A stretch of 64,000 nucleotides of DNA from Ruditapes philippinarum (taxonomy: Eukaryota), in assembly GCF_026571515.1 (NCBI RefSeq), contig NW_026862101.1, forward strand, positions 434,001-498,000, read 5' to 3'. The notes beneath the pieces were generated by a model. That model saw nothing but the letters and a program-made list of their open reading frames with translations. It made no database searches and was not told where the DNA came from. Position 1 is the first letter of the stretch, and the number at the start of each line of letters is the position of its first letter. Made by a program: the position numbers and the translations under genes. Shown here in pieces: positions 1 to 64,000 of this stretch.

Positions 1-3000
1 TTTCATTCGAAGGGAATTCAGTGAAGCTAACATCACCCAAGTTGATAAGCCTTTTAGAGGGTTCTTTTGACAGTAAAAGCCACGAAGACAGCCTCAAGGA
101 ATTCGGTGAAGCTAACATCACCGACGGTGATAAGCCTTTTACAGGGTTCTTATAATTATAAACCCACGTTGATAGCCTAACGAAATACAGTAAAGCAAAC
201 ATCACCCACGGTGATAAGCGTTTTAGAGGGTTCGTACGGCAATAGTTCCCACAGTGATAGTCTCAGAGCATTCATTGAAGCTAGCATCACCCATATTGAT
301 AAGCCTCTCAGAGGGTTCTGATGACAATAAAAGCCACGATGATAGTCTCAGGGAATACAGTAAAGCTGAGGTCATCCACGGTGATAAGTCTTTTAGAAGG
401 TTCTTATGACAATAAAACCCAAGGTGATAGTCTCAGGGAATTTATTGAGGTTAACATCACCGACGGCGATTAAGCCTTTTAGAGGGTTCTTATGACAGTT
501 AATCCCACAGTGGCAGCTTCAGGGAATTCAGTGAAGCTACCATCACCCACGGTGATAAGCCTTTTAGACGGTTCTTATGACAATAAAACCCACGTTGATT
601 GCCTCATGAAATACAATGAAGCTAACGTCACGAACGGTGATAAGCCTTTATGAGTTTTTTCTTAGGAAATTCAGTGAAGCTAAAATCATCCACGGTAATA
701 ACTAATAAGCCTTTTTGCGGCTTCTGATGACAATAAAAGTCACGGTGATAGACTCAGCGAATTTAGTGAAGCTAACATCACCCACGATGATAAGCCTTCT
801 AGAGGGTCTTTATGACAATAAAACCCATGGTTACATTCGCAGGGAAATTAGCGAAGCTAACATCACCCTCGGTGAAAAGCCTTTGAGGGGATTTTTATGA
901 CAATAAATCCCACGGTAAAAGTCTTAGGGAATTTAGTGAAGCTAACATCACCCACGGTGGTAAGCCTTTTAGTAGATTCTTATGACAATAAAACCCAAGG
1001 TGATAGTCTCAGAGAATTCAATGAAGCTGACATCAGCCACAGCGATAAGCCTTTTAAAGTATTCTTATGACAATAAAACCCAGTGTGATAGTCTGAGGGA
1101 ATACAGTGAAGCTTACATCACCCACGTTGTAAAGTCATTCAGGGGGTTCTTATGACAATAAAACCCAAGTTGATAGCCTCAGGGAAATCAAGGAAGCTAA
1201 CATCACCCACGAGAATAAGCCTTTTAGAGGGTTCTTATAACAATAAAACCAACGGAGATGAGTCTCTGGGAATTTAGTGAAGCTAACATCACCCACGGTG
1301 GAAAGCCTTTTAGAAGATTCTTATGACAATAAAACCCAAGGTGATAGTCTCAGAGAATTCAGTGAAGCTGACATCAGCCACAGTGATAAGCCTTTTAGAG
1401 TATTCCTATGACAATAAAACCCTTTTAGAGGGTTTTTCTGACATTAACACCCACGGTGATTGTGTAAGGGAATTCAGTGAAGCGAACATTACCCGTGATG
1501 AAAGGGCTTTTACACGGTTCTTATGACAATTAAACCCAAGTTGATAGCCCCATGAAATACACTGAAGCTAACACAAACCACGGTGATAAGCCTTAGAAAA
1601 GGTTTTTTAATGACAATAAAACCTAAAGTGATAGTCTCAGATAATTCAGTGAAGCTAACACAACCCACGGTGATAAGCCTTTGAGTGGGTTTTTATGACA
1701 ATAAAACTCGAGGTGATAGTCTCAGGGAATTCGGTGATAAGCCTTTTAGAGGGTTCTTATGGCCCTAAAACCAACGGTGATAGTCTCTGGGAATTCAGTA
1801 AAGCTAACATCACACACGGTGAAAAGCCTTTTATAGGGTTCTTATGACAATAAAACCCGCGGTTATAGTCTCAGGGAATTCAGTGAAGCTAACATCAACC
1901 ACAATAATAAGCCTTTAGGAGGGTTCGTATGACAATAAAACCAACGGAGATAGTCTCAGGGAATTCAGTGAAGCTAACATCACCAACGATGATAGCCTTT
2001 TAGAGGGTTCTTCTGACAATAAATATCATGGTTTCATTCGCAGGGAAATGACTAAAGCTAATGTCACCCACGGTGATTAGCCTTTTAGAGGGTTCTTATG
2101 ACAATAAAACCCACGGTGACATTCGCAGGGGATTCAGTGAAGCTAACATCACCCACGGTGATAAGCCTTTTAGTGGGTTATTATGACAATAAAACCCACG
2201 TTGATAGTCTCATGAAATACAATGAAGCTAACATCTCACACGGTGATAAGCCTTTTAGAGGGTTGTTCTTAGGAAATTCAGTGAAGCTAACATCATCCAC
2301 GGTAATAAGCCTTTTTGCGGGTTCTGATGACAATAAAAGTCACGGTGATAGTCTCAGGGAATTTAGTGAAGCTAACATCACCCACTATGATAAGCCTTTT
2401 AGAGGGTTCTTATGACAATAAAACCCATGGTTACATTTGCAGGGAAATTGGCGAAGCTAACATCACCCTCGATGAAAAGCCTTTGAGGGGATTATTATGA
2501 CAATAAATCCCACGGTGATAGTCTAAGGGAATTTAGTGAAGCTAACATCACCCACGGTGGTAAGCCTTTTAGAGGATTTTTATGACAATAAAACCCAAGG
2601 TGATAGTCTCAGAGAATTCAGTGAAGCTAACATCACCCACGTTGTTAAGTCATTTAGGGGGTTCTTATGACAATAACACCCAAGTTGATAGCCTCAGGGA
2701 ATTCATGGAAGCTAACATCACCCACGATAATAAGCCTTTTAGAGGGGTCTAATAACAATAAATAGATAGTCTCTGGGAATTTAGTGAAGCTAACATTACC
2801 ACCGGTGATAAGCTTTTTAGAGGGTTCTTCTGACAATAAAACCCATGGTGATAGTCTCAAGGAATTCACTGAAGCTAACATCACCCACGGTGATAAACCT
2901 TTTAGAGGGTTTTTATGACAATAAAACCCATGGTTACATTCGCAGGGGATTCAGTTAAGCTTACATCTCCAATGGCGATACACCTTTTAGAGGGTTCTTA

Positions 3001-3890
3001 TTACAATAAAACCCACGGTGATAGTCTAAGGGGATAGTCTAAGGGGATTCAGTGAAGCTAACATCACCCGCGGTAATTAGCGTTTTAGGGGGGGGGGGGG
3101 GGTTCTTATAACAATAAAACCCATGGTTACATTCGAAGGGAAATTAGTGAAGCTAACATTACCCACGGTGATAAGCCTTTTAGAGGGTTCTTTTAACAAT
3201 GAAACCCAAGTTCATAGTCTCATGAAATACAATGAAGCTAACATCACCCACGGTGATAAGCATTTTAGAGGGTTCCAATGACAATAAAACCCATGGTTAC
3301 ATTCGAAGGGAATTCAGTGAAGCTATCACCACCCACGGTGATAACCCTTTTTGAGGGTTCTTATGACAATAAAATCAACGGTGATAGTCTTAGGAAATAC
3401 AGTGAAGCTAACATCACCCACGGTGATAAATCTTTTAGAGGGTTCCAATGACAATAAAACCCTTGGTTACATTCGCAGGGAATTCAGTGAAGCTAACATC
3501 ACCCACGGTAATAAGCCTTTAAGAGGGTTCTTATGACAGTAAAACCCGCGATGATAGTCTCAGAGATTTCATTGAAGCTAACATCGCCAACGATGATAAA
3601 CCTTTTAGAGGGTTCTTATGACAATAAAACCACAGTGATAATCTCTCTGATAAGCCTTTTAGAGGGTTTTTATGAAAAATAAAATCCATGTTGACAGCCT
3701 CATGGAATTCAGTGAAGCTAACATCAACTACGATGTTAACCTTTTTACACGGTTCTGATGGCAATAAAACCCACGGTAACAGCCTCAGGGAATTTAGTGA
3801 AGCAATATCAAGCACGGTGTGAGGCCTATTAGACGGTTCTTATGGCAATAAAGCCCACGGGACAGCGTCAAGGAAATAAGATTAGTGACG
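1..3890. repeat. 85-bp tandem satellite array (open at the left edge)
   Basis: Consensus GGGAATTCAGTGAAGCTAACATCACCCACGGTGATAAGCCTTTTAGAGGGTTCTTATGACAATAAAACCCACGGTGATAGTCTCA recurs about every 85 bp. The ORFs 715-3815 are translations of it. Confidence 0.95.
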
Positions 3891-4612
3891 CTAAATTCCA
3901 ATGGTAGGATTCTACGTCATCGCGCACCTGCTGAATGCTCCCACTTGGACCATTTTTTCGTCGACTCGAAGGTAAAATTCAATTTTATTTTAAGAAAACG
4001 TAAGAGTATTAAAAAAACATGTAGCGCACCAAAGAATGGCTATAGTACTTGAGATAATTGTAAAAAAAAAGTTTATAGATTCATTGCCTGATTTAGGCCT
4101 GAAAACGGGATAAGTGTTTTTTCTCTGAATGCTCCCACTCGGACTCGTGGTGATAGCCATATACGTATATCAATTTAGCACGGTAATATTTCTTAGTTAA
4201 AGAATTACAAGGTTAGATTTTTTTTGTTCTTATTTACCTATTATATTCAGTACACTTTCAATGAGAATTTCAAAACTGTTTAGATATAATTATAACAGTG
4301 CTGTTTTTAATTTTCATTTTAAAGGAAAATACTAAGCTGGTATATAACAGTTGAGGTTTTTGCACCCTGCTATATATCAGTGTAGTTTTTACAGAGATTG
4401 GAATGGGGTTTGGGTATCACACATCCTCAGTAACAAAAGACGTTGATTAATTAGCATATATTGCCTCATTTTTTTTCTAGGGTTTACCTTCGAAACAAAA
4501 GAGAAAGGGCACAAGAGAGGGAAAAGCACTGAACAAAATATTTTGCTGATTTCAGTTGCAATATTTTTTAAATTGCGATAAAACGTTACAATTCACGAAA
4601 CTCGTTAGAAAC

Positions 4613-4742
4613 AGGGATATAACACTGGCTGGGTGACATCTGGGGATATTTCTGCTGCAAAAACATTGTCTTCGCCAAACAACCCCGACATATTTTAAGC
4701 AGAAACTTCCATCAATGTCGCCCCAGCCAGTGTTATATCCTT
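4613..4742. mobile_element. Short palindromic MITE-like hairpin element
   Basis: Arms GGATATAACACTGGCTGGGTGACAT and ATGTCGCCCCAGCCAGTGTTATATCC are reverse complements. A related right arm lies at ~27120-27165. Confidence 0.6.
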
Positions 4743-4969
4743 CAACTAACTCGTTTCATGTATCTTAACTATTATTATATATAACATTTGAAAACGCTAG
4801 GGTTAATTAATATCGTCACGTTTTTCTTACACGTATTTGCAACTTGGACGAGTCTATTCAGTTTGCTGCTAGATTTTATCGTTTTTTAATCAAACACCTT
4901 CACGTTCATAATACAAAGCTTGAGCCAGAATACAAGATTTATATATTCAGCAGAACTCGAGAATAAAAC

Positions 4970-5842
4970 CTAAAGTGACTGTATTGATCGTGCACTTTGG
5001 TGAAGATTCATATCGTTCCGATTAAGTGAAGACGATTTTATTAATCTCTCAATTGATTTTTCGTCAACTGACTTCGATTTGTTCTTCAATATTACAGTGA
5101 CTGTTAAACCATCTACCCCATCAGACGAAACAGTTCTGTTGTGACTGTTAATAGGTGGTAATTTAGGTACAGACGAGGCCTTTTTGGGTGGAGCCGTTTG
5201 AAAACTACACGTGTTACTTAAACCGGAAGTCAATGACGTCATACTCTGAAAATGTGAAGGTGGATCTTCATATTCGCTAAGTGATCTGACGCTTCGGAAT
5301 CGAATAAGCTTTCCAAACCGGAAGTCACTGTCATGCAACTTAGCAACAGAAAGTCTGTCTATCATGTCTTGAACTTGTTGTGGTGTCTTTTTCGAATGCT
5401 TCCTTCTGGCGGATATTGATTCATGGGAATCACAATATGAACACCTTCTAAATGAATCAATCTTTTGTTTATTTTGATTGTCTTTGTTTGCTGTCGATAG
5501 CTTCTGCTCTTCTTCATTGTCATCCTCATTCCGCCTTGTAATTTTTCTGAATGGATAAAGCCTGTTAACCAAGGAGTCTACAGTTTTCCGCGGAAGTGAC
5601 CTTAGCGCAGGCGCACTAGGTAGGACAATGTCGTATTGCTGCGAATATTCGAAACATTTTCGTGGTAATTTTGACGCTCGTCTTTTAATCTGGGCTTCTT
5701 TTACTCGATCTAGAACAGTCAACTGATTTGGATTTTCTCGAAAATCATATTTATCTAATGCTATTTTCAAGTTTCGCTTTGCTTGGCGCCTCTTTTTCTT
5801 GTCTTTTGAACTTCCGCTTGAATATTCGAAACTTGACGTCAT
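4970..5842 (-). CDS. Cluster gene A: uncharacterised basic protein, 290 aa, single coding exon (PRAPAF/VxRL family)
   Basis: Long ORF in AT-rich DNA; first ATG at 5842 (the track starts at a GTG). Contains the family motif FEYSQQYDIVLPSAPALRSLPRKTVDSLVNRLY and a second repeat, KKTPQQVQDMIDRLS. Confidence 0.85.
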   Translation of the reverse strand: MTSSFEYSSGSSKDKKKRRQAKRNLKIALDKYDFRENPNQLTVLDRVKEAQIKRRASKLPRKCFEYSQQYDIVLPSAPALRSLPRKTVDSLVNRLYPFRKITRRNEDDNEEEQKLSTANKDNQNKQKIDSFRRCSYCDSHESISARRKHSKKTPQQVQDMIDRLSVAKLHDSDFRFGKLIRFRSVRSLSEYEDPPSHFQSMTSLTSGLSNTCSFQTAPPKKASSVPKLPPINSHNRTVSSDGVDGLTVTVILKNKSKSVDEKSIERLIKSSSLNRNDMNLHQSARSIQSL

Positions 5843-6835
5843 TATATTGCTTGTCACATCTTATTTGAACAAAATGTTAATTAATATCTTTTTTAACGAA
5901 TAAAAATTGTATACACAAAATAATGTTAAGATATACTATAGTTCCATTTTAACACCTTTATATAAACGTGTCCATTTAATATCAAATTAAAATTGGTTCA
6001 CATTTAGCCATTTCTATTTGGCAGACTGAAAAAGTTTGAACAAAAGAATTGTGTCACGGTGTTGGCGTAATTTTAATGACACTGATATCTAGAGTGGAAT
6101 GAATGATTGAAAAGTTTTACTTCATATTGTTTACACATTTTTCTATTCACTGTATTATTTGAGACATAACTATTGATATAAGATATAAATCCTTTCATAA
6201 TGGGACATAATGAACATGAGATTTTTTTCTTCAAATTTTGTAGTTGAAAAATAATTGTCTAAAACGAATACAGTTCAGTTCTTATATTAGTAACTCATTT
6301 TTTATATGTTTTACTCTCGTTTTTCTCTCTCTTTTTCTGCCGATCACAAATTAACAAAATTGTCTTTAGCTACAAATCCATCACCATCAGCAAATTCGTA
6401 AATTATTGAACGTTAAGGGGAGAAGAAATTAACGTTGTTCGGCATAGTAAGACATTGACAAAAATCTGTACGATAGCTGATTTAAGGTATTGTTATTTGC
6501 TGATGATATTTTTCCAGTTATACCAGTTCGTATATTTTATTCTTAGGCGGTAAATAGTCTAGAAAAGTGGAGATTCTCTGGGAGCAATTGAAACAAAAAT
6601 AAAAAATGAATAATTTACAGTCTATTTGATAAAGTCTGATTGTGAGATGTAATGAATACTACAAATTTAATGTAGTAATACAGTAAGTACGTATGAAATA
6701 GAATGAGACAATTGAAAATTGATGTATCTTTTACATGTATGTCAACGCAAACTTTGGAAAAACGTTTTAATATATTACAAGAAAAGTTAAATATTAACTG
6801 ATTTTCTAGAGTAAACAATACAATTTGAAGAGCAA

Positions 6836-6882
<47 letters not shown>

Positions 6883-6911
6883 AAAAATAAAATATAAATA
6901 AATAAATAAAT
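6836..6911. repeat. (TAAA)n microsatellite
   Basis: Direct reading. Confidence 0.9.
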
Positions 6912-7156
6912 GGAAAAATAAAAGTTAGATTTTTATACAGAATGTAATTATTTTATACAAATAAAAAGATAAATGAAAATAAAATACATAGATATAAAAT
7001 AAAATAGATAGATAAATAAATTATTTTTTTTTAATACAGAATGGAATTGTTTAATACAAATGAAAAGATAAATAAAAACAAAACAAATAAATATGTCACT
7101 TTTGTATCATCTCTTAAGTTACGCCGTTGATGAGAAAACGTTCTTTACCGACTGTA

Positions 7157-7720
7157 TCATTTCTTTTTAGCTTTCCTATTTGAAGTTGCTGACTTTGGTT
7201 GCAAGACAACCTTTTCCCGCTGTCTTAATATAGTGATTTGAGTCTTAGAGCGGTACAGTCTGTCAAACACATTGCTGGTACCATTTTTGTCAGAATCTTG
7301 CTTTCCCTTTGCTTTGTTAGACTCAGATGACGTCACAGGTTTGTCGTCTGTTGCAACAACAGTTTCTGTCGGTTCACTATCCGTTCCTGACGTCTCTTGC
7401 TCTTCTTTAGGTTCATTCGTATCACTTGGACTAGTTAGCCTTTCCACGACATTTTCTACCTTCTTTCTGGAGAGCGTCTCAAATGCTGGCGCACGTGGCA
7501 TCACGGTTTTATATTTGCGATTATATTCAAATGATTTTTCTGGCCATTTAAAAGCCTTTGCTCGTATCATGTTTTCGTGGATTCTGTCCAGGTAATTAAT
7601 TCCGTCATGGGATACAGGTGGTCGAAGGCGATAGCCACTGGACACTATGTTGCCACTATAGATGTGACGGATATCAAGATTTGTGATGTCACGATACGAA
7701 TATCGAAATCCTGTCGACAT
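7157..7720 (-). CDS. Cluster gene B: uncharacterised protein, 187 aa, single coding exon
   Basis: ATG-initiated ORF with N-motif FRYSYRDITNLDIRHIYSG, core motif FEYNRKYKTVMPRAPAFETLSRKKVENVVERLTSP and C-terminal NVFDRLY. Confidence 0.9.
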   Translation of the reverse strand: MSTGFRYSYRDITNLDIRHIYSGNIVSSGYRLRPPVSHDGINYLDRIHENMIRAKAFKWPEKSFEYNRKYKTVMPRAPAFETLSRKKVENVVERLTSPSDTNEPKEEQETSGTDSEPTETVVATDDKPVTSSESNKAKGKQDSDKNGTSNVFDRLYRSKTQITILRQREKVVLQPKSATSNRKAKKK

Positions 7721-8484
7721 TTTGGAATTCTTATGTCACAATTCAGATCACAATAAAACAGTTGATATCCATATTATATTTTTCTCAGCAGAAACGAATA
7801 GCGATGTAAAATCAGTTAAATGTTTTTTCAAAAAGATACTTCCAACAAATATTCTATCCTCAGAACAGTTTTATATTAATTTATCAATTTTATCATAAAA
7901 CGATGCATATATAGAATATACTTCTTTATGACTTTGTAAGTGAACACTGTTTGCATACATTATTTAACGTTACAACTTTTATTCTATTGTACACAGACAT
8001 TGACTTAATTTTCACAGTAGATAAAAACAAATTCCATTGTTTTCAGTTTAAAGCTGTGCGGTGTCGTATTTCATTTGAACGTTTCCACTCAATTAGTTTT
8101 CATTGCCCGTTTGATTCTCTTGTGTTATTTACGAAAGTAATATATGTGTGTCTCGTGCAAATGTTATTATTCTTTTAACAAAACGCGTTTTGTTTTGGAT
8201 TCAATTTTCATATCAATGAAAATTACAAAGAAATTGTAAAATAATTAATAGAGTGACATTTTCGAAACCATTTTCACTCAGGCGGGACGAACGAGAACTC
8301 TGCTTAATGATTGATATTGTAGATGGTATAGTTGTTTATCTCCCTTGTATCGTATTGTTTGCGATACCACTTCTCATTGGCGTGTGTCAACCTTTGAACG
8401 CGATGGACGGCAATATATATGGCACAACAAGAACGCCGGAAGTGCCGGTGTGACTAAACCATTAACCTGCTTGCACTGAGCGTG

Positions 8485-9057
8485 ATAAGCCCTAGCCAGG
8501 CCAGCCTGCATGTTCGTGCCTTCGTCCTTCCGTCCGTCCGAATTTCGTTTCCGCGCTAGTTCCCTGCAACTACTAGCTGGATTTCAACGAAACTGTATGG
8601 GAACCATCAATAGCAATAGGAGATGCGCATATCGTCGCCTTGTTCCGGTCAAGCTCTTTAACTCAGAGTTATGACCCTTGATTAGTTATATAGTATGCAT
8701 ATAGAGCAATAATCGTTTCCGCGCTTCTTCTCTGCAACTACTGGCTGGAATTCAACGAATCTTTATGAAAACCATCAATACCAAAAGGAGATGTGTATAT
8801 CGTTGCTTTGTTACGGTCAGATCTTCAACACAGAGTTATGGCCCGTGATTAGTTATGCAGTATGCATATAGAGCAATATTGCTATTTCTTTTCAACTCCT
8901 GGAATGTTTTCAACAAGACTTTATGGAAACCATCAATACGAAAAGGAAATTTGCATGCTAAGATAAATTTATGTAAATAAAGCCTTATGCCTCCAGCTGT
9001 TGTGTTAGAAATAAGCAGTACTTGGCGGGGGATATAAATTCAACGAAATTGCTTGTT
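8485..9057 (+). mobile_element. Helentron-associated non-autonomous element (HINE/DINE-1-like)
   Basis: (GTCC)n microsatellite at ~8523-8540, about 2.4 tandem copies of a 168-bp core (CGTTTCCGCGC at 8546 and 8714), and a 3' end GGCGGGGGATA...GCTTGTT. Confidence 0.65.
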
Positions 9058-10297
9058 TGAAATAAAAGCTAACGGAACATGGGTATTTGTTTGTAGGAAC
9101 TGCAAGTATTGTAAGGAAACGTTAGCATGAATTATTTAACATTCTGGTGTGATGTTGCATTGATGAAATACTGACATAATTTAAACTAACAAACTACACA
9201 CCTTGTAGTTGAAACAATTTAACCATTTTATAGCTAAGTAATCTTGTATAGATTTTCACCTTAATCAGTCATCATTTTAAGGAAAAGTTTTAGAATATGA
9301 CTTGACTGATAAGCAAAAAGTGCAGACCATGATCAGACGGCAGGGATGTACCGGCTAATATTGGTCAGCACTGGTCGCATGGGTAAAATCTATCGCCGCA
9401 AATACGCTAAGGGTTGAACTATACGGTATGTATATACAATATAATGTTGCGCTTTTCGTAGAGTTACATAATTATTTTGTTCTACATTAAACGTAAGTTT
9501 AAAGTATCATTTTTTAACATCACGTTTATATCCTGAGTTGCTGACGTTCTTATATATTATTTGAAAAATTTCACTTTTGCCACCCATATTATGGTGGCTA
9601 ATGTGTGCCATGTCGGATTTTCGCGCGGCGCTGCGCAAGGCTTCCAGGGAGCAAAAGTACGACATTGCGCAAATCAGCCATCATAACATCAATATCCGAG
9701 TGTTGACGGAATTTCACGGAAGTCTAACAGTGTTTTTTTTTCATTGCTTTTTACTTTAATTATATAATTATAATAAATAAACGTTTCTCTATAACATGTA
9801 TCTATACAATCAGTGAAAAGAGAAACAAAACGATCAATATAAATACGAGAACGTTTTTTAAAACACTACTTTATTTCAACATCTTATCAGGTTATTGATC
9901 ATAATTAAAATTTGAATTTTTTGTAAACTTAAACACTTTAGAAGTGTTTGTTCGTAAATGGTCCAAACCAATTTTTTTTATCTTACTATCTTTTGCGGTA
10001 TTTATCTCTGTTCGATTCAATCTATCAAACTGTTTTGTTTATCCCTACCGCCTAAACTTGCATGGTACAGCAAAACACAAAAGGGTATTTGTGTTAATCT
10101 GCATTTAAATACCATCGTGATCATTAGTGGCTTTTTCACATTTCATCGAACAAATTTGTTAAGTTGTTAAATACCCTTTTGGTATTTAATAGCCCGTGAT
10201 TTGTCATTGAGATAAACATCTTTATTGTCTTGATTTGTATGCTATGATCCGCCTATCTAAGTTTAGCACAATTTAATTGAAGAATGAATGATATCTA

Positions 10298-10835
10298 CGG
10301 AAGTCCGGTAGGGACATTTCATCTTCATGAATTCCCAGTTTCATACGAATTAAACTTCAAAATTCACGTTTTTAAATTCACGAATTCACCTTTGCAACTT
10401 CAACTTAACGAATTCACTTTATACTTCAACTGTTGAAATCATATCGTGAAATAAAAATCGTGAATTCATAAAGTTAAATTCGCAAAGTCGAAATCGTGAA
10501 TTCATGAATTTGAAATCGTGAATTCGTGAAGTTGGAATCGTGAATTCGTGAAGATGAAATCGTGAATTCACGAAGTGGGATTCATGAATTTGAGATCGTG
10601 ATTTCGTGAAGTTGAAATCGCGAATTTGTAAAGTTGAAATCGTGAATTCACGAAGTTAAATTCGTGAAGTTAAAATAGTGAATTCGTGAAGATTAAATCG
10701 GAAATGAGTAAAGTTGAAAGCGTGAATTCATGAAGCTGAAATCGTGAATTTCGTATGTTGAAAACGTGAATTCATGGAATTCATGAAGATGAAAATGGGA
10801 ATTTGTAAAGTTGAAAAGTCCCCGTCGGTCTTTCG
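10298..10835. mobile_element. Non-autonomous TIR DNA transposon with internal ~21-bp minisatellite
   Basis: Imperfect TIRs CGGAAGTCCGGTAGGGAC and GTCCCCGTCGGTCTTTCG flanked by TA. The interior is made of (TCGTGAATTCGTGAAGTTGAAA)-like units. Confidence 0.75.
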
Positions 10836-11376
10836 TAGATATCCCCTTCTGATAATGCTTCTAGATATATTTGTCAGCGCAGTGCTAAAATATTTAAAAA
10901 GACAATTATGATACCTTATAGAAGCACACTATAGTATCACAACAGGCTTTTAAAAATGGTTGACAATAGTAAGGAACATACGTAACATTATAGTATTGTT
11001 GAAATTTTAAGAAAAATGCTTTAAATTACGAAATATTTTCATAATGAAACAATAAACAGTGACAATGATTTAGATGTGTTATATAATAGATATATATAGA
11101 CAAAAGGAATGATTGTACATTGAAAAACGCTGTCAAGATTTGTTAAGAAAGCTTAGTTGCAAAAATGGAACTCTGAAATAAACTTGTATATCTGTTTTTC
11201 GTTATTTTATATCCCTGTCGTTTCTTTCCGGTAAAGTGAAAAAGTAAAGTTTGAGTGTAAAAAGATAACTGAATTAATTCTAAAAACATCACAAGGTTCC
11301 TGAGCTGCGTTGGTGTTTTAAGGAAATCTTAATCAGCGGAACTGCTGTGGATTTTGTTGATTTATATCAATTTTCG

Positions 11377-13053
11377 ATGGCATTTAGCATCGGTTACGTA
11401 GGAGTGTGTCAGAAGAATATTCAGCATCTCTATACCACAAGATCATTAAAAGAACCGGCTAAACGAAAGTCGCCACAATACAAGGTGAGTATAAGGCTTA
11501 AAAGCCCCTGGCCTGCAAACTTGAAACGAAAGAGACTGGCTATTGTCACCAGTATAGAATTTTGAACCAGGTCAGCCTGCACATCCATGCATTCTGTCTA
11601 CGCATTTTTCTGTAATTTGTTTTAAATTCTTGTATTTTGATGCATGCATTGGAATCACTTAAATTTGTTAACGACAGTGCCAAATTCAAAACAGAGCAAA
11701 TCAGTAACTCTAATTCAGCTAGAGGGCGAAATGGTCAATATAAACATCATATACATTCTCTCTTGAATTTGATTCTTTCAGTGTTTGAAAGTTTTGTTTC
11801 AGATTTCTTTACAAATATTTTTTTCAAGACCAGCATTTAACTTACTAGCACTATTCTATTACATAAAGATCTTAAAATATCCCACAACTGTTGTGAATAG
11901 AAATAAGTTGCCTATAACACCAATCTTCGAACAAATATATGATTAAAACACACCCACCATTTTCCAGTTGAATATTTAAATATATACATGTATATATACG
12001 TATATATTAATTGGAGCAAGAATATTGTTAGATAAAGGCCCATTATTCCCAAGAAATGCTTTTATGTATATTTGTCAAAAACATTTTATTTTTCATGTCT
12101 TGTTATAGTTTAGAAAATGTTTCTAATTGGGCAATTACATGCAGTCTTTGTTTTCGGCATTTAGTACATCTATAGTGATGTAATTCTTTATGGAAATCAA
12201 AATACTACTTTGTTTACATATTGCTACTGTTTTTAACAAATAATTTCACATTCAGAGTTACTTTTTAGGTGATAGCGTCTTACAATGATAACGTACAAAC
12301 TTTGTATGGGAATCTGCGTTCTTTATTACTCGTCTATAGTACACGTAAAGTTGGTCCTTTCTTAAAAAATAACTGCCAGTTTTTTTTAATGACACTGATA
12401 TTCATATTGTGTCTATTTATAGTGTGTAGGATTTTTTGCAAATTATATTCACTTTGTGTGAAGTCCAACATTTTTATTTCAAATTAACAAAAATACTGTA
12501 TAGCAATTGTCAATATTTGCACATACGTATATCATATTCAAGCCGAGAACGGGTTTGTCTTATATGATAATTTATAATATATATAGTATGATTAAGAGAA
12601 GCTTTATGAGGTATGCTACAAGTGATACAAACATGTTTTTTTGTTGTTTTTTTCCAGCCTGGGTTTTTGAATGATTTAGACGCAGATAGAATAAAGCGGC
12701 AGAGAAATCGACCATTTATGGAGTACGACTCGAAAAACGACATAGAACTTCCGAAAGCAAAGGCATTCCGAAACATTCCTAAACCGGAAGTGGATGAAAT
12801 TGTCAAGCGTTTGACAATGCCACCAAAAGAAAGATTCAAATTTCAGTATACGGATCACCTTGGTTATAACGATTGGCGGACTGCAAGGGACGAGAAGATT
12901 TATCATTTACGGGAAACGTTGAGCAAATTTGGAGGGAACAAGAGTCACGTGATGCCGCCGGCAGTGAAAGAGGAGGAAAAAACGAACAAGAAAGATAAAA
13001 AACATAAGAAAAATAAAAAACGGAAACACGAGGAATCATTTCCAGAACTATAA
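11377..13053 (+). CDS. Cluster gene C: 167 aa, 2 exons (11377-11484, 12658-13053)
   Basis: Exon 1 MAFSIGYVGVCQKNIQHLY...PQYK ends at AAG|GTGAGT. Exon 2 follows a poly-T tract and CAG|CCT; the phase-0 join is in frame. Core motif EYDSKNDIELPKAKAFRNIPKPEVDEIVKRLTMP; Lys-rich tail. Confidence 0.85.
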
Positions 13054-13929
13054 CTTTATGAAGATACAATGAGTTAATATGATAATGTTGTATATTGTAT
13101 TCATAGCATGTTTGTTCTTTTAAACTCGGAATTACGTTTTGAAATTTGTTGTCTTGTATACAAAAAGTATATTAATTAGCATGCTAATTATAATGTATTC
13201 ATAATATGTGTATATAAATTAGAGCTTTCGTTTGGATATTTTCCATCCATTTTGATCCATTTTAATACTCATTGAGTTAGTAACGGTTATATTTAGTACT
13301 TGTGCGTATAAACGACAAATTAGATGTAAAATACAGAAATGTAACGTGTGTTCCGGCGGGGGTTAAAGAGACATTACTGCCTTAAGTGTTTGATCGAAGT
13401 AATGTTTTGTTTAATGTCTTGAATATCGTGCAAAAAATGTTTTCTCTTTCTTCAAAGCGCTTGTTTTTATTTCTCAACAGCTTTTATTTTTTTGTATTAT
13501 TTTATAGTTTCCAAAATGTTACTCATTGGCAAATTATCTGAACCATTTTCTTCTGTTGCATTTCTGTTGGCAAATAGTACAATTATAGTGGTTTAATATT
13601 TTGTATGGAAGTCAAAATACTACTTTGTTAAATTTGCTATTGTCACGACAAATAAGTTTACATTTAGCACTGCTTTATTAAGATAATATAATAAGCATCT
13701 ATAACATACTCTTAAAACCTTTATTTTAACATAATCAAAATCTCATGATTGGCCTTTCTGAAGAAGTATACATTAATCCATTTCTGAGGCATATGTGCCT
13801 TTAATGTCAGGTCTAAGTTAAATGGTATATATATCTTTGTTGTTTTGTTAACCTATTTGAACTGCTGTAAATAAATGGTTTCCTACAGTGTGGCATTGTT
13901 AGTGTCTTTATTCCGGTTATTTTCAATAT

Positions 13930-14182
13930 AACTGTGAATTTTTTTTCACTTAATTTTGTGGGCATGAAGTTTCGAAGTTTTCTCACAAAGACCATGCTCG
14001 TAGGTTCTTTAAATCGTGGACTGTCTTTTTTTCTCTCAAAAAAGGTAAAATGTAAATAATATGATGCAAAATGATCTTACAGCAGACGAAATAAAATTTC
14101 GTTGGATATCAAATTCGTGGGATGACCTATCCACGAAAACCACGGAAATAAGTGTTCCACAAATAATAATGATTTTGTAGTA
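13930..14182. mobile_element. Degenerate MITE
   Basis: Imperfect inverted ends (ACTGTGAATT...TTTTGTGGGCA and CCACAAATAATAATGATTTTGTAGTA) with internal TTCGTGG/CCACGAA motifs. Confidence 0.4.
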
Positions 14183-14580
14183 TGTTGTGTACATATATCA
14201 TCATCATCATCATCGTTCGAATCTTGAACACTCGCCAGGAATGTGATTGGTCATAGAAAAAAATACACCGACAAATGGGAATATTCTTGTTATTATTATT
14301 GGGTATAATGGATTTAGATAAATGGTGCGTTCCGTTGCAATAGCCTATTAAACAAGCATAATATAGACGCTTATGTTTGTGCGGCGATAATTTCGTAATG
14401 TAAATACCTTATCAATAGGAAGAGTATACGTAAGGTAATTATCGTGTAATTTATTACTATTTATAGAATATTTTATAAATAAATTGGTGATATAAAGAAT
14501 AGGTTTAATAGTTCGTTTTTCGTAGTTGTTTTTTTTTTCTTCAGCTGTACATCAGAATATTAGATATAAAATTTTTTGAA

Positions 14581-14681
14581 AGGTTATATGGCTCTATATA
14601 AACGGTTGTTAGTAAATATAACCTGAGCCGCTAGACGAGGGTTATATTACAAAGAACCGTTTATATACGGTCATATAACCT
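14581..14681. repeat. ~100-bp palindromic hairpin (MITE-like)
   Basis: AGGTTATATGGCTCTATATAAACGGTT...AACCGTTTATATACGGTCATATAACCT. Confidence 0.7.
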
Positions 14682-15331
14682 GTCAGGAGTATTTATAACG
14701 AATTTATAATACTGCAAACTTCCATTTTTAGAGAAAAAAAGTGGTGAGATTTCTTCATGAATTGACAGCAGCCGTGTGTATAAAACTATATGAACGTCAC
14801 GATTACCCAATGAAAAGCGACATATTACAAACGTGCAGTATTATAAATGCGACTATACTTTAAATTTCGTACGTTTACCAGTGGCATGGCCTAATTGAAA
14901 GTTTGCAAAGCTTGTCTTTGACAAGTGGATTAATTATATCCATTTAAATATTTGTTTTTCATTATATAAATCGTATATCACTGTGGCAGTTTAAATCTTG
15001 TATTCAAACACACGGAAACAGTTGAATTATAAATAAACAAATGTCAGACATATGCCAGTGTTTAGAGCGTTGAAGTACTTTCACGTGCCATTTGAAATTA
15101 CCAACTTGAAGTCTGATAAGGAGAAAACGTAGCCCACTTGAGGCCCGTCTGATTGAATTGTCATGTCTATATTATCATGCTTAAACACAAATTTCGGTTT
15201 CATACAGTTTCATATAGTAAACAAAATGATATTTAACAACATAAATTATTGTTATTCTCTCTTTTTAAAGATCTTTTTATAAATACATGTATGCAAATGT
15301 TGGCGTATATAAGCGTTTTGGTAGGTGTAGA

Positions 15332-15341
15332 TTTATTATTA

Positions 15342-15399
<58 letters not shown>

Positions 15400-15410
15400 C
15401 ATCATCATTA
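15332..15410. repeat. (TTA)n microsatellite
   Basis: Direct reading; source of the spurious poly-N and poly-L ORFs. Confidence 0.95.
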
Positions 15411-16417
15411 AGATACATTTCAAAGATTTAATGCATCTAAAATTAGGAGAGGACTACATATAGACCAGAAAATCTTTTTTTAAGAATAAATAATAGAAAA
15501 AACCAACAGTTTTTTTCATTTGTGTCCCTTTTATTTACACTTAATACTCTATAATTTACATTAACACAGAAAGATCTGAAACATAACTAAAATCAAAATG
15601 ATAATTCAACTGAAGTGTGAATCTACCTGAACGTGTATTATGTATCTAGATAGATAATGTTTTATGTACTCGTATGTACACCCGGAAGGAGTACTCGGGT
15701 ACTTGAAGTAACGTTTTCCCAATTCAGTTTTATTTTTTATCAGTGCGTCAATTTTCAATATTTACACAATGATATGGAAAGAAAATAAACTGTACACCAA
15801 TTTTAAAACCTTGGTGAAAAGTGTGTGTTGAAGTTCGCCTTGATCTTTAAAAAGAAGTGCCTTAAGACAGTGTTGAACGGATTGTCAATTTGGAAACGAT
15901 TGTAAAAAAAACTGAAAAGAATTGTTTATTTAAATATATTGGTTATTGAATAATTTATGAATATATTTATGTTATGAAGGACATAAATGGATAATTTGTA
16001 ACAATAATATGAATGCAGTGTTTTGATAAATTGGATATTTCGTTTTGTCACAATGTCGTTGACTACACGTACTGTACAATTTAAACAAGATTGTATTATC
16101 GTGAAATAAAATAAAGTGTTCATGCTTTGAGAGATGAGATAATATTTGTATACAATTATTGTTATTTATATTGACTATTTACAAACGCATGTAGGAAGTT
16201 GATAAGTTATAAACTTTAACACTTGTTATATACGACTATTATGGTAAGGATTATTGTACCGGTTAACGAATTCAAAAAAAATAATTAAATAATGTGATAC
16301 CACGTAAATTGTATTTAAGGACTATACAAATTGAATAAACTGAGGATATAAGAATGATCAAAACGATTTTGATAATTGAAAAGGATTCAATGTGACAGTG
16401 TATCTAGTATATTAAAC

Positions 16418-16996
16418 ATGGCGTTCGTTGTGACATATCATAATCTTTCTAAACACAACATTCGGAACTTGTACGGAGGACTTCCGGCGGAAATAAAATG
16501 GCGGACAACAAGTAATAGTAAATCGATTGTCCCAGCGCAAAGGGTACACGAACAGATGAGAAAATCGGCACCACACGAGAAATTTCTGAACGAAAGATAT
16601 TACGAATATGACCCGGAAAACGAAATAAGAATTCCAAGAGCGCCAGCGTTTCAGCAACTGTCGCGTTCAAGAGTGGACGAAATCGTTGACAGGCTGTCAA
16701 GACCAACAGTAAGCAAGAGAAGGAGGGCGTCGGAAGTGTGTGAAAGAGAAGCGCGCCGCGCGTTCATAGAAACCTGCCGGAAATGCCGGGCGTTGTCTGC
16801 TCAACCAAAGGCAAGCCGACAGAGAGCAGACGAAATTACAGAACGGCTTATATTGCCAACAGTGACAAGCAATGTGCGGAAAAGTATGAGAAGTCTTGGA
16901 GAGTTTGATGTGCCGGAAGTACGTGATGCGTGCGATAAGTGCTCACTTACTCCGTCAAATAGATTTGCAAAAGAGTTTAGCATTTACAATATATAG
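16418..16996 (+). CDS. Cluster gene D: uncharacterised Arg-rich protein, 192 aa, single coding exon
   Basis: ATG at 16418 (AAACATGG context). N-motif FVVTYHNLSKHNIRNLYGG; core EYDPENEIRIPRAPAFQQLSRSRVDEIVDRLSRPT; second repeat KASRQRADEITERLILPT; two CxxC motifs. Confidence 0.9.
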   Translation: MAFVVTYHNLSKHNIRNLYGGLPAEIKWRTTSNSKSIVPAQRVHEQMRKSAPHEKFLNERYYEYDPENEIRIPRAPAFQQLSRSRVDEIVDRLSRPTVSKRRRASEVCEREARRAFIETCRKCRALSAQPKASRQRADEITERLILPTVTSNVRKSMRSLGEFDVPEVRDACDKCSLTPSNRFAKEFSIYNI

Positions 16997-18679
16997 TCAT
17001 TTTTAATTAGTTTATTTTCATTTAGCTTACCTCAATAGTGTTTCTGTCTTGCATTTTTATAGGCATTTTAAGTTTCTTTTTTGTTACGTTTGTTTTTTGT
17101 TGTTTTTTTTTAGTAGCGAAAATATTATCGATAATTGAGTTAGTCATTTTATATTTAGCCGCTTAAAACTTTCATCTTTTTTCTCTTTTTTCTTATGGTA
17201 AAAATTTGATTTTTTGCAGATTTAGTTCTCGTCATATTTTTCATCTTTTAGTTTATTTCATTCATCAATATAATACTTCACTATTAAGTCGCAATTGAAA
17301 AAAGAATTTATAATGATATATCGTTAATACAACATTGACACGATATTGCCATTTTTTAATTATATCTTTTATTTAGAGCTATTTATCTTATTCTATTTTT
17401 TATTTCATTTTTGGTGATTTTGAGTTTTCACTTTATTCGTTTTCAAAGTCTACTTGGCACAATGGAAATAATTGAAAGCGGTACTTATATTTGAAATGTA
17501 TGCCCAAACTACCTTATTTAAGGACTTGGCATGTTAATATAGTTTAATGTAACAACCTCAAAGCTGCCACATTCTGACGTATAATTGGTTGAAACTACTT
17601 CAGTATATTATCGTTCAAAATACGAAATGAGTATCCTTAAAAACGGAAAGGTTATCTTTAAGTGCTCATCATTAAATATGTTCGACTGTTCAGATCTTGA
17701 TATGTATTTATACGAAATTGGCCAATAGTTTTATTGATACACCGTGAGTTTACTTATCAGGTTAAATAATATAATTTCATTTAGACTTTTTTGTAAAAAG
17801 AGGAAGATCTGAGTAGATATATTGACATTTTGTGTATTGTACCTTCACATCAAAGACAGAATGCATTTTTTGTGCAAAATGATCGTTTATGAATTTCTTA
17901 TACCGAGTATAACTTTGATTCTTAAATCCCTTAAAGGGACGCCACTGAATTATTTTATTTCAAAATTAATGTTCCATTTATTGTGGGTCAAATAACTTGT
18001 GTGCAAGATTTCAAATAAATCGCTCACTCCGTTTTACCGTAATAATTATTCTAATTGTTAACACATGACGCAAAATTAAAAAGCGTTGCAACGCTTATAA
18101 TCATGATTTCAAATTTATTTCTGAGTATATTCATAAATAATCGTTTGCATATATTTCTGCTTTAAGTACCACAGCTGGTCTATGCAAGAAATTCAAATTT
18201 TAACCTGTTTTGTGTTTGGACATCAGTTGAGAGTAGTGAAAATGAAAGTCAAAACATTATTTGCATTGTTATTTTTCCATCAAAACTGATTTTGTTTTGC
18301 AACTTCTCAATGGATTGAGATAGAGTAAAAGACTTTTCAGCATTGGTTACACGTTAGGCACATCAACTGGAAAAAGTATACCAGCGATCTTATTTATATG
18401 ATTTTATGTTCCGATTATAAAAACCCTGAAAAAAAATCAAACAAACAACAACACAGCTTCAAGTGAAATGCAAATAAAAACGTGTATTTCAAAATCAATC
18501 GATCCGATATCTATATATACATGTAACTCGTATAAATTTGTAAATTATAGCCAGATTGTTTCCCTTTATCTTAATCAGAAATGGTATATATTTTTTCTGT
18601 TTAATATCATTGTCCTTTTTTCTAGTCCTAAAATCTTGTTTACATTGTAATTCATAAAATGGTACAGAAATTGTGTTGC

Positions 18680-18988
18680 TATGCATTTTGTCTCACAGTT
18701 TACATTGTGTCATGCATTTTTACATTGTGTATCGTACTTTTACAGTGTGTCACACACTTTTGCAGAGTGTCACACACTTTTGCATTTTGTCTCACATTTT
18801 TACATTGTGTCATACATCTTTATATTGTGTCACACACTTTTGCATAGTGTCACAAACTTTTACACTGTGTCACACACTTTAACAGTGTGTCACCCACTTT
18901 TACATAGTGTCACACACTTTAACAGTTTGTCACACACTTTTGCATTGTGTCACACACTTTTGCAATGTGTCACACACTTTTGCATTTA
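18680..18988. repeat. ~20-21-bp minisatellite (TGTGTCACACACTTTTGCAT)n
   Basis: Direct reading. Confidence 0.9.
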
Positions 18989-19618
18989 GTTTACTGCTAC
19001 TGGCATTAATGTGCATTTAACCTGCTATTTTTTGGGGGAATTGTCCTGCTTTGTATTTGGAACAGTTCATTTGAAAATTATTGAAATACAAATAAAAATG
19101 AAATGTCATCTGTATAGACCCTGGGCAATCCCAGCACGGACGTGTGTGCAGTCCCGGCTCTCTACTGGTGGCAAGGATTAATCAATAGGTTTACGCAGGT
19201 TCGGGGTTAATTACAAAAAGCGCTGCACATATATTAATCGAAATACCATTGATGCAACTTAAATAGAAATGTTTATTCAAATCCTGTAGCCAATGATTTA
19301 ATGTCATTTTACTTCACCCTTTAAACATTCGGGAAAGAAAATGTAGCCATTAATAGTACTTAAAAGTATACATGTATCCTTAATATATACTTATATGCGT
19401 GTAATTATATATTGTAAACAATACCTATTTTTTTTGTATCCTGCTTTGGATTCTGTATTTTTGAAAGCCATTTTCTTTTAGATTTTTCCCTACATATAAC
19501 GACGCCACATACATGTGTATATAGTTAATGAGTGAATAGTTTTTTTTCTCGAGCAGATGAATAATGTAAAGTATACTATTGTAATGATCATAACTTTTCG
19601 GGAAAAAGACATTATTAA

Positions 19619-19984
19619 AGGCCCATTATGCTTCAGAAATTCAGAAATGTTATCATTTTATTTCTCAAAATCTTTTCTTTTTGTACATGTATCTTTTTAC
19701 AGTGTCCAAAATAAATAACACATTTGCCACATAAATGCACTTTTTTTGCTCTGTTGGTACTTCGTTGGTATAACTATAGTGAATGTGTATTTTGTATGGA
19801 AGTCATAATACTACTTTGTTGACATTTTTCTACCTAAGCGACACATTACCGCACATTAAGCGCAACTTTCTTTAGTTGTTAAACATCTAAAATGCTCTAA
19901 ATCTATTTATAAAACATTATTGAGCAGATGTTTGACAATTGTAAACAATTCTAAAAATGTGGATTTCTGAGGCACAATGTGCCT
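19619..19984. mobile_element. TTAA-flanked MITE with AG...CT ends (Kolobok-like); related copies at ~12033-12330, ~13480-13803 and ~49190-49493
   Basis: TTAA|AGGCCCATTATGCTTCAGAAA ... TTTCTGAGGCACAATGTGCCT|TTAA. All copies share an internal TTTGTATGGAAGTCAAAATACTACTTTGTT-like motif. Confidence 0.7.
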
Positions 19985-22494
19985 TTAACTTACTGAATTT
20001 CAATTATCAAGATCTGGAACAGTGCATAATCAATATGAATTTGGTCAGCTAACAGTATAGAGCCTGGTCAGACAACACGATTGTGCAGGCTGGCCTGGCT
20101 TTTTGCTGCTGGCAAAGGTCAATCACTCCCGGTTGCAGTAGGGTTGTAAGTGATATGAAACATATTTTCTTACACTTTATCCAAGATATAAATATTATTG
20201 TTATTTTATCAGCTAGATGAAACCCAAAACATTAATACTAGTACTACAAATGAAATCAAGTATATTTTGTTAAGACTGTCGTAATACTTTATTTGTAACT
20301 AACTGTATTAAACATTATAACTTACTGTGTTGCTGCGTAAGTTTCATCCTTAGTTATTGATGATTAGATAATGTGTTTTTATAAGTGCTATTTGAAAAGG
20401 AAGAAATAAAATTTTGTTTGGATATGTCATGACGATTCCCTGTCCTTTTTTCTGAGTTGTGTGCAGTCATGTTTGGTACGGTGATAGATTTTGAATTTCC
20501 ATTCTTTTACTATATGTGCCAACGAGGTCTTTTCAAACTTTGTTCATTATGATAAATTCGTCATAGACACTTGACAAATACATTTAAATATATGTAATCA
20601 TTCCAAAGCTTTGGCCAGGTCTAGACCAAAAGTGATTTGCAAATATAATAGCGGTAAGGATTATATCTAAATATCTAAATATATGAATTCATTCCAATGC
20701 TTTGGAGAGTTCCAGACCAAAAGTATTTTGCAATTATAACATGGATTATATCCACGTGCAAATCGTTAGTCCGTAAGGGGAACCAGTCCAGCAATGGTAA
20801 TATTTTAAAGACCGAGGAAAGATCATAATTATGTCATACACTTTATATCACCAAACATCTTTAAATGGAACTCATTAAGAAGTAATTACCTCGTCATCGT
20901 CTTTTTAAATATTCTCCTTAATTATATCTATATGGTCAGATTATCGTATCTTAACATGGCCAGCGATTTGCTGAAAGAAAGTGCAGGTAAAACCGTAAGA
21001 TTTAATAGGACATCAGGCGACTGGATGAATATGGAATGTTTTAAAGTATGAAAACCAATTTAAATACTAACACTACATTGTTTTCTTAAGAAAATGAAAT
21101 ATTTCATAGGTCTCTAGGATAATTTTGCATTTGAATATCTGCATTTAAAAAAGTATATACATCAGAAATTTTTAATGAAAAGGGAAGTAATCCTCTTTTA
21201 AGACATTTTGACAAACATTTTGTTGGCTACCCCTATATAACAAGATATAATAAGTTTAATGCATCAAGCATTTCCGTCTCTTAAGAAAATCACCTCTTTA
21301 GCAAGAAAACTCAAGTTTAATACCAATTTCACATTATAAGTATATGTAAAATTATTACGATAGTCTGACCTAAATAGCGCAAAGTTCAACAGGGGTACTT
21401 GTTTATACTGGTTTGAAAATTATAAATCAGTTATGAATATCAGGATTTTCATTGGTCAATATATTTATTCTCTGCCAGTTTCTGACCAATCCCGGGATCT
21501 GAGTTAGAACGGGGAAATTTCTTCACAGCCCCGGATCCGAAGCGTATTGTTATTGTATGAAGTGGTGGTGATGCAGTAACACGTTCGGGAGAGATGAAGC
21601 TTGTTTGAGTTATTAATAATTCATACCAGATAAGTGACTTAAGTACGCAAAAGTGTATTCACTATCAGAAATCAAAATCTTATCAATGACATATAATCAC
21701 TGTGGCTTAGTTACAAGTGTTTGTCCTTGATTCAATTTTAGTTTAACATCACAACTTCATGATTAGATATTTGATATATTTGTCCCTTGTGTTTGCCATT
21801 GCATGCGTGTCATTCCATGCGGGGGTACTTCGTTATCTCAACAATAGATTCTAACATAATTAGCAACGAACACAATGTACAGTCACATAACAATTGCTGA
21901 CTGGGATTGTGTACGAGCAACAACAAAATAATATACGCATATATATTATGTCTTCCACTTCACGTAACACTTAACTTCCAGAATGTTTCATTTTCGTTTT
22001 TTTTCGCAGCAAGACAAATTCATAACATAAATTCAGTAGGTTAAATGGTTATTGCTCTGAAATGGGAAGCAGACCATTCTTATATTGCGGTGTCCTACAA
22101 TGTTTAATAATGAAATAAAAAAACACAACGAAAACACAATAAATAATAAGCAGACTATATTTTCTTCTTAAAATATAAGCAAAATTATCATACTTTATCC
22201 TTACACGATGCTTTTAAAATAAGTTATGAAAGACTCTAGCAAGATATAAAATATAATTGTTAGATTAAGGCATAGCAAGACTAAATGTTTCAACTAGTCT
22301 ACACATGTTATTTTATTATAAAAAGGTAAACAGACTAATATATTAACATTCACAAACTGAACGGCGTTAATAAATAAATAAATAAATAAATAACAAATAA
22401 TACTGTATAGGTAACACGTTTTAAACGTTGCTTATTAATGCTGTCTCGGTAAAATTTATTATGCTGACGAAACAAATATGTCTTTTCATACATT

Positions 22495-24910
22495 TTATGC
22501 AATTTCCGTCATTTGTCGTCTGGTTTGATATTCGCGCATGCGCGATGACTGGGTTGGGCGTGTCATTCTCTCGGTAAGCATCGTCTGTTCCCGCTCATCG
22601 ATCTTTTGAAGTCCGAGGTATTTCGAATGGTTTCTTGACTTGTCATCTAACATTGCGTTGACACTTTTTGAAGAAATGCCTATAATGTGAAACAAATGAA
22701 TAAAAGTAAATTAGGCGTAGAGTAATTCTAATTGCCCACGATGGACCAGCAGGAACTTTACAACAACGGTTACAGTTCTTTCAAAAGTAAGAATTCACGA
22801 TAGATATAATATCCATAGACCCACATCTCTCAGCAACAACTCAAAGTATCGTTGCTCTTCAGAGGCTGTAGTGTATTTTCATTGCGTAGAGTTAAGTCTC
22901 GGCCCCGTAGTAAGGTAGCATGGATATTTCAATCAACTATTGGCGGGGGAGAAGCAGAAGTGTCATTAATGGGGTTTGATCACAAATGGACCAAGATTTA
23001 ACCATCAATGTGTGTTCGTAAGAGCTGAATTTTGTTGTATGAAATGTTACTTTTAGCGAACTTGATAAGCAAAGAAAAGACTTTTAAGATTTTGTTACAA
23101 AAAAGTTGCATAACAATGAATACTACAATCACAAAATCTCATTCTTATTTTTCACAGCTACCTGATCTCCTCAGCAATTATGCTTCGCATTTAAACTTCT
23201 GACATAATGAGGCGACATATTGGAACTACATTCAGTCACGTGGTAAAATGGAAGCCTCGATGAGCCACCTTTGTGGCAAGAGTGATAGAGATACGTTTCT
23301 TATGATGGGTAAGTAAAGATAACAGTCACTGTGGTATTTAAAAATCGGTAACAATGGGAAAGAGTATTTCATTGTAATTGAATCTTAGAAATCTTTCCTG
23401 CATTGATTTGTGTCAGTATCAACCTCTTTTCTCTTCACAAGTATTTGTCAACTCCTTCACAATCAATTATTTTGGCGGGGAAGAGGAACAAATCTGCGTT
23501 TTAACACAATTTCCAAAACCGAACAGTCACGGCCGATTCATATCTTAAACAAAAGGCCTTATAACTCGGGCAAATTGCGTTGGTGCTTTCATGGTGTTTA
23601 ACGACCCGAAGTATACGGGAACAGCCGATGGTTTACGACTGTTTTCACAAATGTTGTTATTAAGGCTACTTTCGGAACAAACTTGACAAAAAGGTCATAA
23701 TTTAAGGGAAAGGAAACTTATACGTGTAAAAATTATACCCGGATTTACCTTGACTTGCTATTGTGGGCGTGGTTAGGCGGGAAACCACACCGTTTACTTC
23801 ATGACGTGAAAGTATTCGGAACGCTGGAGCACGTGGTATGAGACAGCTATATTCTGGAACAAACTCGGAAGACTTGAGCACGTAAGTCTTCTGTTGATGA
23901 TTTTCCTCCTGAAATTAGAATATAGAAAAAATGTGGACGATTCTTTTAAAGGGACTCTACTGAGTGGTTTTTTTTTGAAGTGATGAAACTGGAAATAATT
24001 TTATCAAAATTTATGTTCCGTTTCATATAGGCGTAGACCAATATCGTGTATACAAATTTATTTAAGATCATTCGCTCTCTCTCCGATTTTCAAAATGATA
24101 GTTCTAATTATGTAAAATAATTCACAAAATTGAAAAGCATTGTAAAGAATAACACAACAATGTGATTCCAATTAATTTTCTGAATGTTTTATTAGTTATC
24201 TTGTTCATATATTTATTTTAAAGTGCCCAAACTTATCTATGTAAGGAATTCTTCTTTTATGATTTTAAGTTTTTTTCCTAAGTGAAGTTCCTTTAGAAGC
24301 AAAATTAAAAAAAACAGCGGACTATTGTTAAAATCAAATTTAAGGACAATATCTGCTTACAGAGGTAGCAATAATTTAAACAAATGTAATTCAATATAAA
24401 CTTTATAACTTTACTGGTCTCAGAATGATTTATCATAATTTTTTACATGAATTTTATAACGGGACATACTGTTCATTTTGTCCTAACCCTTAGCCTGCTG
24501 GGGCCAACCGATTCTTACCCATGCGACAAGTACAGACCCAGGTCAGCCGACACATCCGTGTCCTCTGATCATAGTTTACACTGTTTATTATTCAGTCAGT
24601 ATAGAAATTCGAATTTTGAAACTTCCCCTATAGATACTAGATGGTTTTGTCCGGATTAAAAGATGGATATGTCCATTTAAGATATATTTATCATGTCAAG
24701 TGTTTACTAATCAGTACTTATTGTGCATCCTTTTTCAATAAACGATCTTAAAGGTATAAATAAGTGAAAGATACAAACCTTAATCTTGAGTTGATCTTGT
24801 GTAGGATACGGTTTGGTGTGCCGGTATCTGAGAACCTGGGGGAACCCACTGTAAATGTGTTTTAAATCCCGGCTTAAGATTGAATTAAACGATGTCTTGA
24901 ACTCTCCCAT
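22495..24910 (-). CDS. Cluster gene E: 158 aa, 3 exons (24910-24779, 23908-23749, 22679-22495)
   Basis: GT-AG introns of phase 0 and 1 give an open frame: MGEFKTSFNSILSRDLKHIYSGFPQ...LKIK|EENHQQKTYVLKSSEFVPEYSCLIPRAPAFRILSRHEVNGVVSRLTTPTIASQG|ISSKSVNAMLDDKSRNHSKYLGLQKIDEREQTMLTERMTRPTQSSRMREYQTRRQMTEIA. Exon 1 and 2 sizes (132 and 160 nt) match gene F. Confidence 0.9.
24484..24707. mobile_element. Abundant ~200-bp MITE family with TAACCCT...AGGGTTAA-type ends; other copies at ~9220-9418, ~19113-19210, ~20050-20146, ~33297-33500 and ~42645-42825
   Basis: Recurrent internal motifs (CAGACC..GATCAG, GCACTG, GATGGA...CATTTAAGATAT) found in both orientations. Confidence 0.5.
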
Positions 24911-26029
24911 CTTTTTAAATTTTCAAATCGAACTCAATAAAATAAAATAAAATTAAATTAAAAAGAACCCAAAAATGTTTTAATTTCAGTTACGTAAAAT
25001 AAGTTCCAAGTATACGTTTGAGTTGATAAAACTATCGTTTTTATAGCTCCGTATTCTTTAAAAATATAAGTATTTATTCGGTTAAGTACATATGTTTATT
25101 TATTTGTTAACGTAAAATGTCTTAAGTCGCGATCAAAAGCTGATATTTAAAGTTTAAATCTTTGATATCACAGTGAGGTTTCTAACAGTGTGTATTTAAA
25201 CTGTTATTTAATCTGTCCACAGTGACAAATAAATCCGATAAAAGCATTATGTGTGCTATTGTACTATTGAAAGTGATTGAAATACTGTATTAAAGGTTAT
25301 TAAAACATTTAAATCAATAATCCGTACTTTTGAGTTGTATACAAAAATGCCTTTTGTTTAAGACATAAAACGGCCGTGACTGTTCGGTTTGGAAATTGTG
25401 TTAAAACGCAGTTTGTTCCTCTTCTCCGCCGAATAATTGATTGTGAAGGAGTTGACAAATACTTGTGAAGAGAAAAGAGGTTAATACTGACACAATTAAA
25501 TGAAGGATAGATTTTTTTTAAAGATTCAAATACAATGACCACACACTTTACCATTATACGAACAATGTCGCATACTTTATTCATAAAATATAGATATAGA
25601 AGTTTTAAAAGTGCGTATAAAGCTCTTAAAGGTACATTGTATATCCAAAAGCTAACAGGGTAAATTTACTCACCTGCCAAAATTTGGAGTCCCTGGAGGG
25701 AAGGAACGAAGCATACGAAAGGCCTGTGGTGACATTTCAACTTCTTCAATTTTTGGTTCATCTACACAATTTCAAATTCATGAATTTTACGATTCAGTAG
25801 CTACCATTTATAACACGCTCAAAACATTGTATGAAAAAGGGATAATAGTCCAATACTACCTGATAGTATCCCCAGTCTATGGAGCAATTTGCGTAATGAA
25901 AATGTACCAACCAAGTTTATAACCTACCTGTCAATTTTAGATTTCTGTCATCACTGAAGCAATCTGTCAACACTGATGTCGGTAAGACAGTGTGCTCAAT
26001 AAATTATCATAGACATTTAGCTTTGGTTT

Positions 26030-26270
26030 TATTTGTTGGTTTGGTTTGGCTGTACGGCGCACCAACACAATTTAGGTAATATGACGCCGAAACAGAAAAA
26101 GGTGATTTTGGTTTATCTCGGATGTTACAAACTTACAGCAACACCAGGGGGATCAACACCACCTCACCTGCTGCAGTTAAGAGATGCATAGACTCTAGTA
26201 ATTCGACCTCATTTAGTCGTCTATTACGATCACGCAGGGATAAATGGTGGCTGAAGTTCTTATGCCCCAA
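26030..26270 (-). mobile_element. Interspersed retro-repeat (SINE/LINE-like) with (TTTG/TTTGG)n tail; second copy at ~47348-47551
   Basis: Both copies share TACGGCGCACCAACACA...GGATGTTACAAAC...ATTTAG.CG.CT...ACGATCAC.CAGG. Confidence 0.55.
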
Positions 26271-28039
26271 CCCCAACCCTTAAAGGCAACCCCTCAGCGT
26301 CAAGGGGATGCATTTTCGCATTATAACATATCCCTTGCGACCATAGGTTCGGGCATGTGTTTGACCGCTTGTATTGTCGAAAACAACTGAATATAACAAA
26401 GAATCATAAAGATAAGCTCTGTCTTGAAAAAGTCACTTGGCGTAGGTGAAAAACGGGTGTTTTTTATAGCTAAGGTTAAGATCTATAGCTATATTTATGT
26501 ACATTAAATGTCATGTGACTATTGTATAGTATATTTAAATTGTACAAATTGTAAGATGATGTACCATGTACAAATCTTGAATAAAATTTCTGTTCTGTTC
26601 TGTTCTGTTCTTGAATGATCCGAGAAAGTTTAGTAAATAATATTATAATCCTCACTTTTAAAGTACTGACAAGAAAAATAAGGGGAATTTATATTGAATT
26701 ATAATAAACAGAAAATAGAATATAGTTCGTTTATAAAAATCATTTCAATATAATTATACAAACGTAGATTTATACAAATTGCCAATTTTGAGACAAATGT
26801 TTTGTTTCTTTTTATTACAGTCCTTTTAACTTCCCCACAACTAAATTTTAGATCATTCCAAATGTTCTTTTTAAAAAGACAGAGCGAGTCGCCTCTGAGC
26901 ATGAATATGGATGAGCAATTGATTTTCAATTTTTCAAAAATCACAACATAATAATCATATAGTCTCCACGTATAAATATCTTCATTTTTTTTTCTTAAAA
27001 AAAAGATGTAGTGACATTTTTCAATTTTATTTTACATTTGACAAAATCAAGAAATGTTAAAAAAATGCATTGCTGTCATTATTATATCTGGTTCATCCCT
27101 ATAACGGCCTCGACATTTTTTTAGCAGAAAGATCCCTTGATATCGCCTCAGCCAGTGTAAAATCCTCTCATATACTATAATAACTATTACTTATATTGCA
27201 TGAATATCGAGATAACACTTTTTTTAGTGTCAAGTCAAAGCCATTAGTACCAGCGTGTAGGAAAGGACAAGCCTTATTAAACCTGGGTTTACAAGTATCA
27301 TAGCATTGCTGAATTGCTCTTAAATTTTCCATACAGGTCGGCATTTATGAAGTGTAAAAGTTTACAAATCAAAATAACACTACTTTACTGATGAAATAAA
27401 ATACTATCGTCGTTATTTATTATGTGCATAAATCAAATCATTTTGTCAAAAGCACTTGTGGCCCTCTTCTTTCACCTCGTGAGTGGTATGTTACCATGTG
27501 AATTATTGTTTATAACATGATTAGGGTCATGCCAAAGTCCTTAAATTATAAGAGTGGTGTTTCTTTCCTTGAGATCGAGTACCGCGTTCGCGGAATTATC
27601 GCTATACCAAATTAAAAAGCAAGGACATATTTGGTTAAAAATAATTTTATTCTATGAACTCTTAAATGTGTGGGTGTTTAATAGAAAAGACACTCTTTGT
27701 TGAAATCTTTTGAGGAACGAACATAGGGACCAGAAAATAAAATTAGAACTTGCAGTTTTGAAAAATGTTTGGTATATTACAATAATTGACAAGTTATCTT
27801 TTGTCCCGAAATCGCGCTTAATTTTTTAAATGGATACCAATTTTGTAATTATCCTTCATCAATTTTACGAATACCTCAATAAAATTTTCAAGTTAGTCAA
27901 CAGAATAGAGCCTGACCAGACTGCATGGTTTCGTTTAATTTACTATTCCAAATACAATATATAAGATAAACAAAGTTTATACAAGTATAGAATAATACAA
28001 ATTGGTTGGGCAACAAGTACAACCAAAATTACATTTAAT

Positions 28040-28274
28040 GAGCCGCGTCATGACAAAACCAACGTAATAGGTTTGCGACCAGCATGGAGCCAGACCAGCC
28101 TGCGCATCCGCGCAGTCTGATCGGGATCCATGCTGTTCGCTATCAATTTCTCTACTTGTTATAGGGTTTGTAAACGAACAGCATGGATTCTGATCAGACT
28201 GCGCGGATGCGCAGGCTGGTCTTGATCCATGCTGGTCGCAAACCCATTACGTTGGTTTTGTCATGACGCGGCTC
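28040..28274 (+). mobile_element. 235-bp long-TIR MITE (GAG...CTC ends, 4-bp AT-rich flanks; Sola-like), copy 1
   Basis: TIRs of about 100 bp starting GAGCCGCGTCATGACAAAACCAAC; flanks TAAT/AAAT. Confidence 0.85.
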
Positions 28275-29568
28275 AAATGTAAATTAATGAATAACACAAT
28301 ATGGAATGCGACAATGATTTTTCGTAATATGACCAGATATAAATTATTAGTATTATTATCTTATAATTCATTAATTCAATGTAACAAATAAAAAGGTTAT
28401 TGTGCCCCACAGGTTGCCGTAACGGTCTCACGTTTGAATAGATTATAAACCGTTACTGTAATTAAATTAAAAGACTTCAGTGTTTTTTATTTTATTTTTG
28501 TGGTGAATGGACCACATAAGCGCCATTAAATGAAAAAGACTAACTCTCCAAATACTTAGACTAAATATAAATGTAACATCATTTATTATTTAAACTCTAA
28601 ACTCTTAGTTGTCTTTAAAACCATCGTGCAGCTGCTGCAAATGAATAAATTAATTGTTAATTTTATAAAGAACATAATTTTTCGAGCAATATTATAGATC
28701 TTTGTTAATAAAGGGTTATACAAACGGTCAATAATCTCAGTAGTAATAAAAGGTAAAGGTATTGTTTATTATCGTGCCACCCCTACCTACTGAAAGGGCT
28801 AGCCATATCTGACTTATGAGACACCTTTTGCTTGCATACCATGTACTAGTCCCAACTCCTACTACTATGCCAGGCGTCAGGCTGATAGAAATTAGTAACC
28901 ATTCATTTTAGCTACATGTACCTCGCATACCTTAACTAATACGAGTAAGAATAATACTATGCATTTCTAAATTGCATTAAGGTGGACCATAAGTAGTGAA
29001 TGCAAATGCATGGATAACCTTATCTAATATGACAGATACCATCAGATGTATATACCAAACCTGTATAGTTCATATTTTTCTGTAAGATTGAAAATTGTGC
29101 CTCACGCTTTGTCAGTATTATATTTATTTGTTTTTTTCTTCTCGATTTTATTTTAATTTTTGTCAATGTTTCCAGTATGTTGCATTAAATACACAAAATT
29201 ACCATTGGCCCATTATGGAACATGATTTACATTTTTTTTGAAACAACTATAAAAATGGTTTCATTATTTATTATGATATATTAATTTATCATGATGTTGC
29301 ATGTTACCTCTGTTTACCGTAGTAGGCTTACTTAACGCGGGAAACCATTTCCTGGAGAGTACTCGGAACGTTGGAGCACGTGGAATGTGACAGCTGTATT
29401 TTAGACGTTTTTAGCACGTGGGGGACCAAGATGCTCGTCGTCCTAAACAAAGACAACCCAGTCGGTTGAAAAGTTTGTAAAGTCCCCATGAATAGCACTC
29501 AAGAGTCAACTTTGATATTTTATTTCAGAACTTCTAACATACCGTATATTCTCTTATGCAGTAATAAC

Positions 29569-29613
<45 letters not shown>

Positions 29614-29768
29614 TGTTAAATTGTGACCGATGTTCTTTCTCTACAGTTCAATATAGTTTCTATGTCTATGATGTAATCATACCTCTTATAAATATCTTTA
29701 GCTCTGCACAACGCCTAGCATGCATATGTGGAGTTGCTCCTCTAAAAATTGGTCGTTAGAGAATATAT

Positions 29769-30003
29769 GAGCCGCGTCACGACAAATCCAACGTCATGCG
29801 TTTGCGACCAGCATGGTTTCAGACCAGCCTGCGCATCAGCGCAGTCTGATCAGGATCCATGCTGTTCGCTTACAAACCCTATAACAAGTAGAGAAACTGA
29901 TAGCGAACAGCATGCATCCTGATCAGACTGTGCGGATGCGCAGGCTGGTCTGGATCCATGCTGGTCGCAAACCCACTATGTTGGTTTTGTCTTGACGCGG
30001 CTC
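29769..30003 (-). mobile_element. Same 235-bp MITE, copy 2 (spacer inverted)
   Basis: ATAT on both sides. An empty site is visible in the duplicated segment at ~30951-30970. Confidence 0.9.
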
Positions 30004-30859
30004 ATATTTTAATTGTAGAAATAACATTAAAGAAAGATGAGCTGCATGTCCTTGTTAAATGTCCACTGTATTCGCAAATAAGAGATGCAGCAACATTATG
30101 CAGATTTTTTTAATAAAGGGCTATACAAACGACCAGCAATCTCAGTACTATTAATAGTAATAATACTATTTAAATTCTAATTTGCGTTATGATGGACCAT
30201 AAGTAGTGATTCCTAAACGACGGATTACCTTATTAAATATGAAAGATACACTTCCTATCAGATGTATATACCAATCCCGAATAGTGCATAAATATTTTAC
30301 AAAAGCCATAATCTTTATCATTCTGCATGATTAAGAATTGTGCCTCACACTTTGTTAATCAGTATCATATTTATTTGCCTTTTTCTCGATTTTGTTTTAA
30401 TTTTTGTAAATGTTTCTGGCATGTTGTATTTAATACACAAAACTACCAATAGCCCATTGTGGACCATGATTTACAAATTCTTAAACGATTTTCAAAGTGG
30501 TGTCATTAATTGTTATGATATATTAATTTTATCATGATGTTGCAATGTTACCTCTTTCTACCGTAGTAGGCTTAGTAACGCGGGAAACCATTGCATCCAT
30601 TTCTTCACTGGTGGAGAGTATTCAGAACGCTGGAGCACGTGGTATGTGACAGCAGCTGCTGTATTTTTGACGTTTTGAGCACGTGTGGGACAAAGATGCT
30701 AGTCGTCCTAAACTAAGATAACCCAGTCGGGTGAAAGTTTGTAAAGTCCCATAAATAGCACTCAAAAGTCAACTTTGTTTTGTTATTTTATTTCAAAACT
30801 TTTAACATACAGTTCAATATAGTTTCTATGTATCTGATGCAATCATATCTGTAATGTAT

Positions 30860-31446
30860 TACTTTAGCTCTGCACAACGCCTAGCATGCATATGTGGAGT
30901 TGCCCCTCTAAAAATTGAGACTGGTCAAAGTGAAGCTTTACCAGTTAATGAGAGAATATGTTTTAATTGTTTGTAGATCAGCTACATGTCCTTGTTAAAT
31001 GTCCACTTTATTCGCAAATAAGAGAGGCGCTTTATATCGACGTGTGTACAACTAATAACATATTTCTAATGTTTAGTGATAATGAGAAATTCATATATTT
31101 GCTATCAAATGAAAATATTATAAAATATTTTGCCAACGCATGCATTGATATATTATGTGTCTGGCCCAAGTTATTATATAATGGCTAATTTTACTCTGTA
31201 CACATGTATCATAGTCAAAATTTGAATATTAGTTAGCATATGTTTGTTTTATATGTGTAATATAAGTTTTACTGCTACCAAGTATTTCAGCTTTTGACAA
31301 TATTTTAATATTTTTGTAAATAGGCTTTTTATTTATGCTCTCATAACTCATTTAGAGTACTTTGGTACACGTATTCCGTATATTTGTTTATGTATGTACA
31401 TAAGTGAGACTTAAATAAACAAATTGTCTTGTCCTGTCTTGTCTTG
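30860..31446 (+). mobile_element. 3' fragment of a non-LTR retrotransposon (LINE); partial duplicate at ~29697-30090
   Basis: Degenerate ORF2 C-terminus (ICGVAPLKIETGQSEALPVNERICFNC; LHVLVKCPLYSQIREALY), then an AT-rich 3'UTR, AATAAA and a (GTCTT)n tail. Confidence 0.75.
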
Positions 31447-32903
31447 CAGTAGTTTGCTCTGGTTTCCGAGAAAGATAATTGTTTGAAACGACATCATGAA
31501 TTATTATATTAACTTTAAACTTTGCATGTTATATCGAGATAAGGGGAAGTCATATAAGAAGTAATTTTTAAAAGGTTATATGCATTTTTAAATAAGTCGG
31601 CTCAATAATTATACTTCCTTGTACATTATTTATACGATCAGCAAGTAAAACCCAATTCATGGCGAAAATATATTTCTATATATACATTGTAAATATAAAC
31701 CGACTGATATTTTTTAATAATAGCAGTAAAATTCAATTCATTGCCCATATATAATGCTCGTGTGTTTATTTGATCTAATAAAACGTTTTACCTAAAATGA
31801 AATACAAAACGTGTTGATAAAAAAAGAGATCAATAAAGACGATCACTTAAACTATTTTAACGTAGATTTGAAATGACTACACAGGAACGTTGACTTTATA
31901 GATAAATTAAAAAAAGATATAGAATTGTATAGTAAAGTGTTACAAAATCTGTGTGAAAATAATAAAGACAGGTATTGAATAATTTAAGGGCATTGTCTAC
32001 CTATGATTTGAATTTTAAACCAGTAGTCACGTTATACACTGGGTATATAGTTATATACTGTGTCCGGCTTCCGGCAGGGTCTTTAGATTCAGTTTTGTGA
32101 GGAAGCATTCCAGCTAGTTATGATGTGCTCATGGCTCTACTCAGATGCGCGATTTTGCCAGAAATAAATATGATCAAATAGCTGAGGTTTTCGTCCACCA
32201 GTGAGTCTTGTTACAGGTTCCAAACCTCTACTCATTTGGTCAAATAGTTGAGTCATCGTTTGCGTTTTGCCAATTTGTACTGTTATAGTGATTTAGTATT
32301 TTGTATGTAAGTATCTCTTATAATCTTAAATCCATTTTTACAATATCATAGATATAGGCTTGACTTTTTACAGAAATTTTAATTTATTCGTCTATGAGTG
32401 GTTATGTGCAGTAAAATTTACTCGAAAACCAAAGGCTTAAGAAATTGAAGACAATAAACTTATTATGACCCAAAGGTATTCCCTTTTTTACACAGAACAT
32501 CCGTGTCTCCTGTTTACAAGAAATTTCGTCGTAGATATGTCATGCCAGTAGTTATTTAATACTTAACCGAGTATTTTCAGAGAAAATTATTGATCGTTTT
32601 TTTTCTGTTTAGGTGTATGACACAAACTTTTTAAAGCGAGTGAACGTGAGCCTTAAGTTTTATCTTGGTAAACAGCTATGATTATTGAAAAACATGCAGT
32701 TGTACCTCAAACAATAAATATTGTTGGACCATTACATATTCAACTTAAGTGTATATTTTAGCCATGTTGTGTTAATGAAAACCAACGTTGAGTTTAAATT
32801 ATGTTAGATTATAGTAACTATTTATACAGGAGAAATAGTAATTAGAACTAATATTTTGTTTTTTACATGTAAAGATCTGAAAAATCTCATTTAATTTTGG
32901 ATA

Positions 32904-35282
32904 ATGGGAGAGTTCAAGGCATCGTTTTCTTCTATTCGGAGCGGGGATATTAAACACATTTATAGCGGATCACCTCAAGTTGTTAAATACAGATCTACCA
33001 AACCGTGTCCTAAGAAAGATCAGATAATTTTAAAGGTTTGTAAAAAATAATTTGTACCTTTAAATCCTTTAAATAACAGATAATGTCGTCCGGCACTCTA
33101 TTTTATTGTTTTTATACTTTTTGTGGGCATATTTATGGGTTTAGTTTGTTGTTTTCTTTTAATTTTTGTCGCTTTGTCCGAAGGAGGGGGAGAGTGTAAA
33201 TTTATAAATTATGTTTTCAATAAGAATTACGGTTGCATGAAGTAATGCAATAATTGTACAATTGAAATTTAAATACCGACATGTATAAAATCTTACTTAA
33301 CCCTAACCACGTTAAATATCTTAAATGGACATAGCCTTCTAACTATCTGGACAAAAGCATTTATCAGTTAAAGAAGAATTTCAAAATATGTACTTACTGA
33401 ATAGCAAACAGTGTAGACTATGATCGCAATACATGGGCATGCCGGTTGATCTTTGCCAGCACAGGCAACGTGGATAGAATCCCTTACCGCCAGCAGGCAA
33501 ATTGCAGTTGTATCTTTCTGGTTTAAATTGATAATTGAGAACCAAGTAGAGGAGGGCCAATCACCTACATGTGCTAATAAAACAAAACCTATATTTGCAC
33601 TTATTATAATGCAGGGAATAATCTACTAGTACTTGACCGATTAACTATGAGTATCATACTACAATTTTTGTATTTTCATTTCCCTCGACATAACATCATG
33701 CAAAGTTTATAATCAATATTTTCATTCATAATGTCACCTCAAAAAATCACCTTTATCGAATACACAGAAAATCAATGCATACCAGGAATTGTGCAGTCAT
33801 AAAAAAGATAAAATCAATGATATGATTATACCATAAAAATAGATAATATATTGAACCGTAAAGAAAGGACATCGGTAGGAACTTAAAAATATTTCTTTGA
33901 TTTTCTTTCGCAGCTTATTTGGTCTTAACTGGATAAGAATAAAAAATCTTTTTTCGCATTTTTAATGTTTAACCTGAAAGAAAATAACAAAACAATTTAT
34001 ATACAACATGATCACGCGGATAAATTCACTCTTGAATACGGTTCCTGGGATTTAACAAACTTTCACCCGACTGGGTTGTCTAATTTTAGGACGAAGATCA
34101 GCATCTAGATCCCCACGTGCTGAAAACGTCCGAGTTTGTTCGAGAACACAGCTGTTACATACCACGTGCTCCAGCGTTCCGAGTTCTCTCCAGTGATAAA
34201 GTAGATGAAATGGTTTCCCGCGTTACAAAGCCTACCACGGCAAGCAGAGGTAACATTGTCAACATCATCATAAATATATCATTATAAATAACAACACTTT
34301 ACTTTGAAAGTCTCTTCGAAAAGAAGTTGTAAGTCATGGTCCATGACAGGCCAATGATATCTTTTAAAGCAGATTTTGTGAACTGGATGCACCACACCTT
34401 CACCATTCACAAAACTTGAAAGAAACAAAAACAAAAAATGAAGAAGGCATATCAATGCCGTGCTGATAAACAAAATATGGGACACAATTTATAATCTTGC
34501 AGGATAATGTAGATTAAGACACATATCTATTAAGGACTGATAAGAAGGGTATATATCATATTAAACAAGGTTATCCATACTTTGTCGATTAAATGAATGG
34601 ATTATCAGTTCCCTTTTATGCATTTATCATACAGAATAATACATATACATGGTACAACATAATGATAATATACATTTGTTAACTATTATTACATGTAGTT
34701 TCTGTGAGTTTGACCGTTTTTATGACCTCTTATTAACCTAAATCTATGACATAAAAATAATACAATTCAATCTAACGATTGCTGACTGTGTGGGGGACAA
34801 GCCGTTGTTTCCATGAGAAAGAAACTTTACACTCATCGCTCAGTACTGTTGATTCGAACGGATTCGAGAGTATTTTAATAAACTTATAAATTATAACACA
34901 ATCGAACTAAATTTATTAGCATAAACTAAATAAACTAATAATTCCCTCAGTCACTTTTAACCCAACACAATATTTTACCCCTTACGATTGTCCAATTAAA
35001 TTTACATAACAAACGTGCACCAAATTCTATCAATTATTTATATTGGTCAATGTTCTATCTTTTCTTATTACAGGTATTGCATTAAGAAGTGTAAAAGCAA
35101 TGTTAGATGACAAGTCGACGAATCATTCAAAATATCTCGGTTTACAGAAGATAGATGAACGAGAACAGAACATGCTAAATAAAAGAATTACCTACCCCAC
35201 CCATTCTTCGAGCATGCGCGCATATCTTACGAAGAAAAATCTAGAAGGTGTTAAGGAAAAGAGTTTTGTGCATAATAAATAA
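32904..35282 (+). CDS. Cluster gene F: 166 aa, 3 exons (32904-33035, 34090-34249, 35074-35282)
   Basis: Open frame MGEFKASFSSIRSGDIKHIYSGSPQVVKYRSTKPCPKKDQIILK|DEDQHLDPHVLKTSEFVREHSCYIPRAPAFRVLSSDKVDEMVSRVTKPTTASRG|IALRSVKAMLDDKSTNHSKYLGLQKIDEREQNMLNKRITYPTHSSSMRAYL... Same intron positions and phases as gene E. Confidence 0.9.
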
Positions 35283-36185
35283 TCAAGACATCATTCAATT
35301 TCACTTTACTTAATCAGCTTTATCAAATAAAGTGCTATTTTGATTTGTACCACTTTCACTTTATGGATGCCTATCGTGTCCGGGAATTTATGCAAATGTA
35401 CACAATGCGTTTTCATGATAGAAATGATAGAACGTGCTTTTATTTGGCTTTTTGATTCCTACAAAGATATATTAAAAAGAGATCTGGTGCTAAGTGCTTA
35501 ATTTAACTAACTTCTTCTTTAAAATACAAAATTTTCTATTTACAATTTGGTTGCTGTTCTTGAAAGTATGAGGGAGCGCAATATACACATACATACATGC
35601 ATCGAGGTAATGAAACTTTTTTTCTGATATTTCTCGGATCTCATGAGTTTCATTGGTTCGTGCACAACCTTTGCTCAGTTCAGATCTACTTATTTCTTTT
35701 ATGTTGATCTGATGACGACCGTATATGTTACGCCTTCTTTATAATTTGTTTTTCCCGAGAAAGCTATTTCAGCAATAATAATTATTACCACATATTTATA
35801 GCGCCCTTCTCAAAAATAAATGTTCAAAGGCGCTTTACAATTGAATTATATACATTTACAATGACTTTAAAAACAAACAAAAAGTATTAAAAATAATAAC
35901 ACACATATATGTATACATTTACAAAATATAAAATACCCCATGATTAATCTAAAAGTCTCAAACTCAGTCGATCATACAAGAAAAAAATTAAAAAGAATGT
36001 ACATGAAGAATAATATAAGACTTGAAAATAAAATAGAGAGAAAGGCATTGAAAATAAAAAGAAAATACAAATCATGCAATCAAACCGGTTTTACATATGC
36101 ATTAGAAGAAGCATCAAAATACCATTTTCCGTGGCAGTTAAGCGAATTTTTTATTTTTGTTAGAAACAAAATGTTTGAAGTAATA

Positions 36186-39100
36186 GTTAACGATGGAATG
36201 ATATTGAGGTAAAAATTACACAATGCCTGCTTACTGTTACAATTTACTTATTGACACTGCTATTGTGCTTATTGGTACAGTCACTATGCATGCTTGTACT
36301 TTCATCACGCTTATTGACAATTACACACTGCCTGCTTACTGTTACAATTTACTCATTGACACTGCTATTGTGCTTATTAATACAGTCATTATGCATGCTT
36401 GCACTTTCATCATGCTTGTTGACAATGATATCATGCTTGATGGAAGTTACAACTTGTTTGGTGTTTAGTCTCTGATGCCTTTTTCACATTTTCATTTGAG
36501 TGAATGACAGTGCAATCTAGCGTGCTGTGCCAATGGTTATCTTGGTTAATTTGTAATGCATCCAAGAACAAAATACACGAAGTGATCAACCAGTATGGAA
36601 AATGTTATTAGGCACTAGGCAAAATATAACTAAGCATATTGTCATTTCAAAATTATGAGTCACATTTCGATAACAGGGGGCGCTATGTTCTAGTCGTGGT
36701 TTTCCGTAATTTGAATATTTTTTTCCCGGAAAGATTATCGTGAATATCCGAATAATGTACGTATAGAGAGATCTATCAAAAGTTACTTCCCCTTCTTTTC
36801 AATTTGCCATTTGTCGTAACTTTTATTTAGCAAAAAGATCACAAATAGACTGTCGGTCACTTCTTTTATCCCTAGCATTGACTAAATATTCTGTATGCAT
36901 GCCATATCGTCCAAATATAGGCCATTACAATTAACATTGACTCATTGTTCAAAATTTTGACAATGTTTTATGCCTGGATATATACTGGAATTAGTCAGTA
37001 ATGATGATGGTACATCTAATTTAAGAAATTTGATTTGATTTAGGGGCCAGATTAAATTTTAGCTCGCCTTCTACATCTCATTTGCTTGAATTAAATTGTT
37101 TTTCTTAGAAATGGAGAACTTGCGGTTTGAAATTCCACAAATTAAGGTGGGGGGAAATCCCGGGATCCGGGATCGTATTAGATATAGAGGACAAACTAAT
37201 AAACTATATTTGTGTAATGACTATTGTTGTAATGAAAGACGATTTTTAAAACGTTAAATTGTTTAATACGATCCCAGCTTTTTGAAAACTATTTTCTTGA
37301 ACTGGTCTTTTCCCGGGATCCCTATATGTTTTAATACGATCCCGGCTTTTCTGAAAACTATATTCTTAAACTGGTCAATTTCCTGGATCAGTTTTTATTT
37401 CTTTGATTACCCCCCTCCCCCGGTCTGCTGTCCCTTCCCATGACTTTTTGTGGGCATGTTGTTCTATTATTTATTTGTTTTCTTTGAATTCCTTATCTGT
37501 TACAAATTATGTAAAATTTTAGTGATTTAACTGTCCGTGCCCTGGGCTCCTTGTTGCTAGGTCGTGTGGGGGTTGCGTTCATTGAATGCCGCCTTTCCTT
37601 GTTGATCTTTTTTATCATATTTTATCTGAAAAATATCTTCTTAGACTGGTCAATTTCCGGGATCCCTATATTTTTAATACGATCCCGGCTTTTCTGGCTG
37701 AATTGATTCACAACTTGTGTTTACTTTTTCTTATTGCATATTAGCACTATTAATGCCCAATATACAGCGACTTCCATTGCCATTACATGTACTTTCAGTA
37801 TTAAATAAGATTTTATGTTTGTGACATTCTGAGGTCAATTATTTTACGCTTTTGTCTGTGAAAAAATACACTATTTTGAAAGATTTTTTATAACTACTAC
37901 AAATCAAACTTATTTAGAAATCCCTACAAAAACATTCAAATAATAATAACAAGTAAAATGGTTTCCTGCGGTGAACATTTTTATGATATAAAGATATTTC
38001 ATTTAACTATTTTCAACATTATTTGGGGGGGGGGGATAAATAAACGTTTGTATCAGGAATATAGTTGACAATAATCGATCAATATAGAAAAAGGTATTTG
38101 GAAACTGGTGACCGTTGAAGAACATAAAACAATTATTTCTTTTTAAGAAAATGATTAAATAGGCCTACCATTTTATGAATAATTCCGAGCAAAAAATAAA
38201 TTAAGTAAACACACAAGTTTACGCAGAAAATATCTCTATTTATTATGGCAGATGCCACTACGAATATTTTAATTTTGTAGATTTTCAGTTTAAACAATTT
38301 ATTGTTTGTAAAATTTGAGATAGATATTAAGGAAACATTGATAATTTTCAAACACATCATTCAAGTTTTTCCACCTTAAACGGTAAAATAATTATAGGAA
38401 ATTAGAAATATCACGTAATAGTTTTTTGTTCTCAATTAGGTATAATTCGGACTAATTCCCTACAGGTGAATCCGTAACGTACCGGCTTACGGTATTTAGC
38501 TGGGTTTTCGAAAAGGTCAATTAACCAATCATATACGGTTTACAGATCACATGCTCCTCCATGTACCGAAAACAGGTCACGTGCTCCTCCATGCCTCAAA
38601 AGTTAAACGCGTACCAATACCCTGCGGTCTCCACACCGCAGGGAATAATAATAATAATAATAATACACCGAGAGTAGGTGGTCAATTCCCGGGATTAATA
38701 TAATTATGTTTAATACGATCCCGGATCCCGGCTTTTCTATAGGCGATCCCGGGTTCCCTCCCTACCTAATTAATGGTGTAATTGAAACAAAGGGACACAA
38801 CTGATGGCAACAGCTAATTAAAGTCCGGCCTATTCCGCGAAAATTACGAACGTGCGCCCCCTGGTATCAAAATGTGATGTGCAAATTTGCAGTTCACATT
38901 ATGCTTACTTTCAACTTGCTTAGTGGCTGATTGCATCTTTCATTTTGTGTGGTCACATCGTATGTTTTGTTCTAGGAGCATTATAACTGTGCAATGTTGA
39001 AATATCAAAGCTTATATACAGTCCCGGCATGTTGAAATATTTCATTACGCTACATTGCACTGTCATTCAGCCATATAGACATCAGGGACTAAACACCAAA

Positions 39101-39308
39101 CAAGTTGTAACTTCCAGCAAGCATGGTATCATTGTCAACAAGCGTGATAAAAGTGCAAGCATGCATAATGACTGTACCAATAAGCACAATAGCAGTGTCA
39201 ATGAGTAAATTGTAACAGTAAGCAGGCAGTGTGTAATTGTCAACAAGCGTGATGAAAGTGCAAGCAGGCATTGTGTAATTTTTACCTCAATATCATTCCA
39301 TAGTTAAC
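36186..39308. repeat. Large degenerate inverted repeat (arms ~36186-37190 and ~38700-39308)
   Basis: The outer ~300 bp are near-identical reverse complements (source of the mirror ORFs 36223+ and 39089-). Inner blocks are more diverged. The left arm has a 105-bp tandem duplication. Confidence 0.8.
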
Positions 39309-42300
39309 AAATTAACTTGAAATTATAGAGTAATTTTTTAAAGGGCAAGGTTGTTTTGCCAGTTTACCTTTTTGCTATTTGGACATTGCCATGTTTGTTC
39401 TCGAAATCGTGAAACATTGATTTTCCCAGGGTAAAATTTCGAAACTGCATCGCTTTCAAAATTATGAAAGCTCGCCGTTGATTGGCTGTTTGAAAGATCA
39501 CCAGAAATGACTTCGTATTTGGTCACGGTCACATTTAAAAGCGGAGCGTTATTTAGAGCTGATTTTAATCAGATTGTCAATTTTCCTCTTTTTCCTCAAT
39601 TTTATATAGGTCATATATTTAAAAGTTAGGATTACAATAATATTTACTGAACTTTTATAGATTTTTTAAGACATAACTCATCTTTGTGATTATTTGTAGC
39701 ATTAATTTACGTTATTCAACATGCAGTATAGTAAATGTAGTACATGCTCGAACTCATCATCGCGACATGCATGTTACAATACTTACAGATCAAAGTTTAC
39801 GCTTATGAGATTTGAACTTGTTCAAGAGCATAATAAAGTAATAGAGAATGCATATAAATTGTGATACACAAGTATATTATTTTGGTAAGTACTAAGTGTT
39901 TCAAGCTACTTTAATATCTGTTCAGGTCCGAAGGAGATAGAAAAAGATGACGATATCTAATATCTACTTACGCATACTTCATGTGCCAAAACTCATTCAT
40001 TTTTGTAGACAAAAGAATAGTAAGAGGGCTGTGCCGGGAACAGAGTAGTTATATTAAACTTGATATCAAGTATAAGTTATGATACTGCACAATGATAAAG
40101 TCATGAGTGAACTGAAACGTTTTATTGTATTTTTTCACCAATTTGAATTTTAAAACCGAATAAAATTTGATTAATTTACATATAAGCAATTTAAACTAAA
40201 CCACGAAAACTCAGGTTTGGAATACCTTTCCTGGGTGGTGTCGAAATATAAAGAGTGTTTGTATAAAGGTTATTCCAGGAGATGCATCATGATTGTAACC
40301 GACTTATTTGCATCCATGTTACCGACTTATTTGCGTCTATGAAACCGACTTAGTTCCAATCATGAGTAACATGTATCTAATGAAATCAAGAGCAGCTGGA
40401 CCTCCTGTGGTATCAGATGCGAGTGGATTCGGTGGATACTTAGAGGTGTACCTGTGTGTTCTAGTTTACAGGTTCTGTTTCTTCATTAACGGGTGGATCT
40501 GCTGCCGGAGAATTTTGTTCTACAGTTGACCCTGCCGACGGTTTCGAACAAGAAGCTTTATTAGTTATAAAGAAAACTGCAAAACATTCAACTCCTTGAA
40601 AATAAATAGAACTGTATACGAAAATATAAAAACTGCTATGACATATATAATGATGATTTTGTGACGTATACATTTCTAAATTATGTTTAACATCTAACAT
40701 TTAATTTGAATTTGATAATAAATAAATTTAAACGTAAAATGTATAGGGGAAGTAAATCATTTTATGAAACTCTTGACAAATTTTGCATATATAAGAGTTA
40801 CTTCCATTTTGAAGACGTCTTGGTTAACCATTATCTGTGTGCAAGAAATAGGTTTACAAGATATTATAATTAGATTATTGTGCTGACAGAAGAATGGGAT
40901 CTGCGACCTATAGAATAGAATCTAGCGAAATAATCAATTGTAATTTTCAGTAATTAATTAGCTTATACATTTATTTGGTATGCTGACGCAGTGAATAAAA
41001 GACTGATTATGTAATAGTTAAACACACATTATTAAATATCAGATTATTTATAACGCTGAAAGCAGTGACGTAGTACGGGCTGTTGCTGTTTGAAACGTTT
41101 AACCTTCTCTTGTTTGTGTCTAACTATGCTTACACGTTACCTTCTTGTCTAAGGTGCGCGTGCTTTATCTAGATAATCGCGACGTTTGTAAATGAATGGG
41201 TAAAATAAACGTTACTGAAATCAATCGAAAATACAGTCAGATATATTACATTGAGGCCATCTAATTGGATGAAAATGACGGGTAAAGATGAAATACTGTT
41301 TTTTATTTATTTTATTTAATTAAATTCCAGACGGTCTTGGACCCTGAAGACAATAACACAAACATAATCATTAACAATACATAAAAGTACATGTATATCA
41401 TAAATAACAATCATTTTTTGCATGGGACACATATATATGTCATACAATATTTTAACATTCACTTGTCACGTCCAAAGTATATAATAACTGTTTGCTTAAA
41501 CACAGGAGACGACAATTATATAAATATATCGAATTACATGGAATTGTTATTACCTTCTTCATAATTTTGTCTGAACATTCCAGTATAACAATAAAAGTTA
41601 TCAAATTAGAATGTTTGTAACTTGAGCAACAAAACTCATTTTTTGCCATAAATTTCATTAACAAAGCAGAAAATTGAAAAAAAAATTCAAATTTAACATG
41701 AATTATCGTAGAGCATTTTTGTCGTTTTCAAACATTATTTTTATAACCATTTGGCTCTAACTCAAAGGGTTGATAGCTGTTATCGGTATTACTTTATAAA
41801 ATCACATCAAAGTACTGACGTCGACATGGTATAATAATTGTTATTTTAACTTCGACCGATAAAGCGGTTTGAGAATGCGCACGACAGGCGAATAATAGCA
41901 GGGACTTTACTGTTTTTTTTATATAATTCATGTGCGTTGATATATACAGATGGTTTAAGCAATATTTATTTCTTATCCCATATTTAAAAAAATATTACAA
42001 TAATTAAGTTGCATAGAGGATTGAGTAAAAAGCTTAAAGCTTATATGAAACTCTCTTTTGTAACAACATAATATAGCTTTTGTAATTAAAGTTGATTGTA
42101 CCTGCATTTAGTTCCTTACATAAACTTACAAGAAGATATAAAAATTACAATGTAAGGAGTACTTTGTAAAGGATCATAAAGAGGAGCTAAACATGTCAAA
42201 TGTGTAAGATGCAATGCCTATATCAAAAGTGAAGTAAAGGGACCACTGTAATAGAATGGAAAGTGTAGGTTCTTTTTAAGAGTCTTACAGGAATTAAATC

Positions 42301-43023
42301 TTTTATTCACCAAGTATTAGCCAATTCAAAATTATATTTCTATATAAGTAATACAGTGATGTGTTTCCTTGTGACAATATCCTGTAGTTATTATAGCATA
42401 TAATAAGAAAATACATAAAACAAAGGCTTAGGAAGCAATAGAATAATAACTCTTGCGAAACGAAATGCAAAGCACCCTTATTTGCACTATACCTGATAAA
42501 ATCACTTAATATGGCATAAATTTTCTATTTTAAACACATAAATATACAAAATATATTTGCTTAAACTCTCTCCCAGATAAGGCAATTGGAATATAAATCA
42601 TCACAATTATATCGTTTTCGAAACTTCATGTATTTAAACCCAATCTGCTGGCAAAAATATATTTTATCCAAGCGTTCAGTGCAGACCAATATCAGCCGAT
42701 CCGTGTCGTCTGATAATAGACAGCACTGTATTCTATTCAGTCCGTAAATATTTCAACATCTTCCCTAAAATGATAAATGGTTATGTCCAGATTGAAAGAT
42801 GGACGAGTTCATTTAAGATATTTGTTTTATTTAGGATCAAGCAAGCTTTACATCCTTTGAATTTTAAAACATATGAATAATTCATGTAAAGATATTAGTC
42901 GTATTCTTATGCAAATCAAAACAGGTGTTTATATTTGCTCGACACCCTGTTTGTAAATACAAATGTAGCAATTTTTGTAGTACTTAATACCAATATGATC
43001 CTTTAATAGACATATCAGACATA

Positions 43024-43105
43024 AGCAGCAGCAGCAGCAGCAACAATAACAACAACGATAACGATAACGATAACAATAATAATAATAATAATAATAATAA
43101 TAATT
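43024..43105. repeat. Compound (CAG)(AAC)(AAT) microsatellite
   Basis: Direct reading. Confidence 0.9.
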
Positions 43106-43892
43106 ATAAACAACTAAATAAATATATTAAAATCCCAGTGAGACTGAGTCTGTTCATGGTTTGCTATTTAATAACTATGGAAATAGCTTACCTACAAAAG
43201 CATCGGTTGAACAGCATCTAATTTATATAACAAAACCTATTTATATACACAACTTTACCTGCATTTTATAATGCATTACTGTAACATATCTTATGCGAAC
43301 AAATTCGAGTCTAAGCATCAGAAAAGTATTTCCAATTATATGTTCATTCACGATTATAATATTTCACTGGACAATCAAAACTTCTTAAGACAGTATTTTA
43401 AAATCCAAACTCTGTATATATCCGCAAATTGTCTGATAAAAATCTCATGAGAAACTTTACATAACATTACAGTTACTTCAAGAGAAAATATATTGTAACA
43501 AAGAATTGTATACTTTAAGTTAATAAGCTATCCCTCTTATTTCAATGTAACAAAGAAGATAATTTTCGCAAATATAAAGAAAAAAAACAACAGAAAAAAG
43601 CAACATAAACAATGTAGAATAATAATTATATTAATACAAACTACATTAAGGACACACAAGTCATAAACAGTGCACGGCATATAGACACATAGTGTCCATG
43701 TACGAATGCCATAATGTTCAATGAGACAAACTATACCCTTAAAAGAGGGATTATTATTTCCAATAATGATGCACCAGTCAACTGTAAGCCATGTCATAGC
43801 CTTCACAGCCGTTAGGGACATTTTACATTCCGTTTGTCAAAAGTTCTGCCGGGTCAATTTAATGGTTTTCATATAGCGTCAAAATAGCAGTA

Positions 43893-44636
43893 CAGTGTAA
43901 CTTCTGAAATCCGAACACCCATGGGTCTTGTCAAAAAGTTCGGATTTCAGAGGTTTCCGGAATTCAGAGGTTTCGGATAATGTGGACAAGACTAAGCCAC
44001 TAGATCTAAATGTCACTAAATGTCAACGAAAATGTGGCCATTACTGTAATAACATATATAATAGTCTTTTAATAAAGATAAAGATGTGAAGGAAAAGAAA
44101 ACATTGATATTTAACACTTTATTTAACTTACATATTGTCCGATGCTAGTTAATTAATTAGTACATCAAATGCAATAAAATCCCTAAAGACGTTTGATGCA
44201 CACATTGTCCCAATTAATTGTCATTTAATCCGCTAATAAACACTTCAAATTAACTGACCGCCGTAAATTACTTTAATTGACCGCATCACTTCAAACATAC
44301 CATTTCACAGTTTGTGATTTTAACGCGTGTCAAATTACACGATCACCGCTAATTAGTAAACAATCGACAGGGAGATTAAATCTTCCTGCAGGGTAATCAT
44401 TCTCGATTTACAGTGTATTTCACACCTTTAGATATTTCCGGATTTTGGAGGTAAAATTGCATTGATTTGACTCTAATTTTACGAAAATATCGTCCGGAAT
44501 TCAGAATTTAGAAGTTCCGGAATTCAGAAGTATTATATTAATAGAAAATAGAAGGGAAAAAATCGGGACCGAAAAAAATGTTCGGTTTTTAGAAGTTTCC
44601 GGATTTCAGAAGTTCCGGAATTCGGAAGTAACACTG
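43893..44636. mobile_element. Tc1/mariner-pogo-type MITE, 744 bp, TA target duplication
   Basis: TA|CAGTGTAACTTCTGAAATCCG ... CGGAATTCGGAAGTAACACTG|TA, with subterminal TTCCGGAATTCAGA repeats. Confidence 0.85.
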
Positions 44637-46120
44637 TAGTATGTTCAACTTGCAATGCACATAATTTAAGAAAGGCGGTGTCAGGGGATGGGATGTTACT
44701 ATTTAAATGCTGTTGGTCAAAGTCTCCGCTATTCCCAAGGGCTGGTAACGAGTTACCAACTACTGGTTAACAATTTACAAGTACATAATATGAACATAAT
44801 TATCATCAGGGTCTTTAAAATTCTATATGAAAAAAACCTTATATCTAATCAATGAAGAAAACGAAAGAGCAGTCACATTATTGAAGTGAAGATTTGATAA
44901 AAAAAACCCACACCCCCGCCCTAAAAAAACAAAACAAAAAAAAAACAAACAAAAAAAACAACAAACAAAACAACATAAAAACAACAACAACAAAAAACAA
45001 TTTTTTTTATATCCAAAAGCTAATATTGCAATCGTTCGACAATGTTTTTTCTCAAGGACGACGACTAGAGTGATTATTTGTTGTTTCCTTAAGCAGATAT
45101 GACTTTCTAGAAATTTAAAATAAAATGTTTTGTTATAGTACATTTGTATTCTACTTTGATGTTGGAAAGTAAGGAAACTTTGTCCTATTAGTCTTCAAAA
45201 ACGTGTGCTTAAAAGCATGTATATAAGTACAGCCCATGCACTTGGCCGTGTAGCTATTATAAATGCAAATATGAAAGAATTATATTGTAGGCCTACTGTT
45301 CTCTACAAGCTATAACTATAAAGATATACAACATTTCTCCCACAATTTTCGTAACCCTGTTCCTGTTGGCGGCAACACATTTTATTCTTTCCGTGCCGTC
45401 TCATCATGAATGGTCTACACTGCTTGCTAGTAGAGACTACCAGAGAATGATTCGTCAACAATGAAAGATCAACAAGTAGATTTGTGTTATTGAGAATGAT
45501 ACAGGTTTGATATATATGCAATCGTTATCTTCTAAACGTCAATTGTGTAAACCTTACAACAGATGTACGATAAATGCCGTATAAAGATATGAAATTGCGG
45601 TACACCATCATATAAATACAGTTTAACATTTGATATTTTCAAGAACCTTTAGTTGTGTGTAATACCAAATGTATTAACTAAAAATCTCTGTAATCGTTTC
45701 TACATGTATATTCCGTTCTGATTTCTGATGTCTTGAAATTGTAAAAAAAAATATGAATACATATAAAAAATCCTACGACAAATATCAGACACTTTAATCT
45801 TAACCTAAATAACGCTATATCGTGGAATATATGGAATGATATAATTTCTATATGCTTATATACTCATGTAATTAACATGCACATCAAAAGGCATACCCAT
45901 ATATGACAATATAAGACTCGTGCCAACTTACATAACTCAATAAAATACAATGTCACGGCAAGAAACTTCTCAATAATACTAATACATACCTACAGACATC
46001 TCAATAAAAACAATACAAACTCGTGTAGGTTATTGATAGACCATAAGCCAACAGCCACGCGCACATCGGAATAAAACACAATTTATAAAAACGCACATCC
46101 TTATACATAAACTCTTAACA

Positions 46121-46480
46121 AAAACATTCATACAAACACAGACATCTCATAAAACATTCATACAAACACAGACATCTCAATAAAACATTCATACAAACAC
46201 AGACATCTCAATAAAACATTCATACAAACACAGACATCTCAATAAAACATTCATACAAACACAGACATCTCAATAAAACATTCATACAAACACAGACATC
46301 TCAATAAAACATTCATACAAACACAGACATCTCAATAAAACATTCATACAAACACAGACATCTCAATAAAACATTCATACAAACACAGACATCTCAATAA
46401 AACATTCATACAAACACAGACATCTCAATAAAACATTCATACAAACACAGACATCTCAATAAAACACTCATACAAACACG
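46121..46480. repeat. 31-bp minisatellite (AAAACATTCATACAAACACAGACATCTCAAT), about 11 copies
   Basis: Direct reading; lies downstream of the Star-like gene stop codon. Confidence 0.95.
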
Positions 46481-46714
46481 CAATTTTCAACAAAATACAA
46501 ATACAAATAAGCACAACTCACAGATAGTTTACAAAAAATCCCCCCCCCCAAAAAAAAAACAACAAAAAAATAAAAACAAAAACCACACTTAAACACACTT
46601 ATGCAAACACGCAAATCTCAATTTGTACAACTTTACAACACAAAGTAAACATTATCATCGTATATGTGCCAACAGTAAACTTATGGTTACTAAGCATAAT
46701 TTATTTAGAATATT

Positions 46715-49700
46715 CTATTTAATGAAAATGCTGTCAAGAGCTGCTATTGAATCCATTTTTACTAAAAACGAAAAACCCTTACTTTCCATTACTTTTCTAA
46801 GTCGTACATGGCCTCCTTCGAATTTATCATACTCTATAGAGATAGTTCTTATTTTGATCTTTTCAAAAGGTATATTGTTGAGTATTCCCTCCTCGGCTCC
46901 TTCAACATCTAAACTAAAATAGTCAACAGTCAATTGGTTCATAGCAAGTAATATTGAATACAAAGGGAAACATTGTACGGTTATTTCTTTGAATCCTTTC
47001 TTTGTCCATTCATCTTCACTAGTTTTATTTTCCACCATCTTTCCGTAGAATGATGTCGGTAGAAATTTAACCTGAAATCAAAGGAGAGGACTATCTCCAA
47101 ATCAGCTTTCTGACTAACGTCAAATAAAAGTGCATCAATATGTCAAAGTAGACGATTTTAACTGATTGCGTGAATAATTTACATAATAATTTACAGAACA
47201 GAATTTAGCATACAACATAGATGTAAATGACGTATACATAAATCTGATAATATTGAAGGAAGAAAAGAAAGCAAAAATCAATGCTATTTCAAATATAAGC
47301 AACCCCAATGTTTAAATTGTTTCCGTTCTTTTACAAAAAGAGCAAATTTTGTTTGTTTGGTTTCGTTTTACGGCGCACCAACACAGTAAAAGAAATATGG
47401 CGCAGAAACAGGAAAGATGGTTTTGTTTGCATCGGATGTTACAAACGTTCAGCATTACAATGGGCCAGAACCACGTCACGTGTTTTAGCTAAGCGATGCC
47501 TAGACTATAATAATTCGAACCCATTTAGACGCCTCTAACGATCACACAGGAAGTGAAAAATGAAAATGTCTTGTATGAAATACAATCATAGAACTTTATT
47601 AACTTCAAAGTTTCTTTATGTCTAGAAAAACCTTTTCACATCCATGTATTTATTGTTTATATGATTGATCAAAAGATTTTTGGGCCGAAGGCCGTCTGAT
47701 TTCATCTTGACTTCCGCTAAAATTAACAGTAAAGAAATGAATATAGGCAGAATTTTCATTGGTCATTTTAACACTTATAGCCTGTTCGATTGATATTTTA
47801 GAAGAGCTTCCGTTATAGGTATGTTCGATTGCTCGATGGCAAGAAGTGTTGGAAGAAGATATAAGTCAGAATAAATATAAAAACACAATAATGATATTTT
47901 CTAGATGTTTCTAACAGCTTTTCAATAAATAAACGAAATTACATATGACAAATCGCCTTTGTTCGATTAGGTTCCTCTTTTAAGCTGTTCTATTCATTAT
48001 ATTCTCTTCTCGAACAGGGCATAAGACGATTGAAACACACTTTCGACTAATTTACAGTTGCAAAATTCTCCGTGGAATTAGTATACAGTATCTACTAAAT
48101 GTTTTATTATATATTCCTATTCAAATCAAATTCCATTTTGATTAAAATCAAATAATGTAAGTAATTTTGTTTGAATCTAAGATGGCAATTAACGGGGAAA
48201 AATATTTCGGGTAAAAATGAACTGAAATAAAACTATTGAGGACGAATAAAATGTTCTGTTTGCGGTTAACATGGCCAGTGGTACCTTATCTTATGCAAAT
48301 TAACAAGTTTGACTTCGGCCGAGTACCTTTTTTTAAAGATACTTCTTGTTTGGTTTCAAGCCGCACCGGCACAGTATAAGTCATATGGTGACTTAAAGCT
48401 TAACTTGTGGAGGAAGACCTCAGGTGCCACTCCGTGCGTTATTTCAGAAGCAAACGAATTTAAATGATATGCAATATGTCAAATGCTGAGTAGGATACCC
48501 TCGACTTAAATGTTAGTATTATCGAAGAAAATAAACTGTATGAAACCAGAAAAATGTGACTGTTTAGCAAAGCAATGCATTTCAAATCGTTTACAATTAC
48601 GTATTGCTGTCATTAGTTTTCTGTGTCGCGGTAATATAAAACTTAACCAACTGTGATTATAAAGCGTCTGAGAGGTTAACATGTAAGTTACGAAAACATA
48701 CGATTAACTCGTATTAATTGTCTCTCATTTAATTGGTTTGTTAATCATAATATAACCAATTAAATGAGAGACAATTAATCTAGCCTTATTCAAGAACAGT
48801 AAGTGCTTAGTACAATTAACCTGGCATTGGGTAACAAACATTCGTTTTTAAACGAGTGTAAATAAAGATATAGACAAAAGCTGATAATAAAGGAACACCA
48901 TTTTAAAGATAATATTTCGAAAGCATACACATTTCTTAACCAGTGAGGTTTGTACTAGACACAAGTTCAAGGTCCAGGTCATGGCCGAGATCATTTCATT
49001 ATCTCATACCATTATTTACATATTGATATTACTTCCTTACCGAAGATAAATTTGCATTATTCAATATGTGCAATCGCACAGATTTCCTTTTATCTATTTT
49101 GTTAAATAACATGTTATTTAATAAAAAAGTATTTGTGGTATAATAACCCACTACATGCACAAGTAATGCTTTTATTTTCATTTTCAAAACCTTTTTAATT
49201 TTATACTTGTTGTCTTGTTAAAGTTTTTGACTATATACCTGAACTTTCTTTTGCTCCTTTGGTTTTCTGACCATTAGAGCAGTTAAAACGATTATGTATT
49301 TTGTATGGAAGTCGAACAAATTTGTTTATAATTTGCTACTTTAATGACAAATGATTTCATATTCAGCGCAGTATTTTATTCAGGTAATAAACATCTAACA
49401 TGTCCATAAACCATTGTTTAAATGTTAAAAAAAATTCAATTTTGTCTTTTTTAATATTGAAAAAAAATCTTTCTTAGGAATATTGTGCCTTTACTCGAGG
49501 TATATTAGAAAACATATCAGTATATGTAATATTGGGTACGGTTTAATGTCCCACCAACACAGTACAGGTCATACGAGTATAGTGACATTCCAGCTTTACT
49601 GATTGATGAAATACGATAGACAAGATCAACAAGGAAAGGCGGCGTTCACTGAAAGCAACCCTAATCATTTCAGGCACTATTGAACGGGCACCTGAGTAGA

Positions 49701-50998
49701 ACCACTGCCCTTCGTAAGCTAGCTGGATAGCTTCCTCATATGACAGAATTCAAAGTCTCTGGCGAGATTCGAACCCGCAGTGGTCAGGGGCAAGTGGTTT
49801 GATATTATATATCTCCTATAAAAAATAAATGGGATCTTACCGTAGATGGATATGGAACTACGCTAACACATGCATTTAATGTGAATGATTTTCTATTTTT
49901 GCTTTTTAATTGCTCGTAGATTTTTGGCTGGGGCTCGATAAGAATACCTGTCCAACCTCTGCGTCTCTCAAAGAACAACGTGTTTGATTGTATTTCCCCG
50001 TCATGTGCCCCACTATCAACAAAGAATCCACCTTCCTGTAAATAAGAGTGAAATTACGCCCATCCAATAGTATAAAGTGAGTGAACAGTGAAAGTCAAAA
50101 TAAGTTTCCATTTTGCCGTTATTCCTTTAAATCTTATAATACACTTTGCAGGAACGATAAATAAATGACATTGGCCAAAGATTTTATATCAATACCCACT
50201 AGAATTACCTGCAATGCATAATAAATAAAAAGCGTGGGACAGTCTTTTTACAGTGTAGACAAATTTATATTTAATTTTGATTTTCATTACACCATCAATC
50301 TTTTGAAATATAAAGCCAACTCAGCTCAAGGAAATAAAAACGCCTTGCCATAGACTAGATTTCACCCGTTAGGGTAGCAACCGCATAAGTAAACGAAGTA
50401 TTAACACTTCAGGGCTAAAATAAAAAACATTCTATTGTACTTTTGACAATGATATTAGCTTATCAATTATGCAAGTTCAATTAAGAGAGTATAATGTCTT
50501 AACACCACATAATCATATTTCCTTTATAAAACGGTATATACACATATAACTTGCCATATTTTGTAACGTTCCGTCAACAAACATAGCTTGACCATAGGAA
50601 GAATCCCATTTGTTCGGCTCTGCGAGTTTGTAAGGCTTGTCGGAGGGTGGCTCTATATAATAATTCCTTATCAAATTCACTAAACGCGGGTCGTCCGGTT
50701 TCACCTTTTCTTTATTCAACTTTTCGGTTTCTTTCTTGTAGTCAAAGTTGGGGTCCTTCTGAACATTATACGGGAGATGTGGATATTTGTTTTCTTTGGT
50801 CTGTGTCACTTTTATTTTGTTTCTTTCAGTGGTTTCTGTGTTAACTTTTGGTATTTCCCTTACTTTTGGTGTTTCTTTTATATAATTTTTTTTGTTCTCA
50901 CATTTAGTGATTCTGTTCGGAATCAATAAAAAGAGCACGATTATGACAATGAATAATCCAACAGCCACCTGCATACGTGATGCGTTTGATGAATACAT
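46715..50998 (-). CDS. Protein Star-like / FkbM-family (Methyltransf_21) type II membrane protein, 331 aa; exons 50998-50555, 50035-49841, 47071-46715
   Basis: N-terminal TM (VAVGLFIVIIVLFLLI), DDPRLVNLIRNYYIEPPS stem, GGFFVDSGAHDGEIQSNTLFFE...WTGILIEP, VQCFPLYSILLAMN, and VDYFSLDVEGAE..IL..IPFEKIKI.TISIEY. Both joins are phase 0; the first donor is GC. A splice acceptor at 51009-51010 implies an upstream UTR exon. Confidence 0.9.
48345..48450 (-). mobile_element. SINE 3' fragment (same family as 49530-49802 and ~32070-32200)
   Basis: Minus strand CTGAAATAACGCACGGAGTGGCACCTGAGGTCTTCCTCCAC followed by a tail. Confidence 0.6.
49530..49802 (-). mobile_element. tRNA-derived SINE, 5'-truncated (MetaSINE-like body, recalled from memory)
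   Basis: B-box GGTTCGAATCT on the minus strand, followed by GAGGAAGCTATCCAGCTAGCTTACG...GGTTCTACTCAGGTGCCCG. Confidence 0.65.
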
Positions 50999-52842
50999 TT
51001 TACTCGTGCTGTAATGATAAAACAAAAAAGGATTATCTCACATTGTTTTCAACGTGACTGCACCAGGAGACAATTGTTAGTATATGTATAAAACAAATGA
51101 CAATGCAATCATCATAATAGAGACTGTCAGTGACAACGGCCGACTGACTTTCAGGATGTCAATTAATTTCGGATTTAGTTTGGATTTTTCAAGTAGTTGC
51201 GACGGGTAATTTGCTTGCCACTCTTGAATAAATAGCTCTCACCTGTCCATACAAGTTTTTCATAAGAATGGTTTATTACTTCCCTGTCCCCTTTAAGTTG
51301 TTCGGCTTATCACAATCATACTTTGCATTTGATAAAGAGCGATGTCAAACGTTTTTAAAAGTTTACTTAAGGTTAAAATAGGTTTCAACCAACAAAACTT
51401 TTTATCCATATTGAAAAATTATTAAAAGTTTAAGATTCAAAATATAATAAACCAAAAAGGTTTTTTCTTTGCAACTAGCCTTAAGAACACACAAAACTGC
51501 TGACTCCTTGCAAAATTAGGGAAACTATAGTTTATTAGCATTATGATTTTATTTCATTTTTTCAATCCTACTCTGGGTTTTTGTTCTCTGCTTTGATTGT
51601 TTGTATTGCCTTTTTGTCCCTGTATATTTCAACGTCAAATTAACAATATTAGCCAGGTCTGACTTTAAGCTTCTATGTCTTATTGCCCGTGTGATAGATG
51701 TTATCAAAACAGGATGTTTAAAAAGAGCTTGTCTTGACTGAAGTATGTAAATGCATTTATGAGGTAACTCTTTTATCTTTAAAAACACAACACAATATAC
51801 TGAAAATGAATACATAGTTCAGAGCATTGATGTCTTTATTGAACTGTTTGAAATTGATATGAATGTTATCTGTACTGATGTTAGTTTTTTATGAAAGACA
51901 TACAGCACATCAAAAGGACTTCAATAAAATTTTTGACATGACGGGACTTGAAATATTTGCCCGAGATTTGTATATAATTTGGTGAAGATTTGCACCAATA
52001 ACGTGTGTTCAGATAATTCCCTCTTCAGTATAATCATTTTTATGATGCAAAATTACCAAAACTGATTAGCATTTCTTTTTTGTCCTTTGAAAAGTGTTTC
52101 CATTTCAAGTATTTCACTTAATCTATATAGGAATTTCAAATTTTATGTTTTTAGCCTTTTTGACCTAAGTGGAACTCCTTTTTAAACGACATGGAGAGGT
52201 TAATGTGTCCTTTAAACATATTTGCATGGGATTTTTATCCCTTGACCTTTCCTAAAAGTAGTTTTGCATTGCGGTAGGATTAACGGAGTTTTTTCCTCAT
52301 CAAAGGGTATCTCAAATAGTGCCATAAATTATCAAATTATCATGACATGCTTTAAGTTTGTGGGAAGTGCAAATGTAAAACAAAAGGACAATTGATATAT
52401 TGATAATTGCTTGAGTTGTCCTTTTAATCATTTCTGTTCTTTGAAAAAAATATTCTTTTCTAAGAATAACAAGTGTATTAAAATATTTGTTTCTATATAA
52501 ACATTTCCATTAATAATATTTGCTTTATTTCAAGGAGTCCGAGAGAGCTTCTTGATAAGCTTTTACTTTTCTACTCAATTCTTGTAATTTAATTGTGTAC
52601 ACGTATATGTGTTTGATTGAAACAAAATACTGTTCACACTCAGACAGTTGTTGATTTCGCCTAAGAGTTTCTTTCAATGATAAGTCAAAATTTGTTTTTA
52701 CGAACGACTAAACAGGATCAATATAAAGTACAAATAATATTTTAGGAGGATGACTTTATTGGCAATGTTTTTTTTTAAAAATTTGCAGTCCATTGTTCTG
52801 GCAGCGATCATTGTAGCTTTTTATAAATTATAGACAAAACTC

Positions 52843-53517
52843 CTGGCCCCGTGTTAACAAAGATCTAAGGATCAGGATCAAGATCAGGATCAAATTTAAA
52901 AACTCAAATATTCTCCATTGTTTCTCAAATATTAAGCAATAACTTGATCAACTTGGACTTGATATAGCATGTTTGAGAACCTTAAGAATAAATGTATTGT
53001 TATTTTGTTTCAAGATAATGGCATTTTACAGTTGATCCAAATATTGATTTTAATTCTAAAGTTGATCAATATTTTGATTAGATTATTTTTGTATTTGTTT
53101 TGTTATTCGTCGATTTATCCAAATACATATGAGCCGCGTCACAACAAAACCAGCATAATGGGTTTGCGACCAGCATGGATCCAGACCAGCCTGCGCATCC
53201 GCAGAGTCTGATCAGGATCCATGCTTTTCGCTATCAGTTTCTCTACTTGTTATAGGGTCTGTAAGCGAACAGCATGGATCCTGATCAGACTGCGCGGATG
53301 CGCAGGCTGGTCTGGATCCATGCTGGTCGCAAACACACTATGTTGGTTTTGTCGTGACGCGGCTCATATTTGTTTCTTTGCAAATACGCATTTGTTTTAC
53401 ATTTTGAATATGTACTATTCAATTCTAGAAAAAATGATCAATTTTAGTTTGATAAAGCAATGAAAATAAAGCCAGGATCATTTCATCCTGATCTTTTCTT
53501 TGTAAACATGGGGCCAG
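52843..53517. mobile_element. Non-autonomous TIR element (PIF/Harbinger-like ends) hosting a nested MITE
   Basis: TIRs CTGGCCCCGTGTTAACAA and TTGTAAACATGGGGCCAG; GATCAG-rich subterminal repeats. Confidence 0.6.
53131..53365 (+). mobile_element. 235-bp Sola-like MITE, copy 3
   Basis: Same TIRs and length as copies 1 and 2; ATAT on both flanks. Confidence 0.9.
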
Positions 53518-54877
53518 TTGCATCTTTTTAAAAATTACTCCAGATTAGAATTTAACTCCGATTAGCCTTTTTTTCTTCATATAATAGGTTAACTAAAATA
53601 TTAAAATCGATATGATTTAGTCATTTAATCATGTCGTTTACCATTCCAATGATATGTGTATTGCTCGTCTAAACCGTCCTATTGTAAATTGCTTTATTTG
53701 TATTCTTACCAACATATCTCGAAATATTTTGTGAAACAAATACTTGAAGAATCAAATGTGTTCATCGCCCGTCTGAATTATAACAGCTTTTATGGTGCAC
53801 AACCATTTAGCCTTGTTAAGTATTGCCACTGAATTGTCTTTAAAAAATGATACATAAACAGATGGAAAGCTTCACATCTGACGATTATTTAAATATTATA
53901 CATATATTTAACATTATGAAATATCTAATAGTTTGATTGTTTATTGAAATCAGTCAGGAAAAGAATTATACAGGGGAGGTTATAGAAATAAATGATAACG
54001 AGTAAAATAATTCCTGTAACTCTAAAAATACCAAAGAAGATATCGAATAAAAAAGGTATTTTTCAAATTTAGGCCATGTTTTAAAACAAAACAAAATATT
54101 ACACGTTTTTTGCCTTACATGCTAAGCAGACACCAATGTTAAATGCTTACTTCTCGTCACTAAAATTGATTCTTGATACAAATACATCAATGGTGAAATT
54201 ATCAATTAATGCATGTACTTATACATTGTTTATACTGAACATTTTAATATTTATAATATGTACTAACTAGTATAACTTTATTTTCTTATTTTATGTCACA
54301 ATGAATTGAAATGATGGATCAATATCAGTTACATTAAACTATGCTTTCTTTTATTTTGATAGATCCAGTGTAACAGAAAGAAAAATAAAACGAACTTACT
54401 GAAATCTTTTGAGATGACAGCGTCCAAATAACTAAGCGATGTTCAGCGGAAACAATCTACTAGTATTCCTTACGTACCATTAAAATACGAAAATGAGTAA
54501 TCTAGTAATGCACAATAGAAGTTAGAGAAAAAATCTAAGCCAACATAGCCTATTTTGATAAATAATCTTATCACAGAAATACGTATCTATTCATACAAAT
54601 TGATCACTTGCACAAAGCGGAAAACTGAAATGCACGTTTTCGTTATCAACACCAGTCTTGACCTCGTTTTTATCTCAACACGCTGCACTATGCATTTGTT
54701 GTGTCACATTCTTACGTCACCGTAATCTATAATGCAAGTTAGAATGTATGACCATTTTAATGCATTTACACCGCTTTGAAGAGTATTAAAATAGGTTACA
54801 AATACTGTCAACTCCATTTAAGGTTGTGGGCTCAAACCCTAACAGGGTGGATTTTTTTTCTTGTTTTCTTTCTTCCT

Positions 54878-55844
54878 TTTTAGCTCACCTGAGCATATGC
54901 TCAGGGTGAGCTATTAGGATCACTCTTCGTCCATCGTCTGTCGTCCGATGTACGTCGTCCGTTGTCCGTTCACACTTTTACAACGACATCTCCTCTGAAA
55001 CCATAAGGCAGATCATAATGAAACTTCACAGGGATGTTCCTTGTGTGAAGCCTTAACAAAGTTGTTCAAAGAATTCCATTCCATGCAGAACTCTGGTTGC
55101 CATGGCAACCGAATGAAAAAAACTTTATATATCTTCTTTTAAAAAGCCCTAAGAGCTAGAGCTTAGATATTTGGCATGAAACATCTTCTAGTGAGTGTCT
55201 ACCAAGTTTGTTAAAAAAAAGCCCTGGGTCAAAATTGGCCCCGCCCCAGGGGGTCATTGATTTTCCCTATATACATATAGTAAAAACTTAAAAAATATTC
55301 TTTTAAAGAACCCAAAGAGCTAGAGCTTAGATATTTAGCATGAGACATCTTCTAATGAGTGTCTACCAAGTTTGTTCAAATAAAAGCCACGGGGTCAAAA
55401 TTGGCCCAGCCCCAGGGGTCATTGATTTTCCTTATATGTGTATAGCAAAAACTTAAAAATGTTCTTTGAAAAAACCCAAATAGCTAGAGTTTAGATATTA
55501 AGCATGAAACATCTTCTAGTTAGTGTCTACAAAGTTTGTTCAAATAAAAGCACTGGGGTCAAAACTGGCCCCGCTCGAGGGTTGTAATTGTTTTTAACTA
55601 TCTACCAAGTTTGTTCAAATAAAAGCCCTTGGGATAAAATAGGTCCTGCCGGGGGGGGGGGGGCGCAGAGGGAAGATCATTGTTTTTCATTATATGTGTG
55701 TAGTAAAAACTTCACAGCATGAAACATCTTCTAATGGGTGTCTTCCAAGTTTGTTCAAATAAAAGCCCTGGGGTTTTAACTGGCCCCAATCCGGGGGCCT
55801 ATATACAGGTGAGCGACCTCATGGCCATCATGACCCTCCTGTTT
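54878..55844 (+). mobile_element. Helentron-associated non-autonomous element (HINE)
   Basis: 5' TTTTTAGCTCACCTGAGCATATGCTCAGGGTGAGCTA hairpin/subTIR, (CGTC)n microsatellite, ~164-bp tandem core repeats, and 3' AGGTGAGCG + small hairpin + CTGTTT. Confidence 0.85.
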
Positions 55845-57468
55845 AACATTGTTTATGTATCATTCAGATCCTCTTTTCAAAGAAAAAATGATTGGTATCC
55901 ATTGGCTAACTAATGCAATGTTTTTACAAATTTGGTACCTGAAGTCTCATTAAATTAAACTGCACTGTTAAACTATTTAAAATTTAACAAGATCAATCTA
56001 TTCATATACTTCTGAAAAAAAATGGACAAACTTTGAAAATTGAGTAAATTTACGGGGGACACTTTAGCAAGAAATTGGTAAAATAAGTGTTTCAGATGGG
56101 TGGGTAGGGTAACAGTTTTAACTATATTTCAAACAGTTTGATTAGAAATAACCATTACTTCAGCCGTTCGTAAGTTGAATGGTATTAATTGTTAAGGAAC
56201 AAGTTTTTCATAAGGTTGATATGAAAGATTATTAAGAGTCTCCATACGACATCGTATTTCTTAAAACAGCTCTTGTAATATCCAAGTTTTATTAAGACAA
56301 GTCTCCCTCAGATTTATTTGTTTCTAATAGTACCTATTGGTATGAAAGTACCTTACGGATACATACATCAAGATAAATACTTAGGTCCAAGAGCTTAAAA
56401 CATAAAAATTAAAAAAAACAACCTGATATTGATTAACTTGAGCAATTTAAACGGGAAAATATGTAGAATAATTATAAACATACATGTATATACCCAGAAT
56501 TTAATTGAAAAAGCGTGTAATAGCTTGTTATTGTTAAGTCATTTTCACTTTACAAATGATTATTCTGGTAAAAACGAGTGAATGAATAGTCTACAATTTT
56601 GCACACAAGTTATTGGTACATTGTAAAAAAAAAACTCGAAAAAAAAACATCCATGTCCTGTTATGTTATGAAACCTCAGTGAAGTCTCTAAAATATATGT
56701 GTACGTATTCTTGGTTTCCACAAGAAATATCCGAGATGTTCAAGTAGCGAGGTATAAAAAAACTAGTGATTTCATGGCAGTGTTACATGCACTACTAGAC
56801 CACAATGCACCCTTTAAGCCTGTCTTTTACTTTATATTGCTATTAAAATATACCCTGTCAAGCAGGAAGGACTTTTTTATTGAAGAATATTGCATTCAAT
56901 GGTCATTTAGCACTGAAATTATGGAATTTCGTTTGATAAGATTTAAAAAATGTTCCAATTTTCACAACGTGTAAAAATAGATCTTTGTTATGTGTGTTTG
57001 CTATGAAAGCATGCTAAAACTATGTTTTCTGTACTATAAACAGAAGTTTTTTTCGGGTATGCTTAGTTAAATTATATCAATTTGTATAAAATCTCGATTT
57101 TGTTTTTTATTAATTGGTTTGTTAACCTACTTGACCGGGTTGTTCAAAACATTGGTTAAAATTAACCAATGGATAGCTTATCCACTGGCTAAATCCTTAA
57201 CCAGCGGCCAGCTATCCAGTGGATAAAATTTCATTGTTCGACAGGTGGTTAGTACACTGGCTACCTAACCAGTGGATATTTTATTTATTTATTTCTGTTA
57301 TTTTTTACAAAAAGTTGCTTGTTAGCCAATCATGGAAAGGCATTTCAAAGCTATTTATAGATTATATAATAATACTCTATATTACCTGTTTAGGTGTTAA
57401 AATTCAATTGCATAGTCACTTATGTGTTAATGTATATAGGGACTTCCAAAATATGTATAAATCAGAGC

Positions 57469-57541
57469 GGGCGCTGTGGTGCAGTGGTAACACTGTCTGT
57501 GTACAAGTCTAGCGGTTGCGAGTTCGATACCCCGCTTCTCC
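57469..57541 (+). mobile_element. tRNA-like SINE head with Pol III A and B boxes
   Basis: A-box TGGTGCAGTGG and B-box GAGTTCGATAC; the cloverleaf is incomplete. Confidence 0.55.
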
Positions 57542-57659
57542 ATAAAAATACTAACAATCTTTCGTATGATAAAATTAGAAAAATGACTCTTGTAATGGCA
57601 ATTTCAACATTGAAGGTTAACAAAAACTAGTTATTTCTTCTGGAGTTATTAAGGACACA

Positions 57660-58850
57660 ACTTACACAGTACACACACACTGACATGACACGCTCACACA
57701 CTGACATGACAAACACAGGACACAACACTCACACACTGACATGACACGCTCACACAATGACATGACAAACACAGGACACAACACTCACACACTGACATGA
57801 CACGCTAACACACTGACATGACAAACACAGGACACAACACTCACACACTGACATGACACGCTCACACAATGACATGACACTAATAGCACACACACACTGA
57901 CATGACGCACACAAGACAAACTCACACGCTGACATGACACGCTCACACAATGACATGACACTTATAGCACACACACACTGACATGACGGACACAAGACAA
58001 ACTCACACGCTGACATGACACGCTCACACAATGACATGACACTTATAGCACACACACACACTGACATGACGGACACAAGACAAACTCACACGCTGACATG
58101 ACACGCTCACACAATGACATGACACTAATAGCACACACACACTGACATGACGCACACAAGACAAACTCACACGCTGACATGACACGCTCACACAATGACA
58201 TGACACTAATAGCACACACACACTGACATGACGCACACAAGACAAACTCACACGCTGACATGACACATACATGACACTTATCACACACTAACATGACGCT
58301 TACTCACACACTGACCTGACACATCAAGAACAAACTCACATACTGACATGACACACACATGACACTTCTCCACACTGACATGACACACACAGGACACAAT
58401 TCACACACCAACATGAAGCACACAGTACACATTCAAACACTGACTTAACATAAACACAGGGCACAACTAACATACTGACATGACAAACAAATGACACACT
58501 CACACGCTGACATGACACACACACATGACACTACTCACACACTGACATGACACACACAGGCACACTGACATGACACGCTCACACACTGGCATTACACACA
58601 CAGGACACAACACTCACACACTGACATGACACGCTCACACAATGACATGACACTAACAGGACACACACACTGACATGACGCACACAAGACAAACTCACAC
58701 GCTGACATGACACATACATGACACTTTTATCACACTTACATGAACCACACTTACACACTGACATGACACACTCACACACTGACATGACACATCAAGAACA
58801 AACTCACATACTGACATGACACACACATGACACTTCTAAACACAGACATG
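57660..58850. repeat. CA-rich minisatellite based on CTGACATGACAC, with ~81-bp higher-order units
   Basis: Units begin at 57848, 57929 and 58010; source of the Cys/Val-rich spurious ORFs. Confidence 0.95.
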
Positions 58851-59019
58851 TGTACCAAATCATATTCTACTTCAGTCTATAGGACACCTTGTCCTTTATG
58901 TCCGTTTGCTGGTTAATACAGAAAAATACTCATACCTATTCCCTTTATAACAGTGTGAAGGCAAATGTCAATAGATCAATATAAAAACTTTCATTTTTCT
59001 TCGTAGCCTATAGGTAGAT

Positions 59020-61730
59020 ATCTGAAATATCCTTGTCCTTTATCACGGTCTATAAGTAAATGTCTAATATCTCCTCGTTCTTTATCAGGTCATTAAGTAA
59101 ATATCTGAAATCTCCTCGTCCTTAATAACGGTCTATAAGTAAATATCTGAAATCTCCTCGTCCTTTATCACGGTGTATAAGTAAATATCTGAAATCTCCT
59201 CGTTCTTTGACAGGTCTGTAAGTAAATATCTGAAATCTCCTCGTCCTTAATCAGGTCTATATGTAAATATCTAATATCTCCTCGTCCTTTATCAGGTCTA
59301 TAAGTAAATATCTGAAATCTCCTCGTCCTTCATCACGGTCTATAAGTAAATGTCTGAAATCTCATCGTCCTTCATCACGGTCTATAAGTAAATATCTGAA
59401 ATCTCCTCGTCCTTCATCACGGTCTATAAGTAAATGTCTGATATCTCCTCGTCCTTTATCTCGTTCTATAAGTAAATATCTGATATCTCCTCGTCCTTTA
59501 TCACGGTCTATAAGTAAATGTCTGAAATCTCCTCGTCATTTATCAGGTCTATAAGTAAATATCTGATATCTCCTCGTCCTTCATCACGGTCTACAAGTAA
59601 ATATCTGATATCTCCTCGTCCTTTATCAGGTCTATAAGTAAATATCTGATATCTCCTCGTCCTTTATCTCGGTCTATAAGTAAATATCTGATATCTCCTC
59701 GTCCTTCATCACGGTCTATAAGTAAATATCTGAAATCTCATCGTCCTTCATCACGGTCTATAAGTAAATATCTGAAATCTCCTCGTCTTTCATCACGGTC
59801 TATAAGTAAATATCTGATAACTCCTCGTCCTTCATAACGGTCTATAAGTAAATATCTGATATCTCCTCGTCCTTTTTAACGGTGTATAAGTAAATGTCTG
59901 AAATCAATCTCCTCGTCCTTTATCAGGTCTATAAGTAAATATCTGAAATCTCTTCGTCCTTCATCACCGTCTATAAGTAAATGACTGATATCTGCTCGTC
60001 CTTTATCACGGTGTATAAGTAAATATCTGAAATCTGCTCGTCCTTTATCACGGTGTATAAGTAAATATCTGATATCTCCTCGTCCTTTATCACGGTCTAT
60101 AAGTAAATATCTGATATCTCCTCGTCCTTTATCACGGTCTATAAGTAAATATCTGAAATCTCCTCGTCCTTTATCTCGATCTATAAGTAAATATCTGATA
60201 TCTCCTCGTCCTTTATCACGGTCTATAAGTAAATGTCTGAAATCTCATCGTCCTTCATCACGGTCTATAAGTAAATATCTGAAATCTCCTAGTCCTTTAT
60301 CTCGGTCTATAAGTAAATATCCGAAATCTCCTTGTCCTTTATCACGGTCTATAAGTAAATGTCTGAAATCTCCTTGTCCTTTATAAGGTCTATAAGTAAA
60401 TATCTGAAATCTCCTTGTCCTTTATCACGGTCTAAAAGTAAATATCTGAAATCTCCTCGTCCTTTATCACGGTCTATAGTAAATATCTGGAAATCTCCTC
60501 GTCCTTTATCACGGTCTATAAGTAAATATCTGGAAATCTACTCGTCCTTTATCACGGTCTATAGTAAATATCTGAAATCTCCTCGTCCTTTATCACGGTC
60601 TATAAGTAAATATCTGAAATCTCCTCGTCCTTTATCACGGTCTATAAGTAAATATCTGGAAATCTCCTCGTCCTTTATCACGGTCTATAAGTAAATATCT
60701 GATATCTCCTCGTCCTTTATCTCGGTCTATAAGTAAATGTCTGAAATCTCACTCGTCCTTCATCACGGTCTATAAGTAAATATCTGAAATCTCCTCGTCC
60801 TTTATCACGGTCTATAAGTAAGTATCTGAAATCTCCTCGTCCTTTATCACGGTCTATAAGGTAAATATCTGAAATCTCCTCGTCCTTTATCACGGTCTAT
60901 AAGTAAATATCTGGATATCTCCTCGTCCTTTATCACGGTCTATAAGTAAATGTCTGAAATCTCATCGTCCTTCATCACGGTCTATAAGTAAATATCTGAA
61001 ATCTCCTCGTCCTTTATCACGGTCTATCAGTAAATGTCTGATATCTCCTCGTCCTTTACCTCGGTCATTAAGTAAATATCTGATATCTCCTCGTCCTTTA
61101 TCTCGGTCTATAAGTAAATGTCTGAAATCTCATCGTCCTTCATCACGGTCTATAAGTAAATATCTGAAATCTCATCGTCCTTCATCACGGTCTATAAGTA
61201 AATATCTGAAATCTCCTCGTCCTTTATCACGGTCTATAAGTAAATATCTGATATCTCCTCGTCCTTTATCACGGTCTATAAGTAAATGTCTGAAATCTCC
61301 TCGTCCTTTATCACGGTCTATAAGTAAATGTCTGAAATCTCCTCGTCCTTTATCTCGGTCTATAAGTAAATATCTGATATCTCCTCGTCCTTTATCACGG
61401 TCTATAAGTAAATGTCTGAAATCTCATCGTCCTTCATCACGGTCTATAAGTAAATATCTGAAATCTCCTCGTCCTTTATCACGGTCTATAAGTAAATGTC
61501 TGAAATCTCATCGTCCTTCATCACGGTCTATAAGTAAATATCTGATATCTCCTCGTCCTTTATCACGGTCTATAAGTAAATATCTGATATCTCCTCGTCC
61601 TTTATCTCGGTCTATAAGTAAATATCTGAAATCTCCTCGTCCTTTATCTCGTTCTATAAGTAAATATCTGATATCTCCTCGTCCTTTATCACGGTCTATA
61701 AGTAAATGTCTGAAATCTCCTCGTCCTTTA
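59020..61730. repeat. 42-bp tandem satellite (AAATATCTGAAATCTCCTCGTCCTTTATCACGGTCTATAAGT)n with degenerate edges to ~58865 and ~62225
   Basis: Direct reading; ORF 60359-60694 is its 14-aa translation. Confidence 0.97.
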
Positions 61731-63860
61731 TATTAGTCTTAGGTAAATTTTATATCTGAAAATATCCTTGTCCTTTGTCTAAGTATGTGAGGCAATAAAA
61801 AGAAATACTCTTTGATCATTATCACAGTCTTTAGGATATATCAGTAGTTTAATATATATAAAAATCTATTTTATTGTTTTCAGTCCATTCTGGAATTTTG
61901 CTTGTACTTCATCACAATCTGTAAGTCAATATCTGGAAATCTACTTGCTCTATATAACAGTCTATAGGTAAATAAATGTCTGGAAATTTCCTTGTCATTT
62001 ATCTTAGGCCATAGGTAAACATATTGAAATTTTCTTGTCCATTATCTAGGGCTACGTAAATATATGGACATTTTCTTGTCCATTATCTCAGACTAAGGTA
62101 AATTTATGGAAATTTCCTTGTCATTTATATCAGGCTATAGGTAAATATATGGAAATTTTCTTGTTTTTTTATCACAGGCCACATCAGGTAAATACATTGT
62201 AACTGGAAATCTCCTTGTCCATTAGTGGTATGGAATGCTATCTTTAAAATAAATGATGTCAATATTACTAAATTAAAATAACCTGTGAGAAGTTTTAATC
62301 GATATAAGATCAACTAACCATAGCAAAAAAATATTATACTGTTTAGAAGGTCACCGAAGTGTTCGGACGCACATTGAAAAAAAATCCTATCTGATTAAAA
62401 TAGTCTTTGATTTAAACGTTAATATTAATATGGTTAAGCAGAGGACAAATTAAGCAGAGGACAAATTAAGCTTGGAAAACTATCTGTATTTCAAAAAATA
62501 TGCGTTTACAATTAAGTATTTTCATCGTTGTATTTTCTATTGCGGGTGGATTTTCATCTCGGGTAAAAGGAACTAGTAACAGTATATTGGTGTCTTATGA
62601 TGGACCGCCAGCTGATTTAGAAGATAAACTAGGTCTCAAATTAAGGAGGAAGGTATTATTTTAACATTTTGAACATAGCCGACTTAAAATTAACATATAA
62701 TGGTATTTAAAAGTCACATTTCAATTATTTAATCAAAAGGGGTACACGAATTGGCGCACGCTGATGATTAAACAAAATGACGTTCGTGACGTCACAATAT
62801 GAATGAAAACTTTCACCAGCGTAATTGTTTCTGAAGGGTAGTCTTTTGAGTGTCTCTGTATTATATAACCACAACCATTATTCTGTTTGTAATGATGATG
62901 CAAGAAAGAAAGTGATCATCTTTTCGCTCCATTCTCCGTATAAGGGTCCGAGAGCCGGTGTAACGTTGTAAAGTGACCCCAATAGAATAATGTCATCTGT
63001 CATTATTTTATATAAAATACTGACCCTCTTCTATAAGATACTGACCCCCTTATATATAAAATAATTACACCTTATTTTTATCTGTAAAATATTGGCCCCA
63101 CCTTACATACTCTATAAAGACATTGTAATATTATGCGTATACTTGTTGTTGTGCCTGTTGCTGCTTTCGGTACTGCTGCTGATACCCTCGCGACAGCAGC
63201 TGACAAAACAACGGTAAGATAGGTCCGCTAAGAACAAGCGAACATCTTATAAAAAGGACATCTTATAAAAATGAAATTCTAAGTATTGTCTAATGGAAAT
63301 TCTACTATCCGAAAAAGTGTTCATTTTTAGTGGAAACACTGAGTTTCGGTAAAGTGCAAGTTCAAAGCCCAAAAGAGGCAATTAATCTTTTGTTTTCTTT
63401 TTTCTTCACATTTTGCCTTCATCTATACAGTTCAGCTATAAAGGCAATCATCTTTTTATATGTAATTAGGTATTTTGACTGAGAGAAAAATCAAATCTTT
63501 ATCAATTCAATTTTATTGTACTGAAAGTAACAAATTCCGCGCAAGTAAAGCATACATTTATAATCTGAATTTTCTAAAAGCTGCACCCTTACACAATTAT
63601 GACAGGGTCTTTCAAATAGATTCCATTTGAAAGACCCTGGTTATGCTTAGTGTGTAAAAGCGTTCGTTGGACCCGAAAAAGTCGTTTAATGTTGTTCTTA
63701 GTTACTTTTCAATTTACATGTAATTTATGAATGTTACATTTCATTAAGACAGTGCTTCCTGAGAACATGAAGTTTTACACTAATTTATATTCAGCATAAT
63801 TGAAGTCAGCTTAATAGGGTGATAAATGGCTGATCATGAGCAAAGAAAGCCATATGCATG

Positions 63861-63981
63861 GCCCACGATAATGTTGTTAGAACTTTTGGCCCAACCCTTT
63901 TGTATGTTCACTTGATTATGTCTGTAAAATTATGAAATTGTATATTGTGTATATATTTATACAATAAAATATTATTAAACT
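63861..63981 (+). mobile_element. 121-bp 5'-truncated retro-insertion with a 15-bp target-site duplication
   Basis: AAAGCCATATGCATG at 63846-63860 and 63982-63996; the insert ends ACAATAAAATATTATTAAACT. Confidence 0.7.
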
Positions 63982-64000
63982 AAAGCCATATGCATGTATA

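What the first reader, a model, noticed from the sequence alone, without database searches (positions are those of the whole stretch)
4970..35282. Cluster of six divergent paralogs plus a pseudogene from a small-protein family I cannot name
Seen: genes A(-), B(-), C(+), D(+), E(-) and F(+) share an ungapped 35-aa block. A: EYSQQYDIVLPSAPALRSLPRKTVDSLVNRLYPF. B: EYNRKYKTVMPRAPAFETLSRKKVENVVERLTSP. C: EYDSKNDIELPKAKAFRNIPKPEVDEIVKRLTMP. D: EYDPENEIRIPRAPAFQQLSRSRVDEIVDRLSRP. E: EFVPEYSCLIPRAPAFRILSRHEVNGVVSRLTTP. F: EFVREHSCYIPRAPAFRVLSSDKVDEMVSRVTKP. Flanking sequence is largely diverged except between E and F. C, E and F only emerge after manual splicing. Inference: an old tandem cluster under purifying selection on one motif and still turning over. 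I do not recognise the motif as a named domain, so it may be an undescribed family.
Basis: partly seen in the sequence, partly recalled or inferred. Interest (0 to 1): 0.88.

Follow-up and report, generated by a model that had tools for sequence, protein, structure and literature searches.

The report
Mollusc-only small basic protein family cluster
Six neighbouring genes of the Manila clam belong to an old protein family that I found only in bivalves and snails; it is conserved by selection but matches no described family or fold, so it is real and undescribed and its function is still unknown.

Summary
Confirmed. All six 34-residue blocks are in the window exactly as quoted. A profile built only from orthologues of gene D finds the other five at E 7e-16 to 1e-8.

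The window is Ruditapes philippinarum. F is RefSeq LOC132717935. A, B and D have intronless coding sequences. C has two coding exons, and E and F have three, all with GT-AG borders. Two broken copies of exon 2 lie between E and F.

The family is much larger than the cluster. There are 152 clusters (50% identity) among 1.84 billion proteins. Every named member is a bivalve or gastropod protein, and none carries a functional name (one label, 'filaggrin', looks spurious). About ten members occur in this genome.

The tree splits the six genes into four groups (A/B, C, D, E/F). The C and D groups each sit beside a snail clade, and the E/F clade itself holds snail sequences. The B-C-D order recurs in Mactra. 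E versus F gives dN/dS of about 0.22.

Three blocks are conserved, not one: an N-terminal block, the hairpin-helix core, and a second copy of the helix-PT module.

Pfam, PDB sequences, Foldseek, VIA-align and paper searches found nothing.

The proteins are basic (pI about 10), are not obviously secreted, and are predicted to have local structure without a compact fold. My best functional guess, at about 0.25-0.3, is docking on a periodic acidic partner such as microtubules.

The parts
4970..5842 (-). Gene A: intronless ORF of 290 aa from ATG 5842, stop at 4970-4972. It is a fast-evolving member that has lost most of the N-terminal block but keeps the core block and a second 'DMIDRLS' module.
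   Evidence: E 1.3e-08 with the D-only profile. P0019 is 94% identical. Long branch in the tree.
7157..7720 (-). Gene B: intronless ORF of 187 aa.
   Evidence: P0187 100%. Relatives 66% (P0186) and 39% (Mactra 021511) identical; in the tree B pairs with Mercenaria LOC123561517.
11377..11484 (+). Gene C exon 1 (36 codons, MAFSIGY...), GT donor.
   Evidence: (Mactra 021510 is 80% identical over this exon).
12658..13053 (+). Gene C exon 2 with the core block and a Lys-rich tail; AG acceptor; includes the stop codon. The model is 167 codons in all.
16421..16996 (+). Gene D: intronless ORF, the best-conserved member. It has both helix-PT modules, a KRRRAS site and five Cys (C-x11-C-x2-C ... C-x2-C).
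   Evidence: P0001, 192 aa, 100%.
24779..24910 (-). Gene E exon 1 (44 codons).
23749..23908 (-). Gene E exon 2 (core block); the intron that follows is phase 1.
22495..22679 (-). Gene E exon 3 (second module MLTERMTRPTQSS) with the stop codon. The model is 158 codons.
29308..29442 (-). Relic 1: a copy of exon 2 plus flanking intron, 25 nt shorter than F exon 2, with stops in every frame. AG and GT flanks are kept.
30552..30707 (-). Relic 2: a second copy of the same roughly 600-bp segment. It has TAG at codon 3 and a frameshift inside the block.
32904..33035 (+). Gene F exon 1.
   Evidence: (P0035 residues 1-44, 100%).
34090..34249 (+). Gene F exon 2 (core block).
35074..35282 (+). Gene F exon 3 with the stop codon. 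The protein is 166 aa and equals XP_060557506.1, LOC132717935.

Best explanation
The region is a tandem cluster of six intact paralogues, plus two exon relics, in Ruditapes philippinarum. They belong to a family that I found only in bivalves and gastropods and that has not been described. The proteins are small (158-290 aa), basic (pI 9.7-10.2) and hydrophilic, and I see no N-terminal hydrophobic signal or membrane segment (by eye; no predictor was run). They share three blocks. The first is an N-terminal M-[AS]-F-x-x-[TS]-[YF]-x-x-[IL]-x3-[ND]-[IL]-[RK]-[HN]-[IL]-Y-[SG]-G. The second is the core E-[YF]-x3-[YH]-x3-[LI]-P-[RK]-A-P-A-F-R-x-[LV]-[SP]-x3-[VIL]-x2-[IM]-V-x-R-[LV]-x2-P-T, predicted as a beta-hairpin followed by an amphipathic helix. 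The third is a second copy of the helix-PT module near the C-terminus. The six genes fall into four groups (A/B, C, D, E/F). At least the C, D and E/F groups probably split before bivalves and gastropods diverged, and the genes have stayed linked. E and F come from a later duplication, A is a rapidly evolving copy, and the exon relics show continuing turnover. Shown here: the genes are real, homologous and under constraint; every named member is a mollusc protein; and no known relative was detected. Inferred, at about 0.25-0.3: the proteins are extended and fold on binding, and they dock through the hairpin-helix core and the repeated helix-PT modules on a periodic, acidic partner. Microtubules or axonemes are the leading candidate, because separate mollusc proteins carry four to six tandem copies of the same module.
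For: Motifs and significance. Gene models with GT-AG borders. F equals RefSeq XP_060557506.1. A variant identical at 165 of 166 residues sits on contigs of at most 1,049 bp, although the gene spans 2,379 bp, so that contig is most likely a spliced transcript. The same reasoning applies to the E orthologue P0185 on a 950-bp contig. Family size and range: 152 representative clusters at E<=1e-3, and every named hit is a bivalve or gastropod protein. Groups. Synteny: Mactra locus tags 021509, 021510 and 021511; proteins P0002, P0031 and P0186 are each listed on a contig of 16,626 bp; Gigantopelta LOC121384733 and LOC121384734 are consecutive. Selection: dN/dS 0.22, bootstrap interval of pN/pS 0.27-0.47. 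Own genome: about ten members. The internal repeat is real: a module-1 HMM finds module 2 in 21 of 58 members at E<=1e-3, against none in reversed controls. Multi-module relatives: P0126, P0147 and P0152 with four or five matched stretches, and these are also mollusc-only. AlphaFold: pLDDT 75.6 but pTM 0.29, and the hairpin and helix reach pLDDT 88-92. Composition.
Against: I found no RFX X-box within 1.5 kb upstream of any of the six start codons, which speaks weakly against classical ciliary regulation. A profile of the family hit no chain of the solved doublet-microtubule structures, nor any other PDB chain. Basic clusters such as KRRR and the Lys-rich tail of C fit nuclear or RNA-binding roles equally well. 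The tree was built with the 'quick' method and has several weakly supported deep branches.
Confidence: 0.8

Rival explanations
1. The proteins are nuclear. They would be chromatin-, nucleolus- or RNA-binding basic disordered proteins, and the conserved blocks would serve a nuclear partner rather than the cytoskeleton.
For: pI about 10 and 17-24% Lys+Arg. There are NLS-like clusters: KKKRRQAKR in A, KRRRAS in D, and the KKDKKHKKNKKRKH tail in C. D-type members carry CxxC pairs that could bind zinc.
Against: No known nucleic-acid-binding domain was found. The Cys pattern is confined to the D group. The tandem multi-module relatives fit a periodic lattice better. Nothing here tests localisation.
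Confidence: 0.2
2. The family is a very diverged branch of a known filament-binding repeat family, for example THEG/SPMAP2-type repeats or a doublet-microtubule inner protein. In that case it is not new.
For: The module hydrophobic-x-x-hydrophobic-hydrophobic-x-R-L-x-x-P-T looks superficially like the THEG '...R-I-x-x-L-A-x-P-K' repeat (recalled from memory, so a lead only). The proteins have an extended, MIP-like character.
Against: Pfam gave no THEG or other repeat hit, even at E<=10, on the six proteins or on seven multi-module relatives, and none at E<=0.01 on 75 family members. The family profile against all PDB chains, including the doublet-microtubule entries, gave only one chance hit at E 1.8. 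Foldseek's best hit was E 2.1, and VIA-align's best was Z 2.6.
Confidence: 0.08
3. The conserved blocks are short linear motifs for signalling enzymes (a kinase, a phosphatase or a phospho-reader). The proteins would be regulatory adaptors or substrates, not structural binders.
For: An invariant Arg, a frequent Ser/Thr two residues later, and a Pro-Thr follow each helix (R-[LV]-[ST]-x-P-T). D orthologues keep an RRRAS site of PKA type.
Against: The motif fits no consensus I could match from memory (14-3-3, PP1 RVxF, LC8 TQT, SH3). The block is 34 aa long and has predicted secondary structure, which is longer than a typical linear motif.
Confidence: 0.12
4. The ORFs are decaying or mispredicted and do not encode functional proteins.
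For: Two clear relics exist. A is very diverged.
Against: ORFs of 187-290 codons are intact in DNA of 30-35% G+C. D is 83% identical to its Mercenaria orthologue and 52-53% to the Dreissena one. dN/dS is 0.22. Splice sites are conserved. Some contigs are too short to hold the introns.
Confidence: 0.02

Closest known systems
Mollusc multi-module proteins (Mercenaria LOC123549215, Dreissena LOC127838427; the orthologue in this genome is at G000:C5768:179727-185738)
   Same: They carry four to six tandem copies of the same helix-PT module (for example ...LDNIVSRITRPTVASTGG...). The family profile picks them up, and the motif in E and F (RVTKPTTASRG) is nearly identical. All named members are bivalves or gastropods and none has a functional name.
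   Different: They lack the N-terminal block and the EY...PRAPAF hairpin. They are longer (about 250-430 aa), lie at an unlinked locus, and are themselves uncharacterised, so they give no function.
THEG / SPMAP2 repeat proteins (Pfam THEG repeat)
   Same: Short repeated modules ending in L-x-x-P-[KT] within basic, extended proteins; this is a resemblance recalled from memory.
   Different: The Pfam model does not match any member tested, and there is no shared N-terminal or PRAPAF block. Membership is not supported.
Microtubule inner proteins and other extended filament binders seen in solved doublet-microtubule structures
   Same: Small, basic proteins with locally confident secondary structure but no globular fold (pTM 0.29).
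   Different: No sequence match to any solved chain and no structural match. No X-box lies near the genes.
Taxonomically restricted gene families of molluscs in general
   Same: Confined to one phylum among named hits, expanded in tandem, and annotated only as 'uncharacterized protein'.
   Different: Unlike the secreted shell-matrix or Gly-rich families often reported, these proteins show no obvious signal peptide. Three of the four groups have both bivalve and gastropod members or sister clades, and the local gene order is conserved.

Membership tests
The new family itself (working name: PRAPAF family) | Core block E-[YF]-x8-P-[RK]-A-P-A-F-R-x-[LV]-[SP]-x3-[VIL]-x2-[IM]-V-x-R-[LV]-x2-P | tested here: met
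   Present in all six genes. P73, A75 and R92 are at least 93% conserved over 58 diverse members. A deviates at several positions (PSAPAL, RLYPF).
The new family itself (working name: PRAPAF family) | N-terminal block M-[AS]-F-x2-[TS]-[YF]-x2-[IL]-x3-[ND]-[IL]-[RK]-[HN]-[IL]-Y-[SG]-G | tested here: met
   Clear in B, C (exon 1), D, E (exon 1) and F (exon 1). In A only MTSSFEYS remains, so A is a partial exception.
The new family itself (working name: PRAPAF family) | Second helix-PT module ([ST]-x2-[ED]-hydrophobic-x2-[IL]-x2-R-[LV]-x2-P-T-x2-S-x-[IVL]-R) | tested here: met
   Seen in D (ADEITERLILPTVTSNVR), E, F, B (degenerate) and A (QDMIDRLSVAK), but not clearly in C. The module-1 HMM finds it in 21 of 58 members at E<=1e-3, against none in reversed controls.
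THEG / SPMAP2 repeat family (Pfam THEG repeat) | Match to the Pfam THEG repeat model | tested here: not met
   No THEG hit at E<=10 on the six window proteins or on seven multi-module relatives, and none at E<=0.01 on 75 family members.
Known doublet-microtubule inner or associated proteins with solved structures | Sequence or fold similarity to a chain of a solved axonemal structure | tested here: not met
   Profile against 177,635 PDB sequences: only a ribosomal L5 hit at E 1.8. Foldseek's best was E 2.1. VIA-align's best was Z 2.6, with doublet-microtubule chains no better than unrelated coiled coils.
RFX-regulated ciliary genes | X-box (GTNRCC N0-3 RGYAAC) close upstream of the gene | tested here: inconclusive
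   None within 1.5 kb upstream of the six ATGs. Transcription starts are unknown, so promoters further away cannot be excluded.

The most novel reading that the evidence does not exclude
The hairpin-helix core and the repeated helix-PT module define a mollusc-specific class of microtubule or axoneme binders. The small cluster proteins would be one- or two-module versions, and the four- to six-module relatives would act as lattice-spanning rulers. That would be a lineage-specific addition to the otherwise deeply conserved ciliary or sperm cytoskeleton.
Probability: 0.2. Interest if true: 0.65.

Novelty: categorically new. Interest (0 to 1): 0.45.

Why it matters
The work defines a sizeable protein family: 152 clusters at 50% identity, about ten genes per clam genome, and probably older than the bivalve-gastropod split. 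The family has no Pfam entry, no solved or recognisable fold and no literature, and its genes are currently named only 'uncharacterized protein'. The report gives a signature, four groups and gene models that can be used to annotate mollusc genomes. It also provides a concrete set of candidates (D, the E/F pair and the multi-module relative) for localisation and binding experiments. Lineage-restricted families are common in molluscs and no function is shown, so the immediate surprise for a specialist is moderate.

Tried and rejected
- **Pfam:** scans of the six proteins at E<=10, 75 family members at E<=0.01 and seven multi-module relatives at E<=10 gave only sub-threshold chance hits.
- **PDB sequences:** a profile search gave nothing.
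- **Structure:** AlphaFold models of D and of the 71-aa core were searched with Foldseek and VIA-align wide. The best results were E 2.1 and Z 2.6, so no fold match.
- **ESM Atlas:** only unnamed mollusc and Euglenozoa clusters at scores of 0.89 or less, which is below the lead threshold.
- **Papers:** searches for the motif and for 18 gene identifiers returned no papers.
- **X-box scan:** none near the genes.
- **Complex prediction:** not used. Tubulin binding is only a hypothesis, and a negative result would not be informative.
- **Linear motifs:** an N-myristoylation reading of the MGEF start of E and F was considered and dropped, because Glu after Gly violates the PROSITE pattern as I recall it. 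LC8, 14-3-3, PP1 and SH3 motif readings were considered and did not fit.
- **Spliced models:** dN/dS was summed over whole codons exon by exon. F's full protein came from the database (P0035).


Full report
**Observation**

Within the block the pairs share 11-22 of 34 residues.

To avoid circularity I built an HMM from 15 orthologues of D only (alignment A2). I ran it against all 2,846 stop-to-stop pieces of the window. It found B at 6.8e-16, F at 6.7e-12, E at 1.2e-10, C at 1e-09 and A at 1.3e-08, and it picked up the relics and first exons more weakly. The homology is therefore real.

**Gene models**

- A (5842-4970, 290 aa), B (7720-7157, 187 aa) and D (16421-16996) are uninterrupted ORFs.
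- C has two coding exons: 11377-11484 and 12658-13053.
- E has three: 24910-24779, 23908-23749 and 22679-22495.
- F has three: 32904-33035, 34090-34249 and 35074-35282.
- Every internal border is AG/GT, and E and F share intron positions and phases.

F's exons reproduce P0035 at 100% identity. P0035 is XP_060557506.1, 'uncharacterized protein LOC132717935 [Ruditapes philippinarum]', on a contig of 540,043 bp, the same length as the contig listed for the window's own proteins. The window is therefore Manila clam, G000:C10588:434001-498000.

A variant identical at 165 of 166 residues (P0216) lies on contigs of at most 1,049 bp, although the gene spans 2,379 bp. The E orthologue P0185 (161 aa) lies on a 950-bp contig. 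I infer that these are spliced transcripts.

Spliced models were searched exon by exon by reference. I sent no joined model of C or E to any tool.

**Relics**

Between E and F a segment of about 600 bp is duplicated (28950-29545 versus 30159-30813, 77% identity). Each copy resembles F exon 2 plus adjoining intron at about 71%. The exon-like parts are 29308-29442 and 30552-30707 on the minus strand. They keep the AG and GT flanks but are 25 and 4 nt shorter than F exon 2 and have stops in all frames. I found no relics of exon 1 or exon 3.

**Extent of the family**

D alone finds 190-211-aa orthologues, for example Mercenaria at 83% and Dreissena at 52% identity. A profile of D orthologues plus the window paralogues (A3), scored against 1.84 billion representatives, gave 152 clusters at E<=1e-3 and 73 at E<=1e-10.

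Every hit that carries an organism name is a bivalve or a gastropod:
- Bivalves: Mercenaria, Mactra, Mya, Dreissena, Potamilus, Mizuhopecten, Ostrea, Saccostrea, Pinctada, Ruditapes.
- Gastropods: Gigantopelta, Batillaria, Nucella, Pomacea, Haliotis, Babylonia, Elysia, Physella, Plakobranchus, Bulinus, Biomphalaria.

All are labelled uncharacterized or hypothetical, apart from labels that look spurious for low-complexity proteins ('filaggrin' in Biomphalaria, 'Serine/arginine repetitive matrix protein 2-like' in Plakobranchus).

In the clam genome itself the profile finds the six genes here, a tandem pair on C12330 whose intron appears to split the core block after PRAPAFR, and single genes on C10836 and C8905. 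That makes about ten members.

**Architecture**

Conservation is not limited to the 34-aa block. Over 58 diverse members there are three blocks:
1. An N-terminal block, M-[AS]-F-x2-[TS]-[YF]-x2-[IL]-x3-[ND]-[IL]-[RK]-[HN]-[IL]-Y-[SG]-G. Phe3 is 94% conserved and Tyr19 87%.
2. The core, with P73, A75, P76, A77 and F78 at 82-93%, V90 at 82% and R92 at 98%, followed by [LV]-x2-P-T.
3. A second copy of the helix-PT module, with R143 at 82%, T148 at 82% and R154 at 84%.

An HMM of module 1 finds module 2 in 21 of 58 members at E<=1e-3. Reversed controls gave none at that level; their best was 0.0015. The module is therefore an internal repeat.

D-type proteins add an RRRAS site and a Cys pattern (C108, C120, C123, C172, C175; gastropod D-like proteins have CxxC-x12-CxxC).

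A separate set of mollusc proteins carries four to six tandem copies of the same module without the other blocks. Examples are Mercenaria LOC123549215, with its orthologue here on C5768, and P0126 and P0152. This set too has only bivalve and gastropod names and no functional name.

**Evolution**

A maximum-likelihood tree of 58 sequences (quick method, SH-aLRT support only) gives four groups:
- A C-type clade holding C and Mactra 021510, with the C12330-type genes and Potamilus. It sits beside a gastropod clade of Elysia, Babylonia and Nucella.
- A bivalve D clade (support 96), placed near a gastropod D-like clade in a part of the tree that is not resolved.
- An E/F clade (support 97) that includes Gigantopelta, Nucella, Batillaria and Haliotis as well as Mizuhopecten and Pinctada.
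- An A/B clade together with oyster and scallop sequences. I saw no gastropod member in this group.

Several deep branches are weak. E groups with P0185 rather than with F, so the E/F duplication predates that species split.

Evidence for conserved linkage:
- Mactra locus tags 021509 (D type), 021510 (C type) and 021511 (B type) are consecutive.
- P0002 (D, 81%), P0031 (C, 81%) and P0186 (B, 66%) are each listed on a contig of 16,626 bp.
- Gigantopelta LOC121384733 (D-like) and LOC121384734 (E/F-like) are consecutive IDs on one scaffold.

E versus F, over 157 whole codons summed exon by exon, gives dN 0.24, dS 1.09 and dN/dS 0.22. The pN/pS ratio is 0.36 with a bootstrap interval of 0.27-0.47, and amino-acid identity is 62%. 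Both copies are therefore under purifying selection, although dS is near saturation.

**Comparison with what is known**

- Pfam-A gave nothing above noise for the six proteins, 75 family members or seven multi-module relatives.
- The family profile against all PDB chain sequences gave one chance hit at E 1.8.
- AlphaFold2 with a 58-sequence alignment gives D a mean pLDDT of 75.6 but a pTM of 0.29. That means confident local elements and no compact fold. The elements include helix 39-61, hairpin 62-73 and helix 83-94.
- The 71-aa core alone gives pLDDT 78.8 and pTM 0.38, with the hairpin and helix at 88-92.
- Foldseek against PDB (best E 2.1) and VIA-align against 48,161 representatives (best Z 2.6) found nothing.
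- ESM Atlas returned only unnamed clusters below the lead threshold.
- Four paper searches, for the motif and for 18 identifiers, returned no papers.

The resemblance of the module to THEG repeats is from my memory only, and the Pfam scans returned no THEG hit.

**Mechanism**

What is shown:
- The proteins are basic (pI 9.7-10.2), carry 17-24% Lys+Arg, are Ser/Thr-rich in most members and hydrophilic.
- I see no N-terminal signal-like or membrane segment by eye (no predictor was run), and they are predicted to be extended.

What I infer: such proteins usually fold on a partner. The strongly conserved hairpin-helix and the repetition of the helix-PT module, up to six times in relatives, suggest docking on a repeating acidic surface. 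I rank the options as follows:
- Microtubules or axonemes, about 0.25-0.3.
- A nuclear or nucleic-acid role, about 0.2. NLS-like basic clusters and the CxxC pairs in the D type support it.
- A signalling adaptor or substrate, about 0.1-0.15.
- The rest unknown.

Against a classical ciliary gene: no X-box lies within 1.5 kb upstream of any of the six ATGs. Transcription starts are unknown, so this is weak evidence.

**Verdict**

The family is real, old, under constraint and undescribed. It is a taxonomically restricted family of unknown function, which is valuable for annotation and as an experimental target but not startling. I rate interest at 0.45.

Noticed in passing
window 11-3875: Satellite array with a period of about 85 bp (also 170 and 255 bp higher-order periods), about 45 copies at 73-81% identity, directly upstream of gene A's 3' end. 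G+C is 0.40 against about 0.32 elsewhere.
   Followed up: partly
window 59008-61731 (and 61973-62164; related CA-rich arrays at 57674-58850): A 42-bp satellite with 65 copies at 91% identity and strongly negative GC skew. It is preceded by arrays of 'CACACTGACATGACA' units with periods of 56, 81 and 164 bp.
   Followed up: partly
window 55096-55109: A perfect palindromic RFX X-box, GTTGCCATGGCAAC (0.3 expected by chance in the window), next to a 164-bp tandem repeat at 55118-55581. No gene was assigned to it.
   Followed up: no
window 46718-47038 (-) and 50516-51025 (-): An exon with an FkbM-type methyltransferase domain (Pfam Methyltransf_21, E 9e-11). A 170-aa ORF 3.5 kb upstream on the same strand has a hydrophobic N-terminal stretch and may be the first exon of the same gene.
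   Followed up: partly
window 28038-28285, 29765-30022, 53113-53371: Three copies (84-92% identical, matching in both orientations) of a roughly 245-bp palindromic MITE-like element. One copy sits between the two exon-2 relics, next to a poly-T run of about 50 nt at roughly 29570-29620.
   Followed up: no
L001 (G000:C12330:370500-378500), about 1457-2321 and 5732-6471, minus strand: Two tandem family members elsewhere in the genome whose intron appears to split the core block right after PRAPAFR. The intron positions differ from those of C, E and F, and one of the pair is probably LOC132723487.
   Followed up: partly
window 16421-16996 (gene D) and its orthologues: A Cys pattern specific to the D group (C-x11-C-x2-C ... 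C-x2-C; CxxC-x12-CxxC in gastropod D-like proteins) and a conserved KRRRAS site. These suggest a possible zinc knuckle and a PKA-type phosphorylation site.
   Followed up: no
window 46121-46479: A nearly perfect 31-bp tandem repeat, 11.6 copies at 99% identity.
   Followed up: no
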